Shown here: one piece after another, positions 1 through 64,000 of the stretch
How the letters are laid out: every line of letters starts with the position of its first letter
Position numbering within the stretch: the stretch's first letter is position 1
Virus record (IMG/VR): IMGVR_UViG_3300032294_002797
Span: 1 to 64,000 of that record
Length of the DNA: 64,000 nucleotides
Strand: one strand, 5' to 3'
Translations under genes and position numbers: made by a program
Notes under the pieces: generated by a model
Told to the model about the DNA's origin: nothing
The model's database searches: none
The model's input: only the letters and a program-made list of their open reading frames with translations

Positions 1-131
1 TAAAAAATATCTACAGGACGATCACTAGCATTAAAATCTGTGGTACAAACATACTTAATAGGAACGCCATCTTTCTCAGAATAATGGCTTACAACAAAAT
101 CTATATTAGTGACCGGAAAATGCTTAATCAT
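1..131 (-). CDS. hypothetical phage protein (partial, runs off window)
   Basis: ATG at 131 overlaps the end of the upstream gene; open frame MIKHFPVTNIDFVVSHYSEKDGVP... to window edge. Confidence 0.6.
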   Translation of the reverse strand, partial: MIKHFPVTNIDFVVSHYSEKDGVPIKYVCTTDFNASDRPVDIF

Positions 132-417
132 TTTTAGATTTCTCTAATTGTTCTATTAATTCATTTCGCCTATGATGCCATAACCTAGCCAATCCTAGAC
201 AGTTATCAGTATATCCTGTTGTGTTGGGATTGTCAAATACAAAATCGGCCAACGCCTCACTTAACTTTAAAATATCATCCTGTCCCAATCTGTGAGTAGT
301 ATATCCATCATATCCATAAATTCTCAAATCATATGGCTTATTAGTGATATTAGGATTATGATGAATTTCCACTAACAGATCATCAATAACTATAGTTTGT
401 TTTTTATAGTCGCTCAT
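124..417 (-). CDS. hypothetical protein
   Basis: ORF in packed leftward run; start moved to MSDYKK. Confidence 0.65.
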   Translation of the reverse strand: MSDYKKQTIVIDDLLVEIHHNPNITNKPYDLRIYGYDGYTTHRLGQDDILKLSEALADFVFDNPNTTGYTDNCLGLARLWHHRRNELIEQLEKSKND

Positions 418-649
418 TATGTTTTTTCCCAAGAACTTTTTCACTATAATCTAAAACCTTTTCTCCATTTTTAAATTCTATCAAAGAGTTAAAGTTAGAC
501 AATAATTTAATTTCTATATCTTCGGCTGTAATCTTGTAGTCTTTAAATTTTTTAGGATTCTTTTTGTTATAGACCCTAAAAAAATGACACTTATCAAAAG
601 GACTATAAAGTAAAAAGCCCTTTACTCCTTTGGCAGATTTTTCTTTCAT
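404..649 (-). CDS. hypothetical protein
   Basis: ORF in packed leftward run. Confidence 0.65.
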   Translation of the reverse strand: MKEKSAKGVKGFLLYSPFDKCHFFRVYNKKNPKKFKDYKITAEDIEIKLLSNFNSLIEFKNGEKVLDYSEKVLGKKHNERL

Positions 650-685
650 ATAATTTTATTCTAAAACTTAGTTTGAATATTTTTC

Positions 686-697
686 GGTGTAATACTA
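686..697 (+). promoter_or_regulatory. putative late promoter (GGTGTA motif)
   Basis: Same motif precedes all four antisense HNH genes and several structural genes. Confidence 0.5.
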
Positions 698-701
698 TAC
701 T

Positions 702-795
702 AGGGTGTGGGTAGACACTCTTATAACAGATCAATTTATGATACTGGACGCCCAAATGATTGTCAACTACCCTTGACTTTTGTTTGGGTTGTCTT
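702..795 (+). ncRNA. structured RNA leader, kissing-loop motif copy 1
   Basis: Hairpin 702-721 (loop GGGTAG) and hairpin 746-795 (loop CTACCC); loops are complementary; homologous covarying copy at 10603. Confidence 0.7.
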
Positions 796-810
796 GTTTA
801 TATAGATAAA

Positions 811-1536
811 ATGAAAACAAAAATTTGTGGATCATGTAAAGTTGAGAAATCTATTGAAAGATTTTGTAAAGATAGTAGAAAAAAATCTGGATTATGTAGT
901 CAGTGTAAAGATTGTCGAAAAAAATATAATGATAACAATAAAGAAAAAAGACAAAAATATTATGAAGAAAACAAAGAACTAATATCTTTAAAAAATAAAA
1001 TATATAGATGTTCTAATAAAGAAAAATTAGATAAATACTATCAAAAACATAAAAAAAGACACAATGAATATTCTAAACGATGGTATCATTCTCATAAAGA
1101 ATCACAATCAAAATACAATAAAGAATGGAGAGAAAAAAACAAAGATAGACATCATGCAAATTATATAAAATGGAAAAATAAAAACCAAAAATATTTAAAA
1201 AAATATAGAAGAAAAAGAAGAAAACAGCCAACAGTTAAATTGATAGATAATGTAAGAAGAAGAATCAATAGTATGATTAAAAATAAGAGTAAACATTCAA
1301 TAGATTATTTAGGTATAGATATAAAATCATATAAGAAATATTTAGAAAATTTATTCCAAAAAGGTATGACTTGGAAAAATTATGGAGTTAAAGGATGGCA
1401 TATCGACCACATTATCCCACTATCTTCTGCAAAAAATGAAAAAGAATTGATTAAATTATTCCACTATTCAAATACTAGGCCTTTGTGGGCTAAAGATAAT
1501 CTAATTAAATCAAATCGTCATCCTCATACTTTTTAA
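811..1536 (+). CDS. HNH/endonuclease VII-like homing endonuclease with N-terminal Zn finger
   Basis: CxxC...CxxC N-terminus, Lys/Arg-rich linker, WHIDHIIPL...FHYSNTRPLWAKDN His-Me motif; antisense to neighbours. Confidence 0.85.
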   Translation: MKTKICGSCKVEKSIERFCKDSRKKSGLCSQCKDCRKKYNDNNKEKRQKYYEENKELISLKNKIYRCSNKEKLDKYYQKHKKRHNEYSKRWYHSHKESQSKYNKEWREKNKDRHHANYIKWKNKNQKYLKKYRRKRRKQPTVKLIDNVRRRINSMIKNKSKHSIDYLGIDIKSYKKYLENLFQKGMTWKNYGVKGWHIDHIIPLSSAKNEKELIKLFHYSNTRPLWAKDNLIKSNRHPHTF

Positions 1537-1813
1537 TAAGCCAACCTAATTTCATTAAATCAAACCGTACTTCATCGGTAACTTTCCCCTCGCAGCCACA
1601 TGCATACCAATCCATATAATCTCCTTTTTTTATAAGATCAGATATAATTCCACCGGCATATCGCCATGAGCAAGTCCATTCTTTATCATTGTAAAAAAAT
1701 CTATTATTACACAAAGAACAGTATAGGTCTTTACAATATCTAAATGAGTTTATACATTTATCTTGTATCTCTTTGCTATTAATCAAATCTTTTTCTAAGT
1801 CTGGTTGATTCAT
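1505..1813 (-). CDS. hypothetical protein
   Basis: ORF in leftward run; 3' end overlaps the HNH gene convergently. Confidence 0.7.
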   Translation of the reverse strand: MNQPDLEKDLINSKEIQDKCINSFRYCKDLYCSLCNNRFFYNDKEWTCSWRYAGGIISDLIKKGDYMDWYACGCEGKVTDEVRFDLMKLGWLIKKYEDDDLI

Positions 1814-2037
1814 AAGTCAATATTAATATTATGTTCGTTCAATAGTCTATAAAACTCTTCACGAATTTTATCTAAAGCATCATCTGCATCTTTAAAATCA
1901 TGATGATACTTGTACCAACTTCTTAATTGCTGACTAAAATCCCACAAAAAAGACTGTACTTTGGGTGCTTGAGTAGCAATTTCATACTCTCTTTGATCTT
2001 CTGGCAAATTAAATTCTAATATACTTTTCATGTCCAA
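1810..2037 (-). CDS. hypothetical protein
   Basis: Overlapping start/stop coupling. Confidence 0.7.
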   Translation of the reverse strand: MDMKSILEFNLPEDQREYEIATQAPKVQSFLWDFSQQLRSWYKYHHDFKDADDALDKIREEFYRLLNEHNINIDL

Positions 2038-2813
2038 ATACTGTGTCTTATCTTGATTAATTCGATAAGTTTTTCAGTATCCTCGTTGTCGTATTGTTCT
2101 TCTATTTTTTCTAATTTAGCTAAAGCGTTTTTAAGTTTTTTAGTATCTTTGGTAGATTTTCTATCAAAACATTCGTCTACTTTAGTATATCCGCTCAAAT
2201 CTTGAGGGTCTTTTCTTTTTGGTCTAGTAACTGTCCACCAAGTATAAAGTTCTTTAATTTGTTTAGCGGCTATTGCTTGCGGGGTTGGTTTATTATAATT
2301 TGGATCGGTTTTATCTTTGCACCAATCTTTTCCATAGGTCAATCTTGACGCCCAGTTTAAATGATCTAATCCGGCTTTTGGACAGCGACCATTAACGAAC
2401 TTATATTTATTTTTGTTTTTGCTGCTCCATCTGCTCATAGATGCCAGTTCTACTTCTACATAATCAACCAGTTCATAGAAAAGACCGTGCAATATTTTTG
2501 TGTCAAAATCATAATACTGTCCCGGTTTGAGTCCTGTATTAACAAGATGACACTTATCTATCCATCGATTTTTTACATAGGTCTTTATGGAATAATAAAG
2601 ATCACTAGGATAATAAACAATGTCTTGAAGTTTCTTGAAGCCGGTTTCAACAATCCAATATCGTATAGGATGCTTTTGTGCAGCGTCTTTGTGCCATTCA
2701 TCCCACTCTGCCCAGCCAAGAGCATACGGTTTTTTTGATCCGCGAATATAATCCGCAAATTTTCCACTGTTCCAGTAATGTATTCGGCTTCTACGCATAT
2801 TCATTTTCTTCAA
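2028..2813 (-). CDS. hypothetical protein
   Basis: 261-aa ORF; start uncertain (2813/2804/2798). Confidence 0.8.
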   Translation of the reverse strand: MKKMNMRRSRIHYWNSGKFADYIRGSKKPYALGWAEWDEWHKDAAQKHPIRYWIVETGFKKLQDIVYYPSDLYYSIKTYVKNRWIDKCHLVNTGLKPGQYYDFDTKILHGLFYELVDYVEVELASMSRWSSKNKNKYKFVNGRCPKAGLDHLNWASRLTYGKDWCKDKTDPNYNKPTPQAIAAKQIKELYTWWTVTRPKRKDPQDLSGYTKVDECFDRKSTKDTKKLKNALAKLEKIEEQYDNEDTEKLIELIKIRHSIWT

Positions 2814-2976
2814 AAATTATTTCGACAAATTCATTACCATCCTCATCCTTTTGGATAAGTTCATTGTCTATAGTCTGAACCATATCATAGTCTCGTATAA
2901 CTACCTCTATTCCTTCTGGAATATTAATAGGATCAACAATACCACCATCAACTTTAAGAATAATTTGTTTGGTCAT
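2791..2976 (-). CDS. hypothetical protein
   Basis: Small acidic ORF in packed run. Confidence 0.65.
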   Translation of the reverse strand: MTKQIILKVDGGIVDPINIPEGIEVVIRDYDMVQTIDNELIQKDEDGNEFVEIIFEENEYA

Positions 2977-3184
2977 AGTTCTCGCTTTCGTTTTGACTGT
3001 TGATAAACTCTCTTATATCATTATTAAATTCTTCTTGTTCTTTACCTAAAACAACAGCAGCATGATACAAAATATGATCTCTGGGATCATTACCTTCCTC
3101 AATATATTCTTGATAACTAATTTGCTCACAATCGCTGTCAAAAATATAATGAGCACATTCTTCAGCAGCAGTTCTAAAGTTCAT
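2954..3184 (-). CDS. hypothetical protein
   Basis: RBS GGAGA, directly downstream of promoter 3211-3239. Confidence 0.7.
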   Translation of the reverse strand: MNFRTAAEECAHYIFDSDCEQISYQEYIEEGNDPRDHILYHAAVVLGKEQEEFNNDIREFINSQNESENYDQTNYS

Positions 3185-3210
3185 AATCTGTTCTCCAAGG
3201 GTTTAGGATT

Positions 3211-3239
3211 AGTATACCATACTTATCGGCTACTGTCAA
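3211..3239 (-). promoter_or_regulatory. sigma70-type early promoter with CCGATA spacer box
   Basis: TTGACA-gtagCCGATAagtatgg-TATACT (17-bp spacer). Confidence 0.8.
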
Positions 3240-3249
3240 GAGAAACTTT

Positions 3250-3283
3250 AAAAAATAGCGGGAGACAGTGAATCCCCCGCTAT
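3250..3283 (-). terminator. intrinsic terminator
   Basis: ATAGCGGG...CCCGCTAT hairpin followed by T-run, just after the Hsp20 stop. Confidence 0.75.
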
Positions 3284-3297
3284 CTTTATTACAATAC

Positions 3298-3798
3298 TCA
3301 TCCTTCTTTAATTTTCAATCGCTTAACTTTACTTTGAGGCTGTTCAGTTGCGGCCAAAGCAAATGTTAGTGTTAATATACCATCTTTTAATGTGGTAACT
3401 GGATCTTTATTTTCTAAATCAGACGGCAATCTAACAACACGCCTAAATTCTTGACCACTCAATTCTCTAATTTGATAATCTTCTGTTTTCCCGAGATAAT
3501 CTTCATGCAAAAATCCGCTAACAGTCAATAATCGTCCCTGTTCATCCTCTGATAATTCTACTGTCAAATCATCCAACTTCACACCGGGAACGGTATATCT
3601 CAAAATTAAATCAGATTCATTTCTTACAGCATCCATCAAGGGATAGCCCCGTCCCTTTTTGCTCAATCCTGCAAAAAAATCATGCCCAAAAATATTATTC
3701 ATAGCATGATCTAGTTCTTTACTAATCTCAGAAAAAAGATCAACACGGCGAGGGGCAAGATAGCCGTTAGAATTAGTAGGACGATATAGCATATTCAT
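3298..3798 (-). CDS. small heat shock protein (Hsp20/alpha-crystallin)
   Basis: YPLMDAVR...VPGVKLDDLTVE...FRRVVRLP...LKDGILTLT signature; GGAGG RBS. Confidence 0.9.
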   Translation of the reverse strand: MNMLYRPTNSNGYLAPRRVDLFSEISKELDHAMNNIFGHDFFAGLSKKGRGYPLMDAVRNESDLILRYTVPGVKLDDLTVELSEDEQGRLLTVSGFLHEDYLGKTEDYQIRELSGQEFRRVVRLPSDLENKDPVTTLKDGILTLTFALAATEQPQSKVKRLKIKEG

Positions 3799-3911
3799 AT
3801 TAACCTCCGTTACAAACTAAAACTTAGTTTAACATTGTAAAATTAGCCCATTATTATGGCACTAATAGATTCACGCGAATCCGAAATATAATATATACTC
3901 AAAATACTTTG

Positions 3912-4586
3912 TCAAGATACTATCAAATTGACTTGACCATTTTTAATGGTAATATATGAACAATTCTTATCTGTCCATGATCCTGTATTATAGTATTCAA
4001 TCTGACCATTAGTATTTACTAGAGGTAAATGAGTATGTCCACAAATCACACCGTTTACATTGTGTAATGATCCGTACAATTTAGCCTTTTCGCAAATTAT
4101 TTCAGAACATCTTAAAAATGTTTTGCTGTTATTTTTTGCTAGAGTTGAATAATAAAAATCTGTAGAAAAATAAGCGTCTATATACTGTATCGCTCTATAA
4201 AAATAGTCAGCACATTTTGTTAATACGGGATGGTTAGTAATGAATCTATCGAAAATATCACCATGCAATATTAAAAAAACTTTGTCTCTGCTTTTGATTG
4301 TATATTCATTAACAAATAATGAACCTATCAAATGAGAAATATCTTCTGACCCATCGTGATTACCTTTAATCCACACTATTTTTGTGTGTTTAGAAATTTT
4401 ACGAAAAGTTGCCAATATATCCCAATGGTTTTGTTTTAATCTTTTAAAGTTAAGGCTGTCAAACAAGTCTCCATTTATAATTAGTTCTTTTGTGGGCGGC
4501 AATGAGGATAAAAATTGTTGTATTTGCTTAACTCTGCAAATATTACTACCCAAATGCAGATCACTAATAATAATAGAATCGTACAT
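3912..4586 (-). CDS. calcineurin-like metallophosphoesterase (LpxH-like)
   Basis: SDLHLG, NGDLFD, GNHD, HGD, GHTH and NTGSW motifs. Confidence 0.85.
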   Translation of the reverse strand: MYDSIIISDLHLGSNICRVKQIQQFLSSLPPTKELIINGDLFDSLNFKRLKQNHWDILATFRKISKHTKIVWIKGNHDGSEDISHLIGSLFVNEYTIKSRDKVFLILHGDIFDRFITNHPVLTKCADYFYRAIQYIDAYFSTDFYYSTLAKNNSKTFLRCSEIICEKAKLYGSLHNVNGVICGHTHLPLVNTNGQIEYYNTGSWTDKNCSYITIKNGQVNLIVS

Positions 4587-4761
4587 TATTTATTTTCTAG
4601 AAATCTGCTAATAAAACCAACTAATGTTTTAAGTTCTTCTTCACTTAGTTGTATAGTTTCCAGTTTAGCAGTATCTCTATCGTGAATCCACAAAGTAAAA
4701 TAATTTTCGCCTCTGGTTAATTTAATAACCTTATTGCATACTTCAAGAGTATCTAAGTATT

Positions 4762-5142
4762 TCATACTTTACAATTCTTAACGTAGATAATTCCACGCTT
4801 CTTAGGAGGATCAACAGGATTTTCAAATTTAGTAATATTACTAACTACCCACCCATATTTCTTTTTATCTTCATTCCAGTTATAAGATTTATCGTTTTCT
4901 TCTACTTTATGTCTATTATAGTCATCAGTCCAAGATTGTTTATCTGGATATTGAAAAGAATGACTAAAGGTTATAGTGCCGATTATTCTACTTTTAAATC
5001 GACCGTATTTCCCCGGAGTTTCTATTAGTGCTAACTCAATACCTTCCAGTCTTTTAGGCAGTGGGTACGAGCGTGTTTCAACGCTTTTCTCGCCATTGAT
5101 TAAAAGGGATGACCACGGTATTTGAATATTTAAACCTGTCAT
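4762..5142 (-). CDS. ASCH domain protein
   Basis: LNIQIPWSSLLINGEKSVETR matches the ASCH GxKxxExR motif. Confidence 0.8.
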   Translation of the reverse strand: MTGLNIQIPWSSLLINGEKSVETRSYPLPKRLEGIELALIETPGKYGRFKSRIIGTITFSHSFQYPDKQSWTDDYNRHKVEENDKSYNWNEDKKKYGWVVSNITKFENPVDPPKKRGIIYVKNCKV

Positions 5143-5143
5143 G

Positions 5144-5344
5144 TTACCAGTGACGTATGGTATTGGCTATGATAAAACCACACGTTATAAAATTGATTAG
5201 GATTATACATAATTTGATCCAAAATGCCGTCCATGCTTCTATTTGTGTTAAAATAGGAACATCTGGAGCATCATCATCTGTCTGACCAACTCTATGATCT
5301 ATTGCTCTTGCTAAAATCAGCAAAAACTTTTTTCTACTACGCAT
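5144..5344 (-). CDS. small membrane protein
   Basis: C-terminal hydrophobic helix. Confidence 0.65.
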   Translation of the reverse strand: MRSRKKFLLILARAIDHRVGQTDDDAPDVPILTQIEAWTAFWIKLCIILINFITCGFIIANTIRHW

Positions 5345-5525
5345 ATTTCTTTTGTTTATTCAGATGATTGAGGATGTTTATATATTTTTCAGCATCTTCC
5401 CTAGAATCAAACTCCGTAACAATAGTTTGTCCGTTACTCTTAGGAAGAAGAATGGGCTCGCCATTCTTTGTAACCACAAACTTATTACCCTTACTAATCA
5501 CGCCAAGTTTAGCACTCATTATCAA
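5337..5525 (-). CDS. hypothetical protein
   Basis: Packed ORF. Confidence 0.6.
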   Translation of the reverse strand: MIMSAKLGVISKGNKFVVTKNGEPILLPKSNGQTIVTEFDSREDAEKYINILNHLNKQKKYA

Positions 5526-5549
5526 CTTTCTCTAGTTAAAGGAATAAAA

Positions 5550-6032
5550 TTAACCGAATTGGGTCCATCTACGTTCTGTAATAATATCTTTAAATTTTTG
5601 TCCGGCAGGAGTTAGTTGAACCATACCTTCGACACAAAAAATACAACCATCCTTATCGCCAGGATTATCATAACGGTCGCCACCTTCTGTATCATAACTA
5701 TCAAAATACAAAGTCAAACCAGTCTTTTTGTTAAAGGACTTTTTTAGATTAGTAACGAGCATTTCATACTCTTGAAAAATATCTTCCACAATACTATCAA
5801 TATCCTTTTCAAGTCTAATAACAGGCTTAGACTTATCTTCCTCTATAGAAATATAAATTTCTTCTTTAATTTGGTCAGGATCATCCCAACTCAACCATTG
5901 ACCAATGCTTCCCCAACCAATATCTTTAAAATATTTAGCATTTTCAATAGCCTTAATTTCGTTAGGACAAATATTCTTCAAATCCTTATATTCAACAACA
6001 AAACTCCCAACTGCAAAACTTCCCATTCCCAT
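5550..6032 (-). CDS. hypothetical protein
   Basis: 160-aa ORF with GGAG RBS. Confidence 0.75.
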   Translation of the reverse strand: MGMGSFAVGSFVVEYKDLKNICPNEIKAIENAKYFKDIGWGSIGQWLSWDDPDQIKEEIYISIEEDKSKPVIRLEKDIDSIVEDIFQEYEMLVTNLKKSFNKKTGLTLYFDSYDTEGGDRYDNPGDKDGCIFCVEGMVQLTPAGQKFKDIITERRWTQFG

Positions 6033-6170
6033 AATATTTTACTCCAATTTACTTTGTAACTTCAATGCGCCACTTGTTGCCGTGCAATTCAGCAACAACG
6101 CCCATATTCAACTTAACAAGTTCTGCTACAATTTCAGCCAACTTTTGTGTCTCGTTCAGATATAGAAAAA

Positions 6171-6389
6171 TCACTGATTATTCTCCTTAGTCCAAGCCCG
6201 ACTATCTCGTATATAAAGAGCCACAGTATTAGCAGTGTTGTTTATACTATCATTTGCATCGTAATGAGCGGCTATAATATTCTTAATGGTATATTTTTCA
6301 TCGTCTGTAATATAACCATCATCAATATTACCATATTCCATATCAATATAATCAGCCACTTGATACATATATTCTTTAAGAGATTTCAT
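6171..6389 (-). CDS. hypothetical protein
   Basis: Packed ORF. Confidence 0.65.
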   Translation of the reverse strand: MKSLKEYMYQVADYIDMEYGNIDDGYITDDEKYTIKNIIAAHYDANDSINNTANTVALYIRDSRAWTKENNQ

Positions 6390-6576
6390 CTGTACTTTCC
6401 ATCAAACGATTGTCCAAATTATGAAAAAGATTATTAACATCATCAATCAAATAAGGATACCGATTTGGCAAACCAAATGCTTCTGTATTTTTCATAGAAA
6501 GAGATAAATTGTCCAAAGCATCTAAAATTATTTCCATATCATGTTTTTCGATGTAGTAATTCATAACATCCTCCAA
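6376..6576 (-). CDS. hypothetical protein
   Basis: Follows promoter 6589-6617; shares the DMEIILDAL motif with 15351..15536; true start probably a downstream ATG. Confidence 0.65.
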   Translation of the reverse strand: MEDVMNYYIEKHDMEIILDALDNLSLSMKNTEAFGLPNRYPYLIDDVNNLFHNLDNRLMESTDEIS

Positions 6577-6588
6577 GGTATGCGTTCA

Positions 6589-6617
6589 AGTATACCACTC
6601 TTATCGGCATTTGTCAA
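6589..6617 (-). promoter_or_regulatory. sigma70-type early promoter with CCGATA box
   Basis: TTGACA-aatgCCGATAagagtgg-TATACT. Confidence 0.8.
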
Positions 6618-6762
6618 CTGCCGTCTTTAGGGATTTTCTCTGTCCTCTAACTCATTCAGTTTAGTCTGTAAACTCTGAACCACAATAATATTCATTTCTA
6701 GTCTGTGTTTAATATCGGCCAATCACCATAAACACAAACAAATAAGACCAAATAAAACTATA

Positions 6763-6975
6763 TCAAATAGTAGTTGACTCATTCTCTCTTTTCCATTCAT
6801 TAAAACAAATCTCTGCTCTTTCTGGGGTTTGACATTGATATATTACTTCATAGATTGGTCTACGTACTCCAAAATCACCTAGAGTAAAATAATTGGTAAC
6901 TCTTACAATCTCACTATAAAAAACAGTCTCATTACCTTGATGAACCCCAAGTATTTCTGTCCAAGATTTACTCAT
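6763..6975 (-). CDS. hypothetical protein
   Basis: GGAGA RBS. Confidence 0.6.
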   Translation of the reverse strand: MSKSWTEILGVHQGNETVFYSEIVRVTNYFTLGDFGVRRPIYEVIYQCQTPERAEICFNEWKRENESTTI

Positions 6976-7401
6976 TTCTTTTCTCCGTTAGGATTATAAA
7001 GAGTGGTACTCATTAGAAAATATTCTTTACTATCAAAATGTTCTTCGCCCCAATCTAATGCTTTTTCGCCATCGTCAAATGGACCAAAGTATTTTGTTTT
7101 TTCTTTTTCATCGACAACTATTAGTATAAATTTCATTTGTTTTCACCATATTTTTTAAAGGTCGCATAAATAGTAACACAAATAGCAATAGATTGAATAG
7201 CGTACCAGAAGTATAGTTCGTTCATTATCTCATCAAGGCCCATACTTACCATCGCTAAATCCCTCCTTATACCCATCATCGTATGCTTTTTCTATAACTA
7301 TTCTGAGTAAAGCCAATAATTCTTTAGGAATAGTTAGATTCTTGTTTCCTACAACAATTTGATTTATATTATGCTTTTCTATCCAATCGTCAAATTCTTT
7401 A

Positions 7402-7590
7402 TTATTCATTTATTACTCCAAACTCAGGATCATATATAGTTTTACCAAACCATTCATAAATTCTAAACCATCTCCAATTTTCTTTTCTATATTCTTTTTG
7501 ATGAGCCGCATTATATTTTAAAGTCATACCATTGGGACCAAACTGCCAATGATAAGTACCAAATCTTATATTAAACCATAAATTACTCAT
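7402..7590 (-). CDS. hypothetical protein
   Basis: Packed ORF. Confidence 0.6.
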   Translation of the reverse strand: MSNLWFNIRFGTYHWQFGPNGMTLKYNAAHQKEYRKENWRWFRIYEWFGKTIYDPEFGVINE

Positions 7591-7618
7591 AATGTATTCC
7601 CTATTTTATTGTCAAATT

Positions 7619-7834
7619 TTAGTAAACCCACTCATTTAAATTAATTATTTCATACCAATCATAAACTTCGCCAGTTGGAATATATACATAGGCTTTTTCA
7701 TAATTATCATTTTGGCGAATAATTTCTACAACAGAATCTTGGGCTTCTTTTAGAGAAGAAAATGTTGATATCCAACTTTCACTTCCTAATCTTAGGTAAC
7801 GATTTTTTCCCATAGTTAATAGATAAAGTTTCAT
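7619..7834 (-). CDS. hypothetical protein
   Basis: ATGA coupling with upstream gene. Confidence 0.65.
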   Translation of the reverse strand: MKLYLLTMGKNRYLRLGSESWISTFSSLKEAQDSVVEIIRQNDNYEKAYVYIPTGEVYDWYEIINLNEWVY

Positions 7835-8055
7835 TTGTTTTTCTTATAAGTTAGGGGTGCTGGATGCTGTTTCCATTCTGTTGCTGCAACCAATTCGCCC
7901 GCCTCATTAATTACCATTTTAGTTTTGTTGTCTTCTTCTTTCACAATATAAACTGCCTCACCAGTTTCAGTATCAGCCCAAACTACCCAATTTAATGGAT
8001 AACCATTAGCATCAAAAACGGAATATAAACAATGTTCGGGAACTTTAAGTATCAT
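7831..8055 (-). CDS. hypothetical protein
   Basis: GGAGA RBS. Confidence 0.65.
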   Translation of the reverse strand: MILKVPEHCLYSVFDANGYPLNWVVWADTETGEAVYIVKEEDNKTKMVINEAGELVAATEWKQHPAPLTYKKNK

Positions 8056-8063
8056 TTTTTCTC

Positions 8064-8591
8064 CTATTGATTCACAGAATTAATGAAATTCTCAAGATTT
8101 TGAATATAATCTACTAATTCTGGAATAGTATTTAAATATCCGTGTCTAATAACAGCACTATACATATTAGTATTTTTTGCTCCTTCAATATCTCCAAATG
8201 TTGGATTAGCAGTAACCATCAATGTTTCTGTTGGCTTAAAGTTTGTGTCTTTTTCTATGGTCTTATAAGCATCAAAATGAGGTTTGTACACTTTGTGTTT
8301 ATTTAAGTTAATAATATAGTTCCAATAAATATTGTTAGATTCTGATATGCTTTTGATTAAATCATAAGAACCATTGCTTAATGCTACACAATAATATCCA
8401 TTACCTTGCAAGAGTTTTATTCCTGCTGCACTATCTTCGTGGGCTGTTAAAGCATACCAACTATTAGGGAAAGAATATGGGGAAAAATCTTTTTTATTTA
8501 CATGATCTACATAGTCTTGTATTTCTTGTCTAGATATATTTCTCATATCAAAAACAGTACCAAAACAATCAAAAGCAATACATTTAATCAT
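8064..8591 (-). CDS. HAD-superfamily hydrolase (haloacid dehalogenase-like)
   Basis: FDCFGT motif I, LSNG, YKP, GDIEGA. Confidence 0.85.
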   Translation of the reverse strand: MIKCIAFDCFGTVFDMRNISRQEIQDYVDHVNKKDFSPYSFPNSWYALTAHEDSAAGIKLLQGNGYYCVALSNGSYDLIKSISESNNIYWNYIINLNKHKVYKPHFDAYKTIEKDTNFKPTETLMVTANPTFGDIEGAKNTNMYSAVIRHGYLNTIPELVDYIQNLENFINSVNQ

Positions 8592-8793
8592 TATTTTTTT
8601 TCAACATAAAAACAGAATCATTAATTATTCCCTTGGTCATATAAACGGTATCACCGTTGTCCGTTGCAAAATGCAAATAGTCCATTTTATGGAGTTCTTT
8701 AACAAGATTCAACATTTCATCATGTGTTTTTTCATCATATTCTGCACTTTTACCATGAAACACACCATGCTTTGTATAAACTTCAAGTCTCAT
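8584..8793 (-). CDS. hypothetical protein
   Basis: Start moved to MRLEVY. Confidence 0.6.
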   Translation of the reverse strand: MRLEVYTKHGVFHGKSAEYDEKTHDEMLNLVKELHKMDYLHFATDNGDTVYMTKGIINDSVFMLKKNND

Positions 8794-9019
8794 TTTTTCC
8801 CTTTTGTTGTTCTGGACTAAAATAATCACATGCTGAATCAATAATAGTTTGTGCGGCCTCTTTGGCAATTTCAACAGTAGCAAGTTTGTCTATAGTCTTT
8901 GATGCTTTCTCAAACGCAAGAGAATATATTTTTTCTGAAAAACGCGATACAAGACCATCGATCCAATCTACTGCTTCTCTGGACATGCGTAGTTCTTTAG
9001 TTTTATTGAATTCAGTCAT
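8783..9019 (-). CDS. hypothetical protein
   Basis: Packed ORF, predicted helical. Confidence 0.6.
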   Translation of the reverse strand: MTEFNKTKELRMSREAVDWIDGLVSRFSEKIYSLAFEKASKTIDKLATVEIAKEAAQTIIDSACDYFSPEQQKGKNET

Positions 9020-9300
9020 CTATTTTTTCCTTTTAATCAACAGAATTTCTTTAAAATATAAGTTATAGCAGTCATATATACTAGCGCCCATAAAAGATTA
9101 TATTCTAATTTAGAAATAGTTATTGTATTCGTTGGTTTATTCGTTGTTTTATACATAACACTTGATTTCTTCGCCATTTTTCATAGTAATTAGCATATAG
9201 TTTTCGGCTAATGGTCCGTCTTGGAAAACATAATGAACAGACTGAATAGGACAATTTTCTGTTTTGGTTAATAGGATTAGATAATCGTATAGTTCATTCA

Positions 9301-9666
9301 TTAATAATCCTGTCTGTCATACAATTCTGGATATTCTTTAGTTAGTTTATCTCTAGGATCAAAATCTTGATTAAATTCTTCACAAACAAAAGCGTAAAAT
9401 TCATATCCTTCATATTCGCTCTCTTGATAACGCCCTTCTTGTTTGTCATATTTAACAACAAGTTCTTTTAGTTTATTTAGGAATTCGTTTTGATGAATAT
9501 GTTTTTCAACCTTTTCTCTATAAAGTTGTATTTCTTCTTCATTTAATTGATGCCAATAAATATCCGCCTCGTCCCTAATTTTGTCGGCTTTTGCACCCTC
9601 TAATTCTTCATCATTCATAGAGTATAATAGTTTCCAACATTCAAAAAGTTTATTTAGATTGCTCAT
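9301..9666 (-). CDS. hypothetical protein
   Basis: 121-aa ORF. Confidence 0.7.
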   Translation of the reverse strand: MSNLNKLFECWKLLYSMNDEELEGAKADKIRDEADIYWHQLNEEEIQLYREKVEKHIHQNEFLNKLKELVVKYDKQEGRYQESEYEGYEFYAFVCEEFNQDFDPRDKLTKEYPELYDRQDY

Positions 9667-9669
9667 GAT

Positions 9670-9852
9670 TTATAGTATTGCTTTGTTTAGAGATGTTTTG
9701 TCTATGATAGATATATTACCATCGCTATCTTCCTCAATGTATAGATTTTTGGACTCATAGATTTTTATTGGATTCTTAGGTGGGCCATTGTTCAGTTTGT
9801 CCCACTCTTGTTTAAGTTTATCAATATGATATTGAACAGTTTTATCGATCAT
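9670..9852 (-). CDS. hypothetical protein
   Basis: Packed ORF. Confidence 0.55.
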   Translation of the reverse strand: MIDKTVQYHIDKLKQEWDKLNNGPPKNPIKIYESKNLYIEEDSDGNISIIDKTSLNKAIL

Positions 9853-10332
9853 AATCCATATCCTTTAAGAATATTTGTAACATAATTTTGTGTTTTAATA
9901 ATATCTATGGCTCTGATAGCATCTTCTAAAGATATAAATTCATATGGCATATCGGGCAAAACTATAGGGACGCCATTTTGTAAGACAACAAATTTATTGT
10001 CTTGTTTAGTAATAGATAGATTCATTTCTTTTCCTCTATTTTAGATTTTACCCACTCAAACCATTGATCTGGAGTAAAATTATAGTATCCTTATAATCTT
10101 GAACACAAGAGATAGCATAAGCAATATCTTCAGCCAGTGTTGGTTTAGTCATTATTTTCTTGCAACACTCCATTCAAATATTTAGCCAAATTCTCCACAT
10201 CATCTTCAGTCCAAACATATTCATGACCATTAGCATTACCATGCTCAATATCAAGTTGGTAACTTTCCAGAGAGTCAAGAATTAGGCCAATTTCATGCTT
10301 ATCAAGATTAATGTTCATTACTTTTCTCCATA

Positions 10333-10512
10333 ATATTGACCATGATGTACCAACTGCACCCGTCCCTACAATTTATTCCACTAAAAGAGGGCCGCTTTAA
10401 TAATAGGATATTTGGAACTATTATTTCACGATTCGGTCTGGTTTAGTCTCCCGTAGGTAAGTATATGACTTATCATCATGGAAAGTCCCATGCGACTCAT
10501 CATAGTCAATAT
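10333..10512 (-). ncRNA. candidate structured RNA (~180 nt)
   Basis: 15-bp closing helix (one G-U on minus strand) with internal hairpins, just downstream of promoter 10532-10559; no ORF of 60 aa or more. Confidence 0.5.
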
Positions 10513-10531
10513 CTAGTTTTGGTCTGACGGC

Positions 10532-10559
10532 AGTTTACCATAACATCGGCACTTGTCAA
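10532..10559 (-). promoter_or_regulatory. sigma70-type early promoter
   Basis: TTGACA-agtgCCGATgttatgg-TAAACT. Confidence 0.7.
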
Positions 10560-10602
10560 CACCAACCTTTAGAAAATATGCCAATATGGTGTATTTATTA
10601 GA

Positions 10603-10699
10603 GTTGAGAGTGTGGTCAGACATTTTCAATACTACAATATAATATCTATCAAACGCCCAGATAATTGTCAACTGACCTTGACGTTATTTGGGCTGTTTG
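10603..10699 (+). ncRNA. structured RNA leader, kissing-loop motif copy 2
   Basis: Hairpin 10603-10630 (loop GGTCAG) and hairpin 10650-10699 (loop CTGACC); complementary loops with compensatory change versus copy 1. Confidence 0.7.
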
Positions 10700-10715
10700 T
10701 TTTAATGGGTCAATT

Positions 10716-11429
10716 ATGACAAATAAAACTTGTAGTAAATGTAACAAAGAGTTTCCAGCAACAAACAAATACTTTCATAAAAATAAAGACCATAAAGATG
10801 GATTAAGAACATGGTGTAAGATTTGTGTTAAAACTTACCAAAATGACCACAAAAAAATTCGTAAATGTTTAGTTTGTCAAGATGACCTAGAACTATATTC
10901 CAAAAAACGATGCAAAAAATGTCAACAAAATTATACTAAACAATGTAGTAAAGAAAGAGATAAATCGGTTAAACGAAAACAGCAAAGTAAATTAAGAACA
11001 AAGAAATTTCATGAAAATAATCCAAATAAATTAAGTGAATATAATAAAAAATATAGAGAAAGATATAATAAATGGAAAAATAGTAAATATAAAAATGATC
11101 TCAATTTTAAATTGCAAAAAGCATTAAGAGACAGACTTTATCATGCTCTGGCTTCTAATATCAAATCTCAACACACAATGGAACTATTAGGATGCTCTAC
11201 AGAACAATTAAAGGTTCATATAGAGTCACAATTTAAAGATGGTATGAGTTGGGATAATTGGTCTATTAAAGGGTGGCATATTGACCATATTCGCCCATGT
11301 TCTTCGTTCGATCTTTCTGATCCTGTTCAACAAAAACAGTGCTTTCATTACTCTAATCTTCAACCATTATGGGCTAGTGAAAACCTAAAAAAGAATAATA
11401 AATGGGTTTCAGACCCAATAGTATTTTGA
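10716..11429 (+). CDS. HNH/endonuclease VII-like homing endonuclease
   Basis: Zn-finger N-terminus; GWHIDHIRPC...FHYSNLQPLWASEN; paralog of 811..1536. Confidence 0.85.
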   Translation: MTNKTCSKCNKEFPATNKYFHKNKDHKDGLRTWCKICVKTYQNDHKKIRKCLVCQDDLELYSKKRCKKCQQNYTKQCSKERDKSVKRKQQSKLRTKKFHENNPNKLSEYNKKYRERYNKWKNSKYKNDLNFKLQKALRDRLYHALASNIKSQHTMELLGCSTEQLKVHIESQFKDGMSWDNWSIKGWHIDHIRPCSSFDLSDPVQQKQCFHYSNLQPLWASENLKKNNKWVSDPIVF

Positions 11430-11465
11430 TTCTTTGATTTTGATGGGATTTAATCCCGATTTCAT

Positions 11466-11633
11466 TCAATTAATGGTTTGATTATACTTTTTAATAGGAA
11501 CAATAGCCCTTAGACGATTATGAATAATGGTCAAATTATTACGGTCAATGCTAACTTTATCGTTCAAAGTTTGACTAATAACAGACTTCAACAGGGCTAT
11601 TTCTTTATCGGTCAATAAAACATTTCTATACAT
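11466..11633 (-). CDS. hypothetical protein
   Basis: Start moved to MYRNVL, downstream of a TTGACA-17-TATAGT promoter at 11680-11708. Confidence 0.55.
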   Translation of the reverse strand: MYRNVLLTDKEIALLKSVISQTLNDKVSIDRNNLTIIHNRLRAIVPIKKYNQTIN

Positions 11634-12340
11634 AAATCCCCTATAAAACACAACATTAGTACCATTACCAGTAGTATCCACTATACCAGACGATACGGTA
11701 GTTGTCAATAGGGTTTATCGACCATTCCTACTTGGCCCCTTTAATCAATTTTCACCACGGGCAAAAGCAATAAGTAAAAATCGATCACTTTTAACTAATA
11801 ATAGAATCTATTAGCTTTTATTGTGATGCTTTCGCCTCATTGTAGGATGGTTGAGAGGTATATTGTGGGGAATTTGAGGGGACAGAAAAGATATTTACTA
11901 AAAAATAATGAACAGAAATCATGGAAACTATTGTTACCAGACCTATAAAAGCTAGATTTTTGATAAAAGGAATATGGAATTGATCATTTTTCATTTTTCG
12001 TTCCTAACTATGAAAATGGTAAAGATTGTACAGAATAAAAAAACAATACCTAATATTATCCATGTGCTTAATTCGTTGTTACTCATTTTTCAAACTCATA
12101 AATGGTGCAGAGATAAGAAAATAATAGGCCATAAAATATTAAAACCCCACTTAATATCCAATGACCATAATCCCTGAGATACCCCAACTCATCGTCCATA
12201 GTATTTTCCTATGTGGTATAGGACTGATAGTACTAATAGTAATCCTATTGCACAAATATAGATTCTTGTAATTGGATCATGAACCAAAGTTGGTAATAGT
12301 GGCTTCCTAACTATTGTAACAACTTGGCCGAATAACCCAA

Positions 12341-12580
12341 TCATTGGGGGCCAAATCCAAATGTGGAAAATACCTTATCCTTAATACTCTTTAGTCGATC
12401 TATAAGTTTAAGATCAGTAGGAATAGTAACAGGAATACTAATAGGAATAGGGGCCGGAATAGGAACAACAACATTAATATCTTTTACTAGTTTAGTCGCA
12501 CACTTGTTACTACAAGATTTTTTCCCACACTTTTTCTTGGGCGAAGCTTTTTTGCTAATTTTCTTTTTCTTTTCTGACAT
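12341..12580 (-). CDS. Lys-rich hypothetical protein
   Basis: Basic N-terminus, Pro/Ile-rich middle. Confidence 0.6.
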   Translation of the reverse strand: MSEKKKKISKKASPKKKCGKKSCSNKCATKLVKDINVVVPIPAPIPISIPVTIPTDLKLIDRLKSIKDKVFSTFGFGPQ

Positions 12581-12646
12581 AATAATCTTTCTACTTTTGG
12601 CTGACTATTTCCATAATTTCCAAATAACTAGGATTAGATGAGACAA

Positions 12647-13048
12647 TTATATTCCAAAGCAAATCTTGCTGGCTGCTTTAAAATGTTGATCACTTCCTAT
12701 TTTAAGAAATTCTAAGTATGAATTAAACGCGCTTTCATTAACTTTGATCCATCTCATTTGGTCTTTACATACTTTTTCTATAAATGTAGGTTTATTGTCA
12801 GATAAAGAGTATGTTGTCCTAGGATCATAAATTTTACCATTATCTATTCTAACATAGTAGACATATGATAGATCCTTAGACAAAAAATCTTTCATATTTT
12901 TAGGCTCCAAACCTTTTCTAGCAAATACATATTCATCCCATTGATTTCTTAATGAACAACCGGACTCATCGGTATTCTCAGAATAATCGGATGTTGTATA
13001 GTAGAAATATGGTTTTTTACCAGTAGACGATGGCGAAAATATGGTCAT
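12647..13048 (-). CDS. hypothetical protein
   Basis: 133-aa ORF with ATGA coupling. Confidence 0.7.
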   Translation of the reverse strand: MTIFSPSSTGKKPYFYYTTSDYSENTDESGCSLRNQWDEYVFARKGLEPKNMKDFLSKDLSYVYYVRIDNGKIYDPRTTYSLSDNKPTFIEKVCKDQMRWIKVNESAFNSYLEFLKIGSDQHFKAASKICFGI

Positions 13049-13221
13049 GATAATTCTTTATAAGTTAATTTAGGTTGTAATGATATATCTTCTGTTATGT
13101 CCACAATATCTATAATTAAGATTTTATTAGTCAAATTTTCATTTTTAGGTATAATTTTTTGTATATCAGCACATAGTTTTTCGCACAATATCTGATGATC
13201 CAATTTGTAGGCAAGTTTCAT
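13045..13221 (-). CDS. hypothetical protein
   Basis: Start moved to MKLAYKL. Confidence 0.55.
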   Translation of the reverse strand: MKLAYKLDHQILCEKLCADIQKIIPKNENLTNKILIIDIVDITEDISLQPKLTYKELS

Positions 13222-13256
13222 GATATTATAGAAATAACTGTAGCCGGTAACAAGTG

Positions 13257-13598
13257 TTATCTCCAACTGCGTACTCTGTACCAACGTCCATTATTTCCTT
13301 GAGCACTAGCATCTCCTGTTAATTTCATATTATTACTAGGCACACAAGTATTACAGTTAGGACTATTACCATAACCAACTCCTTCAAAGTTTCCTATAGT
13401 ACCCCAGACATGACCGCTGATATTATTAGCTGCCATATGATTTGCTTCTGCCTGACATCTTTCTTGGTCACTACCAAAACTATTAGTATACGAATAAGTC
13501 TTTACTGTTGGCTGACTATAATTGTACACTCTTGGTTTTGCTGCTTGTGCTACATTAACAAATAGTAATAGTACTAACAATCCATTTAATAGTTTCAT
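13257..13598 (-). CDS. secreted protein (signal peptide, Cys-containing)
   Basis: MKLLNGLLVLLLFVNVAQA signal peptide; AGGAGG RBS. Confidence 0.75.
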   Translation of the reverse strand: MKLLNGLLVLLLFVNVAQAAKPRVYNYSQPTVKTYSYTNSFGSDQERCQAEANHMAANNISGHVWGTIGNFEGVGYGNSPNCNTCVPSNNMKLTGDASAQGNNGRWYRVRSWR

Positions 13599-13616
13599 AT
13601 TTCCTCCTTGAGAGTA

Positions 13617-13648
13617 TAAAATAAACCCCCGAGTTTTTTCGGGGGATT
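13617..13648 (-). terminator. intrinsic terminator
   Basis: CCCCCGA-AAAAAC-TCGGGGG hairpin plus T-rich tail. Confidence 0.65.
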
Positions 13649-13676
13649 ATAATGTATTGTAAATATTGGTTAAGTA

Positions 13677-13892
13677 TTAACGCACAACACTACGGCAGCG
13701 ATTAACTACCTTGCTACCAACATTACGGGTAGCCTGAACTGTGCGACGAGTTACTGTTACTGGAACATTAATAATTTCACGAGTAACATTAACAGTACGA
13801 CTACGCAGCGTACAATTGCCAGTAGGACATTCTCCAGCAATTGCTGATGTTCCGGCAATCATTAGTAAAAGCATCATAACAAACTTAATCAT
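13677..13892 (-). CDS. small secreted protein
   Basis: Signal peptide, then CPTGNC and a Val/Arg/Thr-rich tail. Confidence 0.75.
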   Translation of the reverse strand: MIKFVMMLLLMIAGTSAIAGECPTGNCTLRSRTVNVTREIINVPVTVTRRTVQATRNVGSKVVNRCRSVVR

Positions 13893-13996
13893 AGTTTTCT
13901 CCTATTAAAGTAATGTCGCATCCCTGCGACCGATTTATCCTATACTAACGACTGAGACATAAGGGTCAACTTAGAATATCTTAAGGGGCTCGTATT

Positions 13997-14044
13997 CTCG
14001 CTGACTACAACCACAAAAACCAAATCCGGCGGATTAGCTAAGAC
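13997..14044. repeat. dispersed repeat family B copy 1
   Basis: GCTGACTA-N14-AAATCCGNNGGATTA-N5-GAC. Confidence 0.8.
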
Positions 14045-14224
14045 TAATCGCCGGACCTGATTATCTCTAAAGATTGATAAAAATCGTTTATAGATTTTTA
14101 CTACCTATATGTGGATTCCAAAAATAACTATACCAAACTCCTAACCCAATCAATGTTAGCAGAGTAAATGTTAATCCACCAATCCAATACCAATTAACTA
14201 AAGGAATGTCTATCATAAGTCACC

Positions 14225-14467
14225 TCATATAGTAATGTATTCAGTATCTTTTATTTTAGATTTACTAATTTTGGGTCTGTGACCAACCTTAGTAATCTTG
14301 CCTCTATGATCCTTATGTTCCAAAGACATAAAGCAACGCTCCCCGCGATCATCGTAGTCTTTGAAGTGAAAGTCATAATTTTTTAAAACATCCTCTGGTG
14401 ATGTGTCGGAGTCATAAATCTCTCCCTCTACATCGAAAGCCAGAGTTCTATGGAAGGTTCTAGGCAT
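14225..14467 (-). CDS. hypothetical protein
   Basis: GAGGAG RBS. Confidence 0.7.
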   Translation of the reverse strand: MPRTFHRTLAFDVEGEIYDSDTSPEDVLKNYDFHFKDYDDRGERCFMSLEHKDHRGKITKVGHRPKISKSKIKDTEYITI

Positions 14468-14756
14468 GATGATACTCCTCTTCTGAAGATGGACTATCTT
14501 GATAGAATTTAGACTCTTTGTTTTTAGTTAAAGTAGCGGGTTGATTAAAATCTTCCCAATTTTCTACTAAAACTTCAGGAGCTTCTTTTCTTATCTCAGA
14601 TTCCAAAGCATAATCAGATGACTTATCTTTTTCTTTAGATAGATAGTCTCTTAACCGATCCTTAATCTGCATGAAATCTAGCTCACCCAGAATTTGATCT
14701 ATATACTTTCTCTGAATCTCTTTCCTATTAACCTCTCTGATATATCGGCTCTTCAT
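14460..14756 (-). CDS. hypothetical protein
   Basis: GAGGTG RBS; weak resemblance to 15690..15887. Confidence 0.7.
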   Translation of the reverse strand: MKSRYIREVNRKEIQRKYIDQILGELDFMQIKDRLRDYLSKEKDKSSDYALESEIRKEAPEVLVENWEDFNQPATLTKNKESKFYQDSPSSEEEYHHA

Positions 14757-14921
14757 AAATCACCTCATGGTTTCAAAGTTAAAAAACACTTTAGCCCATG
14801 ATTCCATCGTCCCTCACAGTATGGTCTGTGATTGATTATCAGCCCCGTGGACAAGTGTCATTATACCACACGAGGTTATGGACGCAAATTTTTAAAAGAG
14901 AGAGTTTTTCGGTCAGACTAT

Positions 14922-15107
14922 CTATTTAGAATCGTTTACAATCACTTTTGGAATGACATCATTAAGATCAAAAATATTTTCGTTGGTTATCAACTCTGTT
15001 TTAGAAAACCAAGCTTGTGGCTTATGAAAGTTTGGGTTGTTGTCAACGAAGTATCTTTGTCCTAACAAAAGATAAAAGCATAAAACTGGATCAAGAGGTA
15101 TAAGCAT
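14922..15107 (-). CDS. hypothetical protein
   Basis: Small ORF. Confidence 0.45.
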   Translation of the reverse strand: MLIPLDPVLCFYLLLGQRYFVDNNPNFHKPQAWFSKTELITNENIFDLNDVIPKVIVNDSK

Positions 15108-15350
15108 TGTTATTTAAAAAAATAGTGTCTTGACCATACAAATGATAACCTTATATATTATGCAGAGGGGGTGATAATTACTAGTAGAGGCGGTTACTTA
15201 ATACTTATATAACTACTATACTCTAGAGATCACCAAGCCGTCAATCATACCGCAAATAATACAACCTATAAAAATAGCATACAGCATCTGTAAAATTTCC
15301 TCAAGGTGTTGACAAGACCAATGTTGTTCGTATAATACTGCGTAGGCCGA

Positions 15351-15536
15351 TTATCCTGTTGTTACATTCATATTTGCTCCTGAGTTGTCAAGTGATTGAT
15401 ACAAACCATCAATATAATCCCGGTCAGACTCAGACAGGGACTTATCATTCCAATGAGCATATGAAAGGGCATCAAGAATAATCTCCATATCTTTGGTGCT
15501 AAATTTATATGAACCGTATTCTTCGTCGTATTTCAT
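15351..15536 (-). CDS. hypothetical protein
   Basis: GAGG RBS; DMEIILDAL motif shared with 6376..6576. Confidence 0.65.
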   Translation of the reverse strand: MKYDEEYGSYKFSTKDMEIILDALSYAHWNDKSLSESDRDYIDGLYQSLDNSGANMNVTTG

Positions 15537-15660
15537 AAACTAACCTCTCTTGTAAACAAGATAAATAGAACTAATGAAGCAACCGTAAACTAAACAGATC
15601 AGAGTAAAATATATCACTTGCACTCCTCCATACTACCAGTATACCAGACCTATCGGTCGC

Positions 15661-15689
15661 CGCAACCCCTTGACTATAAAGAACTTACA
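15661..15689. repeat. family A single 29-bp site (degenerate)
   Basis: CGCAACCCCTT-N7-AAGAACTTACA; abuts the stop codon at 15690. Confidence 0.6.
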
Positions 15690-15887
15690 TCATTCGGCCA
15701 GAATATCAGGATAAAATTCTTTGATCTCATTCTCCAAAGGCTCATTATCCATCAAGTCTTTACTTTCCACTAACTTTTCATAAGCCCAACTATAAAGAGT
15801 ATCCAAATCCATACCATCTAAGATACTAGAAGCATAAACTCTAATAATATCATCACGATTTTTATCAGTAACAGTAATTATTCCCAT
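15690..15887 (-). CDS. hypothetical protein
   Basis: GGAGA RBS. Confidence 0.7.
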   Translation of the reverse strand: MGIITVTDKNRDDIIRVYASSILDGMDLDTLYSWAYEKLVESKDLMDNEPLENEIKEFYPDILAE

Positions 15888-16170
15888 TCTTTAATCTCCA
15901 CAATATTTTCAGGACCAAAATCCCCAAAGAACTCAGGGTCGGTATATAGTTTATTATTCAGATAATTAGCGATCCTATCCTTATCATAGTCAAGATCATC
16001 GTCTACAATAAGTTCCATACTAATCTTAATTACTTTCATCAGGAACATCTCCAATTACTTCATCAATATACCAATCATAACCCTTATCATCCATCACCCG
16101 TAATTCCTCACTAAGAATCTCAATAGCATTAGTAGCCTCTTGACTATCAGGGTCTTTAATAGAGGGCTCG

Positions 16171-16353
16171 TCAAATATTACAACAATCTTCATGCTTTTT
16201 TCCCTTATTAATTTCAGTCATATAAATATTAGCAACCCTCAAATACATCTCACAATCAGTAAGATACTTCTCATTACCAGTATCCATATACCACTTGAGT
16301 CTTTGACTAGAACAATCTAAGGTATAATTAAGTGATCGAATAATATCCTCCAT
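16171..16353 (-). CDS. hypothetical protein
   Basis: Purine-rich RBS. Confidence 0.55.
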   Translation of the reverse strand: MEDIIRSLNYTLDCSSQRLKWYMDTGNEKYLTDCEMYLRVANIYMTEINKGKKHEDCCNI

Positions 16354-16502
16354 CCTCTTCCTTTCTGCACAATTAAGGTCCGTACAATAACAAAAACTGA
16401 ACCCATAGATATACTATCAGATAGTACAGAAAATTAGGAGGGGGTTCTAATATTTTCATAATACATGCTCCTTAGAACATATATTATAATATACCCCTAA
16501 AA

Positions 16503-16550
16503 CTCGCTGACTATCACTAAGACCGCCAAATCTGTAGGATTAGGTGAGAC
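16503..16550. repeat. dispersed repeat family B copy 2
   Basis: GCTGACTA-N14-AAATCTGTAGGATTA-N5-GAC. Confidence 0.8.
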
Positions 16551-16649
16551 TATAAAAATATCTTATATTGAGAACTAATCTCAACTAATTATTTACTATA
16601 TCTTTTACAACCTTGTTACTATTACAGTATACCACACTCTAAAGGTTGT

Positions 16650-16678
16650 CGCAAGTGGTTGACTCATAAGAACTTAGA
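16650..16678. repeat. family A single 29-bp site
   Basis: CGCAAGTGGTT-N7-AAGAACTTAGA. Confidence 0.6.
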
Positions 16679-16708
16679 ATCAGTAGTTCTTGTTACTATA
16701 TCAATATT

Positions 16709-16755
16709 CTCGCTGACTATCGCCAAGACCGCAAATCCGCTGGATTAGGCGAGAC
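16709..16755. repeat. dispersed repeat family B copy 3
   Basis: GCTGACTA-N13-AAATCCGCTGGATTA-N5-GAC. Confidence 0.8.
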
Positions 16756-16799
16756 AAATTAAAAGATTCTACTCTTTATATTTATAGTTAAGATTTTAA

Positions 16800-16828
16800 C
16801 CTAACCCTTTGTCCCATAAAGACTTACA
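16800..16828. repeat. family A single 29-bp site
   Basis: CCTAACCCTTT-N7-AAAGACTTACA. Confidence 0.65.
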
Positions 16829-16884
16829 TCCACACACCTATCCATTATATCGGCACTGTGGCGTTTTGTCTATAACTTTTTTGA

Positions 16885-16966
16885 CGTAACCCGTTGTGGC
16901 ACTTAAACTTACGACAAAATTTCGGGGCCCGATTTGCCCTAAGTCCTTTGATACCAAGCACTTACG
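16885..16966. repeat. 82-bp double-palindrome element (family A) copy 1
   Basis: 29+24+29 bp architecture. Confidence 0.9.
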
Positions 16967-16984
16967 TCAAATGATGTTGAATCA

Positions 16985-17031
16985 AAAGAGAAAGCCGCAG
17001 CCGGTTTCCCAGCCACGGCTCTCCCCCTTTT
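16985..17031 (-). terminator. intrinsic terminator
   Basis: Long GC-rich hairpin with GAAA-type loop and T-rich tail after the DUF932 gene. Confidence 0.7.
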
Positions 17032-17049
17032 CATCGTGACACGAAAAGA

Positions 17050-17997
17050 TCAGACGGCGTTCGCAAACTCCACTGCGGTATTGAGTGCCTTGAGATTATC
17101 AACTCCGTTCTGGCCGAACCAGAGAGAGTCAAGGCGATTGCTCACATTGCGACCCTTAGTATAATTCAGGTATTCATTGTAGCCGTTATAAGCAGCCCAC
17201 CATGTACCCCGAACCCCCGTTGCACTCTGCTTCGGGCCTTCAACAAGGGCGAGAATCTCGTCCATGATATTGCGGGTACGGGTTTTGATATCCTCGTCGG
17301 GAGTCTTATCAATACCCAGCACCACCTTCACATAACGCTTGATATCTGCTTGATTGAAGTCCTTACTGGCGAGGAACCGATACTGTTCCGCAGTAGCCTC
17401 AAACTGAGCATTGATATTGTCCATAATATCACGCACGTTTTCCAGATTGGTCTTGCTGGAACGAGTGTGACGAATACGAATCAACTGGCTATCCTTACTG
17501 GAGTGAGCAGCCGCAAGCGTATTCACGCACACGACGCGAATCGGAGTATATCCGACGCGAATCGACGTGGTGCCGTCATGGCTGTTCGACAGCAGAATGA
17601 ACTTGCTCACCTCGTCACCGGGAACAATCTCGCTGTTCGAGCGGTTGAGTTGAGCCAGAACCCAAACCTTTTCACCTTCGGAGAGAGAGCCAGCCGTATG
17701 CAACTGGCACTCACCAGCGTCGAGAAACGGCTGGAACCAATCGAAAGCGGCTTGATTCTGGAGCGGCGTATAACGCGGCCCCACAACACCCAGCACGCGA
17801 TTATCATCCTTACGATAGGTAGCCTTGGCATTGACCAATGTACCCTCTGCGGTAAACAAATCCTTTGTGCCAACTTCCCAATCCAGACCAGCAGCGGTAA
17901 TCGCTTCGCCGATAGAGGGATTTTCGTCCAACTGCGTACCCTCACCATGCCAAGGGGTAGCACCAACAAACATCATCTTTTCAACCATAGCAGGCAT
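17050..17997 (-). CDS. DUF932 family phage/plasmid-like protein
   Basis: PWHGEG, AGLDWEV, LGVVGPRYTPLQN, LLSNSHDGT, TPIRVVCVNT and GTWWAAYN motifs. Confidence 0.9.
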   Translation of the reverse strand: MPAMVEKMMFVGATPWHGEGTQLDENPSIGEAITAAGLDWEVGTKDLFTAEGTLVNAKATYRKDDNRVLGVVGPRYTPLQNQAAFDWFQPFLDAGECQLHTAGSLSEGEKVWVLAQLNRSNSEIVPGDEVSKFILLSNSHDGTTSIRVGYTPIRVVCVNTLAAAHSSKDSQLIRIRHTRSSKTNLENVRDIMDNINAQFEATAEQYRFLASKDFNQADIKRYVKVVLGIDKTPDEDIKTRTRNIMDEILALVEGPKQSATGVRGTWWAAYNGYNEYLNYTKGRNVSNRLDSLWFGQNGVDNLKALNTAVEFANAV

Positions 17998-18039
17998 AAT
18001 CAACCCTTTCGTGTTATCGTTCTTCGTTCAACTGTACTG

Positions 18040-18068
18040 ATTCTACACTATAGATATCGGCCTGTCAA
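18040..18068 (-). promoter_or_regulatory. sigma70-type early promoter with CCGATA box
   Basis: TTGACA-ggCCGATAtctatagtg-TAGAAT. Confidence 0.8.
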
Positions 18069-18096
18069 GCAGAAAACTTGCGAAAAAATTTCGTGA

Positions 18097-18178
18097 CGCA
18101 AACCCTTGTCGCACAAGCACTTACGTCAAAATCGGCCCGCCCGATTTGCCCTAAGTCTTTGCTGGGGCAGGATTTAGG
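18097..18178. repeat. 82-bp element copy 2
   Basis: 29+24+29; contains the stop codon of 18151..18657. Confidence 0.9.
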
Positions 18179-18657
18179 AGAGGCACCCGGAAATCCTTCT
18201 CAAACATTTTAACCGTGTCTGAGCGATAAGCACATTCGTCTGGCATATAGCAATAAACACCTACACACTGTGCTTTGGGACAATCTTCATGGATAGTATT
18301 TTTAATATGCCTAATGGTTGAGCCAGAGCAAACTAGATCATCAACAATAATGTATCTGAATGGAGTTACTCCCTCCATAGGAAAATCGCTGTAGCATTTC
18401 TCATCTGGCTTACGAATAAGAACAATATGTTTTTTCAGTAATTCAGCAATTTGTGGAACAACAACAAGTCCACTCACACCACAACAAGCAATACTATCAA
18501 ACTCGTTAGCAATCTTTCTTAGATCACAAACAGCCTTGATAATAACTTTGTTTCTGGCCTGATGATTTAATACCCTGCAAGTGTGGCTAGCACCTTGAAT
18601 AATCTTACCATCTTCGGTGCGTCTAAAGTCTTCAACCATATTATTCATCACATTCAT
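18151..18657 (-). CDS. phosphoribosyltransferase-like protein
   Basis: PRPP-binding motif YIIVDDLVCSGST; IACCGVSG; LIRK. Confidence 0.8.
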   Translation of the reverse strand: MNVMNNMVEDFRRTEDGKIIQGASHTCRVLNHQARNKVIIKAVCDLRKIANEFDSIACCGVSGLVVVPQIAELLKKHIVLIRKPDEKCYSDFPMEGVTPFRYIIVDDLVCSGSTIRHIKNTIHEDCPKAQCVGVYCYMPDECAYRSDTVKMFEKDFRVPLLNPAPAKT

Positions 18658-18748
18658 AAAAACGGACGGTACGATTTGAACGTACTAGAAAGAAAGGAAA
18701 GAAAGAATAGATACTTGTCCCACCAAGTTGCGTCCGTTCAGAAAAGAT

Positions 18749-18943
18749 TCAATCGTCAATTAGTTCGTCTGTGATATTATGATAATAGTTTTCCCAGCCA
18801 GCATTATCCATAGTCTCAGTCTCGTCTTCATCAAGACCAGCCCAAGGCTCATCAGTGCCATCATTATAGTAGCACTCGTCTTCATACAATTCTTCAGAAT
18901 TGTCTAGAATATTATGATAGTCATATTCAAAATCTCTACTCAT
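18749..18943 (-). CDS. acidic hypothetical protein
   Basis: AGGAG RBS; very Asp/Glu-rich. Confidence 0.6.
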   Translation of the reverse strand: MSRDFEYDYHNILDNSEELYEDECYYNDGTDEPWAGLDEDETETMDNAGWENYYHNITDELIDD

Positions 18944-18993
18944 CTCTTTTCTCCTTTGAAAACTATCATACACCAATCAGCCGGTTTGTCAAG

Positions 18994-19066
18994 TGGGGCC
19001 TGTGGGACTCGAACCCACGACCAAAGGTTTAAAAGACCCTTGCTCTACCAACTGAGCTAAAGCCCC
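18994..19066 (-). tRNA. trnK: tRNA-Lys(TTT)
   Basis: Full cloverleaf, anticodon loop CT-TTT-AA, TTCGA T-loop; own promoter. Confidence 0.95.
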
Positions 19067-19106
19067 TACTTTGTATAGTTTATCCTATCGCTTCCATATT
19101 GTCAAG

Positions 19107-19178
19107 TGACCCCAATGAGAATCGAACTCATATTAACAGATTGAAAGTCTGCTTTCCTAACCATTAGAAGATGGGGCC
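19107..19178 (-). tRNA. trnE: tRNA-Glu(TTC)
   Basis: Cloverleaf, loop CT-TTC-AA. Confidence 0.9.
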
Positions 19179-19309
19179 ACTCCCGCAACTCAACGTCAGC
19201 CTCCGTTTTGCTATTGTACATAATCGGTATTCTGTTGTCAAGACTTGAGTTGTTTTTGAATCGAAATGGTGTATAATGACTTAGTGAGTTGTACTACAGG
19301 AGTTCCATT

Positions 19310-19798
19310 ATGAAATGTATTAATTGTAATAAAGATACAGATAACCCTAAATTTTGCTCTAGATCATGCGGAGTGTCTTATAACAACAGAGTAAAACCAA
19401 AAAGAATTAAAAGAATGCAAACATGTATATTTTGTAAAAATCAATTTCATTCTTTACATAGTTATAATCAAAAATATTGTAATAAAAAATGTTTACAAAA
19501 TCATAGAGAGCACAATATCCAAACCAATGGTTTTGGAGAAGGTCATTATCATAATAATTCTATTAGAAAATACCTAATTAAAAAACATGGTAATCATTGT
19601 ATGATCTGTAACCAGTCTGGAGATAATTGGAACGGTAAGCCAATTACTTTAATTGTGGATCATATTGATGGTAAATCTAATAACAATAAACTAGATAACC
19701 TTAGAATTGTTTGTCCTAATTGCGATAGTCAACTACCTACATACAAAGCAAAAAACAAAGGAAATAGCACTCGTAGTTATTTTATAGTCCAAAAGTAA
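19310..19798 (+). CDS. HNH endonuclease inserted in tRNA cluster
   Basis: FCSRSC and YCNKKC Zn motifs; VDHIDGKSNNNKLDNLRIVCPNC; GGTGTA upstream; AGGAG RBS. Confidence 0.9.
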   Translation: MKCINCNKDTDNPKFCSRSCGVSYNNRVKPKRIKRMQTCIFCKNQFHSLHSYNQKYCNKKCLQNHREHNIQTNGFGEGHYHNNSIRKYLIKKHGNHCMICNQSGDNWNGKPITLIVDHIDGKSNNNKLDNLRIVCPNCDSQLPTYKAKNKGNSTRSYFIVQK

Positions 19799-19799
19799 A

Positions 19800-19874
19800 T
19801 AGGGCGTGGAGGAGTCGAACCTTCCCTTTTTTTCACCTTATAAGAGTGACTGCCACTACCGGCGGCAACGCCCC
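19800..19874 (-). tRNA. trnI: atypical tRNA-Ile(TAT)
   Basis: Acceptor GGGGCGT/ACGCCCT, anticodon arm TCACT-CTTATAA-GGTGA, TTCGA; short D-loop and T-stem mismatch. Confidence 0.65.
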
Positions 19875-19924
19875 ATATGAGTATCATACACTATCTATCG
19901 TCAGTTGTCAACCCCAATCTTTAG

Positions 19925-20009
19925 CGGAATCTGAGGGATTCGAACCCCCGGAGGATTTCTCCTCGTCGGTTTAGTAAACCGGTGCATTAGACCACTCTGC
20001 CAAGATTCC
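19925..20009 (-). tRNA. trnS: tRNA-Ser(ACT)
   Basis: Type II cloverleaf with long variable arm, G73, loop TT-ACT-AA. Confidence 0.85.
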
Positions 20010-20012
20010 AAA

Positions 20013-20084
20013 CTGGCGAGACAGGATTCGAACCTGTAACCTAGCGGTTAACAGCCGCTTGCACTACCGTTGTGCTACCCGCCA
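20013..20084 (-). tRNA. trnN: tRNA-Asn(GTT)
   Basis: Cloverleaf, AGCGG-CTGTTAA-CCGCT. Confidence 0.92.
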
Positions 20085-20089
20085 TCAAT

Positions 20090-20161
20090 TTCCGGAGCAT
20101 GGGTACGATCCATGAATAAACGGACCAAAGCCGTTTGTGATACCAGTTTCACCACTCCGGA
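20090..20161 (-). tRNA. trnQ: tRNA-Gln(TTG)
   Basis: Cloverleaf, AACGG-CTTTGGT-CCGTT; atypical T-loop ATCGTAC. Confidence 0.8.
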
Positions 20162-20164
20162 GCA

Positions 20165-20235
20165 AGCCCACAACTAGAATCGAACTAGTATTAGATGATT
20201 ACAAATCAACTGTATTACCATTATACTATGCGGGC
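20165..20235 (-). tRNA. trnT: tRNA-Thr(TGT)
   Basis: Cloverleaf, loop TT-TGT-AA. Confidence 0.85.
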
Positions 20236-20240
20236 GAAGC

Positions 20241-20429
20241 CTACATATCATAGTCCTGACGCCAACCCCTGTCAATATCACGACGGGTACGCTGACGCTT
20301 GGGACGGTTATCAAACAACGTATTACGTTCTTCTCGGTGTCCAGTAGCCAACTCCCACGGTTGCTTGACCTTGACCTTGATCTTATTGTGGTTGCGTTGG
20401 GGTCGAGTATCGTCGTTGAGGTGGTGCAT
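20241..20429 (-). CDS. basic hypothetical protein
   Basis: Arg-rich small ORF; start uncertain. Confidence 0.55.
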   Translation of the reverse strand: MHHLNDDTRPQRNHNKIKVKVKQPWELATGHREERNTLFDNRPKRQRTRRDIDRGWRQDYDM

Positions 20430-20637
20430 AGTCAAACCATTGTCCATTATCGTGTAAATAAAAAACCTTGTCAATATTAGGATCGTACGCCATTAAACAG
20501 TATTGTACCGGATAAACTGGTTTTGTCAACTGTTTTTGTGGAAGTTTAGGAAGTTTAATATCGCCCTTTTGATAGTCTTTTACACCAGTATAGGCTAAAC
20601 CTAATAGTGCAACGATTACCCCAATCCATTGGATCAT
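20383..20637 (-). CDS. membrane-anchored hypothetical protein
   Basis: AGGAGA RBS, N-terminal TM segment; follows promoter 20660-20688. Confidence 0.7.
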   Translation of the reverse strand: MIQWIGVIVALLGLAYTGVKDYQKGDIKLPKLPQKQLTKPVYPVQYCLMAYDPNIDKVFYLHDNGQWFDYAPPQRRYSTPTQPQ

Positions 20638-20659
20638 CAATTCTCCTTTGCGTCTAACT

Positions 20660-20688
20660 AGCATACCATACTTATCGGCAATTGTCAA
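20660..20688 (-). promoter_or_regulatory. sigma70-type early promoter with CCGATA box
   Basis: TTGACA-attgCCGATAagtatgg-TATGCT. Confidence 0.8.
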
Positions 20689-20705
20689 GCGACTCTTTAG
20701 TTTTT

Positions 20706-20787
20706 CCTAAGTACTTGAGACATAAGCACTTACGTCAAATTTTCGCCGCCCCGTTCGTCCTAAGTGGTTACCCACAAAGGACTTAGG
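20706..20787. repeat. 82-bp element copy 3
   Basis: 29+24+29. Confidence 0.9.
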
Positions 20788-20794
20788 AAGAGTT

Positions 20795-21031
20795 TTATTC
20801 TTCTTCCAGGCTCCAACCGGCTTTTCTTACCACCTTAGTAGTTTTATATACTTTAGTATCTGGTAATGCAGTAGCGTAGTCTTTGAATCCTCTTTCATCA
20901 AGATAAAAATGTTCGTCGAGCGTGTCAAATTTATTAGTCTCCCATAATGCTGCTACAGCAGCGTCCAGAGGTTTTTGATTAGTAGAGTAAATAAGTTGTA
21001 GTGTGCCAGATTGTATATAATACTTAGCCAC
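20795..21031 (-). CDS. hypothetical protein
   Basis: GTG start with GGAGG RBS, overlapping the upstream stop. Confidence 0.65.
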   Translation of the reverse strand: MAKYYIQSGTLQLIYSTNQKPLDAAVAALWETNKFDTLDEHFYLDERGFKDYATALPDTKVYKTTKVVRKAGWSLEEE

Positions 21032-21623
21032 TATACCCTCCACCACATTTGTAGCATGAGCAATATTCATATTCGTCCCCGCCCGTTCCTTCGGCCCAAC
21101 AAGGTTCCTCATACTCACCAATATCACCAAGGCTTTCACGACCAACATCTACAATAACCAATACTTTATGCTTACCTCTTTTTACATATCCAAGATTAGC
21201 ATTATGAGCATCTGTATAGGTTATCCCAAACATTTCTTCAATATCAACTATCATTCTGTTGATAACTTCGAAATTTTCGCACAGGTCATTCTCATAACAG
21301 TAGCCATCGCATTGCCTACACTTGAGCGGTGAAGCAATTTCGGTCAAGTATCCCCACTCGCTCAGTACCAATTTTTCCTCGGCTTTATAACCACCCTTGC
21401 CGTCTGATACTGCAAAATAGTTAGGAATCCGTATTCTGCAAACTGGACTATAAACACGCGGAGTAAAAGTACACGGTTCAGATAGTTCGCTCTGTATATG
21501 ATGAGCAAACTCGGCTAAACTTTTATTAGGAAAACTTTTGAATCCGTATCGGCTACCTTTCATTTTATAGAAAGAGTTTTTGCTTCCCCCATCGGCATAT
21601 TTACCAATATATTTAGTAGTCAT
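21024..21623 (-). CDS. protein kinase-like fold protein
   Basis: Gly loop DGGSK, beta3 Lys (GFKSF), catalytic DAHNAN, DFG-like DVG. Confidence 0.65.
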   Translation of the reverse strand: MTTKYIGKYADGGSKNSFYKMKGSRYGFKSFPNKSLAEFAHHIQSELSEPCTFTPRVYSPVCRIRIPNYFAVSDGKGGYKAEEKLVLSEWGYLTEIASPLKCRQCDGYCYENDLCENFEVINRMIVDIEEMFGITYTDAHNANLGYVKRGKHKVLVIVDVGRESLGDIGEYEEPCWAEGTGGDEYEYCSCYKCGGGYSG

Positions 21624-21632
21624 TACATTCTC

Positions 21633-22343
21633 CTAATGAGAGGGAAACAAAACATTAGCCAGACCACGAACACAAAGATCACAGTGTACGCTATTTTTGC
21701 TTTTTGTACAAGTCACAACGCCACGACCACGACGGATTTCCGGGCAAGTGATAAACTTCTCACCCTCTAATACAACGAGTTTAGGCAACGCTTCTCTCCA
21801 TGCGGCGGCTTTAGCCTTGCCGCGAGGACGCTTGGGAGCGATTTTAGTATCACTATCGCACCATGCGAAAAGTTTGAAACCAGCCGCTTTCGCTTGTTTC
21901 ATATCTTCACCGTCGTGGATACTAGCATACATATTTATATACTTGCCAAGTTGAGTAGACAATTTAGTATCATAAATATGGGTATAAGCCCACATAGTCG
22001 GCAGACTACCGCCACTGGCAAGAATACTCTCACAAGCCCACAATACATTATCTACATACTCATGGTCGAGTTCGCCATACTTGAAAAAGTCTCCACGCTC
22101 ATGCCAGCGAACATCTTTATTTTTCTTGACAGCATCCACAAGCATGGCACGGATACGATTTTTTTCCGTGATAAGATTTTGCATACCGGCAGGACGCACA
22201 CCGGGATAGATATTTTCCAAGTCCTCGGCATAGCATCCGTTCCCGAGAAAATCACAATCGCTAGGGCAAGTATCGCCAACGGGGCGACTCACTACGATGC
22301 AATTTTCTTTGCCCAACTTGTCATTACCATTTGCTGTTTTCAT
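21633..22343 (-). CDS. Gp88-like Cys-rich (putative Fe-S) phage protein
   Basis: TCPSDC...GCYA, VRWHERGDF, WAYTH and C-terminal CP...C...CxxC. Confidence 0.7.
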   Translation of the reverse strand: MKTANGNDKLGKENCIVVSRPVGDTCPSDCDFLGNGCYAEDLENIYPGVRPAGMQNLITEKNRIRAMLVDAVKKNKDVRWHERGDFFKYGELDHEYVDNVLWACESILASGGSLPTMWAYTHIYDTKLSTQLGKYINMYASIHDGEDMKQAKAAGFKLFAWCDSDTKIAPKRPRGKAKAAAWREALPKLVVLEGEKFITCPEIRRGRGVVTCTKSKNSVHCDLCVRGLANVLFPSH

Positions 22344-22364
22344 ATTCTTTCTCCTGTGCTACTG

Positions 22365-22393
22365 ATTCTACATTAGAGTATCGGCAGTGTCAA
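22365..22393 (-). promoter_or_regulatory. sigma70-type early promoter with CCGATA box
   Basis: TTGACA-ctgCCGATActctaatg-TAGAAT. Confidence 0.8.
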
Positions 22394-22421
22394 GAGAAAA
22401 ACTTTGGCAAAAATATTTTGA

Positions 22422-22503
22422 TGCAAGTCCTTGCTGCATCAGCAGTTACGTCAAAATCGGCCCCGCGAATTCGCCCTAAGTCTTTATGCTGCAACAACTT
22501 AGC
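22422..22503. repeat. 82-bp element copy 4
   Basis: 29+24+29; abuts the tRNA-Asp 3' end. Confidence 0.9.
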
Positions 22504-22576
22504 GAGAGCGACGGGACTTGAACCCGCAACCTCCAGCGTGACAGGCTGGCGATCTAACCAATTGATCTACGCTCCC
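22503..22576 (-). tRNA. trnD: tRNA-Asp(GTC)
   Basis: Cloverleaf, CCAGC-CTGTCAC-GCTGG. Confidence 0.95.
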
Positions 22577-22579
22577 AAA

Positions 22580-22651
22580 TAGCCCCAAGAGGAATCGAAC
22601 CTCTAACCAGTGCTTAGAAGGCACTTGTTATATCCATTTAACTATAGGGCC
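22580..22651 (-). tRNA. trnR: tRNA-Arg(TCT)
   Basis: Cloverleaf, AGTGC-CTTCTAA-GCACT. Confidence 0.92.
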
Positions 22652-22717
22652 ATAATACCGATAGCCGCCAGTTATTCACCAGCGGCATCTCGGTTTATTA
22701 TAGCATATCGTAGATGC

Positions 22718-22966
22718 TTAGGCAACAGCCTCGGCTTCCACCTTGGCATTGTGAGCGTCACCGGCCTGCTCGGCAGTAACACCCGTGACGCGGGCACGCC
22801 ACACCTTATAACCCTGCTCGCTGAAACTCTTGATTTCGCCAGCCTTGACATTAGCATGAACATCACCAGGCAGCGAACCACTCAGACACTCACGAATCGA
22901 ATCCACAACCGAGTCACGATCAAGTTCATCGGCAACAATATCAACCGCAAACGCAAACTTCTTCAT
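22718..22966 (-). CDS. hypothetical protein
   Basis: GGAGA RBS; GC-rich codon usage; tandem promoters at 23011-23039 and 23099-23127. Confidence 0.75.
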   Translation of the reverse strand: MKKFAFAVDIVADELDRDSVVDSIRECLSGSLPGDVHANVKAGEIKSFSEQGYKVWRARVTGVTAEQAGDAHNAKVEAEAVA

Positions 22967-23098
22967 GTTACATTCTCCAAAAGTGTTACAGTTCCAATCG
23001 TCATAGTATCAGTATACGCTACAGATACTTACTTGTCAAGAGTGCCATGAGGGTTTCTATTGTTGGCTTCGTGGCAGCGTCTTGCGTCGTACTCTATC

Positions 23099-23127
23099 AT
23101 TCTACAGTATAGTATCGGCATTGTCAA
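23099..23127 (-). promoter_or_regulatory. sigma70-type early promoter with CCGATA box
   Basis: TTGACA-atgCCGATActatactg-TAGAAT. Confidence 0.8.
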
Positions 23128-23165
23128 CCCAGCACTTGAGTTAGCCTCAAAAAATTTTTAGTCTT

Positions 23166-23247
23166 CCTAAGTCGTTGAGTATCAAGCACTTACGTCGAAT
23201 TTTCGCGGCCCGCCTCGCCCTAAGTTCTTTAGGGACAAGGCTTTAGG
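23166..23247. repeat. 82-bp element copy 5
   Basis: 29+24+29; abuts the stop at 23248; contains an exact IHF consensus TATCAAGCACTTA. Confidence 0.9.
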
Positions 23248-23619
23248 TTACGAGAGATAACCCTCACAACCCAAACCCGCAAGATCACGCAGCAGATTTT
23301 CCGCCGCTTCGGGAGTCTTGAGCGTGATGCTCTGCTTGGTGTTTGTAGCAGCAGGATACCACCTATCGCCCTTCCAACCACCCACCAGAAAATCCGTCCA
23401 CTCCTTACTTTCCTTCAGACCCCAGCCGGTGTGGAGTCGAATAGCCTTGATGCAAGGAATCCGGTTGTCAAGACTCATACCGCCCGTGATAGTAACGGTC
23501 TTGAGTTGATTCACGCCCAACGCAACCTCAAAAGCATTCACGATCCTGTCGTAAATGTCACGGTTGCAATTGTTGGACAGTTCAAAAGCCTCACGGACGC
23601 TCAGTTGCAGATTAATCAT
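23248..23619 (-). CDS. ribosomal protein bL12 (L7/L12) C-terminal-like domain protein
   Basis: RIPCIKAIRLHTGWGLKESKEW resembles KIxVIKxVRxxTGLGLKEAK. Confidence 0.7.
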   Translation of the reverse strand: MINLQLSVREAFELSNNCNRDIYDRIVNAFEVALGVNQLKTVTITGGMSLDNRIPCIKAIRLHTGWGLKESKEWTDFLVGGWKGDRWYPAATNTKQSITLKTPEAAENLLRDLAGLGCEGYLS

Positions 23620-24098
23620 ATTCCAAAACTTTCTGTATATTTAGGTTCAATCTCGTAAATGCCGTCAAAATTTCCGTTTCGTTCTTCTAGGACATATACC
23701 TGTTTACCATCAGTAATCAAGGTATCGTATTCACTATTGTCCCAAATGAACTCATTGTTATCACTTTCTCGTCGCCAGTGTGGATCACGAAGCGGATTAT
23801 AATACAACTTTTCCAGATTGTCAACAGGTAAAGAGGGATAAAAATCCTTACGCAACATAAACTCATTACATCTAACCCATCCACTCACATCATGCACACC
23901 AGCCTCAAATACCTGTTTAGCCTTATTCGGCCTATTCCACAACTTACAACCCCGCATCTCCAATTGATATTCAGACGGATCAAAATAGCAAACCTCCACG
24001 GTTTTGCCACCTTGCTTAATTTTCAGTTGCCAAAACATATAGTTAGGCCCGTTACTCAAATGAAAGCGAACTTCGCCGTATGGTGGTCTAGGTTTCAT
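23616..24098 (-). CDS. hypothetical phage protein
   Basis: 160-aa ORF; ATG only about 6 nt below a TAGAAT -10, so probably leaderless. Confidence 0.75.
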   Translation of the reverse strand: MKPRPPYGEVRFHLSNGPNYMFWQLKIKQGGKTVEVCYFDPSEYQLEMRGCKLWNRPNKAKQVFEAGVHDVSGWVRCNEFMLRKDFYPSLPVDNLEKLYYNPLRDPHWRRESDNNEFIWDNSEYDTLITDGKQVYVLEERNGNFDGIYEIEPKYTESFGI

Positions 24099-24145
24099 AT
24101 CGACATTCTACCTTAAAAACTTTAATTGTCAAGTACACCTTAGTC

Positions 24146-24192
24146 TGGCTGACTATCAGCAACGGCAGCAAATCCGTAGGATTAGGCAAGAC
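24146..24192. repeat. dispersed repeat family B copy 4
   Basis: GCTGACTA-N14-AAATCCGTAGGATTA-N5-GAC. Confidence 0.85.
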
Positions 24193-24279
24193 AAGCAGAT
24201 TGGGTTATGCCATACTCGGCCTTACATTTAACCGTGGCTTCTTTGATATCATTCTGCCAGCGGCCCTCATCTACTTATC
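24190..24279 (-). ncRNA. candidate small RNA (~90 nt)
   Basis: Own promoter 24287-24315; 11-bp closing helix with two G-U pairs on minus strand; no ORF. Confidence 0.5.
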
Positions 24280-24333
24280 GTGTTCTAGTATACCTCTATT
24301 ATCGGATATTGTCAAGGTTAGTCTTTAAAAAAT

Positions 24334-24415
24334 CCTAAGTGCTTGTCCCATAAGAAGTTACGACAAATTTTAGCCGCCGAATTTGCCCTAAGTCCTTATC
24401 CTACAATGAGTTACC
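24334..24415. repeat. 82-bp element copy 6
   Basis: 29+24+29. Confidence 0.9.
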
Positions 24416-24515
24416 GATATACCACCAATGGCATTGTTGGCAAAATATCCAGATTATACCATTTTTGTCATATTTCCAACACAATTCGTCACAAGCCCCA
24501 CACGGGCAAATATCA

Positions 24516-24689
24516 CTAAGAGTTTTCATATACAAACTTTATATATCTATCTACAAGTTCTGATACAGCAATCTCATGAGTACTGATTAGTTCTTTTACT
24601 TGGCTTACATTATGCTTATTTACAGCAGCCATCTTATTTCTGAAAAAACTCAGAATAAGAATCATAGCCTTATCACGATCATTAACCAT
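24516..24689 (-). CDS. hypothetical protein
   Basis: Start moved to MVNDRDK, overlapping the upstream stop. Confidence 0.55.
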   Translation of the reverse strand: MVNDRDKAMILILSFFRNKMAAVNKHNVSQVKELISTHEIAVSELVDRYIKFVYENS

Positions 24690-24939
24690 GTGGATAATCC
24701 TTTGGGTAATCAGTCTCTGGACGTTGTGGCTTGGGTTGTCCCTCGTATGGCATCCACCACGGAGCATCCATACGATCTACTATACCGGGACTTTCTTCAC
24801 AAATCAAGATATGTTCACTCACAGGATCGTCCCAATGAATCTCATATCTTCCCTGCCACACACCAATATACTCGCCAAAATAGTAAACTTTCTGACCATT
24901 AATAGGGCGACGAGGACCGAAAAAACTAATCCATTCCAT
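24682..24939 (-). CDS. hypothetical protein
   Basis: MEWIS...P...WWMP pattern common in small phage proteins. Confidence 0.7.
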   Translation of the reverse strand: MEWISFFGPRRPINGQKVYYFGEYIGVWQGRYEIHWDDPVSEHILICEESPGIVDRMDAPWWMPYEGQPKPQRPETDYPKDYPHG

Positions 24940-25133
24940 TAAGATTTTACCTTATGATTAAAAGCCGTATCATATGCTTCCTCTGCCTCTTCGATTTTTT
25001 TCAACACGCTATTTTGCATCTTCTGAAACTGGGCTTTATTGCCCCAGTAATAACCTTCTTCAATATGGTCATGGACAAGGCTCAAGAGATAATCAAGTTC
25101 AGTCTTAGTAAATTCAATAGTTTCGGTTTTCAT
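24939..25133 (-). CDS. hypothetical protein
   Basis: TAATG coupling. Confidence 0.65.
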   Translation of the reverse strand: MKTETIEFTKTELDYLLSLVHDHIEEGYYWGNKAQFQKMQNSVLKKIEEAEEAYDTAFNHKVKS

Positions 25134-25366
25134 TACCAATTCTCCGGCATAGAAATCTCATCAAAACCAATATAGCATATCACTAACGAATTGTCAAACT
25201 GATCCCATTCCAAAGCACCATCATCATATTCTCCATGCCACCAATCACCCCAACCACCTTCTTCTTGATTCCAAGTAAGATCAATAGGAGACGAATATCC
25301 CTTCACGCAACAAAGATATTTCTGATTCACAATAGGATCACCATAATGCCAGTTCATTATTTCCAC
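25133..25366 (-). CDS. hypothetical protein
   Basis: Packed ORF. Confidence 0.65.
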   Translation of the reverse strand: MEIMNWHYGDPIVNQKYLCCVKGYSSPIDLTWNQEEGGWGDWWHGEYDDGALEWDQFDNSLVICYIGFDEISMPENW

Positions 25367-25518
25367 CTAAAACTAAAGTGAGTAGCCTCGTTATCACAAA
25401 TAAACGTAAAATATGCCAGAAAGAACATAGTCAAAGATGGGAAAAATAAAATGATTTTACGAAAGATTCTCATCATGTTTCCTTTTCCACCATTATACCA
25501 TTCTTTATCGTCAAGTCA

Positions 25519-26040
25519 AGTACCGACACACTGATAGTTTTACGAATAACACTCGGTACTATGTTAGTTCAACCTCAAGGTTTTACCTTATCTAAGGAAA
25601 CTATCAGCAGATTTATAACCAGCGAATCTTTTACGCCCCGATTCTATAATCCATATTAGCCTAAATACTCTAGTGCGAATATCTTCGGGAATATGGAAAC
25701 CGTCCACGGAACTCCTCCCTAGAATCGAGTTAAACTTCCGGAATGTTTTTCGATTCATCTGGCTCTTGGAAACGGTTACTGGTATATTTTATATGGCAGA
25801 GTTTTTAGCCTATCACAAAGGATGGGAAGGGCGAACTCTTTTAATCCTAACCTATTATCTAGGAACCATAATATTGTTTATGGGTGTCACCTATTTCTAC
25901 TCATGCTATCGCATTTTCGGAGGCCACATGGAAGGATCGTCACCGGTAACTCCTCTTCGCTCTGTTGTGCTTTGCCTCGTCATACGGAAAACCGTCACCC
26001 ATAAAGTATTGGTCGTGGTGAGGACGCTATCCCCCATAGA
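25519..26040 (-). ncRNA. candidate large structured ncRNA (~520 nt)
   Basis: Own promoter 26049-26076; no minus-strand ORF of 60 aa or more; several 7-10 bp perfect helices and a 3' pseudoknot. Confidence 0.6.
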
Positions 26041-26076
26041 TTGGTATTACTATACAGCATATAACCTTGCTGTCAA

Positions 26077-26260
26077 CCCCGGCGATGATTACGTCTTCGC
26101 TGAACGGGAGGTTTATCGTAATAGGTTATCCAATCTAGTCCCTGAGCATGGACCCACGAAAGTTTGTCATAGTACGCTAGGTTTAGTGCTGCTTCTCTAT
26201 CCTAGCACGGCTTAGTATGATGTTATCTCTGGCACTCAACCGCTATGATTTGTTTTGTCT
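26077..26260 (-). ncRNA. candidate structured RNA (~185 nt)
   Basis: Own promoter 26270-26297; multi-stem junction; no ORF of 60 aa or more. Confidence 0.45.
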
Positions 26261-26326
26261 TACTCAGTCATTCTACAATATATTATCGACTTGTCAAGAG
26301 GGTTTCTTGAAAAAATATTTTTTTGA

Positions 26327-26408
26327 TGTAAGGTGTTGGAGGATAAAGACTTACGACAAATCCGGCGGCGCAAATTCGCCCTAAGTCCCCTTGGGCAAAG
26401 AACTTAGA
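26327..26408. repeat. 82-bp element copy 7
   Basis: 29+24+29. Confidence 0.9.
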
Positions 26409-26419
26409 GCGAACCGCGT

Positions 26420-26902
26420 TTAGGTAGTTGCTTCTTCTGTATCGTCTTTGAAGAATTCTTCCATACCAAACTCATTCCACAATGCGACAGGAATCATATC
26501 CTTACTCGGATATTCCACATAGTTATCAGCACCATTATCCCAAATACCACAGAAAGCCATGCCCGGCTCCCAATAACTAGCCTTTACATCATATCCCAAC
26601 TCAACCAGTTTATCATACAAACCAATAGGAGGACTCCACGCACTATCAAACGAACAACTTACTTGGTTTCCTACCCTAGTAGCCTTCAAGCCGTGATATT
26701 CTTCCCTATCTGTACCCATATCGGCCCCAATATCCCATTTGGTTCCCCAATTATCTATTTGCCAGCCGTACCAATCTTCACCTTCTGGTAGAGGCAGAAA
26801 TTCTTCACAAGCCTTACCCAGATTATAGGCTTTCTCAAATCGGTCAACCATAGAAACATCAGTATGCTCAACCGTCAATTTATTCAAACACCAATTAGGC
26901 AT
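26420..26902 (-). CDS. DUF1281/YubB-like ferredoxin-fold protein
   Basis: MPNWCxNxL, WYGWQIDNWGTKWD, FDSAWSPP and EPGMAFCG motifs. Confidence 0.8.
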   Translation of the reverse strand: MPNWCLNKLTVEHTDVSMVDRFEKAYNLGKACEEFLPLPEGEDWYGWQIDNWGTKWDIGADMGTDREEYHGLKATRVGNQVSCSFDSAWSPPIGLYDKLVELGYDVKASYWEPGMAFCGIWDNGADNYVEYPSKDMIPVALWNEFGMEEFFKDDTEEATT

Positions 26903-26912
26903 CTTTTTTCCT

Positions 26913-27071
26913 TTATTCTATTTCCAAAATCTCATAGACCCCAATCTTAGGATCCATACAATGTTCATCATATTCTTTTTCTTGACGAACCCACTCCCTA
27001 GCATCCTCTATATCGTCAAAATCATAGTTTCTACTTGACCCATTTTCAGTTCTAATCACACGATAGACCAT
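26913..27071 (-). CDS. hypothetical protein
   Basis: Start moved to MVYRVI (GAGG RBS, promoter 27094-27122). Confidence 0.6.
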   Translation of the reverse strand: MVYRVIRTENGSSRNYDFDDIEDAREWVRQEKEYDEHCMDPKIGVYEILEIE

Positions 27072-27135
27072 ACAGACCTCTCTTTCTGCACCAATCATAT
27101 CATAATACAGACTATTTGTCAAGAGCCCATTATTT

Positions 27136-27182
27136 TGGCTGACTATCGCCCATAACCGCAAATCCGTAGGATTAGGAGGGAC
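27136..27182. repeat. dispersed repeat family B copy 5
   Basis: Consensus match; contains the stop of 27172..27333. Confidence 0.85.
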
Positions 27183-27333
27183 AGGATATACGTTCAACTA
27201 AAATATAGTCGCCATATTTTTCTTTGGCTTTTCGTAGAGCATCATATTCGCTCATAGCAACAACGTATCCAACAAAACGATTGTGTTGGAAAACTCGCCA
27301 TGAAATACCGGAATAGCAAAATGTAGTGTTCAT
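27172..27333 (-). CDS. hypothetical protein
   Basis: Probably leaderless, under promoter 27340-27367; ends CPS-stop inside repeat B. Confidence 0.6.
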   Translation of the reverse strand: MNTTFCYSGISWRVFQHNRFVGYVVAMSEYDALRKAKEKYGDYILVERISCPS

Positions 27334-27386
27334 AGAGTTATTGTACCGTATTATCGGCAAGAGTCAAGAGCAAACTTTAGATTATT

Positions 27387-27468
27387 CGTAAAGTCTTGTG
27401 GTATAAGGAGTTAGATCAAATTTTGCGGCGCGCCCTCGCCCTAAGTGCTGCCGTAGCAACAACTTAGG
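27387..27468. repeat. 82-bp element copy 8
   Basis: 29+24+29. Confidence 0.9.
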
Positions 27469-27496
27469 GGAAGGGTTCAACTTTTTAGATTATGAA

Positions 27497-27904
27497 TCAA
27501 GCAAACATAAGTGCCAGATTCGTGGAAAACAGTGCCTTACCACCAATTGGCTTACGCACGTTCGTGGTACGTTCTGCATAGAAGTTACGCACAGTACCAT
27601 TCGGCATTTCGCAAGTCACAAGATGGCGAGTACGCTGAAACTGCGGATCGTTTGCACGATACCGGCTACGGACATTCAAACGGCGGATACTATTATCATC
27701 CAACGTGTGAACTTCCAGAACCTTAGCAAGATAACGCTCAGGATCGCCGTGATGGGGCTGCTCATAAATGAAGTTATAAACTTCGCCGGGAGCAGCATTC
27801 CCCAGACTACCATGAACACCACCATAGATGCTATACAGCGTAAAAGCAATCAGAAGACCAGCAACAACAGCAAACAAACCACCAACCAGAATAAAATCGT
27901 TCAT
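27497..27904 (-). CDS. membrane-anchored protein, possible WYL/SH3-like domain
   Basis: N-terminal TM; C-terminal VRNFYAER resembles WYL RxFxxxR (weak). Confidence 0.6.
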   Translation of the reverse strand: MNDFILVGGLFAVVAGLLIAFTLYSIYGGVHGSLGNAAPGEVYNFIYEQPHHGDPERYLAKVLEVHTLDDNSIRRLNVRSRYRANDPQFQRTRHLVTCEMPNGTVRNFYAERTTNVRKPIGGKALFSTNLALMFA

Positions 27905-28003
27905 ATGAACCCTTTTTGTTGTGAAAACTTTCCCTTATGTCTCACGATTCTACACTACTTATCGGCAAGAGTCAAGTGCTAAGTTTAGAAAAAATATTTT
28001 CGC

Positions 28004-28085
28004 CATAAGTCGTTGCAGCATAAGGAGTTGCGTCAAATTTTGCGGCACCCGCTCGTCCTAAGTGCTTACACACCAAGGGCTTACG
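28004..28085. repeat. 82-bp element copy 9
   Basis: 29+24+29; contains the stop at 28081. Confidence 0.9.
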
Positions 28086-28287
28086 TCAGTACGACAGGCT
28101 CGCTCCTGAACGAACATACAGGCTGGCCGCTTGCCGCAACCAAAACGTCAAGCATTGCACCAACCTGTTCCATACGTTCAACAGGCTGATCCATATCGTA
28201 CTCGGGAATCTCAAGAACAAATTCACGATCCAAACCCACATCACCATTATCGGTTTCGATCACAATATCAAAAAAACGGTGTTGCAT
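28081..28287 (-). CDS. hypothetical protein
   Basis: Single-gene cassette with promoter 28311-28339 and GAGG RBS. Confidence 0.7.
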   Translation of the reverse strand: MQHRFFDIVIETDNGDVGLDREFVLEIPEYDMDQPVERMEQVGAMLDVLVAASGQPVCSFRSEPVVLT

Positions 28288-28366
28288 CTAATCCTCTCTT
28301 TCGTATGCTAATCCTACACTATACTTATCGGCTTGTCAAGCGGGTCTCTTGAAAAATTTTATTTGA

Positions 28367-28448
28367 CGTAAAGCGTTGAGACATAAGGAGTTACGTTAAA
28401 TTTTGCGGCGCCCCCTCGCTCTAAGTTCTTTGGCGGTAAGGGTTTGCG
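28367..28448. repeat. 82-bp element copy 10
   Basis: 29+24+29; contains the stop at 28421. Confidence 0.9.
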
Positions 28449-28972
28449 ACAGGAGGATAAAACTTCATAAAATTCTCAATATGATCGTCATATGCCATAT
28501 TCATATTGTCACAAGTTTCATCAAAACCAATAGAATATCCTTCCTTACCTCTCTTACGGCTATATTCCTGAACATACCTAGTAACATACTTGCTTTCTGT
28601 CCATTTGAAAATCGTACCTTTTGGAGTAATAAAAACCATGAACAAAATATCAAAAAGTTCAGGTTTGATTTTTTGCAAAGTATAATACTTATATTTGTTT
28701 TGATGCAAAGTCAATTTAGCGGTTTTTACTTCGCACCTAATACTATCATTCAAAAGAATATCAAAAATTTTACCGTGACCGTGCCGTTTCACATCATACT
28801 TAGCCCTACTCAAACGATCACACATCAGGCACTCACCAGCATCCCCCATTCCGGTAGAATCCAGATTGGAGATTTTCCAGCATAGATAATTTTTCTTACG
28901 CGAATAAAAATTGTCTGGACGGGAAATTTTGAGATTATGCTTGATCCTGTTGAAATCTCTCATCGTAAACAT
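28421..28972 (-). CDS. PD-(D/E)xK restriction-endonuclease-like protein
   Basis: GDAGE...FDILLN...CEVKTA catalytic pattern; AGGAGG RBS. Confidence 0.7.
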   Translation of the reverse strand: MFTMRDFNRIKHNLKISRPDNFYSRKKNYLCWKISNLDSTGMGDAGECLMCDRLSRAKYDVKRHGHGKIFDILLNDSIRCEVKTAKLTLHQNKYKYYTLQKIKPELFDILFMVFITPKGTIFKWTESKYVTRYVQEYSRKRGKEGYSIGFDETCDNMNMAYDDHIENFMKFYPPVANPYRQRT

Positions 28973-29058
28973 TGCTTTTCCTCCTTATTGGAATACGCTT
29001 AGTCTACAATGCTTATCGGCTAATGTCAATAGATTTAGCCATAAAATTATTTTTTGAT

Positions 29059-29140
29059 CATAAGTCTATATCCCATAACAACTTACGTCAAATTTTCGCC
29101 GCCCCGCTCGCCCTAAGTGCTTACGCACCAAGGGTTTGCG
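29059..29140. repeat. 82-bp element copy 11
   Basis: 29+24+29. Confidence 0.9.
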
Positions 29141-29147
29141 GCGAGTT

Positions 29148-29381
29148 TTATTCAAAGTCTACGAAAATAACTTGATTATATCCACGAGGCTTAATAGTAA
29201 GGCTCTCGCTGTAATCGTAGGTATCGGCCTTTACACCCGTCATACCCGCGAGCAACTTGGCCTTTCGCACAATATTACGCTGAGACGCCCCGCTATTAAT
29301 AGCAAACTCATAACGGTTAGCCCAAGAGTAGTTTGCCTCACCATTAAATGTGTCGGTCTGCGTAACGGTAACCTTCATCAT
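29148..29381 (-). CDS. hypothetical phage protein
   Basis: TDTFNGEANYSW; start moved to MMKVTV. Confidence 0.7.
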   Translation of the reverse strand: MMKVTVTQTDTFNGEANYSWANRYEFAINSGASQRNIVRKAKLLAGMTGVKADTYDYSESLTIKPRGYNQVIFVDFE

Positions 29382-29495
29382 CTTATTATTCCTTTTAGAG
29401 AGAAAAGTGTCGATCCAATTTTTAACGTTTTTAGTAAGCATTTTAACAATTCTGTGTATAATATAGTATACATCAACTATCAGGAGATGAATACT

Positions 29496-29897
29496 ATGTC
29501 AAAATATGATCCTCAAGAATACCAAAGAAACAAACAGGCCTATTTAGAAAGACAGAAACGATACAAGAACAAACACAAGGATACCATCAATGAGCGTCAA
29601 CGTCAATACCGTGAGTCAAATAAATCCCAACTCAATGTTTATGCCAATAGGCGTAAAAATAAAATTAGAGAAAAATATGATGAATATATGCAAGATAAAA
29701 AATGTAGCCATTGTGGATACTCTGATCCTAGATCGTTAGTTTGGCATCATACTGATTCGTCTAACAAAAAGAATGGCGTTGTTCAATTAGTTGGCAAGAA
29801 ACATGGATGGGATACTATTTTAGCAGAAATTAATAAGTGTATATGTTTATGCCATAATTGCCACAATATATTGCATAATCACCAATCATCTCCGTAG
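29496..29897 (+). CDS. HNH endonuclease
   Basis: CSHCG...LVWHH...EINKCICLCHNCH; AGGAG RBS; TGTGTA late-type motif upstream; start moved from 29136. Confidence 0.85.
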   Translation: MSKYDPQEYQRNKQAYLERQKRYKNKHKDTINERQRQYRESNKSQLNVYANRRKNKIREKYDEYMQDKKCSHCGYSDPRSLVWHHTDSSNKKNGVVQLVGKKHGWDTILAEINKCICLCHNCHNILHNHQSSP

Positions 29898-30154
29898 TCG
29901 GAATCGTGGTTATAGTATTCGTCCACACCCCATCCACATGAGCCGAACGCAGATTCAGCATCACCATCCATACTATCATCGTACGAATCATCCCAACCGT
30001 TCTCCAAATCTTCGGCGGTAACATCACCGTAAAAATCTTTATGGTCATCATACAGGTACTCGGCCAAAAGGGCGTCACTAGGATCATGCTCAACAACCAT
30101 ATCATCATCCTCATAAGCGTTATCGGGATCGAACAGTGGATCAGGGTGGCTCAT
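29879..30154 (-). CDS. highly acidic protein
   Basis: Strongly Asp/Glu-rich; AGGAGA RBS. Confidence 0.7.
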   Translation of the reverse strand: MSHPDPLFDPDNAYEDDDMVVEHDPSDALLAEYLYDDHKDFYGDVTAEDLENGWDDSYDDSMDGDAESAFGSCGWGVDEYYNHDSDYGDDW

Positions 30155-30177
30155 TTGTTTTCTCCTTTTCACCAATC

Positions 30178-30360
30178 CTACCAAATAAAATCGTTCGCGT
30201 CAAGAGGCTCGGGATACATTTCTTCCCACAAGCCAGTAACTTCTGCGTAATCAAACGGACTGCAATCGCTAGAGTCAATCGGCTCGGCCAGGGGCTCCAA
30301 GATACCATCTTCGGTCATCTCGTTCAGAATCCGGTTGATTTCATCAAAATCGTTCAGCAT
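30178..30360 (-). CDS. acidic hypothetical protein
   Basis: GGGAGA RBS; promoter 30387-30414. Confidence 0.7.
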   Translation of the reverse strand: MLNDFDEINRILNEMTEDGILEPLAEPIDSSDCSPFDYAEVTGLWEEMYPEPLDANDFIW

Positions 30361-30451
30361 AATTGATTCTCCCTTGTGATACGCTGATTCTATACTAATT
30401 ATCGGTCATGTCAAGCCCGCTCTATAGAAAATCTCTAAAAAAATTTCTTGA

Positions 30452-30533
30452 TGTAAGTCTATGGCAGATAAGGAGTTACGTCGCGGCGGGCGGCGCCGCC
30501 TTGTCCTAAGTACTTTAGGCTCAAGGCTTTACG
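30452..30533. repeat. 82-bp element copy 12
   Basis: 29+24+29; abuts the stop at 30534. Confidence 0.9.
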
Positions 30534-30845
30534 TCAATTTCCCACAACCATACCGTCTATAAACGGATAGGATTTATCGTTGATTTTCACAAACCATTCG
30601 AAATTCTTTTGATAAACATAACGTGGGCTATACTGGTTAATTCGATCTTTAGTAGTCAGAGTTTGCCAGCCACCACTATTCAGTGTATAGGTATCATCCT
30701 CATGAATCTTCACCACATAGGTGCTGTGTAGTCTAATTCCTACGCTACCATCATGCAGAATTTCAGCGTAAGTATTATTACCAACCTTGCGAGTATCCCG
30801 ATTAGTCTTACCACGAACCATACTAACTGCTTCGGAATGATTCAT
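30534..30845 (-). CDS. hypothetical phage protein
   Basis: LNSGGWQTLTTKDRIN motif typical of small phage early proteins. Confidence 0.75.
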   Translation of the reverse strand: MNHSEAVSMVRGKTNRDTRKVGNNTYAEILHDGSVGIRLHSTYVVKIHEDDTYTLNSGGWQTLTTKDRINQYSPRYVYQKNFEWFVKINDKSYPFIDGMVVGN

Positions 30846-30994
30846 TACTTGTTTTCCTTTTTCTTGGACTCGACCATCTCACGATACAGATTTTCCAGAA
30901 ACCTAACTTGTGCAACTGCACGGCCAGTTTCTTGCTTCATGCGAGTTTCTGTTTTCTGGTACTCGCTAACCGGCTTTCTCTTGGTTTTCATCAT
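30845..30994 (-). CDS. basic hypothetical protein
   Basis: AGGAGA RBS; promoter 31011-31039. Confidence 0.6.
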   Translation of the reverse strand: MMKTKRKPVSEYQKTETRMKQETGRAVAQVRFLENLYREMVESKKKENK

Positions 30995-31069
30995 CTTTCT
31001 CCTGCGATTGATTCTACAGTATAGATCGGCAAGAGTCAAGCATAATCTTTAGCAGATTTTTATTTTGTT

Positions 31070-31151
31070 CTTAAGTCGTTGGAATATAAGGAGTTACGTC
31101 GAATTTTGCGGCGCAAATTTTCCCTAAGTGCTTATGCAGTAAGGGTTTGCG
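31070..31151. repeat. 82-bp element copy 13
   Basis: 29+24+29; contains the stop of 31132..31293. Confidence 0.9.
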
Positions 31152-31293
31152 TCTCTTTTATCCATCGCCTTTTCAACTGTTTTGCAAGATGTTGTATTCG
31201 GTTCATAATAGCGGCCCGCTGTAACGGATGTTGTACAGTGGACAAACGTATCTGTTCGATTCGCAGAATATCTTGAAGCACTCGCGTTTTCAT
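31132..31293 (-). CDS. hypothetical protein (53 aa, below ORF-track cutoff)
   Basis: MKTRVLQDILRIEQIRL... starts 3 nt after the upstream stop. Confidence 0.55.
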   Translation of the reverse strand: MKTRVLQDILRIEQIRLSTVQHPLQRAAIMNRIQHLAKQLKRRWIKETQTLTA

Positions 31294-31295
31294 TT

Positions 31296-31664
31296 TTATT
31301 CCTTCCAAGCAAACGGAGAAATTTCCTCACCACAAGCCAGAATCGCAGCGTACTGGTGAGCAAGAGCCTCAACCCTTTCACGAGAACCCGGCTTGCCAGC
31401 CTTCACGATCATACTATCCTCACCACCCACAAATCGCGGGTCGTTGGTTTCCTTTTTAATCTTGCCCAGATTCTTGAGAGCCTTACGATTAAACTTGAGC
31501 ACCTTTTCGCTCACAACATACCTACCATGATCCTGCACACCGGACACATAGTCCACACCTTCCACAACCCGAGAGTCAGGAACCGGAACCAGAGTAGGAA
31601 TCGCAATTCCCTTGAAAACCATTCGTGCTTGACGCTTCGCATTTTCGATAATTTCAAACTTCAT
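31296..31664 (-). CDS. hypothetical protein, paralog of 34771..35085
   Basis: Shared NAKRQARMVFxGIAIPT...GKPGSxERVxALAxQYAAI...CGEExSPF. Confidence 0.85.
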   Translation of the reverse strand: MKFEIIENAKRQARMVFKGIAIPTLVPVPDSRVVEGVDYVSGVQDHGRYVVSEKVLKFNRKALKNLGKIKKETNDPRFVGGEDSMIVKAGKPGSRERVEALAHQYAAILACGEEISPFAWKE

Positions 31665-31703
31665 TTTCTTTCTCCTTTGGATTGGTTGGATTCTAGCAAA
31701 ATT

Positions 31704-31940
31704 TCAAGAGGCTGTCAACTCCATTTCCTCGATCATTTCCGCAAACGGAATCATCTTGGAAACGAGCGTCTGCTCAGTATTGTCATCATGGAAGAACGTT
31801 TGTACACTGTCGTTTTCCAGAAACACCGTAACTTGGAATCCGCAGATACTAGCGAAACCGCCGGTCGTGCGACGAATCCACATATCCTTCTCACCAAGAA
31901 ACCTAGCAGCAACCTTTTCAACCATCTCTTGCGTAATCAT
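31704..31940 (-). CDS. hypothetical protein
   Basis: Polypurine leader; promoter near 31966-31994. Confidence 0.7.
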   Translation of the reverse strand: MITQEMVEKVAARFLGEKDMWIRRTTGGFASICGFQVTVFLENDSVQTFFHDDNTEQTLVSKMIPFAEMIEEMELTAS

Positions 31941-32013
31941 CTCTTTCTCTCTTTCTTATACGGGAATTATACCTTAGTTATCGGCAAAAGTCAAGCAGAA
32001 TATTTAGAGAATT

Positions 32014-32042
32014 TTTAAATCCTTATTTCTCAACACTTTACG
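32014..32042. repeat. family A single 29-bp site
   Basis: TTTAAATCCTT-N7-AACACTTTACG. Confidence 0.65.
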
Positions 32043-32086
32043 TCAAGACCGGCCTGAATGGACACTTAGAATCTTGAGAAACTGAT

Positions 32087-32168
32087 CGTAAACCCTTGGC
32101 AGATAAGGAGTTACGTCAAATTTTGCGGCGCCGCCTCGCCGTAAGTGCTTATACAGCAAGGCTTTGCG
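32087..32168. repeat. 82-bp element copy 14
   Basis: 29+24+29. Confidence 0.9.
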
Positions 32169-32543
32169 TCAACTATTTACAACCCAGGCCGCTATACATC
32201 CGATCACGAATGAACAAAACAGCATAATCTGATCATTCTTTATCATTTTTTCTATGATCCTTTGAAGGGTAAACCAAATCAGAAACAAGCCAACTGCACC
32301 CAATACCCACCACAAATCCCACAAACATCCAAATCCATTCTACATTTAGATCGGCCATCCCTAGCACCCCTCTTTAGTTTTTATTCTACAGGAATTTTAC
32401 TGATCATGTACCCTAAGAAAAACCCTAGAGTCACAATAAAATTTAGACCCATCAAATATACAAGAATATTCATAAACCTTCACCTCTCTTTTCCACATTC
32501 TATACTATTATCGGCCTGCGTCAAGCCCAAGGTACAGTCTTTT

Positions 32544-32590
32544 TGGCTGACTAAACCCACTCAGCCCAAATCCGCAGGATTACCTGGGAC
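32544..32590. repeat. dispersed repeat family B copy 6
   Basis: Consensus match; contains the stop of 32580..32750. Confidence 0.85.
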
Positions 32591-32750
32591 ACTTATCCAT
32601 CACAGTATCCAGATATATCCCATCTTTACTCACAACCCATCCATATTCTACATCTTGCCCATAGACCCCAATATAACACCGACCTTTATCACACCCTTCG
32701 ATCTTGCACTCATAACCCACCAGACCCATCAACATAACCCAAATTGCCAT
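32580..32750 (-). CDS. hypothetical protein (56 aa)
   Basis: MAIWVMLMGLVGYECK...DKCPR-stop; AAGGA upstream. Confidence 0.5.
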   Translation of the reverse strand: MAIWVMLMGLVGYECKIEGCDKGRCYIGVYGQDVEYGWVVSKDGIYLDTVMDKCPR

Positions 32751-32788
32751 AGTTATCCAGAATCCTTTCTTTGACCAGACTATGTTTT

Positions 32789-32835
32789 TCGCTGACTATA
32801 CCCAACCTACCCAAATCCGTAGGATTACGTGGGAC
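32789..32835. repeat. dispersed repeat family B copy 7
   Basis: Consensus match; contains the stop of 32825..33031. Confidence 0.85.
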
Positions 32836-33031
32836 AAGAGAACAGTTCTACATCCGAAATAACTCGCACACACTTTTTGTTTTCGTCTACTTCATAGACT
32901 GAGCAATCGTACTGATATAAAAAACGATTACCGATATCTCTTTGCCAGACTACCCTTGCTTCATCCAGACTATCATACAGACGGTAATCTTGAATGAAAC
33001 CATCAAACACTATTGCAAACTTATTTTTCAT
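32825..33031 (-). CDS. hypothetical protein
   Basis: Ends CPT-stop inside repeat B. Confidence 0.65.
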   Translation of the reverse strand: MKNKFAIVFDGFIQDYRLYDSLDEARVVWQRDIGNRFLYQYDCSVYEVDENKKCVRVISDVELFSCPT

Positions 33032-33042
33032 TTTCTAACTTT

Positions 33043-33270
33043 CTACGAAACCGAAACCATAGAGGGATTCTTACGAAACTCCATAGCATACAATTCATCG
33101 ACCACAACCCGGACTACAGTATCCATGTTTACGTTTTTATGAGTGTGGTATCCGATCACGTTTGACCAGACATTGTATGTTCCATCCAAATTGTGCATGA
33201 TAGTCATATCAGCCTTTTTTGCATAGGCATGGATTTTGCTACGAATCGTACTAGACTTAGGAATTTTCAT
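33043..33270 (-). CDS. hypothetical protein
   Basis: Start moved to MKIPKS; polypurine leader; TTGACG/TATAAT promoter upstream. Confidence 0.65.
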   Translation of the reverse strand: MKIPKSSTIRSKIHAYAKKADMTIMHNLDGTYNVWSNVIGYHTHKNVNMDTVVRVVVDELYAMEFRKNPSMVSVS

Positions 33271-33347
33271 TTTCTTTTTCTTTCTTTCTCTTTCGACTAT
33301 TATACCAAACTTTTTCGCCGCCGTCAACCCCCTTATCGGGGGAGACA

Positions 33348-33551
33348 CTAGATTTTCCAACAGGCAAAAACCAGCGTAAACTGTGCATTCGGATACTTCG
33401 ACCGAATGTACGCTTCTGCTGTAGACTTCCTATTGTCCGTAGCACTCACACCTTGCACAGTCTTACCATCTATCACAACATTCCAGATTCGACGCTTGCG
33501 AATCTTAGGGAGACTACCGATAAAACTGTTGACACTGATAACTTTTTCCAT
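33348..33551 (-). CDS. hypothetical protein
   Basis: Polypurine leader. Confidence 0.65.
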   Translation of the reverse strand: MEKVISVNSFIGSLPKIRKRRIWNVVIDGKTVQGVSATDNRKSTAEAYIRSKYPNAQFTLVFACWKI

Positions 33552-33610
33552 TTTCTTTCTCTAACTTTCTAAACTTACCTAACTTACCAAAATCCCCCGG
33601 ATAGAGCAGA

Positions 33611-33772
33611 CTATGCTGCTTCACCATCATCGTAACCGGGAATATAGTCGGCATCGTCTGCGACTAATTCACAATGTTCACCACAATCGGGACAAATACC
33701 GTAGTCCATTCGGATACCGGTCATCTCAACTCCACAGCAATCCGAAACGTAATCAAAATCAGGATTTCTCAT
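33611..33772 (-). CDS. small Zn-ribbon protein (53 aa)
   Basis: MRNPDFDYVSDCCG...ICPDCGEHC; directly below the sigma54-type promoter. Confidence 0.65.
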   Translation of the reverse strand: MRNPDFDYVSDCCGVEMTGIRMDYGICPDCGEHCELVADDADYIPGYDDGEAA

Positions 33773-33804
33773 TCTAACTCTCTCTTTCTTATGCCATATA
33801 TAAA

Positions 33805-33820
33805 TGCACTTCCCGTGCCA
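33805..33820 (-). promoter_or_regulatory. sigma54 (-24/-12) promoter
   Basis: TGGCACGGGAAGTGCA = GG-N10-GC; no sigma70 promoter seen in this cassette head. Confidence 0.6.
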
Positions 33821-33842
33821 AACCCAAAAATATTTTTTGTGT

Positions 33843-33871
33843 CGTAAAGTGTTGCCCCATAAGGGTTTACG
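33843..33871. repeat. family A single 29-bp site
   Basis: CGTAAAGTGTT-N7-AAGGGTTTACG, between the sigma54 promoter and enhancer-like boxes. Confidence 0.75.
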
Positions 33872-33903
33872 ATTTTGCTTAGTTCGTGAGCAGCGTCTGC
33901 CTA

Positions 33904-33983
33904 TGTAGCATTATGCAACAGTGCTGTAGCATTTTGCGTCGCGTATTTCGGCCTAAAACATTAAAGTGAAGCAAATTGCAACA
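33904..33983. promoter_or_regulatory. three phased palindromic boxes (enhancer/UAS-like)
   Basis: TGTAGCA-N3-TGCAACA-like at 33904, 33925 and 33967 (21 and 42 bp apart). Confidence 0.55.
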
Positions 33984-33999
33984 CCACAATATATAGTGT
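33984..33999. promoter_or_regulatory. NrdR-box-like operator
   Basis: CCACAATATATAGTGT, 15/16 match to consensus acaCwAtATaTwGtgt. Confidence 0.55.
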
Positions 34000-34030
34000 G
34001 CCTCAAAATTAGGCACCACAAGGCACTTGC

Positions 34031-34112
34031 CGTAAGTCGTTACCACATAAGCACTTACGTCAAATTTTTGGGCGAAAATTCGTCGTAACTCCTTACATAG
34101 CAAGGGTTTACG
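34031..34112. repeat. 82-bp element copy 15
   Basis: 29+24+29. Confidence 0.9.
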
Positions 34113-34131
34113 TCGAACTTTTTAGGCTTTA

Positions 34132-34344
34132 TTACTTATTCCAATTAACATACCACTCTTGCCCATCTTGGCTCATCGTGCGAAGGAACCCACGCTTCCT
34201 CCAGTACCTATCTTGCATATACTGGTCATATATTCCCCATACCTTAGCAAATACCCAAAATCCCACATTACCCACAAGGTATAGAAACCCAAACATGAGA
34301 GAGATGGTCACAACCCACATACCCATAATCCAAAGCGTAGTCAT
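34132..34344 (-). CDS. small membrane protein
   Basis: Hydrophobic N-terminal half. Confidence 0.7.
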   Translation of the reverse strand: MTTLWIMGMWVVTISLMFGFLYLVGNVGFWVFAKVWGIYDQYMQDRYWRKRGFLRTMSQDGQEWYVNWNK

Positions 34345-34358
34345 TTGTTTTTCCTTAG

Positions 34359-34544
34359 TTAGTTAGCAAAACCAATATAGTCGCAAACCACACACTTGTC
34401 AAGATACATGGATCGGAAACCCACATTCTCGATTTCCATGGTAAACAGGAGACGGTTTCCATTCATATACTTGAACGAAACCACCTTACCCGTAAACTTC
34501 TCACCCGTACCGTACTCAACCGAAAGAATGTTTCCAATCGTCAT
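34359..34544 (-). CDS. hypothetical protein (SH3-like)
   Basis: Start moved to MTIGNI; TTGAAT/TATAAT promoter upstream. Confidence 0.65.
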   Translation of the reverse strand: MTIGNILSVEYGTGEKFTGKVVSFKYMNGNRLLFTMEIENVGFRSMYLDKCVVCDYIGFAN

Positions 34545-34660
34545 TTTCTTTTTCCTTTTCTCTTGTGTGTTTCTATTATACATACTTAATCGACCAATTC
34601 AAGAGAAAAATCCAGAAAATTTCAAATATAATTTCATGCCAAAGTTTAAAAAAATCTTGC

Positions 34661-34742
34661 TGTAAGTCGTTACGTAGCAAGTACTTACGTCAAATTTTTG
34701 GGCAAAAATTCGTCGTAACTCCTTATGCTGTAAGGGTTTACA
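34661..34742. repeat. 82-bp element copy 16
   Basis: 29+24+29; linker nearly identical to copy 15. Confidence 0.9.
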
Positions 34743-34770
34743 TCGAGTTTTTTGTACAGTGTACAGAAGA

Positions 34771-35085
34771 TTACCCCTCTGAGAAGGGGGATACTTCTTC
34801 TCCACACTCCATAATCGCGGCATATTGTGAGGCGAGAGCCTGCACACGCTCAGATGAGCCAGGCTTTCCCACACGCATGATCATATGATCAGTACCCCCC
34901 ACAAAGCGGGGATCGTTCTTTTCCACCTTACGCTTGCCCATATTCTTCAGGGCGGTTCGGTTGAATTTGATCACCTTCTCAACTTGGATATCTTCACCAT
35001 CTATGTTTTTCACTTCGGTAGGGATTGCTATTCCCAGGAAAACCATTCTGGCTTGTCGTTTTGCATTTCGGATAATCGGATACAT
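34771..35085 (-). CDS. hypothetical protein, paralog of 31296..31664
   Basis: Clear end-to-end similarity. Confidence 0.85.
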   Translation of the reverse strand: MYPIIRNAKRQARMVFLGIAIPTEVKNIDGEDIQVEKVIKFNRTALKNMGKRKVEKNDPRFVGGTDHMIMRVGKPGSSERVQALASQYAAIMECGEEVSPFSEG

Positions 35086-35126
35086 TTCTTTTTCTTTCTG
35101 TTTAGAGTGTAGGATTGTTGGATAAC

Positions 35127-35357
35127 TTAGGGAAGCCAGGCATCATCCACAACATAGCCCATCTCGTCAACTTCAATCCAACCACCATCATCACAGAATC
35201 CAATTTCCTCATCTATGTTAATCTGGTTAAACTTATTAACCCTTGCCAGAAGATCACCAGCAAAAGCAACCCTATTCACCAGAGTATCGAGCGAAGTCTT
35301 ATTGAGGAACTCGGTCAACTCAGTCACAGTATTCAGAACAATCAGGTTAGCAAACAT
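35127..35357 (-). CDS. hypothetical protein
   Basis: First gene of the leftward region; polypurine leader; TTGAAG/TATAAT promoter. Confidence 0.7.
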   Translation of the reverse strand: MFANLIVLNTVTELTEFLNKTSLDTLVNRVAFAGDLLARVNKFNQINIDEEIGFCDDGGWIEVDEMGYVVDDAWLP

Positions 35358-35487
35358 TTTTCTTTCTCTCTTTTTTCTCTTTTTCTTATATCGACATTAT
35401 ACCATGCTTTCTTGAAACTTCAAGAGAAAAATAGGAATTTTTATGTCAAGAGATTTTGACAAAACTTTTACGATTTATCGGCCCGAT

Positions 35488-35521
35488 TGGCACACCTTTT
35501 GCTATCGCAAGAGTCATGCCA
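35488..35521. promoter_or_regulatory. face-to-face pair of sigma54-type sites
   Basis: + TGGCACACCTTTTGCT (35488-35503) and - TGGCATGACTCTTGCG (35521-35506), both GG-N10-GC. Confidence 0.55.
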
Positions 35522-35532
35522 AAAAAAGTTGT

Positions 35533-35614
35533 TGTAAGTGCTTGTGGCATAAGGAGTTACATCAAATTTTTGGGGGCAAATATACCCTAAGTCCTTATAC
35601 CACAATAGGTTAGG
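35533..35614. repeat. 82-bp element copy 17
   Basis: 29+24+29; rightmost copy, no adjacent gene end. Confidence 0.9.
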
Positions 35615-35811
35615 GGGTTTTTTCGTTTATGTTACCCATTTCCCCCAAACTTCGAAAATCGCCCGGTGGTACAAACATAATAAGGACACAATAAAGTAAA
35701 TGTATCACCTAAACCACCCCTATAGACCCACTTTAATGATAAACTTAAATAATTTATGGGTTGTTGCTAGTAACCAGAGTAGCTTTTATTGTCTAAAAAT
35801 ACAGTTAATAT

Positions 35812-35842
35812 ACAACAAAAGGCGAGTTTCCCCGCCTTTGCT
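35812..35842 (-). terminator. intrinsic terminator
   Basis: AAAGGCGGGGAAACTCGCCTTTTGTT hairpin after the 35873 gene. Confidence 0.7.
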
Positions 35843-35872
35843 GCAACACACATTAGTATTTAAATTAAATTA

Positions 35873-36091
35873 TCAAACTGTAGTAGAAGACTTAGTAGTA
35901 TTAATCTTTTTTGGTCTTCCCCTATTCTTTTTCAGAGCCAACTTACGACGCTGTCTACGAATCATAGATGTGCTGATATTTTGCCCTGTCATTTCTGTTA
36001 ACTTGGCCGCTAGTCCGTCATCAGATAATGCAGCATGATTATTCTGAATGTAATCTAATTCACTACTAGACCATTTTTTATAATTAGCCAT
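35873..36091 (-). CDS. small HTH DNA-binding protein with AT-hook-like motif
   Basis: WSSSELDYIQNN...LAAKL...STSMIRRQRRKL; RGRPKK. Confidence 0.75.
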   Translation of the reverse strand: MANYKKWSSSELDYIQNNHAALSDDGLAAKLTEMTGQNISTSMIRRQRRKLALKKNRGRPKKINTTKSSTTV

Positions 36092-36174
36092 TTTTTATTT
36101 CCTTTGTAAAGTTGACAAATTGCCACAACAACCTATTATAATAGGTATTGACCTATTTTGCGCAAGGTAAAATT

Positions 36175-36360
36175 ATGAGTAATTCCAAAAAAATCACCAA
36201 TGTTGCTTCTGTGCTGTGTACTAAAGCTTCAGGATGTATCGAAAATATAGCGGATGATCTTAACCAACCAGATGGAAAGTGTATAGCAGAGCTTATAAAT
36301 GACCAAGAAAAATCTCAAGCCCAAGAAATGCCCATCAACACTTCCGAACAATGTAAATGA
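36175..36360 (+). CDS. hypothetical protein
   Basis: First rightward ORF, after TTGACA-17-TATTAT at about 36112-36140. Confidence 0.5.
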   Translation: MSNSKKITNVASVLCTKASGCIENIADDLNQPDGKCIAELINDQEKSQAQEMPINTSEQCK

Positions 36361-36955
36361 GCAAGAATTTTTGACAGTATTGGATAATATTAGTAAAAGA
36401 TTGGCCTATAAATTCCAGTTCGGCTATCATAGTTTTGAGGATATGAAACAGCAGGCAGCCATATTTGCTCTAGAAGGCCTGGAAAAATATGACAAAAAAC
36501 GCCCCTTAGAAAACTTCTTATGGACCCACGTAAGAAATAGGCTATTTAACTATAAACGAGATAATTATCAAAGACCCGATAAACCCTGTATTAGTTGTAG
36601 ATTTTTTGATAAACATTGTAAGAACTCTACTAATCAGTGTTTAGAATATACAAATAAAGATGACTGCGAAGAATATGCAGCATGGAATAATAGAAACTCT
36701 AGAAAAAAGAACATAATGAAACCGGTAGGAATAGACGATCTGTCTGAAAGTCTCACCAGTGGAAATGCCAAACATTCAATATTAGATATTGTAGCTAATG
36801 AACAAATAATCACCCTGTTAGACAAACATATTCCTGCACAATACAGAGAAACATACTTGAGATTGAAGCATGGAGATAAAGTCTATAAGTCAGATCTCGT
36901 TAAATTAACCAAAGTTATTAAAAATATTTTATCTGAAAATAATTATGACATCTAA
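36299..36955 (+). CDS. phage RNA polymerase sigma-factor-like protein
   Basis: Sigma region 2 pattern (EDMKQ...LEKYD...FLWTHVRNRLFNYKR), Cys-rich insert, degenerate region 4. Confidence 0.75.
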   Translation: MTKKNLKPKKCPSTLPNNVNEQEFLTVLDNISKRLAYKFQFGYHSFEDMKQQAAIFALEGLEKYDKKRPLENFLWTHVRNRLFNYKRDNYQRPDKPCISCRFFDKHCKNSTNQCLEYTNKDDCEEYAAWNNRNSRKKNIMKPVGIDDLSESLTSGNAKHSILDIVANEQIITLLDKHIPAQYRETYLRLKHGDKVYKSDLVKLTKVIKNILSENNYDI

Positions 36956-37781
36956 TTCTAAAATACCTAAAAAAAGAGGACAATTAAGTTTAGATGAAGA
37001 AAAATATATTAGAGATAATATTACAACATTAAGTATTGATGAAATTGCTCAACATTTAAATCGAAGCTCAACTCCTATCGAGAGATACATTAGAGAATCT
37101 AAAATCAATTTATCGTCTCACGAAGAACAAATTAATGATCGAATACTTAGACAAAAACTATATACAAAAACATTTTGGCCAGAAATAGAAAAACAATTTG
37201 ATAAAGATAGCGGAGAATTAGCATATTTTGAAAATACATGGATAGGACTCATCAAACAATTTAGAGAAGACGTTTTAGCAGCAGAAGAATTACAAATTAA
37301 ACAGTTTATTACAATAGATATTCTCATCAATCGCAGTATGAAAGAAAGAAAGCGACACATAGCTGACACTGAAAAGCTTCAGGTACAAGTCGATAAAGAA
37401 TATACTAAACCAGAGGACCAAAGAGATATTGCTAAATTGTCTAATTTAGAAACACAACTAAGTTTCGCTAGAAATAGTATTGCTAATTATACTAATGAAT
37501 ATACTAAACTATTAAATGAACAACAAAAGATAAGCAAAGATTTAAAAGCTACGCGAGAACAGCGCATAAAACGCATAGAAGATGGTAAAAGCTCTTGGAT
37601 AGGCTTAATACGAATGTTAGAAGATGAAAATATTAGAGAAAAAGAAGGAAGACAAATGGAAATTATGGCTATGGCGGTAGAAAAAAGTAAAAATAAACTA
37701 GCTGAATACCACGAATATGCAGATCAAATAGTAGACAGCCCATTACTCACACCAGAAATCATTTTAGACAGAGGAGAATAG
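36945..37781 (+). CDS. HTH plus coiled-coil protein (possible terminase small subunit)
   Basis: N-terminal HTH (SIDEIAQHLNRS), long coiled coil, lies upstream of terL. Confidence 0.55.
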   Translation: MTSNSKIPKKRGQLSLDEEKYIRDNITTLSIDEIAQHLNRSSTPIERYIRESKINLSSHEEQINDRILRQKLYTKTFWPEIEKQFDKDSGELAYFENTWIGLIKQFREDVLAAEELQIKQFITIDILINRSMKERKRHIADTEKLQVQVDKEYTKPEDQRDIAKLSNLETQLSFARNSIANYTNEYTKLLNEQQKISKDLKATREQRIKRIEDGKSSWIGLIRMLEDENIREKEGRQMEIMAMAVEKSKNKLAEYHEYADQIVDSPLLTPEIILDRGE

Positions 37782-37786
37782 TACAG

Positions 37787-38761
37787 ATGAAAACAGCTAT
37801 TATTACAGGAATAACAGGTCAGGATGGATCATATTTAGCTGAACTACTACTAGACAAGGAATATAAAGTAATAGGATGTTATCGTAGATCTAGTATTAAT
37901 AGTTTTGAAAGAATTAAGCACATAATAAAAGCCCCCAATTTAATTTTAGAAGAATTTGACCTCACAGACTCATCATGTTCTCATACATTAATTAATAAAT
38001 ATAGTCCTGATGAGATATACAATCTTGCAGCACAAAGCCATGTAGGAACCAGCTTCAAGCAACCATCTACCACTTTCGAGATAGATACTATAGGAGTTGT
38101 ACACTGGCTAGAAGCCATACGAAGTCATGGCTCAGCCATAAAGTTTTATCAGGCTAGTACTAGCGAAATGTTTGGTCGTAATTTTAGCATATCTAATGAT
38201 GGGAAAAAATATCAAGATGAAAATACCGAATTAATACCTCAGAGCCCATACGGAGTAGCCAAAGTAGCAAGTCACAGAATGTTGCAGATTTATCGTGAAG
38301 CATATGGTATTTTTGCTTGTTCTGGAATATTGTTTAATCACGAAAGTCCACGACGCGGGGACAATTTTGTTACTCGTAAAATCACAAAATATATAGGAGA
38401 CTTAGTGAAAGGTAAAACCAATGATACCTTAAAATTAGGCAATTTAAATGCTAGTAGAGATTGGGGACATGCTAAAGACTATGTATATGCTATGCATCTT
38501 ATGTTGCAACATAAAGTAGCTGATGACTATGTTATTTGCACCGGCTCTACATATACTGTGTTAGACTTTTTAAAGAAAGCCTTTGAAATAGTCAATCTTG
38601 ATTATAAGAAGTATGTAGATATTGATCCTTCATTATATAGACCAGCAGAGGTTCAGTATCTTAGGGGAGTCAATACTAAAGCACAACAGCAATTAGGCTG
38701 GAAACCATCTACAACTTTTGATGATTTGGTAAAAGAAATGGTTTTACACGATACTAATTAG
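37787..38761 (+). CDS. gmd: GDP-mannose 4,6-dehydratase
   Basis: ITGITGQDGSYLAELLL, NLAAQSHV, YQASTSEMFG, SPYGVAK, FNHESPRRG, RDWGHAKDYV. Confidence 0.97.
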   Translation: MKTAIITGITGQDGSYLAELLLDKEYKVIGCYRRSSINSFERIKHIIKAPNLILEEFDLTDSSCSHTLINKYSPDEIYNLAAQSHVGTSFKQPSTTFEIDTIGVVHWLEAIRSHGSAIKFYQASTSEMFGRNFSISNDGKKYQDENTELIPQSPYGVAKVASHRMLQIYREAYGIFACSGILFNHESPRRGDNFVTRKITKYIGDLVKGKTNDTLKLGNLNASRDWGHAKDYVYAMHLMLQHKVADDYVICTGSTYTVLDFLKKAFEIVNLDYKKYVDIDPSLYRPAEVQYLRGVNTKAQQQLGWKPSTTFDDLVKEMVLHDTN

Positions 38762-38763
38762 CT

Positions 38764-39033
38764 ATGTTTAGAAATTTTAAAGATCCTGCCTATAAAAAAT
38801 GGAGAGAACAAGTATATCAAAGAGATAAGTATAAATGCAGATGGCCTAATTGTAATATGAAAAAAAAATTAAACGCCCATCACATCAAAACTTGGTCAAA
38901 TTATCCCGGTTTGAGATTTAACACAGAAAATGGTATTACATTGTGTAAATATCATCATGATTTAATTAAGGGTATGGAAGAAATATATGCTGCAACTTTT
39001 TTAAGAATTTTAGCTAATGATAGACTTCAGTAA
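38764..39033 (+). CDS. small HNH endonuclease (packaging-associated type)
   Basis: RDKYKCRWPNC...AHHIK...NGITLCKYHH near the terminase. Confidence 0.85.
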   Translation: MFRNFKDPAYKKWREQVYQRDKYKCRWPNCNMKKKLNAHHIKTWSNYPGLRFNTENGITLCKYHHDLIKGMEEIYAATFLRILANDRLQ

Positions 39034-39496
39034 TTTTCATATAATTATAGATACCAGAGAACAACATCCATGGTCTTTCGATCACATGGAAAAAAGTATA
39101 TCTAAATTAGATACTGGGGATTATTCCTTAAAAGGATTAGAACATATTTTTTGTATAGAGCGTAAAGGTAGTGTAAGTGAATTTGCTAATAATATTACAG
39201 AAAAAAGATTTAAAGATGTTATTGAAAGAATGAATAAAATACCTAATTCTTTCTTACTATGTGAATTTGATCTAGAAGATGTTTTAATATATCCTGTGGG
39301 ATCTAATGTTCCTAAACGCATGTGGGATAAGTTAAAAATATCGCCTAAATTTATTTTGAAACACATGATAGAATTACAAATAATATATAATATTAAACTG
39401 GTATTTTGTGGTAATGCATCTAATGCCGAAAAGATGGCTATCAGTATCATGAGAAAAATTTATGAATATCACGGACAGCCAAAAACAGATCTTTGA
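39017..39496 (+). CDS. ERCC4/XPF-domain nuclease
   Basis: IIIDTREQ, LDTGDYS and IERKGSVSE motifs. Confidence 0.85.
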   Translation: MIDFSNFHIIIDTREQHPWSFDHMEKSISKLDTGDYSLKGLEHIFCIERKGSVSEFANNITEKRFKDVIERMNKIPNSFLLCEFDLEDVLIYPVGSNVPKRMWDKLKISPKFILKHMIELQIIYNIKLVFCGNASNAEKMAISIMRKIYEYHGQPKTDL

Positions 39497-41495
39497 CGAT
39501 GCTTGGCTAGACCTAGGAGATCTTAATTCTCTTAGTATAGCAAGCAATCCAATGATTGGTAGATCAGAACAGGATATAGAAAATCCAGATTTACATCTTA
39601 TAAAGTTATTAAAAAGTCCTAGATACATAGCAACAACATGTAAATTACTATTTAATATAGAATTGCATCCTATGCAAGTAGTAATTCTACAAGAATTTTG
39701 GGAAAGACCATTTCCTATGTATATCGCTAGTCGTGGTTGGGGTAAATCTTTTCTTTTAGCTTTATATTCTATATTACGATGTATTTTTAATCCTGGTACT
39801 AAAATTGTAATAGTTGGCGCAGCTTTTAGGCAGAGTAAAATTATTTTTGAGTATATGGAAACTATCTGGAGAGGCAGTCCTATTCTGAGAAGTATTTTTA
39901 ATGGTAATGATGATGGTCCTCGTCGAGATGTTGATAGATGTACTATTAGATTAGGAGATAGTTGGACCATAGCTGTTCCTATGGGAGATGGTAGCAAAAT
40001 CAGAGGTTTAAGAGCTCATATTATTATTGCGGACGAGTTTGCATCTATATCTCCGGATATTTATGAAACAGTAGTCGCTGGTTTCGCAGCAGTTTCAGCT
40101 AGTCCTATCCAGAATGTTAAAGAACAAGCCAAAAAAAGAGCCATGATCGAAGCAGGAGTATGGAATGAAGAACTAGAACAGCTAAGTCAAAAAATGGGTA
40201 ATCAGGCTATTATATCAGGAACAGCAGACTATTCATTCAAACATTTTGCTAATTATTGGAAACGATATAAAACTATTATAGAAAGCAAAGGAGATAATAA
40301 AAAATTAGAAGAAATTTTTAATGGTGAAGTACCAGAAAATTTTAATTGGAAAGACTATAGTATTATTAGAATACCATATGAACTCATACCTAAAGGCTTC
40401 ATGGATGACAAACAGGTTGCTAGAGCAAAAGCCACCATTCATACTGGCATATATAATATGGAATATGCAGCATGCTTTACGGCTGACAGCGATGGGTTTT
40501 TTAAGAGAAGTTTAATCGAAAGTTGTGTCACTAGCGATACACGACCCATTATATTAAATAACCAGATCATTGTCTTTGATTCTGTTACTACTGGCAATAA
40601 TTTTAGTAAATATATCTATGGTATCGACCCAGCCTCTGAAAGAGATAATTTTAGTATTGTAGTCTTAGAACTACATCCTGATCATGCTAGAATTGTTTAT
40701 TGTTGGACTACTAATAGAACTAATTTTAAAGAGCGTCAAAAAACTGGTTTAATTAATGAATATGATTTTTATAGTTTTTGCGCTCGTAAAATCCGAAACT
40801 TAATGAAAGTATTTCCTCCTTTGAAAATAGGAATGGATGCTCAGGGTGGTGGTATAGCTATCGAAGAGTCGCTGCATGATCCGTCAAAATTAGAAAATGG
40901 AGAAATATTGATATGGCCTACTATCAATAGAGACAAGCCTAAGGATACAGATGATCAGCCAGGACATCATATATTAGAGCTGGTACAATTTGCTAAAGCA
41001 GACTGGACTAGTCAAGCTAATCATGGCTTACGAAAAGATTTAGAAGATAAAGTATTATTATTTCCTAGATTTGATCCTCTTACATTGGGCTTAGCTTTAG
41101 ATCAAGAGGGCAAAAATATTCTAGACACCGATCTTAATCCTTTATATGATAGCTTAAGTGAGTGCATATTGGAAATAGAAGAATTAAAGAATGAACTTAC
41201 CACTATTGTAATGACACAAACAAGTACAGGATCTGGAGGTCGTGATCGTTGGGATACTCCAGAGGTTAAATTACAAAATGGAAAAAAGGGTAGACTACGT
41301 AAAGACAGATATAGCGCACTATTAATAGCTAATATGATAGCTAGACAATTAAAGACATATTTGGTAGCACCATCTTATGATGTTATTGGAGGAAATAGAA
41401 CGGAAATAGTGAAACAAGATGGTCAATTATACAAAGGCCCTGAATGGTTTACTTCTGGAGCTAATGAAGACCTATATAATGGCATATATCGATAA
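39462..41495 (+). CDS. terL: terminase large subunit
   Basis: LHPMQ Q-motif, Walker A SRGWGKS, IRGLR, Walker B IIIADEF, nuclease GIDPA...KDRYSA. Confidence 0.9.
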   Translation: MNITDSQKQIFDDAWLDLGDLNSLSIASNPMIGRSEQDIENPDLHLIKLLKSPRYIATTCKLLFNIELHPMQVVILQEFWERPFPMYIASRGWGKSFLLALYSILRCIFNPGTKIVIVGAAFRQSKIIFEYMETIWRGSPILRSIFNGNDDGPRRDVDRCTIRLGDSWTIAVPMGDGSKIRGLRAHIIIADEFASISPDIYETVVAGFAAVSASPIQNVKEQAKKRAMIEAGVWNEELEQLSQKMGNQAIISGTADYSFKHFANYWKRYKTIIESKGDNKKLEEIFNGEVPENFNWKDYSIIRIPYELIPKGFMDDKQVARAKATIHTGIYNMEYAACFTADSDGFFKRSLIESCVTSDTRPIILNNQIIVFDSVTTGNNFSKYIYGIDPASERDNFSIVVLELHPDHARIVYCWTTNRTNFKERQKTGLINEYDFYSFCARKIRNLMKVFPPLKIGMDAQGGGIAIEESLHDPSKLENGEILIWPTINRDKPKDTDDQPGHHILELVQFAKADWTSQANHGLRKDLEDKVLLFPRFDPLTLGLALDQEGKNILDTDLNPLYDSLSECILEIEELKNELTTIVMTQTSTGSGGRDRWDTPEVKLQNGKKGRLRKDRYSALLIANMIARQLKTYLVAPSYDVIGGNRTEIVKQDGQLYKGPEWFTSGANEDLYNGIYR

Positions 41496-41550
41496 TTAGT
41501 GTATGAATAGATAATTCAATTACAATACTATTACATTTAGAATATAAATT

Positions 41551-43737
41551 ATGGCCAATAAAAAGTATCCAAAAAGTTCAGCTATAGACGATCAATCTAT
41601 TATCGGCCAAGAAGCATATGTTACATGGGGAGATGATTTATCGTCAAAAAGAGAAGCTCTAAATAAATCTTCTGAATCTATGTCAGAATATACACTTATA
41701 GAGCATCAACATGCTAATGCTAATAGACGATATGGGTTAAATTATTCCAATCTAGATGGTAGCACCGGCGGCCGCCCAGGCTTAACCAGATCTGACTATG
41801 ATTTTTTTCGTCCAGACGAAGCAGTACCCAAACACATCAAAGGTATTATCAAAAGAGCAGAAGATATTTATCAGAGAGTAGGACTAGTTAAAAATGTCAT
41901 AGATCTTATGGGTGATTTTGGTTCTCAAGGAATTCGATTAGTACATAAAAACAAAAGAATAGAAAGATTCTATAGAAGTTGGTTTAAAAAAATAAAAGGA
42001 AAAGAACGTAGCGAAAGATTTCTTAATAATCTGTATAAAACAGGTAATATAGTAATTAATAGACAAACAGGTAAATTAAGCTTAAAAGTTTCTGATAATT
42101 TATATAGAGCAGTAGGCTCTCCTGATTTAACTGTAGACGACTTGGATTCTATTAAACTAGAAAAAAGAGAGATACCGTGGAAATATACTTTTATAGACCC
42201 ATTCTATGTTGATGTGTCTGCTGGTGCTCTAGCATCTTTTAGTTCGCTTAAAACTTATGAACTATCTTTGCCAGCTAATCTTAGAAGAACTATTAATAGT
42301 CCTAAAAGCACTCAAGAGCAAGAAATTGTAAATAATTTACCATCACAAATTCTGGAAGCAGCTAAAAGTAAAAAGCCGTTTCCTTTGTCCGCAGACAAAA
42401 CACTTGTTTTTCACTACAAAAAAGACGATTGGCAACCTTGGGCTTATCCCATGGTATACTCTATCATGGATGATATTACAGTTATCGAAAAATTAAAATT
42501 AGCTGATATGGCAGCGCTCGACGGAGCAATATCAAATATCCGTATTTTTAAATTAGGTAGTTTAGAGCATAAAATAGCTCCTACCAAAGCAGCAGCTGGT
42601 AAATTAGCTCAGATTCTAGGAAATAATGTTGGTGGAGGCACAATGGACTTAGTTTGGGGGCCTGATATAGAGTTGTTAGAATCCAATACTAATGTTCATC
42701 AATTTTTAGGCGAAGCTAAATATATACCACATCTTAATAGTGTCTATGCTGGTCTTGGCATTCCTCCCACCCTAACAGGTACTTTTGGGGCAGCAGGAAC
42801 AACCAATAATTTTATTAGTCTAAAGACACTAACTCAAAGATTACAGTATGGAAGAGATTTATTGACAGAATTTTGGGATAAAGAAATTGCATTAGTACAA
42901 AAGGCTATGGGTTTTAAATATCCTGCAAAGATAGAATTTGATAGAATGGATCTTAGTAACGAAGATTCTGAAAAAGCATTATTAATTCAATTGGCTGATC
43001 GTAATCTTATTAGTGACGAACTCTTACAAACTCGTTTTGGTTTTGATCCAGATATAGAAAAATCTCGTCTCAATAGAGAACATAGAGATCGAAAGGGTTC
43101 AAGAATGATAAATAAATCTGGTCCGTGGCATGATCCTCAGCCAGACAATAGTTTGAAAAAAATAGCTTTACAAACAGGTATAGTTACGCCGAGCCAGGTG
43201 GGTTTGCAACTCGATACTAAAAAAAATGGAGAGAAGAATTCTCTAGAACTCAGACAAGCTTTTAAACCAACCCAGTTGGTCAAAGATTCGCCAGAATCTT
43301 TGCCAGGCGAACCACAGCAAGGCCGACCCCCATCATCTAAAGATTCCAGTAAAAGATCTCCCAAAAAATTTGCCCCACAAACCGGAGCTAAATTAATCTT
43401 ATGGTGCGCCCAAGCTCAAGAACAAATCAATAAAATTGTAAATCCTATCATGCTAGAGTTTTTCAACAAAAAAAATCTACGTAGTTTATCCAATCAAGAG
43501 ATCGAAGAACTAGAAAAGCTTAAAAGCTCCATATTCTTTAACTTGGATCCTTTCTGCACCATATCCCAAGAAAAAATCTTAAATACTATTAATTCTCCGT
43601 TAAATAACACAATTATTAATGAATATAGTGTATGGTTAAAGCAGTTGTCTTTATCTATTGGTAAAGAAATTAGTACTGATGAAATTAAACACGCTAAAAC
43701 CTCATTTTATCATTTTTTATACAGTGATAAGGTTTAA
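41551..43737 (+). CDS. portal protein
   Basis: Size and position between terL and protease; portal-like helical content. Confidence 0.75.
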   Translation: MANKKYPKSSAIDDQSIIGQEAYVTWGDDLSSKREALNKSSESMSEYTLIEHQHANANRRYGLNYSNLDGSTGGRPGLTRSDYDFFRPDEAVPKHIKGIIKRAEDIYQRVGLVKNVIDLMGDFGSQGIRLVHKNKRIERFYRSWFKKIKGKERSERFLNNLYKTGNIVINRQTGKLSLKVSDNLYRAVGSPDLTVDDLDSIKLEKREIPWKYTFIDPFYVDVSAGALASFSSLKTYELSLPANLRRTINSPKSTQEQEIVNNLPSQILEAAKSKKPFPLSADKTLVFHYKKDDWQPWAYPMVYSIMDDITVIEKLKLADMAALDGAISNIRIFKLGSLEHKIAPTKAAAGKLAQILGNNVGGGTMDLVWGPDIELLESNTNVHQFLGEAKYIPHLNSVYAGLGIPPTLTGTFGAAGTTNNFISLKTLTQRLQYGRDLLTEFWDKEIALVQKAMGFKYPAKIEFDRMDLSNEDSEKALLIQLADRNLISDELLQTRFGFDPDIEKSRLNREHRDRKGSRMINKSGPWHDPQPDNSLKKIALQTGIVTPSQVGLQLDTKKNGEKNSLELRQAFKPTQLVKDSPESLPGEPQQGRPPSSKDSSKRSPKKFAPQTGAKLILWCAQAQEQINKIVNPIMLEFFNKKNLRSLSNQEIEELEKLKSSIFFNLDPFCTISQEKILNTINSPLNNTIINEYSVWLKQLSLSIGKEISTDEIKHAKTSFYHFLYSDKV

Positions 43738-43743
43738 TATTAT

Positions 43744-45294
43744 ATGATTATATATGACCAAGAAATTAATGATGGATTAAATAATCAAATTTTATCATCC
43801 TCTACTATAGCATATGCTTCCATAGCATGCCCTCTGATAAATAACGACCCGTCTACTCGTATTAAAGATCAATTTATTAGTTTAGCTTCTTTAGATGATG
43901 CAGACTTGTATTATGTACAATCTATATTAGTTAGTTCATCATGGAATAAAAATGATGATATTTTTGATAAACTTGAAGTATGGAAAGCTAGGCACACACC
44001 AGAAGATAAGCCGACAAATCTTGAACACGATGAAAATCTTATTATAGGTCACATTACAGCTAATTGGCCGATTGATGAGAATGGTAGTCGTATAGATGAA
44101 AACATAGATATTAATAGTATTCCAGATAAATTTCATATTCTAACCGGCTCTGTAATATATCGAGCTTTTACAGATCCTACTCTCAAAGAACGTGCTGAAA
44201 ACCTCATCACAGAGATAGAAAATGGTACCAAATATGTTAGCATGGAATGTTATTTTGATGGATTCGATTACGGCTTAATTCATAAGAACACTGGAGAATA
44301 TAAAATATTGCAGCGAAATAATAGTACTGCATATTTAACTAAATATTTAAGATCATATGGCGGAGCCGGTGAGCATGAGATCTATAAGATTGGTCGTGTA
44401 CTTAGAAATATTACTTTTAGTGGTAAGGGATTTGTGGACAAACCCGCTAATCCAGATAGTATAATTTTTACAAAAGAAAATATTTCTAGTTTATTCGATA
44501 AAAAAAATGATGATTTATCAAAATCAGGTGTAATATTAAATCAGTCTACTTCAACCGTGGAGAATATAATTATGAGCGAAATTTTAGAAAAGCAAGTCGC
44601 AGAACTAGGCGCTAAAATCGATACAGTATCATCTGCTTGCGCCGAAACTGTTAAAGAAGCATACAGTATTGCTTCGGAACTTAAGGATTCTAATCAGAAT
44701 CTTTCTAGTACACTTCAGGCCAAAGAAGAAGAACTTGCTTCACTTCAAGCCGCCAAGAAACTACAAGAAGAAGAAACAGAAAAAATGAAAGCATCTTTTG
44801 ACGAACAGCTCGAAGCAGCTATGAAAAAATGGCAAGCAGAAAAAGATTCTATGGAAGAAGAATCCAAGAAAACCAAGGCAGAATTAGAAGCCTTAGTCGA
44901 AACTTTAGCGGGCTATAAGTCTAAAGAAGAAGAAATGCTCAAGAAAGAAAAGAAAATGAAAAGAATGGCAGCATTACTTTCTGCTGGTTTAGACAATGAT
45001 ACCGCAACTTCCACCGTCGATAAATTTGATAGTATTGACGATGAGTCGTTCGAAGCTATGACTACAATTCTGGCCGCTGTTAAGCCTTCAATGAAAAAAG
45101 AAGAAGAGGCCATGATGATGAAACCTTCTAAGAAAATGGCTGCAGAAGAAGCTGTTGCTGCTCTTGAAACAGTAGAAACAGAAGAAGCTATTGAACTTAG
45201 TGTTGGTAGTGATTCCACAGAATCACCAGTAGAAGCTATTCGTTCTGAACTTGTAGAATTTGTTAGTGCTAGATTAAGTAAAAACTCAAAATAA
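43744..45294 (+). CDS. prohead protease-scaffold fusion
   Basis: NLEH...IIGHI, VSMEC and GFVDKPA protease motifs; acidic coiled-coil C-terminal half. Confidence 0.8.
   Translation: MIIYDQEINDGLNNQILSSSTIAYASIACPLINNDPSTRIKDQFISLASLDDADLYYVQSILVSSSWNKNDDIFDKLEVWKARHTPEDKPTNLEHDENLIIGHITANWPIDENGSRIDENIDINSIPDKFHILTGSVIYRAFTDPTLKERAENLITEIENGTKYVSMECYFDGFDYGLIHKNTGEYKILQRNNSTAYLTKYLRSYGGAGEHEIYKIGRVLRNITFSGKGFVDKPANPDSIIFTKENISSLFDKKNDDLSKSGVILNQSTSTVENIIMSEILEKQVAELGAKIDTVSSACAETVKEAYSIASELKDSNQNLSSTLQAKEEELASLQAAKKLQEEETEKMKASFDEQLEAAMKKWQAEKDSMEEESKKTKAELEALVETLAGYKSKEEEMLKKEKKMKRMAALLSAGLDNDTATSTVDKFDSIDDESFEAMTTILAAVKPSMKKEEEAMMMKPSKKMAAEEAVAALETVETEEAIELSVGSDSTESPVEAIRSELVEFVSARLSKNSK
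44572..45294 (+). CDS. probable nested scaffolding protein
   Basis: In-frame ATG with GGAGA RBS, and GGTGTA motif at 44527. Confidence 0.55.
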   Translation: MSEILEKQVAELGAKIDTVSSACAETVKEAYSIASELKDSNQNLSSTLQAKEEELASLQAAKKLQEEETEKMKASFDEQLEAAMKKWQAEKDSMEEESKKTKAELEALVETLAGYKSKEEEMLKKEKKMKRMAALLSAGLDNDTATSTVDKFDSIDDESFEAMTTILAAVKPSMKKEEEAMMMKPSKKMAAEEAVAALETVETEEAIELSVGSDSTESPVEAIRSELVEFVSARLSKNSK

Positions 45295-45307
45295 GGGAGA
45301 ATAAAAC

Positions 45308-45790
45308 ATGGCTCTTAAACCAGATCGTATTGAACTTCAAACAGATATCTCTTACTTCATGAACAATTCTACTACTTCTACTATAGAACGTGGTGGTGTT
45401 GCTTCTATCAGCACCGGTGGTTCGGGAGTAGCTATGGATGATAGCTCGGCTGTAGTAGCATATGCTACCACTGCTAGTGGCTGCAAACCAGTAGGTGTAC
45501 TCTTAAATGACGTAGTGAATATTGATTTGACTAGACAACACATCAATTGGCACAAAGATGAAGTGCAAGGTGGTGGCAAAGTTACTTTGCTACAAGTTGG
45601 TCAAATTACTACAAATAGAGTAGTAGGCTCTCCAACTGCTGGCGCTACCGCTTATGTTGGTGCCAGCGGAAACTTCTCTGCCACACCACCCAGTGATGCT
45701 GGCACAGAAGATGAAGCTTATCGCGTTGGTCGTTTCTTGAGTGCAAAAGATGCAGATGGTTACGCAAAAGTAGCAGTCAACATTGCCTAA
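45308..45790 (+). CDS. capsid decoration/cement-like protein
   Basis: Small Gly/Ala/Thr-rich protein between scaffold and MCP; GGGAGA RBS. Confidence 0.65.
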   Translation: MALKPDRIELQTDISYFMNNSTTSTIERGGVASISTGGSGVAMDDSSAVVAYATTASGCKPVGVLLNDVVNIDLTRQHINWHKDEVQGGGKVTLLQVGQITTNRVVGSPTAGATAYVGASGNFSATPPSDAGTEDEAYRVGRFLSAKDADGYAKVAVNIA

Positions 45791-45811
45791 TAACAAACGG
45801 AGAAAATAAAC

Positions 45812-46825
45812 ATGTCAGCAGTAAATAGTAAACCTTTTCAAGCAACACCAGAACTTACAGATCTTTTGATCAAGTCTGGTTCACAACACAGAGAAACTTC
45901 TTTAGCTGCCAACGCAGAATTTGCCAAAGCTCTAGAGCAGCCTCTTCGTCAGGCCGTACTTAGCGGCAATATTCTAGACGGTATCTTTGAACCTATTCGT
46001 TTAGCTCAAAGCGCTACTCCAGAATTTCCATTAGATTTCTTGGCTCCTGGTACAGAAAAGGACTTTGTCGCCTATACTGTACCCAACCACGGTTATATCC
46101 CAGAGCGACATGTAGAAGGCGATTACGTTATGGTACCAACATTTGATATTGGTGCTAGTATCGACTATCTCCTAAAATACGCTAGAGACGCCCGTTGGGA
46201 CGTTGTTGGTCGCGCAATGGAAGTTCTAGAAGCTTCATTTGTTAAAAAGATGAACGATGATGGCTGGCATACTCTTCTAGCCGCTGGCGTTGATCGTAAT
46301 ATCGTTGTTTATGATAGCGATGCCGCTAGTGGTCAGTTTACAAAGAGATTGGTTTCTCTTATGAAAACAGTTATGCGTCGTAACGGAGGCGGTAACTCAG
46401 CTAGTAACAATAGAGGTCTATTAACAGATCTTTATATTTCTCCCGAGGCAATGGAAGATATCCGTAATTGGGGTCTCGATCAGGTTGATGAAGTAACACG
46501 CAGAGAGATTTACACAGCTGCCGATGGCACAGTAAATCGCGTTTTCGGCGTTAATCTTCATGATCTAGATGAACTTGGCGAAGGTCAAGAATACCAGTTA
46601 TTCTTCAATAACACACTCTCAGCTACTTTACCGGGTGGCGACAATGAGCTTGTTGTTGGTCTTGATCTACGCAAGAGAGATAGTTTCATTATGCCAATCC
46701 GTGAAGAAGTTCAGATTTTTGAAGATGATACTCTTCATCGTCAAAAGAGAGCTGGTTTTTACGGCTGGGCAGAACAGGGCTTTGCTGTTCTAGACAACCG
46801 CAGAGTGATTTTAGGCTCTCTATAA
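45812..46825 (+). CDS. major capsid protein (HK97-like fold)
   Basis: 337 aa; position, strong RBS, biased codons, followed by a terminator. Confidence 0.8.
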   Translation: MSAVNSKPFQATPELTDLLIKSGSQHRETSLAANAEFAKALEQPLRQAVLSGNILDGIFEPIRLAQSATPEFPLDFLAPGTEKDFVAYTVPNHGYIPERHVEGDYVMVPTFDIGASIDYLLKYARDARWDVVGRAMEVLEASFVKKMNDDGWHTLLAAGVDRNIVVYDSDAASGQFTKRLVSLMKTVMRRNGGGNSASNNRGLLTDLYISPEAMEDIRNWGLDQVDEVTRREIYTAADGTVNRVFGVNLHDLDELGEGQEYQLFFNNTLSATLPGGDNELVVGLDLRKRDSFIMPIREEVQIFEDDTLHRQKRAGFYGWAEQGFAVLDNRRVILGSL

Positions 46826-46855
46826 TAGTTCTTGACTTTGATATAGCTAAAATAA

Positions 46856-46889
46856 AAGAGGGACCAGTTTATCTGGTCCTTCTTTTTTT
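46856..46889 (+). terminator. intrinsic terminator
   Basis: AGGGACCAG-TTTAT-CTGGTCCTT plus T7. Confidence 0.85.
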
Positions 46890-46954
46890 ATATACCTAGC
46901 AAAAGGTGTATATCTTCTATATAAGCAGCATTTTTTCTTATAGGAATTATTATT

Positions 46955-47470
46955 ATGTCTTGGCAAACAGAAATACCTATTATTGTGCGCACGCTAATCA
47001 ACGATTTAAGTGATCAACCTACTTATAGCGACGAAAGGATACTGCAAGTTATAACAGTAGCAGCAAAATATGTTCAATTTGACGTGGTTCTTGAACATCA
47101 ATATCTGGTCGATGTTACCAATCCAAACATTAGTCCAGATCCTACTTCTGATAGAGATGAAATTTTTATTAGTTTAGTCAGCTTGAAAGCTGCTTGTATT
47201 GTTGATCAAAGTACTTTTAGAACCAAAGCTGCCAATGAGGGTATAAGAGCAGCACTCGGTCCAGCTCAATTATCTATAGCGGGCAGTTTAGCGGGATGGA
47301 AAACTATACTAGAACAAGGTCCTTGTGCAGCATACGATGAACTAGTTTCTCATTGGGATGTTGGGCAAGCTACCACTGCTAAGGCTATTCTCAGTCCATT
47401 CGTTGGAAATAATTTTGATCCCAGATATTTACAAACCTATACTGATAGATCACGATATTTCTATTCTTGA
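46955..47470 (+). CDS. head-tail connector/neck-like protein
   Basis: VRTLIND...YSDERI adaptor-like pattern; follows MCP; GGTGTA at 46905. Confidence 0.55.
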   Translation: MSWQTEIPIIVRTLINDLSDQPTYSDERILQVITVAAKYVQFDVVLEHQYLVDVTNPNISPDPTSDRDEIFISLVSLKAACIVDQSTFRTKAANEGIRAALGPAQLSIAGSLAGWKTILEQGPCAAYDELVSHWDVGQATTAKAILSPFVGNNFDPRYLQTYTDRSRYFYS

Positions 47471-47485
47471 TCATAGGAGACAACC

Positions 47486-47938
47486 ATGGCAGCTGCTGAA
47501 TACAGTTTTACAATGGAAAAAGGAACAGCTTTTGTTATTGCTTTTGAATATAAGAACGATAATAATACTGCTATTAATTTGACAAATTGGTGTGCAAGAC
47601 TCAGATGGATAGAAGATCAACCAGAAAATCCCATTATACGTACTTTTGTGACAGATACACGAAATAGTCAATATGAGTTTTATATAGATCCATTATTAGG
47701 TAAACTAATTTTAAGAATACCAGCTAGTCAAACAGCTCAATATACCTTCGGTGGTGCAAGATATGATCTAGAATTACAAGAGCCGAACGATTTATATTCT
47801 GGTGGAGGGAAAAAAGTATTTAGAATTTTACAAGGCTCTATTGGATTGATATCAAGAAATGTTCCTGGTACTGAAGCATTTCAGTGTGATATTAATACGC
47901 AAGATGATTGTGGACAATGTTCGTCATTAGGCAATTAA
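47486..47938 (+). CDS. Ig-like virion structural protein (BppU/fibre-adaptor-like)
   Basis: INLTNWCAR...YDLEL...RILQG pattern; AGGAGA RBS. Confidence 0.55.
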   Translation: MAAAEYSFTMEKGTAFVIAFEYKNDNNTAINLTNWCARLRWIEDQPENPIIRTFVTDTRNSQYEFYIDPLLGKLILRIPASQTAQYTFGGARYDLELQEPNDLYSGGGKKVFRILQGSIGLISRNVPGTEAFQCDINTQDDCGQCSSLGN

Positions 47939-47945
47939 TAATCAA

Positions 47946-50900
47946 ATGAGTATAGTATCCGTTCAAGAGCAATTTCAACCATCTAGATATCTTGTAATAT
48001 CTAATTTATCTAATTCACAAGAGATATCTACAACCAGAGTTCTAGTATCTGATTTAAGAACTAATACTATTAATTTGGTCACCATAGAAAAAGGTCCAGT
48101 CGGCGATACTGGACCACAAGGACCTAAAGGAGAACCCGGTAAAGATGGTTTAATTTTTAATGTATTGCCAATTACTAGTGGAGGTACCAATAATACTAAT
48201 TTTGATACCAATTATTTGATCTCATATGATGGAAATAAACTTGTTAGCTCTCCGTATACCGTTAATGATATAGTTAATCTGAGTAATGCTACTAATAATA
48301 GTATAACTGGTATAATAGCCGGTTCTGGAATACAACGCACAATCGGTCCCAATAATACTTCTATTTTAGATGTAAAAATCGGAGATGGTCTAAGAATTTC
48401 CAACTCTACTATTGTAGTAGATGATAGTGTCGTTAGAGCTACTGGCGTTAATATAAATCAATTGATCGGCACGCTCCCAATTTCTAAGGGAGGCACAAGT
48501 AATTCTTCGTATTCTGTTAATAGATTAATTTATTACAATGGTTCTAGTTTTAGTTCTTTTCCTTTGAATACTGGAAATATTGTAGTTAGCGGATCCACTA
48601 TAAATATTGTAGCTGGTTCTGGTCTTATTGGCGGAGGACTGACCACAGTACCAAACGGCACGGTGGTTTTGGAAATTGGTCCTTCTTCAGATATTTTAGT
48701 TGAAGAAAATTCTATATCTTTAACTCCTGTAGGATCTCCAGGAACATATACCAAAATTACGACAGATGATAAAGGAAGAGTCATATCTGGATCATCATTA
48801 ACTATTCAAGATATTATTGCATTGTTGGGATATACTCCTTGGCATGCCGGTAACGACGGAGAATCATCCGGACTGGATGCTGATTTATTAGATGGGAGGC
48901 ATGGATCTTTTTATCAAAATGCTAACAATTTATCTGGCACATTAAATTTAGATAGACTGCCCAATTTACACAGTCAATCCCAAGTAGGAACCAAATTTGT
49001 TATCAATACCAAAGGCCTGATAGAAGATGTATATCTCGCTGATTCTCAAGATATTATTTCTTCTCTTGGCTATAGGCCGCTAAATGCTGAATCAGATGAC
49101 ACAAAATTAGGATCATTAAATATTATTGGTAATTTAATTACTAGTGCTGGAGATGTTAGCCTATATGACAATCTTCCTCTGTTAGGTACAAACAGACCTA
49201 ATATATTACCCTCCGAGCCAAGAGGATTTACTTTTAATTATGGTGGATCTTTTACTAATAAAACAGGTATCTTAGCATATTATCCTACAGATAATCAACT
49301 TAGATTGATTACTAATATTTTTGGATCGGGTTCTAGTATAGATGCTAATGATATAAATCAGGACGATATTAATGGAGGAGATGCTCAATCTATTTATATA
49401 ATAGAGAATCTACAGGGAGATACTAGTACAGTTTTATTTAGAGAAATTGCAGATCAACTATATATTAGTACAAATACATCTCAAACTATATATGGCTTTA
49501 AAAGATTCTTAGCAGACTTAGAGGTTGCATCACAATTACGTATACTGGGAGACAATGCTACTCCTACTAGACCTCCGTTGTCTGTTGGTAATAATAATTT
49601 ATTAGTAACTAATTTAAATGCGGACTTATTAGATAATGCGCACGGATCATTTTATCGTAATGCAGCAAATATCACTGGGTCTTTTAGTTATAATAATGTT
49701 ACCTTTGATCACATTCAGGGCGAAAATAATTTTATACCTAAGTTTACAGATCCCAGAGAACCTTCTCGTCAAATCACAGCATCTAATATTTTACAAAGAT
49801 CTAATGGCGACATAGAAATTAGTAATGAAAGGAATCTGATTGTTGGACTAGATGATAATGTTACTGATAGTGCTTCTATTAATACGCTCACTGTTGGAGA
49901 AAACAATTTCACCAGTTCTGAAAATAGCATATCAATAGGTCAACATAATATATTAGCCGGCTTTAATTCTGCTACTATCGGCAGTCGCAATATGGCAAGT
50001 GGCGATAATTCTATTGCTACTAATTTAGGTTCTACTACCAGAAGTGATCAGTCAGTAGCTATGGGTTCTTATGGCATAACAGAGGTGCCTAACCAGTTTG
50101 CTTTTGGAGCTTTTAGAACAGTGGGTTCTGGTAATCAAATTTTGGAACACGGACAGTATTCAACTGTTGCAGCTTATTTAAGGGGCACAGAGACGGATGG
50201 TAATTGGCGCTCTATGACACCTATTATTAATTTACCTAAAGATAAAACTATAGCATTCAATATAGAACTATTAATTAATAAAGGTCTAAGTAGCGGTGTT
50301 GGACATTTTCTTTTTGAAAGTGGTATTATTAATAATGCAACCTATCGTAATCCTTTAAATATTACAGAAATACTAAATAGTACAACTGTTCCCAATAGCG
50401 GAACTAAAATACAAGTATTTAATAACTCTCAACTACGTAGACATTATCATTTTTGGAACTATACAAATCCAGTAAGACCAGAATCGCCAACCCGAGTCGG
50501 ACAATATATAAATTGTCTGGATGCTCCTAATAGAGAACTTGATATATCTATTCGACATTTACCTACTTATCATATGTATACTCCAACACAGGTACATATA
50601 AGTGGCATATTCGAAAAAACTTTTGATGGTAATCTCATTCTAGATGTATCTAAACCTAGATATAGCGGTATTTTTACCCAGTCGTTTACAAGTCCTCATA
50701 TCTCCATATACAGTAAAAATCATGGCGTGGTACAAGACTCAGAAGTAGATATAGAATTTGTAAGCAGCTCTAAATATTTTTTACCCAAAAAGAGATATAA
50801 AGCTCTGCTAAGTGGTCAAGACTCCTTTTTTGTATCATCACCAGAATGGAGAGGAGTCAAACAAACACTAAATAACGAAACTAAAATTTATATTCAAAAT

Positions 50901-53900
50901 ACTAGTGAATATAATAAATTATTTGCATTTGATTTTATTGCTTCTATTAGTAATAATATCATTACTTTACCCATCGGTACGGTAAATAATGCCGGCTATA
51001 GAATAGATCAAATTGCTAAAAATAATATGAATATTAAGCTTGTACAACCTTATTCTAATATAGCCTATAATCGAATTATACAATCTATTAGTGGCAATAA
51101 ATTATTTATTAACTATCCATTATACTCAGATAGTCCTAATCCACAACAATTTACTGGAGATATTCGTGTTATTCTAGATAATTACTCTTTTTTTGTATAT
51201 AAAGAATGCGATAGTCTTTATATTAATTCTGAGTTTCAAAATATCAAAGATGCAAAAGCCACAAATACTGCGCAGTTTTTCCCTGATGCGAGATTTTCAT
51301 TTGTAAATGACGGCGGATCAGGCACGGTGATCAATCCCCAAGATGCTCTTTTATACAGCAATCAAAATAATTCTATAGAGATAGCTGTTGATGATATTGA
51401 TCAAAATGGAATATTTGATTTAGATGATGTAACAAATGTGGCCACAAACAATAATCCTTTTATATTTTCTATATCTATACCATACAACATTACTAATATT
51501 TCAGATGGCTCCGTTGTTTCTGTAAGACCCGTTTTTAATAATAATACAGGAACATTAAATTTATATCATAGAAATACATATAATTGTAGTTATAGCTCTA
51601 CATACTCTGATCTCAATAAACATAGTGGCTGTTATATTAGATGGAAAGATGATAGTAATTATCACAGAATATCTATTTTTGATTCTGGAAATAAACCTGT
51701 CAATTTTATATCCAATCCTCCGTCATTTGAGTTATCTAACGGATATTTATCTGATAATAATAAATTTTTTAATATTCAACAAAGTGGTAATAGATATTAT
51801 TTATATACTAATACATCTTTTGATTATGAAACTAATAATATAATTCCCATTAGAGTTAAAGCATCATCACACAAAGATAATATTGCTCCTAATTTTGAAA
51901 AAATTCTTTATATCTATATACAGAATCAACAAGAAAATCCTTTAGTAGCTAAACCTATTGGTAATTTTAATATTTATGCTAATGATATTTTTGAATATAA
52001 TGTTCCTAGTGATACTTTTTCTGATTCAGATCATGGAGAACTAAAATATTCCGCAGAGATAAAAGGTGGACACTCCTTACCAAGATGGTTAGTATTTAAT
52101 AGCCAAACTATTAGTTTTAGCGGAACGCCGGATATATGCGATATAGGAGCTTATTCTATAGATTTAATAGCTACAGACGAAGATGGCTTGAGTATTACAG
52201 ATAATTTTATTATCGAGGTTGCCGATAATCCTGTATCAACCATGGAAGTCTTCGCTTATGACGTGAGCAATATTCTAAGAACAGAAAATATTTATCTTAC
52301 ACAAAATCATTTGGAGGAAAACGCACCTCCGGCTACACTTGTTGGAGAATTGCGTCATATCGGAGGATATAATCCATACATAACATTTTTGACTGCAGAA
52401 AATAATTTTTCCGGCATCTTGAATAAAAATAGCGATATCGTCACAAAATGTAAGCCCATTTTACAACATTATATCCCAGCATCTATATCAGGATCTCCAG
52501 AGTTTCTATCTATTTATTCTGATGTATCTCTTAAAGACAATCTTAACAATACTTTGGGATCTGGATATAAAGTAAAAAATGTATATAAGCCAACTATTTT
52601 TAGCGGAACACCTATTAATAATGGCAAAATTATTTTTGATAATACTAATTTTGATTATTCTGTATCTACATTATTTACAAATCAGTTATTACCCATGAGG
52701 AATGTTAATCCGTCTTTTGGTTCTAGGATGAGAATCGGCTCATTTAATGATTATAGCGCCACGTTGACGAATGGATTATTACAAGAAAAAAGAGGTTCAG
52801 ATATAGAGCTTATTTTGACCGAGAATAATGAAGTTATAAATCATAATATGAATGAACTTTTAATTTCTTATTATATTGAGGAAGAAGACCGATTTAATGA
52901 TATATGTTCAGAGAATGAAGTAGATAAATTAATATATACTAACTATCATGAATATAAAAATATTTCATGGTCCACCAAAAATATGTACTCTTGGTTATTC
53001 ACAGAGTCTGAAGATTCTAATTTGGTGCCAGAAAATAATGTTCTCCAGAACCTACAAAGCGAAAATATATCTAACCTAGAGAGTATTTCGTATCCACCCA
53101 CTTATACAAATATAGAATTATTAACAGAAAATTACGAGAATATAAATGATGAAGCTTATTTTTCATTAACGGATAATATTGTAGATTATGTGTGGTACTC
53201 TGATGATCCTATAAAAATTTATCGACAATTTCATAACAATATTGATAGATCTTTTATAGACAATAAGAGTCCTAATTATCCGCTAAATCCATTACAACAA
53301 TTATATTACAGTAATGATACTATAGGATTATTACAGTCAAATATAGATTATACTAGAGATAACAATCAATTAAATTATGCTCATGACTACTGGTATTTTG
53401 ATAAAGAACTTAATAATGCTGTCTTATATGTCGATAAATTAGGTTCTGATGATAATGCTCATTTTATTACAGAGCAACGCATTTATGCTGGAGCCTACAT
53501 TGATAGCGCCCCATATGAGTATGGTTTATTAATCACAGAGGATGGCCATGGAATTATTTCTAATACAAAAACTCATCATGGATCAAGAATAGAGTTATCT
53601 GATAGATATGAAATTTTGGAATCAATTAATATATTTAATGATAATGGCAAAATTTTTCTCGATTCTTCTATTGACTCTCTTCTTTGTGAAAATAACGATC
53701 TTGTAGTACACGACTATGCCATTAGCGCTAAGAGTGGTACGGCGTACATCCTATTTCCTGGTAAAAATAATCAGATTAAAATTAATTATCCTAATAGAGC
53801 ATCATTATCTGCTAATAGAATAGGTCATGGTCAACAGGGATATTATGAAGATCAACTGTCTCTATTACCCACAAGTCTAAAATTTACTGAACCAAACTTT

Positions 53901-56900
53901 TTCTATACCTGGGGTAAGCTTATTCCGTATAGACTTTATACAGATGAATATGCTATAAGACTTGATTCTGCTTATAGCGGAATATCTCAAAATGGCAAGA
54001 TTTGCTATTCTGGTAATATTCCTGATTCTGGACATTATTTTCCAGAAATTTTTCAGACCTATAACTTTACTACCTATACAGGTATTTGCCCGATACCTTC
54101 ATTATCTGGAGGCTTTAACGGCTTTGGTATCAGAGAAAATTATAATGATAATGGAGAGTATGTTACGGGACTAGTTACTTTTTATACGGATGTAACATCT
54201 TCTAAGATTTCTATTAGTGCTATAAATGATGAATTTAATTTAGATGAACGAAATACCGATTATCTCAGGATCTATAACCCGGTCACATCCGCGTATAATC
54301 CTCAATTGCCTAGAATAGATACTTATTTCGATATCGATATTTTATCTGACAAAGCTTTTTCTGTAGAAAATTTATTTTTATACCCATCCATATATAATAT
54401 TGTTCATTCCGGTAATATTTCTGTTAATCTAGATCGTAATCATAATCGTAAGAGCTATAGTCCTAAAATAGTAAATAGAATACCCATAGTTTTTGATACT
54501 GTCTATAATTCAAATCAAAATCGCTTACCAAAAAATAACTTTTTTGATATAGAGAGTATCAGCGGAAATAAAATCTACGTTAAGGATGACAGAAGCTATC
54601 TTCTTAAAGAAAGTATTTATCCTGATTATTTTAATCATGCTGTACGAGCATCCTATTTGACCAATGGTTGTTCATTTTTAGGATCTTTATTTCATAATAA
54701 TAATAAGATATATGATATAAGACCCAATTTAAATTTATTTGATCAAGTCTATAATAATGCTACTTTCGAATTTGACAAGAACAAAAAAGAACTCGCTATA
54801 AATTTACCTACTGGTCTTGTAAAAGTATTTGACAATATTGAACTATTCAATTTTGCTGCATTATCTCCTTATATGATTTTTGATACGTCTAAAGTCTACC
54901 ACACAGGCTTCACTGTATTGCAACAAAATATGTCTATCAGAAATACCGATCCCACTCCGGAACAAGATTTTATATTGATGGAAAGATCATTAACAGTTCT
55001 AGCTCCAGATAATATCGAAAGACTAACCTTCAATAGTGATATATTCAGTAATTCGGTGTCAGGGACATGTTCTATTTCGTCTAAATTAGCAAATAGACTT
55101 GCTACCGGATATTTATTAAACTACACAGACAATATATCTAATCAATCTGGTCACCAGGTGTTAAGTATTCAAAACGGATATCAATTATCTGGAGTTATTC
55201 CTCGTAATCATAATATTCTATCATCCACTGGAATTCTTCTAGATGACAGGCTGGGTTTTTCTAGTGTAATATCTACCGGATCTCCGATTCTACTTAGCGG
55301 AGTGAAAACACACAAGATCGTTGACTCCGATGATATTGGGTATACAGAATTTTATAGGATTAATGCCTCTGGATTCCCTGTTCATCACTTGTTATCTAGT
55401 GGTATTTATGGTAAAGGAACTGTTTCTTTGCCATATAAGATTTTTATAGATACAAGCGGATCCAGCACAAATACGAGAATGGTAGAACTTTTATATCTTG
55501 GACATAACCCTAATACTCTAAATTTTTATGGAGTATTGAGCACGTCCGGATCAATGGGAGATTTTTCTATCACACAAATAAAATTAGCTGATCAATTGCA
55601 CATCGATTATTTAAATAAATTAGGTGTTGTTTCCGGCGTAACTCCTGTGATAGATACCGGAACACTAGGCTATGATTCAAATATTAATTGGTCTATACCA
55701 GTTGATAGATATGATATCATTCAGTTGAGAATTGATCCTAATAATATGCCTTCTGGTAATAATGCTTGTTATTTATATGCATATATGCAAGATCCGGCTG
55801 ATCCCTTACCTCTTAAGCTAGATCATCCGTCGCTAGTTAATACTGGCATAGCATACTTTCCTTCTTATAAAGAGATAAATAAATCTTTATTTTATATTTT
55901 ACCAACTATTAATACTACAGTTAAATATTGTAATCTTAATCAACCATATAATAAAAATAATAATATATTTTATAATGGCAATATTATTCAGTTAACTCGC
56001 TTAGATTCTATTAAAAGTTTTCTTAATAAAAATGATCATATTAAATTACAAAAAATTAATGATGTAAATATTATTGGTGGATCGCATATCAATAAAATAA
56101 ATAACAGCAATGAGACCACTCATATAACAGGAATATCTATAGACGGAAAGATCGCCATACCTCCAAATCAATATATGTATGCTAGCAAAGCTTTGTTAGA
56201 AGACACAAACAGACATGTAGACGTATTCTCTACTGGTATTAACACTCGAACTCCTATATCTGGATACATCGATTTTGTAGGGTATAATTCCGGATCGTTT
56301 AACTTAATAGACTATAACAATCTTATAGTGCAGTCTCATGGAGGTTCTACTGCTAGGTGGCCCCAGGATACTGATGGGCATCTTGTTCCTCCTATATTTA
56401 CAGGTATATATTCTGTAGTAGATAATGGTACTTCATCGTGTACCTCTGGAAGATTATGTGTATCAATATCTGGATATAAAAATACTCCTATATCTGATTA
56501 TATGTTATTTGATAAATATTATTATTTTGATTTTATTGATGGTATGCCATCATCTAGTAATCTTTATAAAATTAAAGATAAATTATCATATCAAAAAATA
56601 TCTATAGATATACCATATGATACTAGTTTGATTAATAATTCTGGTCTAGTTTACATAATAGATAGTCACTTTAATATCAAGCCCCACCTGGATCCTAATT
56701 TAAATAATGCCTTTATAAGAAATGTTGCCACGCTTTCTAATGTAAATAATATTGATCTGCTGGAACATACTATACATGCATTTGACGACAGTACTAAAAA
56801 ATGGAACCATATCTTCCATCTGCCTCAAACATTACCAGCATTTTCATCTTATCCCATCTCTGTGTCCATAGGTTCTGCGTTACAATCTGGTAATATTGTC

Positions 56901-59900
56901 AATTATCCAGAAATTCCCAAAATAGGCATTCGTGATGTGTCGGTATTAAAAAATAGAGATTTTGCTATATTTAATCCTGTAACTAATAATATGTCGACCT
57001 ATACTGATACTGATGCGCTTACAGTGAGAGTTAGGATCAGCGGAGGTACTCCTCCATTAAATAGCAATATTTCTATTAATACTCCTAAGATATTTATTAG
57101 CGGAGTAGCGGAATATAGTTTTCTATATTTTGATAGTTTATATGGATATACATCATCTGGCTGGAATATAGGCATCAATATCTATCCGTTTAAAAATACT
57201 GGGGTGTTTCCTATAGCGATTGGTGTCTTTGATGAAACTGGTTCAGATTATAGATATCTTAATTTGAGTATTACTGAAAGACCTATGATAGTACCTACCT
57301 ATCCTACTGGGTATGCATCAGTAACTTCTCCTTATTGGAAGCTATATTTTGATGTTAAAGGTATAGATTTAGGAGTTAATAATCCTAACGATCAAGGATT
57401 ATTCGTTTACGGATCACCCAATGATTTCAGTTATGATTTTGTAAGACATTCATCTTCTGAGCTAGAGCTTATAGGCTATCCAGCTGGTGGTGGATTTTCT
57501 ACTGGTATTTGGAATCCAATAGTTATTGTCAATGATTTTAATAGCGGTCAAATAATAGCTTCGGGTAGTGGTTCTTTACATATATTATCTAGCTTAAATG
57601 ATAGACCTCCATATACTCCACATATTAATAATTTAAATACTAACACATATATAAATTTAGCAAAAGATGAAAATATATCATTTCAGGTGCCGGTTTACGA
57701 AACGGATCAGCAACACTCTTCTATCACCACATCAGTAAATGGAGGAGTATATTTTGGAACAACACGAATCTTTGCTGGTTTTGATCCTGGCCTAAACAGA
57801 TTTAACATAGAATATGTGCCGACTAACACCGGAAATACATCGTATTTATCAGAAACAGCTTATGCTGCTGATAGACTGGTCAATTTCTCGGTATCTCAAC
57901 CTATATATACAAATGGCAATCCGAGTTGGACTACTTATACTTCAGAAAATTATTTGACTAATTTTACTTTTTTCAGACCATTGCTTATAGATACTACTTT
58001 TACCAATACAGTGCCCGAATTTGAAATTGATAAACCGTGGGTATACGAATTTGCTATAGTAGAGGGAGTTTGCAAACATAGGCCCAATCTACCTCCAAGA
58101 GTAACATTATTTAATACTCCTAATTTTGGCACTATAACACACAGATATTTATCTTATAGTTTGTCTTATAGATATGATAATATTAATAAACTGTGGATCG
58201 TAACAGCGCAAGGTAAGCCAGACATATATGGTAAATATGCTCCGTCTACCGGTATATATACTATGAATATTTTTGCTGATGATACATACGGGAGCTATAG
58301 TCGTTCTTCATTCAATATCAAGTACATTCCCACTAATTCTATACAATATATTTTTCCTAATTTATACAATACTCCTAACAATGAATTTTTTATTCAAGCT
58401 GATATCAAGGAGCCAAATAGTGGGGTATACCCGAATATTACATTTGATGGTGAAAATACTATCGATATGAACTATGCTAATATGTACAAAAAGTATAATA
58501 AAGATTTGAATATCTGGGAGGTAGCTGGAACAGGTAATAAATTTGTACAGAAATGGGATTCTAGAATTTTAATAGATAAGACATCTATTAATCCTTCTAT
58601 CACTCTTCAATGCAAAGGCATAGCTACAGATAAGATTACGGCTGTGGCAAAAGTTAATTTACTAGAATTACAAAATACTAATAGAGATATTGTTATTGAT
58701 CAAGCAAAATCAATAAAAATTAGTGGCATTAAAAATTATACCAATCCAGAATCTGGAATTATTATTAAACAAGGTGACGAGCCGTGGACACTGGAATTTG
58801 ATACTATTTTTGGTTTGGAGTCACCATTACATCCTCCTACTATTATTTTACAAAACACTCCAACTTTTTGCACAGGATATGACCCTCGTTTAGATCCCAA
58901 ATATAGCGATGTAATCGATCCGAATTTACAAAATCCATGCTTGTCTTCATCTAGTCCATCTTTCAATGATAATCTTAAAACTTGGCATTTTAAGTTTTCT
59001 GGAGTGCCGTCGTGCTCCTTGTTGGGATCATTACCATTCACGATTACTGCCATAGATACAAATTTGGTATTAGAAAATCCATATATAGAACCACCAGATA
59101 TTGTAGATACTTTATTTACTTATGTTCCTATAGATATTCCTCATCCTGATCCCGTTGTACAAGATAAAGAGGATCCTCAGGAGCAACTATTACTCAAGCC
59201 GCTGTGTGATACATTTTATTTTCGTAAATTAAAATTCGGCCCCAAAGCAAGAGAACAATGTCCACAGCCAACTGGTTTAACTGGGATAATTATTAGCGGC
59301 AGTTTACCATCTGGCTTAAGCTATACTATTAATTATCCATCTTATTTATTAGATAATCCTTTTAACGCTCCGCTATATAATAACTTACAGAGTGGAGAAG
59401 TTATTATCCAAGGATATCCTTTGTCTTTTGCTCCCAATGGTGCTGCATACGATGAAACTTTCGGCATTACAGTGGTAGACGCAAGAAATAATAGCGGATC
59501 TAAGGTTCTAACTTTTAATCAGACAGTTTCTATCAATGATCCTAACATTAGCATAGCAGTTTACTTCGATAGTGATAAGCCGGTATTTACACCATCTACC
59601 GGACTACAAATTTTACCACTACAGGGAACGTATAGATGGAAACCAGAGCCTATTGTTGATGAATTAGAATGTCGTAGTATATTACCTAATAATACATGTC
59701 CAACTAAGATTATCCCATATAGTGGACAAGAAGAACCAGACTCACTTCTATTTTTGCTGATGAATGAAACTAATAATTTTGGTATCCAGTCAGAAGATCT
59801 TGTGATAGGGAATGAAGTTTATATCAGAATAAATCAAGATGTCAGTAATTCGAATAATGGAAGATATTCTTTAAAGAAAACTACTTCGAGTTTTCCTGGA

Positions 59901-62018
59901 TCTCCAGTTCCATCTAATCTGTGGTATGTAAATACAAAAGAAGCTTTTCAACCCAGAACCGGATTAGTTGATATTGTAGTAGGAAATTATAAATTTGAAA
60001 ATATCAGTGACTTGAATAATTTATTTAATGGAGATATACAATATAATTTTGGATGCTTATTGGGTAATGGATCCATAGGAAACGATGGACTGAACAATAA
60101 GCTGGGCATTAAAGGATATCTAAGTCCCGGTTTTAGCGGATATCTGCCCACAAATGGAGCATGGAAGTCGAATGATGTTAGATTAACAGGTCTACGTTTT
60201 ATAAATATTGATTCTTCTAATACTAGAACCAATATAGCATATACTAATTGCTGGGAAACAGGATATTTAAGGATCAGCGGAGTTGTATTGCCGAGGCCGT
60301 ATGTGGAAATAACGGATCCTCCACCAGCGGCTAATAATAATTTTAGTTGGGATGGTTCGTCTTTTGCTTTAGATACTAGACTATCATTTGGTAATACTCA
60401 GCTGGAAAGAGGCATCGTAGAAAATCTGCGTAATGGAACAGCAAACTACTTATTGACCAATATGTATACCAATCAAACAGAATTATCCGGCTCTCAGTCG
60501 ATATCCCTGACTAGCCCAGTGGCTATCAATTTAACATCTGCTATTTTGGGTAATGCCGCTCGTGGCACAGGCACTGTATTTAAATTAGACATAGAATCAC
60601 CATCTAATTCTACTTTTCCAACCTTTAATGTTCAGGCTAGGCCGGGTGCTATCCCATCCACATATTTCTGGGTACATAAGGCTACCGCTACACCAGTTAC
60701 AAAACCTTCTCAATCATCATTACCTCCTATTATCCCTTGCATACCTGAATATATTAGTATAGTTAGTGGAGATATTATTAATAATATTAGTCCATCTATT
60801 TATGGCATAGATGGTTCTGCATACGGAGGATACATTCCTCACGATATTTGTTTTCCAGAGCCTCCTACCTGCTCTAATAACGAATTATATTATACTAGCG
60901 GAGGATCTCCATGGTTAGCTAAGAATTATCTTCCCATTATATCTGGCATTATACTAGAGTCTATAAATACTAAAAATAATTTTAAAACCACAGGTAGTTA
61001 CAACTCTTCGGCTCAAACTGTTTTAATTAGCAATATCAATAATGTATTATTAGAGGGAAATCTAATAAATATAACAATTACCAAAACAGAATGGAATAAC
61101 GAGATAACTGTCGTTGATTCATTTATAACAGAGCTATCTTCAACCAATATAGTCGGAAATAATGTTGTATTCTATAATAAAATTTATACTAATATAGGAC
61201 AGAGCGCTTTGATGATAGATATTAAATTTCTAAATCAAATTAAAGATATAGATACTATTAATAATTTAGTTACTGTTTATCATAATAATCTAAATCTATC
61301 AATTAATGATAATATAGCCATGAGTTCTGTTAGTGGATCTACATCATTAAATGCTATCGATTCTCCTGGAGTGCCCTATATTGCCGTCATAGATAATACA
61401 GGATTAATAATTAGCACTAATCTATATAATAATTTCAACATAGGCAATTATGTAAATATATACAAAATCATAGAAGATAATATTAAAATTATGCCAAATA
61501 ATATATCTTCAGATCAAGAAGGTGTTTATGATTTCAAAATCTCTGGAAGAGCCAATATTTTATATGGTAACTATTTTTATCGTATTATGACTAAAGAAAA
61601 TATAAATATGCCTATATTTAGTAATATTAGTACAAATATTGTTCCTAAAAAATATGAAAAAGACATTCCTATGGTGGTTAGTAAGCCATTAGAGATACTG
61701 TCGGCCTCTGTTACTTGGCCTTCAGCATCTAATAGTTGGACTGTTACCCTAGAGATAGATGGGGGCAGACTGCCAGCTCTGTCTGAAACTATTGATGTCA
61801 GAATAGACCTAGATGGTACTGAAAATTATGTTCGCTGTGGGTTTAGAAGATTTCCTATAAATAAAGATAAAGATATATTTAATCCGATAAATAATACTAC
61901 TATTATTACTTTATCTTCTATTCCTAATACGGTGGATTGGGGTAACCAATCAGCATTTCATATTAGGGTTTCCGATAGCACCGGCACAGATACCGTACTT
62001 ATATTGAAGGATACATGA
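47946..62018 (+). CDS. giant fibre/adhesin-like virion protein (4690 aa)
   Basis: Collagen GXY, two L(D/N)ADLLDxxHGSFY fibre motifs, YadA-like repeats, cadherin (FDYE) and dystroglycan-type CADG (LPRWLVFN...FSGTP) domains. Confidence 0.8.
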   Translation: MSIVSVQEQFQPSRYLVISNLSNSQEISTTRVLVSDLRTNTINLVTIEKGPVGDTGPQGPKGEPGKDGLIFNVLPITSGGTNNTNFDTNYLISYDGNKLVSSPYTVNDIVNLSNATNNSITGIIAGSGIQRTIGPNNTSILDVKIGDGLRISNSTIVVDDSVVRATGVNINQLIGTLPISKGGTSNSSYSVNRLIYYNGSSFSSFPLNTGNIVVSGSTINIVAGSGLIGGGLTTVPNGTVVLEIGPSSDILVEENSISLTPVGSPGTYTKITTDDKGRVISGSSLTIQDIIALLGYTPWHAGNDGESSGLDADLLDGRHGSFYQNANNLSGTLNLDRLPNLHSQSQVGTKFVINTKGLIEDVYLADSQDIISSLGYRPLNAESDDTKLGSLNIIGNLITSAGDVSLYDNLPLLGTNRPNILPSEPRGFTFNYGGSFTNKTGILAYYPTDNQLRLITNIFGSGSSIDANDINQDDINGGDAQSIYIIENLQGDTSTVLFREIADQLYISTNTSQTIYGFKRFLADLEVASQLRILGDNATPTRPPLSVGNNNLLVTNLNADLLDNAHGSFYRNAANITGSFSYNNVTFDHIQGENNFIPKFTDPREPSRQITASNILQRSNGDIEISNERNLIVGLDDNVTDSASINTLTVGENNFTSSENSISIGQHNILAGFNSATIGSRNMASGDNSIATNLGSTTRSDQSVAMGSYGITEVPNQFAFGAFRTVGSGNQILEHGQYSTVAAYLRGTETDGNWRSMTPIINLPKDKTIAFNIELLINKGLSSGVGHFLFESGIINNATYRNPLNITEILNSTTVPNSGTKIQVFNNSQLRRHYHFWNYTNPVRPESPTRVGQYINCLDAPNRELDISIRHLPTYHMYTPTQVHISGIFEKTFDGNLILDVSKPRYSGIFTQSFTSPHISIYSKNHGVVQDSEVDIEFVSSSKYFLPKKRYKALLSGQDSFFVSSPEWRGVKQTLNNETKIYIQNTSEYNKLFAFDFIASISNNIITLPIGTVNNAGYRIDQIAKNNMNIKLVQPYSNIAYNRIIQSISGNKLFINYPLYSDSPNPQQFTGDIRVILDNYSFFVYKECDSLYINSEFQNIKDAKATNTAQFFPDARFSFVNDGGSGTVINPQDALLYSNQNNSIEIAVDDIDQNGIFDLDDVTNVATNNNPFIFSISIPYNITNISDGSVVSVRPVFNNNTGTLNLYHRNTYNCSYSSTYSDLNKHSGCYIRWKDDSNYHRISIFDSGNKPVNFISNPPSFELSNGYLSDNNKFFNIQQSGNRYYLYTNTSFDYETNNIIPIRVKASSHKDNIAPNFEKILYIYIQNQQENPLVAKPIGNFNIYANDIFEYNVPSDTFSDSDHGELKYSAEIKGGHSLPRWLVFNSQTISFSGTPDICDIGAYSIDLIATDEDGLSITDNFIIEVADNPVSTMEVFAYDVSNILRTENIYLTQNHLEENAPPATLVGELRHIGGYNPYITFLTAENNFSGILNKNSDIVTKCKPILQHYIPASISGSPEFLSIYSDVSLKDNLNNTLGSGYKVKNVYKPTIFSGTPINNGKIIFDNTNFDYSVSTLFTNQLLPMRNVNPSFGSRMRIGSFNDYSATLTNGLLQEKRGSDIELILTENNEVINHNMNELLISYYIEEEDRFNDICSENEVDKLIYTNYHEYKNISWSTKNMYSWLFTESEDSNLVPENNVLQNLQSENISNLESISYPPTYTNIELLTENYENINDEAYFSLTDNIVDYVWYSDDPIKIYRQFHNNIDRSFIDNKSPNYPLNPLQQLYYSNDTIGLLQSNIDYTRDNNQLNYAHDYWYFDKELNNAVLYVDKLGSDDNAHFITEQRIYAGAYIDSAPYEYGLLITEDGHGIISNTKTHHGSRIELSDRYEILESINIFNDNGKIFLDSSIDSLLCENNDLVVHDYAISAKSGTAYILFPGKNNQIKINYPNRASLSANRIGHGQQGYYEDQLSLLPTSLKFTEPNFFYTWGKLIPYRLYTDEYAIRLDSAYSGISQNGKICYSGNIPDSGHYFPEIFQTYNFTTYTGICPIPSLSGGFNGFGIRENYNDNGEYVTGLVTFYTDVTSSKISISAINDEFNLDERNTDYLRIYNPVTSAYNPQLPRIDTYFDIDILSDKAFSVENLFLYPSIYNIVHSGNISVNLDRNHNRKSYSPKIVNRIPIVFDTVYNSNQNRLPKNNFFDIESISGNKIYVKDDRSYLLKESIYPDYFNHAVRASYLTNGCSFLGSLFHNNNKIYDIRPNLNLFDQVYNNATFEFDKNKKELAINLPTGLVKVFDNIELFNFAALSPYMIFDTSKVYHTGFTVLQQNMSIRNTDPTPEQDFILMERSLTVLAPDNIERLTFNSDIFSNSVSGTCSISSKLANRLATGYLLNYTDNISNQSGHQVLSIQNGYQLSGVIPRNHNILSSTGILLDDRLGFSSVISTGSPILLSGVKTHKIVDSDDIGYTEFYRINASGFPVHHLLSSGIYGKGTVSLPYKIFIDTSGSSTNTRMVELLYLGHNPNTLNFYGVLSTSGSMGDFSITQIKLADQLHIDYLNKLGVVSGVTPVIDTGTLGYDSNINWSIPVDRYDIIQLRIDPNNMPSGNNACYLYAYMQDPADPLPLKLDHPSLVNTGIAYFPSYKEINKSLFYILPTINTTVKYCNLNQPYNKNNNIFYNGNIIQLTRLDSIKSFLNKNDHIKLQKINDVNIIGGSHINKINNSNETTHITGISIDGKIAIPPNQYMYASKALLEDTNRHVDVFSTGINTRTPISGYIDFVGYNSGSFNLIDYNNLIVQSHGGSTARWPQDTDGHLVPPIFTGIYSVVDNGTSSCTSGRLCVSISGYKNTPISDYMLFDKYYYFDFIDGMPSSSNLYKIKDKLSYQKISIDIPYDTSLINNSGLVYIIDSHFNIKPHLDPNLNNAFIRNVATLSNVNNIDLLEHTIHAFDDSTKKWNHIFHLPQTLPAFSSYPISVSIGSALQSGNIVNYPEIPKIGIRDVSVLKNRDFAIFNPVTNNMSTYTDTDALTVRVRISGGTPPLNSNISINTPKIFISGVAEYSFLYFDSLYGYTSSGWNIGINIYPFKNTGVFPIAIGVFDETGSDYRYLNLSITERPMIVPTYPTGYASVTSPYWKLYFDVKGIDLGVNNPNDQGLFVYGSPNDFSYDFVRHSSSELELIGYPAGGGFSTGIWNPIVIVNDFNSGQIIASGSGSLHILSSLNDRPPYTPHINNLNTNTYINLAKDENISFQVPVYETDQQHSSITTSVNGGVYFGTTRIFAGFDPGLNRFNIEYVPTNTGNTSYLSETAYAADRLVNFSVSQPIYTNGNPSWTTYTSENYLTNFTFFRPLLIDTTFTNTVPEFEIDKPWVYEFAIVEGVCKHRPNLPPRVTLFNTPNFGTITHRYLSYSLSYRYDNINKLWIVTAQGKPDIYGKYAPSTGIYTMNIFADDTYGSYSRSSFNIKYIPTNSIQYIFPNLYNTPNNEFFIQADIKEPNSGVYPNITFDGENTIDMNYANMYKKYNKDLNIWEVAGTGNKFVQKWDSRILIDKTSINPSITLQCKGIATDKITAVAKVNLLELQNTNRDIVIDQAKSIKISGIKNYTNPESGIIIKQGDEPWTLEFDTIFGLESPLHPPTIILQNTPTFCTGYDPRLDPKYSDVIDPNLQNPCLSSSSPSFNDNLKTWHFKFSGVPSCSLLGSLPFTITAIDTNLVLENPYIEPPDIVDTLFTYVPIDIPHPDPVVQDKEDPQEQLLLKPLCDTFYFRKLKFGPKAREQCPQPTGLTGIIISGSLPSGLSYTINYPSYLLDNPFNAPLYNNLQSGEVIIQGYPLSFAPNGAAYDETFGITVVDARNNSGSKVLTFNQTVSINDPNISIAVYFDSDKPVFTPSTGLQILPLQGTYRWKPEPIVDELECRSILPNNTCPTKIIPYSGQEEPDSLLFLLMNETNNFGIQSEDLVIGNEVYIRINQDVSNSNNGRYSLKKTTSSFPGSPVPSNLWYVNTKEAFQPRTGLVDIVVGNYKFENISDLNNLFNGDIQYNFGCLLGNGSIGNDGLNNKLGIKGYLSPGFSGYLPTNGAWKSNDVRLTGLRFINIDSSNTRTNIAYTNCWETGYLRISGVVLPRPYVEITDPPPAANNNFSWDGSSFALDTRLSFGNTQLERGIVENLRNGTANYLLTNMYTNQTELSGSQSISLTSPVAINLTSAILGNAARGTGTVFKLDIESPSNSTFPTFNVQARPGAIPSTYFWVHKATATPVTKPSQSSLPPIIPCIPEYISIVSGDIINNISPSIYGIDGSAYGGYIPHDICFPEPPTCSNNELYYTSGGSPWLAKNYLPIISGIILESINTKNNFKTTGSYNSSAQTVLISNINNVLLEGNLINITITKTEWNNEITVVDSFITELSSTNIVGNNVVFYNKIYTNIGQSALMIDIKFLNQIKDIDTINNLVTVYHNNLNLSINDNIAMSSVSGSTSLNAIDSPGVPYIAVIDNTGLIISTNLYNNFNIGNYVNIYKIIEDNIKIMPNNISSDQEGVYDFKISGRANILYGNYFYRIMTKENINMPIFSNISTNIVPKKYEKDIPMVVSKPLEILSASVTWPSASNSWTVTLEIDGGRLPALSETIDVRIDLDGTENYVRCGFRRFPINKDKDIFNPINNTTIITLSSIPNTVDWGNQSAFHIRVSDSTGTDTVLILKDT

Positions 62019-62019
62019 T

Positions 62020-63186
62020 ATGCCTACTATCAATGTGATTACTCCAGAAAATAAATTACTCATTATCAATACTACAGAAAGCTCTGAAGATGTTCGTTCA
62101 TCCACAGTAAATATAAACGATAATTTTACTAGGACTATTGCTATTGTTGATATAGAAAGAGGTTTACAAGGACCACCAGGATCCGGCCTACCAGGTCCTC
62201 AAGGAGATAAGGGAGAGAAGGGAGACAAGGGTGATAGTATAGTTGGGCCTATTGGACCCATGGGACCACCTGGTTCCGGAATATCTGTGTTAAAATTGAC
62301 TGATTTTATTAATACAATTTCTTTAAGCGGAATATCTGATACATTACGAATAGCTGGTAATAATGGAACATCTATTGCTCTCGACAGTAATAGTAATACA
62401 TTGACTATTTCTTCACCAAATATAGTTGGGATCTATGCTCCTGTGAGTCATCAACACAATGTTGCTCAAATTACAAATTTTAACGAAGGAGTCGATGACA
62501 GAGTTTATAATCTTTTAGAAAGCGGAGATTATATATCATTATCTTATCATGATGATGATTTTAATAAACTACTAATAAGTGTTTCCGGATTAGATATTGG
62601 CACAGACGTACAAGCCCACTCTTCTGCTCTAGATTCTATATCTAGTTTGTCCATCTATTCCGGCGCTATGTTGTATGGAAATAGTAATACAGGCTTCAGA
62701 TTAATTACAGCTACTAGCCAAGCAGTAAAACTATTAAATGATGGTACGGCTCAAGAACAACGCAATACACTCGGCTTAGGCTCGTCCGCGATATATGACC
62801 AATCATATTTTGCAAAAATTAATGGCGGCAATAGTTTCACAGGAACTCAGTCTTTGGGCGACGGTGAACTAAATAGATTTTCTGCCAGTATTAATTATCA
62901 AACTACTAATAATTATATTGTCGAACAAAACGATAACGGTAAAATTATAGCACTAGACCACAATGATAGTTTTATTAATGTGAGTTTTTCAAATAATATT
63001 ACCAATGGATTTAATTGTCTGGTAGCCCAATTAGGGTCGGGGCAAGTGAGATTTTCCGGCACCATATTAAATAGATATAATCACACCAAACTAGTTGGAC
63101 AATACTCTATAGCTACTATTGTTAAAATTGCTACAGCTAAATTATTATTATCGGGAGATACAACAGCATTAAATAGTGGACCATAA
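62020..63186 (+). CDS. collagen-repeat tail-fibre-like protein
   Basis: GXY repeat, HQH...ITNF and IGTDVQAH motifs; N-terminus resembles that of the giant protein. Confidence 0.75.
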   Translation: MPTINVITPENKLLIINTTESSEDVRSSTVNINDNFTRTIAIVDIERGLQGPPGSGLPGPQGDKGEKGDKGDSIVGPIGPMGPPGSGISVLKLTDFINTISLSGISDTLRIAGNNGTSIALDSNSNTLTISSPNIVGIYAPVSHQHNVAQITNFNEGVDDRVYNLLESGDYISLSYHDDDFNKLLISVSGLDIGTDVQAHSSALDSISSLSIYSGAMLYGNSNTGFRLITATSQAVKLLNDGTAQEQRNTLGLGSSAIYDQSYFAKINGGNSFTGTQSLGDGELNRFSASINYQTTNNYIVEQNDNGKIIALDHNDSFINVSFSNNITNGFNCLVAQLGSGQVRFSGTILNRYNHTKLVGQYSIATIVKIATAKLLLSGDTTALNSGP

Positions 63187-63188
63187 TT

Positions 63189-64000
63189 ATGATTCTTCCT
63201 CCATTCTTTGGTTTTATCAATAAAAGAGACACCAGCGAGCTTGAACAGATATTGCTTTCGTATCTTTCTATCGATACTGTATCTTATACTATTCCAACAG
63301 AAAAAATTAATTTATCTTATCTTGCGGCTGATGTTATTTCATATAATAAAAAATCACCTATTATAAATTTAACATATGTCTCTAGCGATGTATTATCTTA
63401 TAATACTCTCAAGGAAGAAAATCGAATATCTTATATAGCAGCAGATGTCTTGGTATATAATTTACCCCCTACTCCTCCTGGTCTTATAGAATATATTTTT
63501 GCAAGAGACAAGGATTCATTAGGTATTTTTAAATGGCCAAAACCTTTTGATGGTAAATCACCCATTACAGACTATTTAGTAGAGTATAGTGACGATTCTG
63601 GAGCTTCTTGGAATACCTATTACGATGGCACTAGTACCAATACAGGATTAAATATTTCCATAACAAATAATGTTCCTTATCAAATTAGAGTAGCCGCAAT
63701 TAATAATATAGGAACCGGATTGTTTACTACTAGTGATATTATTATTCCATCTGGCGGAATAGATAATGATAATGATTTATTGTTCTTTGCAAATATGGAT
63801 CAAGCAGATAGAAATCAAATTGTGGATTATTCTTGTTTAATTAATCAAATTGATACAATAGAAAATGTCGAGCCAAATATATCAGATGGAAGCTGGTATT
63901 TTCCTGGAGATGTTTCATATAGTGACGAATCTTTTATTACTCAAACTTATCCTCATATGAGAGCATACGACCCGGATGGTTTATATAATACACTCTGGTC
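63189..64000 (+). CDS. fibronectin type III domain virion protein (partial)
   Basis: Four ~19-aa SYxxxDVxxY repeats, then WPKPFDGKSPITDYLVEYS...YQIRVAAIN; open to window edge. Confidence 0.8.
   Translation, partial: MILPPFFGFINKRDTSELEQILLSYLSIDTVSYTIPTEKINLSYLAADVISYNKKSPIINLTYVSSDVLSYNTLKEENRISYIAADVLVYNLPPTPPGLIEYIFARDKDSLGIFKWPKPFDGKSPITDYLVEYSDDSGASWNTYYDGTSTNTGLNISITNNVPYQIRVAAINNIGTGLFTTSDIIIPSGGIDNDNDLLFFANMDQADRNQIVDYSCLINQIDTIENVEPNISDGSWYFPGDVSYSDESFITQTYPHMRAYDPDGLYNTLW

Follow-up and report, generated by a model that had tools for sequence, protein, structure and literature searches.

In T4-like phages, the early region is described as a hyperplastic stretch of small ORFans, in which repeated PeSL (promoter-early stem-loop) cassettes combine a stem-loop terminator, an AT-rich tract and a near-consensus sigma70 promoter in front of the next gene and are associated with replacements and indels between relatives (PMC2839356, PMC4122927). 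In E. coli, RIB/RIP (BIME-1) elements carry two G+C-rich REP hairpins around one IHF site at the 3′ ends of transcription units (Boccard and Prentki 1993, as cited in PMC3333891), and REP/BIME elements at these ends bind IHF or gyrase and act as topological insulators (PMC3333891). Single, asymmetric sites for a DNA-bending protein lie upstream of the UP/−35 region of IHF-assisted phage early promoters (lambda pL, Mu Pe) and of Fis/UP-activated rrn promoters, where they act from one face of the helix. SPO1 encodes the HU-family protein TF1, which depends on hydroxymethyluracil DNA and binds preferred sites of about 37 bp near early promoters. Mycobacteriophage stoperators are asymmetric 13–14 bp sites in short intergenic gaps, oriented with transcription, bound by the lysogenic repressor and spread over the whole genome.

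Here we describe a module of different architecture in an uncultivated 223-kb phage (IMG/VR record IMGVR_UViG_3300032294_002797), of which positions 1 to 64 000 were analysed (the window). This phage and hundreds of its relatives carry a fixed-length 82-bp element composed of two protein-binding-type palindromes exactly 53 bp apart, which lies between the end of one early gene unit and the promoter of the next. Nothing like it was found in deposited phage genomes. An initial annotation of the sequence had reported 17 intergenic copies and five lone sites, and had proposed that they form a phased protein–DNA scaffold.

Results

The presence and layout of the element reported in the initial annotation were confirmed. 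All 17 copies are ungapped (29 + 24 + 29 bp) and lie on the coding (minus) strand. A position weight matrix built from the family finds exactly these 17 copies in the 64 kb, all in minus orientation (70–92 bits), and none left of 16.8 kb or right of 35.6 kb. The pattern proposed for the 29-mer, TAA-N4-TT-N7-AA-N4-TTA, is met exactly by 21 of the 34 half-sites and within one mismatch by 31 of 34, while the 29-mers starting at 16885, 22422 and 26380 have two mismatches. The window contains 47 matches at ≤ 1 mismatch compared with 16.8 ± 4.5 in shuffled sequences. The sharper form YAA-N4-TTR-N5-YAA-N4-TTR gives 26 matches against 0.38 expected. Five lone 29-mers were confirmed on the minus strand, of which those at 15661–15689 and 16650–16678 overlap a −35-like hexamer, those at 16800–16828 and 33843–33871 are site-B-like, and that at 32014–32042 lies 19 nt before the −35 hexamer of promoter 31994.

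To find out whether the element is a family trait, we searched relatives in IMG/VR, which yielded 555 distinct copies. In loci chosen only by terminase, 115 site pairs are 53 bp apart, 3 are 54 bp apart and none is 52 bp apart; constancy of this spacing in relatives had been set beforehand as a condition for the proposal. Some relatives, however, carry only single sites (relative L159) or none in about 6 kb (relative L155), although they keep the gene for a conserved 72-aa protein (see below). Element-bearing contigs in MAG collections are binned to many unrelated phyla and thus do not allow us to say whether the host has IHF.

Counting the conserved TTGA…TCAA flanks, the element consists of two 37-bp dyad-symmetric sites whose centres are 53 bp (five helical turns) apart and which are separated by a 16-bp G+C-rich core. 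Within each dyad only A/T steps are invariant (TAA at positions 3–5, TT at 10–11, AA at 19–20 and TTA at 25–27). The TT and AA steps lie 9 bp apart and T26 lies 6 bp from A20, and this holds on both sides of each dyad. IHF kinks DNA at two sites about 9 bp apart, and the T of TTR lies 6 bp from the nearest kink (PMC5829579). Specific binding by IHF/HU goes with a bend of about 160 degrees at E. coli-type sites. The invariant steps thus have the geometry of an IHF/HU U-turn site applied symmetrically, although placing the kink at the AA step is our inference. The initial annotation had noted a resemblance of each half-site to the IHF core with an exact match in copy 5. This has to be corrected in so far as the 13-bp E. 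coli consensus WATCAANNNNTTR is not enriched: the window has 7 exact matches against 9.0 expected by chance, and only one of them lies in an element (23180–23192, in copy 5). The resemblance is therefore in the core and its geometry, not in the full consensus.

For a detailed test of secondary structure, we examined pairing in the 555 distinct copies. Watson–Crick pairing at variable positions equals the expectation, both within each 29-mer (pairs i/30−i) and between sites A and B (pairs i/83−i), with many A·C and C·A oppositions, and counts of G·U versus A·C show no strand preference. The central region has a mean folding energy of −6.27 kcal/mol against −6.24 kcal/mol for shuffles, no U-tract follows the stems and no Rfam family matches there. 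By these criteria the element is not an RNA or cruciform structure. An RNA-level element, in which two hairpins would act as a 3′ stabiliser, a processing site or a non-canonical terminator, is therefore very unlikely, even though the element is transcribed as the 3′ trailer of genes and of a tRNA and each palindromic 29-mer could form short A-U-rich stems. The element has neither the G+C-rich hairpin with a directly following U-tract of an intrinsic terminator nor the stem-loop of a PeSL, and the complementarity of arms that characterizes REP/BIME palindromes and the long hairpin of REPIN doublets is absent. No RAYT (Y1 transposase) was found among the 92 ORFs of the window, which covers 64 kb of the 223-kb genome.

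The order gene end, element, A/T tract, promoter was confirmed in the window and statistically in relatives. The distance from the element to the −35 hexamer was determined in the window (all copies on the minus strand). Copy 1 (16885–16966; 70.8 bits) has the hexamer 12 nt downstream. Distances of 17, 18 and 19 nt were found for copies 3 (20706–20787), 6 (24334–24415) and 8 (27387–27468), respectively. Distances of 27–30 nt were found for copy 10 (28367–28448; 27 nt), copy 2 (18097–18178; 28 nt), copy 4 (22422–22503; 28 nt), copy 9 (28004–28085; 28 nt), copy 7 (26327–26408; 29 nt), copy 11 (29059–29140; 29 nt) and copy 13 (31070–31151; 30 nt), and distances of 37 and 38 nt for copy 12 (30452–30533) and copy 5 (23166–23247). 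In copy 16 (34661–34742) the hexamer lies 58 nt downstream. Copy 14 (32087–32168) is followed by the lone site at 32014 and then a promoter, copy 15 (34031–34112) has no clear promoter downstream, and copy 17 (35533–35614), the first in the direction of early transcription, is followed by an inverted sigma54-like motif pair.

In relatives, a strict promoter lies within 150 nt downstream in 235 of 441 copies and upstream in 8 of 441. With a relaxed definition only 256 of 441 copies have a downstream promoter, although many of the rest show variant TTGCAA-type promoters. Among 242 copies with a confident orientation, 153 have a downstream promoter and none has the reverse arrangement. The distance from the end of the element to the −35 hexamer is quantised, with peaks at 18, 28–29, 39–40 and about 51 and almost nothing between. 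The Rayleigh R is 0.57 at a period of 10.5–11.5 bp, against a null maximum of 0.29 (p < 5e-4). This pattern survives clustering of the spacers, but it could partly reflect modular A/T spacer blocks rather than a direct contact. About 20 equally good promoters in the same region have no element, so the element is not needed for promoter function as such.

At its other end, the element directly adjoins the upstream unit, starting 0–28 nt after, or overlapping, the upstream stop codon or tRNA 3′ end, and often supplies the stop codon. Ends of upstream stop codons peak at 0, +5 and +28 relative to the element start. In the window, copy 2 overlaps the last 28 nt of gene 18151–18657, copy 4 abuts the 3′ end of tRNA-Asp, and copy 5 is directly preceded by the stop codon of gene 23248–23619. 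The ORF upstream of copy 9 stops at the element's own TAA (positions 3–5), that upstream of copy 10 ends 28 nt inside the element, and copy 12 is directly preceded by the stop (TGA of the flank). Terminator-like hairpins are not enriched (19 found against 14 expected) in this region with about 38 strong co-directional promoters. These data would be compatible with a protein roadblock that mainly stops RNA polymerase coming from the upstream unit, protects the next promoter from occlusion and separates supercoiling domains, as an insulator comparable to the REP/BIME elements. However, a pure roadblock needs no fixed helical face relative to the −35 hexamer, and many gene ends in the same region lack the element. 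We therefore regard this as an unlikely primary role, with termination at the element being inferred from position alone.

To examine whether the element serves as a shuffling site, cassettes and flanks were compared between relatives. Cassette content and order differ between them, and 43 of 51 upstream-flank groups are joined to more than one unrelated downstream flank. Homology end-points lie inside the element in 85 of 114 cases, against 60% expected (p = 0.0015), and cluster at positions 38–47 and 66–71, that is, in the G+C core and in site B. Orthologues of copy 12 follow the same gene in relatives, and site A travels with the upstream gene while site B changes. Homologous exchange between repeats has been proposed for PeSLs (PMC2839356, PMC4122927). 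On the other hand, promoters without the element are junctions at a similar rate (18 of 34 upstream groups and 18 of 27 downstream groups), so the element is not the only shuffling site, and recombination does not explain the invariant A/T steps, the exact 53-bp spacing or the phasing to the promoter. The initial annotation had also pointed out that the 11-7-11 geometry fits tyrosine-recombinase sites. Tyrosine-recombinase core sites and integron attC sites have two inverted arms around a 6–8 bp overlap that is identical between partner sites. This shape is present, but the 7-bp centres are nearly random between copies (entropy 1.8–1.9 bits at positions 13–17 and 1.8–2.0 bits at positions 66–70), which is incompatible with strand exchange by tyrosine recombinases between copies. 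Moreover, breakpoints are spread from position 1 to 82, and no integrase or recombinase family was found among the 92 window ORFs. A recombination module as the primary role, whether by homologous exchange or by a dedicated recombinase, thus seems unlikely.

A selfish small mobile repeat (MITE, REPIN or Correia-like) without function for the phage was also considered, since there are many dispersed intergenic copies with inverted-repeat character and the region differs in G+C content from the rest of the window. This is very unlikely. The whole element shows no hairpin complementarity between sites A and B, the flanks (TTGA/TCAA) are inverted and not direct duplications, orientation is strictly tied to transcription, orthologous copies stay with the same gene across relatives whose protein is 60–100% identical, and the length never varies. 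No transposase was found in the window and no isolate bacterial genome has multiple copies. Where the element is missing after the orthologous gene, the whole downstream cassette differs, so that no clean empty site was seen.

Two candidates for a binding protein emerged from the phages themselves. A PF00216 HU/IHF gene (E = 2.5e-27) lies in an element-flanked cassette in a sub-lineage of 16 loci, whereas no HU/IHF gene is present in the 64-kb window. The second is the 72-aa protein encoded at 35873–36091 (minus strand), which the initial annotation had singled out as a possible binder. It is the first early gene and has its own terminator at 35839–35818. The protein is conserved in 76 loci with an invariant RRQRRKL and a nearly invariant RGRP motif; its model is a confident three-helix HTH, followed by an RGRP AT-hook-like tail. 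It is a candidate only, as inferred from sequence and predicted structure.

Discussion

The interpretation given in the initial annotation was partly supported. It had listed activation or insulation of cassettes, titration of a host nucleoid protein, help with DNA entry and shuffling without choosing between them. Our data support a DNA-level, protein-binding-type, helically phased element that is not a hairpin, its link to cassette boundaries and promoters, its positional resemblance to PeSLs with a different architecture, and the occurrence of breakpoints inside it. The tyrosine-recombinase reading and the exact IHF consensus were not supported, while titration and DNA entry remain purely hypothetical. 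The helical phasing to the −35 hexamer, which the initial annotation had not noticed, points to a promoter-coupled architectural role.

We tentatively favour the view that the element is a bent nucleoprotein boundary and upstream element of early promoters, and only secondarily a crossover point. In this view, a dimeric DNA-bending protein occupies both dyads and folds about 90 bp of upstream DNA into a compact, same-face double bend. This protein might be host IHF/HU, the phage HU/IHF homologue that some relatives carry or the conserved 72-aa HTH/AT-hook early protein. The bent complex would set the activity of the adjacent near-consensus sigma70 promoter, with its A/T (UP-like) tract, by wrapping upstream DNA and contacting RNA polymerase from one face, and it would mark and shield the boundary with the upstream unit. 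As a conserved repeat at cassette borders, the module would also be a frequent crossover point for cassette exchange between relatives. The anatomy, phasing, orientation, conservation and breakpoints are established by our analysis, whereas protein binding, bending and the direction of the effect on transcription are deduced from them.

A more far-reaching, but unlikely, possibility is that the elements are the cis-sites of a dedicated viral mini-chromatin boundary system. A phage-directed bending protein, either a hijacked host IHF/HU or the 72-aa protein, would fold each ~90-bp module into a full same-face turn and partition the first-expressed ~20 kb into topologically and transcriptionally insulated loops of about 1 kb, whose promoters are tuned by helical phase. 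The same nucleoprotein sites would serve as standardised joints that let accessory-gene cassettes be swapped between co-infecting relatives without breaking regulation.

Repeated regulatory cassettes are thought to drive the plasticity of phage accessory regions, but the only described type, the PeSL, is a promoter plus a stem-loop. The element described here is a different solution, conserved in hundreds of copies across a large, abundant and so far uncultivated clade of ~200–240 kb phages from aquatic metagenomes. If a bending protein binds it, it would be a compact, portable promoter-boundary part and a natural test bed for how upstream DNA architecture and helical phase control strong sigma70 promoters. 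It would also give a sequence marker for the early region of this clade.

Among described systems, PeSL cassettes share with this element the repeated composite intergenic layout in an early region full of small ORFans, the order of structure, AT-rich tract, near-consensus sigma70 promoter and next gene, and the junctions between relatives. Here, however, the stem-loop terminator is replaced by a fixed-length double dyad that is helically phased to the promoter, and the phage clade is unrelated, the best terminase match being 26% identical, to Bacillus siphoviruses. Compared with BIME-1, which is likewise a dispersed repeat at 3′ ends with a composite palindromic layout and an IHF-type site, the layout is inverted, with two IHF-like dyads around a G+C-rich core. 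Furthermore, the element has no GTAG-tagged REP, sits in a phage rather than a chromosome, is tied to a downstream promoter and has an invariant length. The single sites at lambda pL, Mu Pe and rrn promoters contrast with a symmetric two-site module reiterated 17 times per genome in which the full IHF consensus is not enriched. With SPO1, relatives of this phage share a phage-borne HU/IHF-family gene, here in a module-flanked cassette, and sites of about 37 bp in an early region, but no such gene was found in the window and no comparable repeated two-site module is known to us for SPO1. Stoperators resemble the element as many short protein-binding sites in short intergenic gaps oriented with transcription, but differ in their length of 13–14 bp, their asymmetry, their binding by the lysogenic repressor and their spread over the whole genome.

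Genomic context of the element

The window covers positions 1-64000 of the 223,302-bp IMG/VR contig IMGVR_UViG_3300032294_002797, which belongs to a tailed phage. Terminase (39462-41495, position 39462 of the contig; locus L122 in our collection of IMG/VR terminase loci), portal, head and fibre genes are located on the plus strand from 36.3 kb onwards, including a single ORF of 4690 amino acids in the structural region (47946-62018, plus strand), which is followed by a fibre-like gene at 62020-63186. The first gene of this rightward late or structural block, divergent from the early region, encodes a sigma-factor-like protein (36299-36955, plus strand; Sigma70_r2, E 7e-6). From 36.1 kb down to 1 kb about 90 small genes and nine tRNA genes lie on the minus strand. 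The tRNA genes (Lys, Glu, Ile, Ser, Asn, Gln, Thr, Asp and Arg; 18993-22652, minus strand) are situated within the element region, several of them with their own promoter. The early region (1-36000) and that of relatives carries HNH endonuclease, endonuclease VII, Lar-like, ERCC4, Hsp20, DUF932 and phosphoribosyltransferase-like genes as well as a paralogous small-protein family that is often the first gene after a promoter. The G+C content is 38-46% between 16 and 36 kb compared with 28-35% in 1-16 kb and 30-38% in 36-64 kb. Megablast and blastn searches with the region returned no match among deposited phages, and the best terminase match is only 26% identical, to Bacillus siphoviruses. In contrast, more than 600 IMG/VR stretches encode a terminase that is 76-100% identical, many of them on contigs of 175-238 kb.

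The 82-bp element is a family trait with invariant geometry

The initial annotation described 17 length-invariant double palindromes and five lone sites in the early region, and this observation was borne out. All 17 copies align without gaps as 29+24+29 bp. A position weight matrix built from the family detected exactly these 17 copies in the 64 kb, all on the minus (coding) strand and none in the late region or left of 16.8 kb. The relaxed 29-mer pattern gave 47 matches against 16.8 expected and recovered the five lone sites at 15661, 16650, 16800, 32014 and 33843, while the symmetric core YAA-N4-TTR-N5-YAA-N4-TTR gave 26 matches against 0.38 expected.

A two-site pattern scan of IMG/VR hit at least 120 stretches, which on large contigs form one continuous block of about 20 kb, and relatives supplied 555 distinct copies. 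In loci selected only by terminase, and hence not biased by the pattern, the two sites were 53 bp apart in 115 cases, 54 bp apart in three cases and never 52 bp apart. On the coding strand the family consensus reads cgTAA..ccTTg.....tAAg.acTTAcG for site A,.c.ag...Ggccggcc...tTtGa for the centre and CgTAAgt.cTTa.....cAA.gacTTAcg for site B, and conserved TTGA...TCAA flanks extend each dyad to 37 bp. Some relatives have only single sites with a centre-like piece (locus L159) or none in about 6 kb (locus L155). To test whether the element is a repeat family of a host, we scanned bacterial and archaeal genomes. Only single chance hits in AT-rich genomes were obtained, and multiple copies occurred only on short contigs of MAGs binned to many unrelated taxa. 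We take the latter to be mis-binned phage DNA, and no host was inferred. A literature search revealed no prior description of the element.

The element shows no sign of RNA structure

At variable positions the number of Watson-Crick pairs equalled the number expected from column composition, both within each 29-mer and between sites A and B, and a REPIN-type long hairpin between the two sites was rejected on this evidence. A.C oppositions were frequent, and counts of G.U against A.C showed no strand preference. The strongest mutual information was found between neighbouring bases and reflects the half-site variants TAAGT, TAAAC and TAAAG. The central 24 nt fold at -6.27 kcal/mol on average compared with -6.24 kcal/mol for shuffled sequences, a scan with the Rfam gathering thresholds found only tRNAs, and terminator-like hairpins were not enriched (19 against 14 expected). 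An RNA element and an intrinsic terminator were therefore rejected.

Conserved positions resemble the core of an IHF site

Only A/T steps are nearly invariant, namely TAA at positions 3-5, TT at 10-11, AA at 19-20 and TTA at 25-27, and the same holds for site B. IHF kinks its site at two steps about 9 bp apart, and the T of TTR mutated in H'44A lies 6 bp from the nearest kink (PMC5829579). In the 29-mer the TT and AA steps are 9 bp apart and T26 is 6 bp from A20, on both sides. The site therefore reads as a symmetric doubling of the CAA-N4-TTR core, although this is an inference from geometry. The full consensus WATCAANNNNTTR is not enriched, with seven matches against nine expected, one of them in copy 5. 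Conservation limited to A/T steps between variable, G+C-rich positions suits indirect or minor-groove readout better than a classical helix-turn-helix operator, which is likewise our inference.

The element mostly lies between a gene end and the next promoter

On the coding strand every copy in the window follows a gene or tRNA end, one of them abutting tRNA-Asp. Thirteen copies are followed within 12-38 nt by a near-consensus promoter, and one more at 58 nt. We extended the analysis to 441 distinct copies from relatives with 400-bp flanks. A strict TTGACN-N16-18-TANNNT promoter was present within 150 nt downstream of 235 copies and upstream of eight. Among the 242 copies whose orientation was confidently called, 153 had the downstream promoter and none had the reverse arrangement. 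The end of the stop codon of the upstream ORF peaked at 0 (the TGA of the TTGA flank, 69 cases), -1 (36 cases), +5 (the TAA of the element, 48 cases) and +28 (TAG, 22 cases). Thus, the element supplies stops in all three frames.

The distance from the element end to the first base of the -35 hexamer proved to be quantised, a feature that the initial annotation had not reported. We counted 28 copies at 18 nt, 72 at 28-29 nt and 27 at 39-40 nt, with smaller groups near 51 and 62 nt, whereas only two were found at 20-24 nt and none at 45-48 nt. The spacers within each class are diverse, and the pattern survived clustering at 30% divergence. The Rayleigh statistic was 0.57 at periods of 10.5-11.5 bp compared with at most 0.29 in 2000 jittered controls. 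The copies in the window alone show distances of 12; 17, 18, 19; 27, 28, 28, 28, 29, 29, 30; and 37, 38 nt, and the lone site at 32014 lies 19 nt from its promoter. By our calculation this places the centre of site B near -68, -79, -90 and -100, always on one face. This is the main argument that the element works together with RNA polymerase at the next promoter rather than only ending the previous unit.

In total, about 38 near-consensus sigma70 promoters were detected on the minus strand between 16300 and 36200 (102 promoter-like sites against 51 expected), many with a conserved GCCGATA in the -35/-10 spacer and a cAAGA/AAAGA motif about 8 nt before the -35 hexamer. The same promoter type also occurs at 3.2, 6.6 and 10.5 kb. 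About 20 equally strong promoters in the region lack the element, and some of these have a second, different upstream repeat. This second family, GTC-N6-TAATCC-N3-GGATTTG-N13-ATAGTCAGC, comprises eight copies on the minus strand (12571-12656, 13971-14056, 16477-16562, 16682-16767, 24119-24204, 27109-27194, 32517-32602 and 32762-32847). Three of them lie about 15 nt before a TTGAC -35 hexamer that has no 82-bp element, and no covarying structure was found. In two of the lone 29-mers (15661-15689 and 16650-16678) the right arm reads CTTGCG/GTTGCG and provides a -35-like TTGCGN hexamer 17 nt before a TATACT -10, so that a binder would sit on the promoter there.

Just downstream of the element at 35533 an inverted pair of exact sigma54-type -24/-12 motifs (TGGCAY-N5-TTGC) is located at 35488-35521. 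In relatives (loci L001-L200 of the IMG/VR collection) the reverse-complement motif sits 8 or 12-13 nt after the end of 71 of 441 elements, and the forward motif follows 27 of them. The lone site at 33843 is followed 22 nt later by TGGCACGGGAAGTGCA (33806-33820). These motifs could represent a second operator or real sigma54 promoters with an IHF-type site upstream.

Candidate binding proteins

Among the 92 ORFs of the window that were searched (86 early ORFs of 50 amino acids or more plus six others), none belongs to the HU/IHF family according to Pfam and PHROGs, and tblastn likewise detected no HU/IHF gene in the window. In a sub-lineage of 16 IMG/VR loci (L067, 2948-3223, minus strand; also L045, L055, L076 and L321-L335), however, a 92-aa PF00216 protein (E 2.5e-27) with the usual RNPxTG arm is encoded in the second cassette after the first early gene. 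Elements flank this gene on both sides, and one starts directly after its stop codon.

The second candidate is the 72-aa product of the first early gene (35873-36091), which the initial annotation had singled out. It is conserved in 76 loci, with invariant RRQRRKL and a nearly invariant RGRP motif, and the gene has its own terminator. The protein is predicted with confidence to form a three-helix bundle (pLDDT 94-95 over residues 10-50). A sequence search of the family against PDB gave nothing, and a fold search returned only statistically weak matches (E >= 0.55) to HTH DNA-binding domains, such as the small-terminase N-domain of phage G20c. Pfam gave a sub-threshold AT-hook, and a tblastn search of deposited phages with the protein found no match. 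Co-occurrence of AT-hook variants of this protein with the presence of elements pointed in neither direction. Binding of either protein to the element remains a hypothesis.

The element as a crossover point

Between elements lie one to eight ORFs. The last gene before an element stays linked to it across relatives, while promoter-proximal genes vary. After the orthologue of gene 30534-30845, site A and the centre are conserved while site B and what follows differ. A first mapping of breakpoints from HSPs of three close pairs yielded only 44 breakpoints, too few data, which leaned towards promoters; it was replaced by anchored comparisons. In these, 43 of 51 upstream-flank groups were joined to more than one unrelated downstream flank. 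Of 114 homology end-points, 85 lie inside the 82 bp, against 60% expected for the detectable range (p=0.0015), with clusters at positions 38-47 and 66-71, although these events are only semi-independent. Promoters without an element are junctions as well, in 18 of 34 upstream groups (less than for elements, Fisher p=0.003) and in 18 of 27 downstream groups (no different from elements). The element is therefore a frequent crossover point, as any conserved repeat would be, but not a dedicated or unique one. A tyrosine-recombinase or attC site, the former having been considered in the initial annotation, was rejected because the centres are variable, breakpoints are spread and no recombinase was found in the window.

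Comparison with known systems

The interpretation offered in the initial annotation, a phased protein-DNA scaffold at cassette borders or alternatively a shuffling site, was supported in part. The layout of the element, its orientation, its phasing to the promoter and the breakpoints were read directly from the sequences, whereas occupancy by a protein, bending of the DNA and any influence on transcription are inferred. We tentatively favour a bent nucleoprotein module that would act as an upstream element and boundary of early promoters, with a putative binder and an effect on transcription of either sign. In position the module is a PeSL-like cassette joint (PMC4122927) and a BIME-1/RIB-like 3'-end repeat with IHF-type sites (PMC3333891), but it lacks the hairpin that defines both and differs from them in architecture.

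What the first reader, a model, noticed from the sequence alone, without database searches (positions are those of the whole stretch)
18097..33031. The repeats supply the stop codons and C-termini of adjacent genes
Seen: stops lie inside family A for genes ending at 18151, 28081, 28421 and 31132. They abut it exactly at 15690, 23248 and 30534, and the tRNA-Asp discriminator base is the outermost base of copy 4. Three unrelated genes (27172, 32580, 32825) all end C-P-x-stop because family B encodes those codons. Inference: genes were joined to the elements by recombination at the element edge, reminiscent of integron cassettes whose stops fall in attC. Extreme compaction is the alternative.
Basis: partly seen in the sequence, partly recalled or inferred. 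Interest (0 to 1): 0.62.

Follow-up and report, generated by a model that had tools for sequence, protein, structure and literature searches.

The report
Phage inter-gene repeats that hold stop codons
In a 223-kb freshwater jumbo phage, small early genes are separated by repeated "dyad element + promoter" modules. The genes are packed so tightly against these modules that the repeats supply many stop codons and short protein tails, and the same repeats act as crossover points for gain and loss of gene cassettes.

Summary
Family A is an 85-nt double-dyad element with 17 copies, all within 16.9-35.6 kb of the 223-kb phage genome. Each copy sits just upstream of an A/T tract and a consensus sigma-70 promoter. 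Its conserved half-sites, C(G/C)TAAGTnCTT and TGACG, carry TGA, TAA and TAG in all three frames. Family B (8 copies) fixes a TAA that gives C-P-x-stop.

The same elements fill the early regions of related freshwater phage contigs: 243 copies in 52 loci. There, about two thirds of upstream gene families stop in or at the element, in roughly equal frames.

Integron-like capture at the element edge is not supported. No integrase, serine recombinase or Y1 transposase gene is present. Homologs without the element keep equivalent C-termini (PRTase-like P-x-L-N; Kyano_Gp96-like DGMVV). Cassette gain and loss crosses over inside the element, at different points. A relative and an independent metagenome variant both lack the 28421 cassette and carry one chimeric element.

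The best reading is tight packing against a PeSL-like promoter/dyad module that recombines by homology. What the dyads do biochemically is still unknown.

The parts
16885..16969 (-). Family A copy A1. The upstream gene's stop is 80 nt away, with a separate hairpin between them.
   Evidence: nhmmer E about 1e-16; alignment
18097..18181 (-). A2. Arm 1 encodes LLNPAPAKT plus TAG (18153-18151) of the PRTase-like gene 18151-18657.
   Evidence: 120 homologs keep the LLNP.P.(K/R)T tail.
20706..20790 (-). A3. The stop of the upstream gene (20795) lies 4 nt before it.
22422..22506 (-). A4. It follows tRNA-Asp directly; the discriminator G22503 is the outer base of the first half-site.
23166..23250 (-). 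A5. The TAA (23250-23248) of gene 23248-23619 sits directly before CCTAAAG.
   Evidence: 12 of 12 homologs (28-80% identity) keep this junction, with TAA, TGA or TAG.
24334..24418 (-). A6.
   Evidence: 6 of 6 homologs read into arm 1, with tails that follow the arm sequence.
26327..26411 (-). A7. The upstream stop (26420) lies 8 nt before it.
27387..27471 (-). A8. The upstream stop (27497) lies 25 nt before it.
28004..28088 (-). A9. The TAA (28083-28081) of gene 28081-28287 is the TAA of the first half-site, CGTAAG.
28367..28451 (-). A10. Arm 1 encodes PVANPYRQRT plus TAG (28423-28421) of gene 28421-28972. This is the downstream boundary of the polymorphic cassette.
29059..29143 (-). A11. This is the upstream boundary of the polymorphic 28421 cassette. 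The stop of gene 29148-29381 lies 4 nt before it.
30452..30536 (-). A12. Its first three bases, TGA (30536-30534), are the stop of the Kyano_Gp96-like gene 30534-30845.
31070..31154 (-). A13. Arm 1 encodes ETQTLTA plus TAA (31134-31132) of the 53-aa gene 31132-31293.
32087..32171 (-). A14. It is followed by an extra lone arm at 32017-32054.
34031..34115 (-). A15. The upstream stop lies 16 nt before it.
34661..34745 (-). A16. The upstream stop lies 25 nt before it.
35533..35617 (-). A17. This is the first copy, at the head of the minus-strand early array.
15657..15692 (-). A lone, degenerate A-type arm. Its TGA (15692-15690) ends gene 15690-15887.
   Evidence: read from the sequence; not detected by the full-length profile
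27133..27183 (-). Family B copy. Its fixed TAA (27174-27172) ends the gene in C-P-S-stop.
   Evidence: 9 of 9 homologs of this gene stop at the same TAA.
32541..32591 (-). Family B copy. Its TAA ends gene 32580-32750 in C-P-R-stop.
   Evidence: A 245-nt joint between this copy and the next B copy is seen in run X5.
32786..32837 (-). Family B copy. Its TAA ends gene 32825-33031 in C-P-T-stop.
24144..24194 (-). Family B copy with no long ORF ending in it. Further B copies lie at 12595-12646, 13995-14046, 16503-16552 and 16707-16757.
28311..28339 (-). An example of the promoter half of the module: TTGACA, 17 nt containing CCGATA, then TAGGAT. About 37 strong sigma-70-like sites on the minus strand lie between 16 and 36 kb.
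28378..29073 (-). A 696-nt cassette (part of A11's arm 2, a promoter, gene 28421-28972, most of A10). It is absent from a natural variant and from relative L007.
   Evidence: joint 28377 to 29074, side 255, depth 114; chimeric single element

Best explanation
Families A and B are the upstream halves of composite inter-cassette modules. These modules punctuate a 19-kb hyperplastic early-gene array in a lineage of uncultured freshwater jumbo phages.

An A module has three parts:
- two imperfect 29-nt dyads, 53 nt apart, built from four half-sites C(G/C)TAAGTnCTT around a G+C-rich centre;
- an A/T tract;
- a near-consensus sigma-70 promoter with a conserved CCGATA spacer.

Shown: the conserved half-sites contain TGA (TGACG), TAA (CGTAAG or CCTAAG) and TAG (ACTTAGG), so together they close all three reading frames. 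Genes are packed directly against or into arm 1. An ORF that has no stop of its own ends at the first element-encoded stop in its frame. The outcome is no extra residue, one or two, or a 4-10-residue tail, depending on the frame.

Shown: the gene plus its arm 1 is inherited as a unit. Each gene family keeps its own junction across relatives.

Shown: two cassette gain/loss events cross over inside the repeated module, at different positions. That points to homologous recombination between dispersed copies, as in the PeSL elements of T4-type phages. It does not point to a site-specific join at the element edge.

Inferred: the overlaps arise from selection for compact packing, together with tolerance of short junk tails.

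Inferred: the dyads have a regulatory role at transcript ends or just upstream of promoters, acting as an insulator, a 3'-end element or a protein-binding site. Which of these is not settled.
For: - Anatomy and copy number: 17 copies, all within 16,885-35,617 of the 223,302-bp genome, each followed by a promoter. The consensus from 151 distinct copies shows the four half-sites.
- Spread in the lineage: 243 copies in 52 IMG/VR loci, spaced 0.6-1.5 kb apart. The window's sequence occurs in lake and freshwater metagenomes from 14 studies.
- Stop positions by upstream gene family (40 usable families): 13 stop upstream of the element, 12 at position 0/1, 6 at position 6, and 9 at positions 14-34. 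The frames split 7:11:9.
- Junctions are conserved within families: 12/12, 6/6 and 9/9 homologs, and 120 PRTase-like homologs.
- C-termini are native. Distant PRTase-like homologs share P-x-(L/F)-N plus a tail of similar or greater length. In three of them the next gene follows within 0-12 nt, and two of those loci (L060, L061) hold no A or B element at all. The Kyano_Gp96 profile is matched to position 109 of 110, and homologs without the element end at the same place.
- Chimeric junctions: L007 has one element, with arm 1 like A11 and arm 2 like A10. An X5 contig skips 696 nt in register inside arm 2.
- Pairs of copies with a homologous upstream gene but a different downstream gene share arm 1 (identity 0.75/0.82 against a baseline of 0.64/0.75) but not arm 2.
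- No integrase, serine recombinase or Y1 transposase is encoded.
- The element alone is almost never missing between the same two flanking genes: 1 of 243 comparisons.
Against: - What the dyads do is not shown.
- They are not canonical intrinsic terminators: 19 terminator-like sites against 13.6 +/- 3.9 in shuffles.
- Their arms show no compensatory changes: 72.6% of positions are paired against 72.9% in shuffles.
- Different copies fold differently, with z-scores from +1.1 to -4.5.
- Only two cassette junctions are well supported. The other joints have short sides and could come from relatives.
- The link between arm 2 and the downstream gene is weak.
- The loci are partly redundant, and the orientation of 47 of 237 copies was ambiguous.
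- How a new gene first acquires its flanking modules is unknown, so a one-off join at the edge when a cassette is born cannot be excluded.
Confidence: 0.7

Rival explanations
1. Integron-like capture. Genes were joined to the elements by site-specific recombination at the element edge. The element would play the role of attC, and that is why stops and C-termini lie inside it.
For: - The array is cassette-like and the element has dyad symmetry.
- 12 of 40 upstream gene families stop exactly at model position 0/1.
- Cassette presence/absence is bounded by elements.
Against: - No PF00589, PF00239 or PF01797 match in a CheckV-complete genome.
- The two mapped crossovers lie inside the element and at different places.
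- Every cassette has its own promoter.
- The position-1 peak is simply the frame that meets the element's own TGA. The frames split 7:11:9.
- C-termini are native in the PRTase-like and Kyano_Gp96-like genes.
Confidence: 0.07
2. Family A is a MITE- or REP-like mobile element that inserts on its own into the 3' ends of genes and replaces their ends.
For: - It is an 85-nt unit with terminal inverted symmetry (TTGACGTAAG ... CTTACGTCAA), in many copies, always between genes.
Against: - In 243 comparisons where both flanking genes have homologs in another locus, the element is missing alone in only 1.
- No target-site duplication was seen in the flanks that were read.
- No transposase of the three families tested is encoded.
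- Junctions are stable within gene families down to 28-40% protein identity.
- The element is not a repeat of bacterial genomes. A scan of 185,579 species found 9 loci, of which at least four are short or multi-copy MAG contigs.
Confidence: 0.06
3. The dyads are operators for a phage or host DNA-binding protein, like the stoperators of mycobacteriophages. The protein would block read-through or shut off the early promoters, and stops fall inside the sites only because the sites sit at gene ends. This is a rival about the function of the dyads. It is compatible with the compaction and homologous-recombination account.
For: - The conservation is of sequence, not of pairing.
- The four half-sites have invariant TAA..TT and A.TTA bases.
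- The two dyads are 53 nt apart, about five helical turns.
- There is no common RNA fold.
Against: - No binding protein has been identified. The small genes around the array have no Pfam match.
- The distance from arm 2 to the -35 hexamer varies from 19 to 39 nt.
- Nothing here tests binding.
Confidence: 0.3

Closest known systems
PeSL (promoter-early stem-loop) elements of T4-type phages (Arbiol et al. 2010, PMC2839356; Comeau et al. 2014, PMC4122927)
   Same: - A composite of a dyad or stem-loop, an A/T-rich tract and a sigma-70-like early promoter.
- Repeated between small ORFan genes in a hyperplastic early region.
- A close relative carries a single chimeric element where the other genome has element-cassette-element.
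- Crossover points vary within the module, as expected for homologous recombination.
   Different: - The host phage is not T4-like; terminase, portal and capsid give only weak, non-T4 matches.
- The 'stem-loop' is an 85-nt double dyad of four conserved half-sites. It is not a simple G+C hairpin and does not look like a canonical terminator.
- Genes routinely end inside it.
- Mini-circles and terminator activity were not tested.
Integron gene cassettes with attC
   Same: - An array of small cassettes, each ending in an imperfectly palindromic repeat that often contains the stop codon.
- Cassette presence/absence polymorphism.
   Different: - No IntI-type recombinase.
- Cassettes carry their own promoters.
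- The crossover position is not fixed.
- Conservation is of sequence in four half-sites, not of a folded bottom strand.
Stoperators of cluster A mycobacteriophages (my own knowledge, not checked in a paper here)
   Same: Many copies of a short conserved site in tight intergenic spaces at gene ends, some overlapping stop codons.
   Different: Stoperators are 13-bp asymmetric repressor sites spread over a temperate genome. Here the sites are paired 29-nt dyads in one early array, and no repressor is known.
REP/BIME and REPIN elements of bacteria (my own knowledge)
   Same: Mosaics of inverted short repeats just after gene ends.
   Different: No RAYT (Y1 transposase) is present. The element is restricted to phages and is tied to a promoter.
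Morons of lambdoid phages (my own knowledge)
   Same: Accessory genes flanked by their own promoter and a downstream element. The array has higher G+C than the rest of the genome (41.9% against 34.3%).
   Different: Here the flanking signals are one repeated, homologous module shared by all the cassettes.

Membership tests
PeSL-type composite modules | A sigma-70-like early promoter as part of the repeated unit | tested here: met
   TTGACA, 16-17 nt, TAnAAT follows 15 of 17 A copies and most B copies.
PeSL-type composite modules | A stem-loop just upstream of the promoter that terminates transcription | tested here: inconclusive
   Dyad symmetry is present. However, there is no canonical terminator signal, no compensatory changes and the folds are heterogeneous. 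Terminator activity cannot be tested with these tools.
PeSL-type composite modules | Clustered in hyperplastic regions between small, variable genes | tested here: met
   All 17 copies lie within 18.7 kb of a 223-kb genome. Gene content differs between relatives.
PeSL-type composite modules | Indels or replacements between close relatives bounded by the elements, leaving a chimeric element | tested here: met
   L007's single chimeric element. The X5 contig skips 696 nt in register.
PeSL-type composite modules | Circular cassette intermediates (mini-circles) | not testable with these tools
   This needs inverse PCR or long reads from infected cells or virions.
Integron / attC cassettes | An IntI tyrosine recombinase next to the array | tested here: not met
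   No PF00589 match in the complete 223-kb record; the control genomes all give matches.
Integron / attC cassettes | Crossover at one fixed position of the repeat | tested here: not met
   The two junctions cross over at different places: the centre and arm 2.
Integron / attC cassettes | Promoterless cassettes expressed from a common Pc promoter | tested here: not met
   Each cassette has its own consensus promoter.
MITE / REP-like mobile repeats | Presence/absence of the element alone at otherwise identical sites, with target duplications | tested here: not met
   1 of 243 flank-matched comparisons lacks only the element. No duplications were seen in the flanks that were read.
MITE / REP-like mobile repeats | A cognate transposase (such as RAYT, a Y1 transposase) | tested here: not met
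   No PF01797 or PF00239 match.
Operator or stoperator-like protein-binding sites | Specific binding by a regulator | not testable with these tools
   The only support is indirect: sequence-level conservation of four half-sites and the 53-nt phasing.

The most novel reading that the evidence does not exclude
The 85-nt double dyad may be a dedicated site recognised by an as yet unidentified phage protein. That protein would both insulate transcription units and promote cassette exchange. The array would then be a phage-borne gene-cassette system, analogous in function to an integron but without any known recombinase family, and widespread in freshwater jumbo phages.
Probability: 0.12. Interest if true: 0.8.

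Novelty: new variant of a known kind. Interest (0 to 1): 0.45.

Why it matters
- It extends the PeSL idea, in which repeated promoter modules are the points where accessory genes are shuffled, beyond T4-type phages. The new setting is an abundant, uncultured freshwater jumbo-phage lineage, and the repeat is far more elaborate.
- One such event can be seen directly as a polymorphism in natural populations.
- It is a practical warning for annotation. Short C-terminal tails shared by unrelated phage proteins (NP...KT, CPx) can be encoded by repeats and need not have a function.
- The conserved half-sites give a simple DNA signature for finding these arrays and their cassette content in metagenomes.

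Tried and rejected
- My first IMG/VR pattern had one N too many and found only a chance hit. The corrected pattern worked.
- megablast of the region against named phages found nothing.
- RNAalifold gave no consensus structure for family A or B. Hand-specified arm hairpins showed no covariation.
- Rfam has no family for either repeat.
- The metatranscriptome runs X17 and X20 are held only as contigs. Some contigs run through A8 and across promoters, but they cannot show transcript ends or exclude DNA, so nothing is claimed from them.
- Several further joints between A copies (for example 31135 to 32184 and 29153 to 30496) have sides of only 21-36 nt at 85% likeness. I did not count them.
- A first tblastx scan for element-only indels was dominated by paralogs and partial hits. 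Only the stricter version is used.
- Pfam gave nothing for most small cassette genes, so no candidate binding protein emerged.
- The genome-collection scan did not reveal a host.
Only genetic code 11 was used.

Full report
**What the window is.** The window is the first 64 kb of a single 223,302-bp IMG/VR virus record that CheckV rates as 100% complete. It is a very divergent tailed jumbo phage.
- It encodes a large terminase, a portal and a capsid-like protein with only weak PHROG matches, plus a 4,690-aa ORF.
- The best terminase match to named phages is 26% identity. megablast finds nothing.
- Near-identical DNA occurs in lake and freshwater metagenomes from 14 studies.
- Genes from about 2 kb to 35.6 kb run on the minus strand. 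The finding lies in this early-looking block.

**Anatomy of family A.**
- A profile built from the repeat finds 17 full copies, all between 16,885 and 35,617, and each matches on both strands.
- Read in the direction of the genes, a copy has three parts. Arm 1 and arm 2 are imperfect 29-nt dyads whose starts are 53 nt apart. Between them lies a G+C-rich centre that ends in AAAATTT.
- The consensus of 151 distinct copies shows four half-sites, C(G/C)TAAGTnCTT, in alternating orientation.
- After arm 2 come an A/T tract, often a CTAAAG box, and a near-consensus promoter: TTGACA, a spacer containing CCGATA, then TAGAAT or similar.
- The repeated unit is therefore a module of about 170 nt: the dyad element plus a promoter.

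**The dyads are not canonical terminators.**
- Terminator-like sites are not enriched: 19 against 13.6 +/- 3.9 in shuffles.
- The arms show no compensatory changes: 72.6% of cells are paired against 72.9% in shuffles.
- RNAalifold finds no consensus structure, and single copies fold in different ways.
- Rfam has no matching family.

**Family B.** It has 8 copies between 12,595 and 32,837, all on the minus strand. Each has a small hairpin (AATCC/GGATT) with a compensatory variant (AACCC/GGGTT) in relatives, then an invariant TAGTCAGC box, and usually a promoter.

- There is one more inside-stop, at 24401.
- The half-sites carry TGA (in TGACG), TAA (in CGTAAG or CCTAAG) and TAG (in ACTTAGG), one in each frame.
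- Two unrelated genes, 18151 and 28421, read arm 1 in the same frame. That is why both end N-P-x-x-x-(K/R)-T-stop.
- In family B the codons TGT CCC nnn TAA give C-P-x-stop.
- Two of the three B-terminated products show a weak similarity, so they may not be fully unrelated.

**The pattern is a property of a whole phage lineage.**
- A degenerate core pattern found 52 loci from about 35 IMG/VR contigs, several of them 180-230 kb long.
- The profile finds 243 copies in those loci, spaced 0.6-1.5 kb apart.
- I oriented the copies by their downstream promoter and grouped the upstream ORFs into families. Forty families were usable. Thirteen stop before the element, 12 at position 0/1, 6 at position 6, and 9 at positions 14-34.
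- The three frames are used about equally (7:11:9). This is what is expected if ORFs run into the element in any phase and stop at the first triplet it offers.

**The junction is inherited with the gene.**
- The 23248 family has 12 of 12 homologs (28-80% identity) with the stop directly before CCTAAAG, although the stop itself varies between TAA, TGA and TAG.
- The 24401 family has 6 of 6 homologs reading into arm 1, with tails that change with the arm sequence.
- The 31132 family has 4 of 6 homologs with the same element-encoded tail.
- The B-terminated 27172 family has 9 of 9 homologs ending at the same TAA.
- In other families the junction moves by small indels, with stop positions from -33 to +6.

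- *PRTase-like gene 18151.* It has 648 word-search homologs. The best 120 nearly all end LLNP.P.(K/R)T, so the overlap is old.
  - A search of 1.84 billion cluster representatives reached 30-45% identical relatives. These share a native C-terminal P-x-(L/F)-N followed by a tail of similar or greater length.
  - In three of them the next gene follows within 0-12 nt. Two of those loci hold no A or B element at all.
  - The LLN of the window protein is therefore native. The first half-site of arm 1 (CTCCTAAAYCC) lies on native codons, and nothing was cut off at the element edge.
- *Gene 30534.* It matches Pfam Kyano_Gp96 to profile position 109 of 110. Its homologs end DGMVV plus 0-2 residues whether an element, a gap or another gene follows.
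- *Gene 28421.* The conserved core ends at KFYP. After it come 2-11 variable residues, element-shaped in some homologs and not in others.

**The elements are still recombination points.**
- The closest relative in hand is L007, at 84% DNA identity in shared blocks. It has one element where the window has A11, the 28421 cassette and A10. That single element has arm 1 like A11 and arm 2 like A10.
- Independently, a 652-nt contig from a DNA run of another study (X5) joins 28377 to 29074. It skips 696 nt in register inside arm 2, with 255 nt on the shorter side of the joint.
- The two crossovers are at different places in the module.
- A 245-nt joint between two B copies, and variants that lack the opposite-strand HNH-like gene, also appear.
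- Across copies, pairs with a homologous upstream gene but a different downstream gene share arm 1 above baseline but not arm 2.
- The element alone is almost never missing between the same two flanking genes: 1 of 243 comparisons.
- The genome encodes no tyrosine integrase, serine recombinase or Y1 transposase.
- This is the PeSL pattern described for T4-type phages: a composite promoter/stem-loop repeat in hyperplastic regions, a chimeric element left by cassette loss, and variable crossover zones (PMC2839356, PMC4122927).

**Verdict.**
- The stops and tails inside the repeats are a by-product of two things. The repeat's conserved bases close all three frames, and the genes are packed hard against it.
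- The array does behave as a set of cassettes, but exchange is by homology within the module, not by a join at its edge.
- What is new is the setting, a non-T4, freshwater jumbo-phage lineage, and the form of the repeat, a double dyad of four half-sites with no sign of being a simple terminator.
- What the dyads do remains open. A protein-binding or insulator role is my leading guess.

**Limits.**
- The loci are pieces and are partly redundant.
- Orientation was ambiguous for 47 of 237 copies.
- Only two junctions are solid.
- The RNA data were contigs and are uninformative.

Noticed in passing
window 12590-12649, 13990-14049, 24139-24197; L002:8417-8478; L004:2966-3027: Inside family B, two direct 5-6-mers lie 9 nt apart, between the hairpin and the TAGTCAGC box. 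They co-vary from copy to copy (TGCTG..TGCTG, TGGAAA..TGGAAA, TGGTT..TGGTT, TGGCTG..TGGCTG). I counted 91 identical positions against 69.7 expected, and 0 of 5000 permutations reach that. I have no explanation for co-varying direct repeats.
   Followed up: partly
window 29499-29897 (+) and 19289-19798 (+): Two A+T-rich genes lie on the opposite strand inside the minus-strand array. Both have Cys/His HNH-like motifs; the second has a weak Pfam HNH_3 match (E 3.8e-4). The first is absent from relative L007 and from metagenome variants (joints 29398 to 29912 and 29393 to 29946). They look like mobile homing-endonuclease genes.
   Followed up: partly
window 16885-35617: The cassette array has 41.9% G+C (41.4% without the A elements) against 34.3% for the rest of the genome. 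Some genes, such as the DUF932 gene at 17050-17997, are well above 50% by eye. This suggests that many cassettes came from elsewhere.
   Followed up: no
window 18993-20235 and 22502-22652: There are nine tRNA genes, including the unusual anticodons Ile-TAT and Ser-ACT. Several have their own TTGACA-type promoter directly upstream. All read A/T-rich codons, as expected if the host has a higher G+C content than the phage.
   Followed up: no
window 31296-31664 and 34771-35085: Two paralogous genes lie within the array, both ending in ...SPF.... This is the most widespread cassette family in the relatives (31 tblastn hits each). It has no Pfam match.
   Followed up: no
window 16800-16827, 32017-32054, 33840-33869, 15657-15692: Lone single arms of family A (half elements), some followed by an A/T tract. 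One forms a third arm just after A14. They may be remnants of recombination or decay, like the 'half PeSLs' described for T4-type phages.
   Followed up: no
window 34805-40000 = L012:7745-12940: This stretch is 100% identical to another IMG/VR contig of 119,799 bp from a different sample id. The same phage was therefore assembled twice.
   Followed up: no
window 47946-62018 (+): A single 4,690-aa ORF follows the head genes. I did not examine it.
   Followed up: no
L054:3520-3640: Downstream of a 49%-identical homolog of gene 28421, the A element is shortened and decayed to about 60 nt. It still keeps the outer half-site remnants and the CTAAAG/TTGACA promoter.
   Followed up: partly

Follow-up and report, generated by a model that had tools for sequence, protein, structure and literature searches.

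The DNA analysed here, referred to as the window, is a stretch of 64,000 nucleotides forming positions 1 to 64,000 of the IMG/VR virus record IMGVR_UViG_3300032294_002797. The whole record (genome G000) has 223,302 bp and 34.9% G+C, is estimated to be complete and belongs to a jumbo phage whose closest terminase matches are only about 26% identical. Sequencing runs containing this stretch come from 12 studies and are mostly labelled freshwater, lake-water or algae metagenomes, and the virus is thus regarded as a lake phage. Nine tRNAs were identified by ARAGORN in the entire genome, all located on the minus strand between 18,993 and 22,652 and all reading A/U-rich codons. One of them is a tRNA-Ser with the anticodon ACU, which is both the sole tRNA-Ser and the sole tRNA with adenosine at wobble position 34 (A34). 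The tRNA genes and associated features are as follows.

18993-19066, minus strand: tRNA-Lys(UUU), downstream of tRNA-Ser, with a promoter-like site before the gene (ARAGORN)
19106-19178, minus strand: tRNA-Glu(UUC), downstream of tRNA-Ser, with a promoter-like site before the gene (ARAGORN)
19799-19875, minus strand: tRNA-Ile(UAU), downstream of tRNA-Ser, with a promoter-like site before the gene (ARAGORN)
19925-20009, minus strand: tRNA-Ser(ACU), 85 nt, type II, G73, no encoded CCA (ARAGORN, Rfam, sequence)
19973-19975, minus strand: the anticodon ACU, its A34 being the complement of plus-strand T19975; the A is kept in 67 related phage loci
20013-20084, minus strand: tRNA-Asn(GUU), immediately upstream of tRNA-Ser (ARAGORN, Rfam)
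20090-20161, minus strand: tRNA-Gln(UUG) (ARAGORN, Rfam)
20165-20235, minus strand: tRNA-Thr(UGU) (ARAGORN, Rfam)
20247-20275, minus strand: candidate sigma70-type promoter TTGACA-17-TATGAT, directly upstream of the Thr/Gln/Asn/Ser run (consensus scan, 11 of 12 matches)
22502-22576, minus strand: tRNA-Asp(GUC) (ARAGORN, Rfam)
22579-22652, minus strand: tRNA-Arg(UCU), reading AGA, the codon for which an inosine-modified Ser tRNA would compete (ARAGORN, Rfam)

The tRNA-Ser(act) was called by ARAGORN on the minus strand at 19924-20009, and Rfam model RF00005 matches 19925-20009 over its full length with 52.3 bits (E 1.8e-9), above the gathering score of 29 bits. A preliminary description of this stretch had reported a well-formed type II tRNA-Ser with the loop TT-ACT-AA, leaving the strand unstated; ARAGORN, Rfam and the sequence agree with it, the loop reading in this way on the minus strand, and the ACU anticodon at this locus is confirmed. 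The acceptor stem is GGAAUCU/AGAUUCC with discriminator G73, and the D stem has 3 bp (G10-C25, C11-G24, A12-U23). The anticodon stem CCGGU/ACCGA contains a C27.A43 mismatch and closes the loop U32 U33 A34 C35 U36 A37 A38. The variable arm, present with varying sequence in all members of the family described below, consists of a 5-bp stem and a 4-nt loop, and the T arm is GGGGG-UUCGAAU-CCCUC. SerRS does not read the anticodon, and the identity rules of tRNA-Ser have been established for E. coli. The identity set (G73, G1-C72, G2-C71, A3-U70, C11-G24 and a long variable arm) is complete in the sequence of the window tRNA; G1-C72 and G2-C71 are nearly invariant across the ACU family, two members of which carry U73. 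Since SerRS ignores the anticodon and the identity elements are present, serine identity would be expected to survive a change from G34 to A34. Position 34 alone distinguishes the anticodon arm from that of tRNA-Ser(GCU) isoacceptors, and the A34 in place of G34 thus makes the window tRNA a derived variant rather than a strict member of that group.

The Thr-Gln-Asn run (20013-20235) upstream of tRNA-Ser has spacers of 3-5 nt, and the order Thr-Gln-Asn-Ser is kept in relatives; this arrangement suggests that the four tRNAs are probably made as a single transcript. Near-consensus sites of the form TTGACA-17-TAnnnT were found 30 times, compared with 12.1 +/- 3.2 in shuffled sequences. Thirteen such promoter-like sites lie on the minus strand within 18500-23300, several of them directly before single tRNA genes, and this dense array argues for a host with the classical sigma70 promoter type.

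Several other observations were made in this part of the genome. The tRNA-Ile(UAU), 77 nt long and kept in 13 related loci, is predicted to read AUA without lysidine; in Rfam its stretch gives only a sub-threshold tRNA-Sec-like match of 25.5 bits. Between tRNA-Glu and tRNA-Ile, a 162-aa ORF with a weak HNH match is encoded on the plus strand at 19310-19798. This region is missing from related contigs of other runs (no depth in X5; in X6 a joint from 19277 to 19701), and the ORF looks like a mobile homing-endonuclease insertion within the tRNA cluster. The cluster is contained in a region (16000-36000) of 40-44% G+C, flanked by DNA of 31-34% G+C. In contigs of two lake metatranscriptome libraries, 22796-23085 has a depth of 20-36, much above the rest of the 5.9 kb compared, which may reflect a highly transcribed early region or DNA carry-over. 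Farther along, a single plus-strand ORF of 4,690 codons (47946-62018) lies in the structural-gene block and is followed by a tail-fibre-like gene at 62020-63186.

Relatives of the tRNA were collected by scanning IMG/VR with the 20-base anticodon arm, position 34 being left open. Fifty-three contigs were recovered, with A34 in 50, G34 in two (both of 63-65% G+C) and C in one unrelated non-Ser tRNA. The 50 exact-arm A34 loci come from 48 metagenome sample ids. In total, 67 credible IMG/VR phage loci with tRNA-Ser(ACU) were obtained, comprising 31 distinct sequences; locus L294 is left out of this number, its 'Ser(act)' and 'Thr(agt)' calls having been discounted as poor predictions. The tRNA had been treated earlier as a singular oddity, with a check of relatives proposed: that check found A34 throughout these loci, so that the odd A34 stands and the singularity does not. 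An identical tRNA is found in different flanks in contig L011, an independent contig. In contigs of other runs (fragmentary contigs of four runs in Logan), no difference at 19973-19975 is among the differences listed; the metatranscriptome contigs do not reach across the anticodon. tRNA-Arg(UCU) accompanies 30 of 68 ACU loci, despite the short spans of those loci.

Sequence variation within the family respects the tRNA structure. Between two and four types of pair are seen at each of acceptor pairs 3-7, D pair 12-24 and four T-stem pairs among the 21 distinct exact-arm sequences (after trimming), and none is broken. A variant group in large relatives carries the arm GCAGCGGUUUACUAAACCGCC, in which the 27:43 C.A mismatch is replaced by G-C, with A34, acceptor stem and T arm as in the window. 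Compensatory changes are thereby found across the ACU sequences in the acceptor, D, T and anticodon stems, and this compensation, together with the spread of the loci, is at the sequence level what a working tRNA kept by purifying selection would show. The nearest relative of every ACU sequence is another ACU sequence (0.8-0.99 identity, against 0.7-0.84 to the best GCU). One A-to-G transition at position 34 would restore the ordinary GCU, and A34 is held between lineages with acceptor stems that have diverged at most positions. In a tree with position 34 masked, the ACU sequences form two clades and a singleton. The free tree needs two changes, and a single phage ACU clade is not rejected by the AU test (p 0.50). 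Repeated independent origins of A34 therefore received no support; as the AU test leaves one clade standing, few origins followed by long retention are claimed rather than convergence. The view of A34 as a general phage trait was also withdrawn, since a looser scan with a 14-base core gave at least 59 tRNA-Ser(GCU) and at least 12 ACU among the 120 viral matches listed. Phage-borne GCU is thus common, and A34 marks particular tRNA lineages.

Both forms can occur in one phage, as in two contigs that carry tRNA-Ser(GCU) and tRNA-Ser(ACU) about 4.2 kb apart (L033:3262-3350 and 7478-7562; L053:8243-8331 and 12459-12543). In the sister phage G012 (complete, 223 kb), the syntenic slot Asn-Ser-Trp is occupied by a tRNA-Ser(GCU) whose body is different (G012:133936-134024, equal to L271:7437-7525). 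A viral contig of 62% G+C contains tRNA-Ser(GGA) and tRNA-Ser(ACU) in tandem (L039:1643-1820), so the ACU form is not limited to AT-rich phages. Contigs of the second ACU clade (L018:9946-10299, L019:1312-1686, L025:2963-3316) encode a permuted two-piece tmRNA with the tag ANDNYSPEMALAA or ANNNYAPEMALAA. Permuted two-piece tmRNA is typical of Alphaproteobacteria, and its presence hints at this group as hosts of the second-clade phages.

The same 20-base arm was also searched in one-genome-per-species bacterial assemblies. At least 119 of 119 serine arms have G34, one further match is an unrelated tRNA, and no A34 is present among the matches listed. The owners of the G34 arm include Chlorobiota, Ignavibacteriota, Bacteroidota, Planctomycetota, Verrucomicrobiota, Gemmatimonadota, Caulobacter and others. 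The 14-base core, with R at position 34, was also scanned directly against 1,203 genomes belonging to the phyla of three arm owners. Matches were found in 362 of the 1,203 genomes, with more than 310 sites that all have G among the matches listed, 53 matches of one scan lying outside the list. In these samples of genomes, tRNA-Ser(ACU) was not found in any cellular genome searched, judging by the matches listed, in line with the earlier statement that bacteria normally decode AGY with GCT. Among 50,697 GenBank phages no record contains the exact arm. No cultured phage was found with tRNA-Ser(ACU), the relatives checked carrying Ser(GCU) or Ser(UGA). Among cultured phages, cyanophage S-SKS1 has the tRNA closest to that of clade B, with 81.6% identity. 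No report of a phage Ser(ACT/ACU) tRNA was found in the open-access literature. As far as the sequences searched go, tRNA-Ser(ACU) is so far seen in phages only.

The phage tRNA and bacterial tRNA-Ser(GCU) share the type II cloverleaf, G73, G1-C72, G2-C71, A3-U70 and C11-G24, and their 20-nt anticodon arms, GCACCGGUUU-N-CUAAACCGAC, are identical, with A at position 34 in the phage and G in cells. The phage tRNA differs further in its shorter variable arm, in its D-loop (GGUCUAA, as opposed to GGCUGAA in the bacterial tRNA) and in having no encoded CCA. By analogy with data from E. coli, its reading would be expected to be confined to AGU, where the bacterial tRNA reads both AGC and AGU. The ACU family, apparently restricted to phages, would thus descend from the common bacterial tRNA-Ser(GCU), whose arm it has kept letter for letter.

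Known substrates of TadA/ADAT are tRNA-Arg ACG, tRNA-Leu AAG in some Bacilli and the eukaryotic TAPSLIVR tRNAs, and to our knowledge inosine occurs only in three- and four-codon boxes. With these substrates the phage tRNA shares A34, C35, a 7-nt loop, U33, A37 and A38, but U36 and U32 stand where they have G36 and C32, and its loop does not match that of tRNA-Arg2 (C32 U33 A34 C35 G36 A37 A38). In E. coli, Schmitt, Tittle and Fisk (PMC11066159) tested every A34 anticodon on an orthogonal tRNA. The ACU version, on an archaeal tRNA-Tyr body with C32 where the window tRNA has U32 and in a host that may differ from that of the phage, reassigned 9.4% of AGU and 0.36% of AGG, with AGC and AGA below detection (PMC11066159). 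Sequencing of cDNA from this tRNA showed only A at position 34 and no inosine, so E. coli TadA leaves ACU untouched, and in two other anticodon contexts, AAG and AUG, changes at position 32, 37 or 38 blocked TadA (PMC11066159). The earlier suggestion that inosine could misread AGA is weakened by these results.

Natural A34 that is thought to be unmodified has been reviewed for Mycoplasma tRNA-Thr(AGU) and yeast mitochondrial tRNA-Arg(ACG) (PMC11066159). The phage tRNA resembles these in its genome-encoded A34, but they serve four-codon boxes in reduced genomes, where loose reading does no harm or is of use, whereas the phage tRNA is encoded by a virus and must discriminate within a split box (AGY Ser / AGR Arg). 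In the mechanism proposed here, the gene would be transcribed by a host RNA polymerase of the sigma70 type together with tRNA-Thr, Gln and Asn, and CCA would be added by a host enzyme, as none is encoded. Host SerRS would be expected, from the identity elements, to charge the product with serine. If the orthogonal tRNA of E. coli is a guide, unmodified A34 would then form a Watson-Crick pair with AGU and read essentially nothing else. Decoding capacity for AGU would be raised, and the reading of AGC would be left to a G34 tRNA, as a rule that of the host. We judge it somewhat on the probable side of even that the locus encodes a functional phage tRNA-Ser, changed from GCU to ACU and conserved in a phage family, which is charged by host SerRS and acts as an unmodified AGU-only decoder supplementing the G34 tRNA.

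Codon usage was examined in the 185 long ORFs of the phage genome, which contain 1351 AGT, 620 AGC and 1298 AGA codons. AGT accounts for about 22 per 1000 codons (22.3) and for 27% of Ser codons, and is 2.2 times commoner than AGC. The preliminary description had noted AGT as common in the late genes; it is common, but late genes as a special case were rejected, AGT/AGY being 0.69 in these and in other genes alike. AGC is not depleted, either in the window phage or in ACU loci generally, and with 620 AGC codons a G34 tRNA is thus still needed. The ACU tRNA is more consistent with an addition to the host tRNA, for AGU, than with a substitute for it, and the two contigs carrying GCU and ACU together agree with this reading of the sequences.

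Comparisons between loci give a mixed picture for the earlier proposal of a codon-bias adaptation. In its favour are the A/U-rich codons read by the phage tRNAs and the more frequent use of AGU in ACU loci than in GCU loci (19.7 vs 13.7 per 1000, p 1.5e-7, a test inflated by treating related phages as independent). Against it stands the AGU:AGC ratio. AGU/AGY is 0.65 in ACU loci and 0.63 in GCU loci (p 0.09), and the residual AGU share relative to other NNY boxes gives p 0.79, both tests again treating related phages as independent. In the sister genomes, AGU and AGC occur at 22.4 and 10.5 per 1000 in G012 (GCU) and at 22.3 and 10.2 per 1000 in G000 (ACU), with AGU shares of 0.681 and 0.685, and the share in the ACU-bearing G015 is lower than in G000, at 0.579. 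Co-variation of AGU:AGC with the anticodon was therefore dismissed, being seen neither across loci nor between sister genomes. High AGU demand is shared by all the compared phages. As the AGU:AGC ratio does not follow A34, it fails to explain why A34 is retained in some lineages, and codon tuning is, on these counts, a plausible but weakly supported cause of A34.

Other explanations of A34 were considered. That A34 is an artefact of sequencing or assembly, or that the gene is a pseudogene in decay or a neutral variant without consequence, is exceedingly improbable and was rejected on the comparative evidence: one G-to-A transition suffices to create ACU, but A34 is present in all 67 loci and in exact-arm loci from 48 sample ids, the identical tRNA recurs in L011, no pair is broken in stems that all show compensatory changes, A34 has been retained through deep divergence, and the Rfam score is well above threshold. 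Alternatively, A34 might serve counter-defence: a nuclease of the host or of a rival phage, or a modifying toxin, would recognise G34 of tRNA-Ser(GCU), and the phage copy would escape through the changed base. That phage tRNAs resist tRNA-targeting defences is established (PMC10264068), and the phage tRNAs studied by van den Berg et al. (2023) and those of T5 that act against PARIS and retron PtuAB also differ from the host tRNA within the anticodon loop. The restriction of A34 to phages, with the rest of the arm identical to the cellular one, speaks for such a role, as does its retention whatever the AGU:AGC usage, so that something besides the codon ratio may hold A34. The known escapes, however, are loop changes outside the anticodon that leave decoding intact, whereas here the change lies inside the anticodon, alters decoding and is the only differing position of the arm. 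Furthermore, tRNA-Ser(gct) is listed as not targeted, and tRNAs cleaved inside the anticodon are rarely carried by phages (van den Berg et al., PMC10264068). A limited literature search found no nuclease acting on tRNA-Ser(GCU), and most phage tRNA-Ser(NCU) in the broader scan keep G34 (at least 59 vs at least 12 among the matches listed). An unmodified A34 tRNA does not read AGC and could not rescue translation after destruction of the host tRNA, with stalling at the 620 AGC codons as the outcome. Escape from an anticodon nuclease, as proposed in the preliminary description, thus finds no direct support, and counter-defence in general is an unlikely explanation.

Rather unlikely too is the deamination of A34 to inosine, by a relaxed host TadA or by a divergent zinc deaminase of the phage. 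The resulting ICU would read AGU and AGC, thereby serving the 620 AGC codons and making the host tRNA-Ser(GCU) dispensable, and tRNA-Arg(UCU), a frequent companion of ACU loci, would out-compete it at AGA. The phage gene in question lies outside the window.

G000:208280-208738 (equal to L178:1420-1878), minus strand: divergent zinc deaminase of 152 aa with the CDA fold and invariant H69, E71, P107, C108 and C111 (HxE, PCxxC)

Homologues of this protein number 558 in lake metagenomes and are found in 206 viral contigs. Its conservation in the phage lineage favours a role in deamination, as 11 ACU-bearing genomes encode it, with identities as low as 37%, and some members are named TadA by JGI's pipeline. 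It falls below the Pfam cut-off and has no PHROG. The AlphaFold model (pLDDT 82) belongs to the cytidine-deaminase superfamily with no preference within it, the top Foldseek matches being blasticidin-S and cytidine deaminases. In VIA-align, guanine deaminase, Mycoplasma tRNA deaminase, dCMP deaminases and TadA are tied at Z 8.2-9.4; the tRNA deaminase of M. capricolum (Z 9.3) and TadA (Z 8.2-8.4) are within this tie, but the protein is not told apart from guanine, cytidine, blasticidin or dCMP deaminases by structure searches. The genes around it concern DNA and nucleotides: UvdE is one, and distant homologues have a nucleoside deoxyribosyltransferase-like gene as neighbour. It is present in G012, whose tRNA-Ser is GCU, and was not found in the clade-B ACU carrier G005. 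As a candidate phage TadA it was set aside, being unassignable by Pfam, NCBIfam, PHROGs, PDB sequence and profile search, Foldseek and VIA-align, and co-occurring with GCU in G012. A second candidate, the 166-aa deaminase at G000:140017-140517, proved to be an ordinary dCMP deaminase (PHROG 174, E 1e-31). Inosine is also disfavoured by the tRNA itself, since E. coli TadA leaves ACU unmodified and U32 and U36 replace C32 and G36 of tRNA-Arg2 (PMC11066159). It would misread AGA, the main Arg codon of the phage with 1298 codons, and would make the pair redundant in the two phages that keep GCU and ACU. A two-part module, in which tRNA-Ser(ACU) and the phage's own 152-aa deaminase would together produce I34 and allow AGY to be read without host tRNA-Ser(GCU), for example when this is scarce or attacked, is quite improbable; if true, both its I34 tRNA in a split codon box and its virus-encoded wobble deaminase would be the first of their kind.

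The reading of the ACU tRNA as an unmodified supplement for AGU relates it to the tRNA clusters by which phages such as T4, T5 and S-SKS1 supplement codons. Like these, the cluster of the window contains tRNAs for A/U-ending codons (Lys UUU, Glu UUC, Ile UAU, Gln UUG, Thr UGU, Arg UCU) in a large AT-rich phage; here, in contrast, the supplement consists of a wobble base changed to a form that cells avoid. That phages carry codon-supplementing tRNAs is already known, and what is new is, by comparison with these systems, best read as an ACU decoder dedicated to AGU. In every domain of life, tRNA genes with a plain wobble adenosine are described as very scarce (PMC11066159). The known natural cases come from four-codon boxes in reduced genomes, with next to none described from split boxes; here, a conserved A34 family in the split box of Ser AGY and Arg AGR is present in many uncultured phages of lakes and other aquatic habitats. 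'tRNA-Ser(ACT)' calls in phage genomes should accordingly not be dismissed as annotation errors. If A34 is modified, or protects against defence, the finding would be more unusual still. If it is unmodified, the family would offer a natural system for learning how wobble A decodes and why cells avoid it, and would indicate that phages can tune the tRNA pool with anticodons that their hosts never use.
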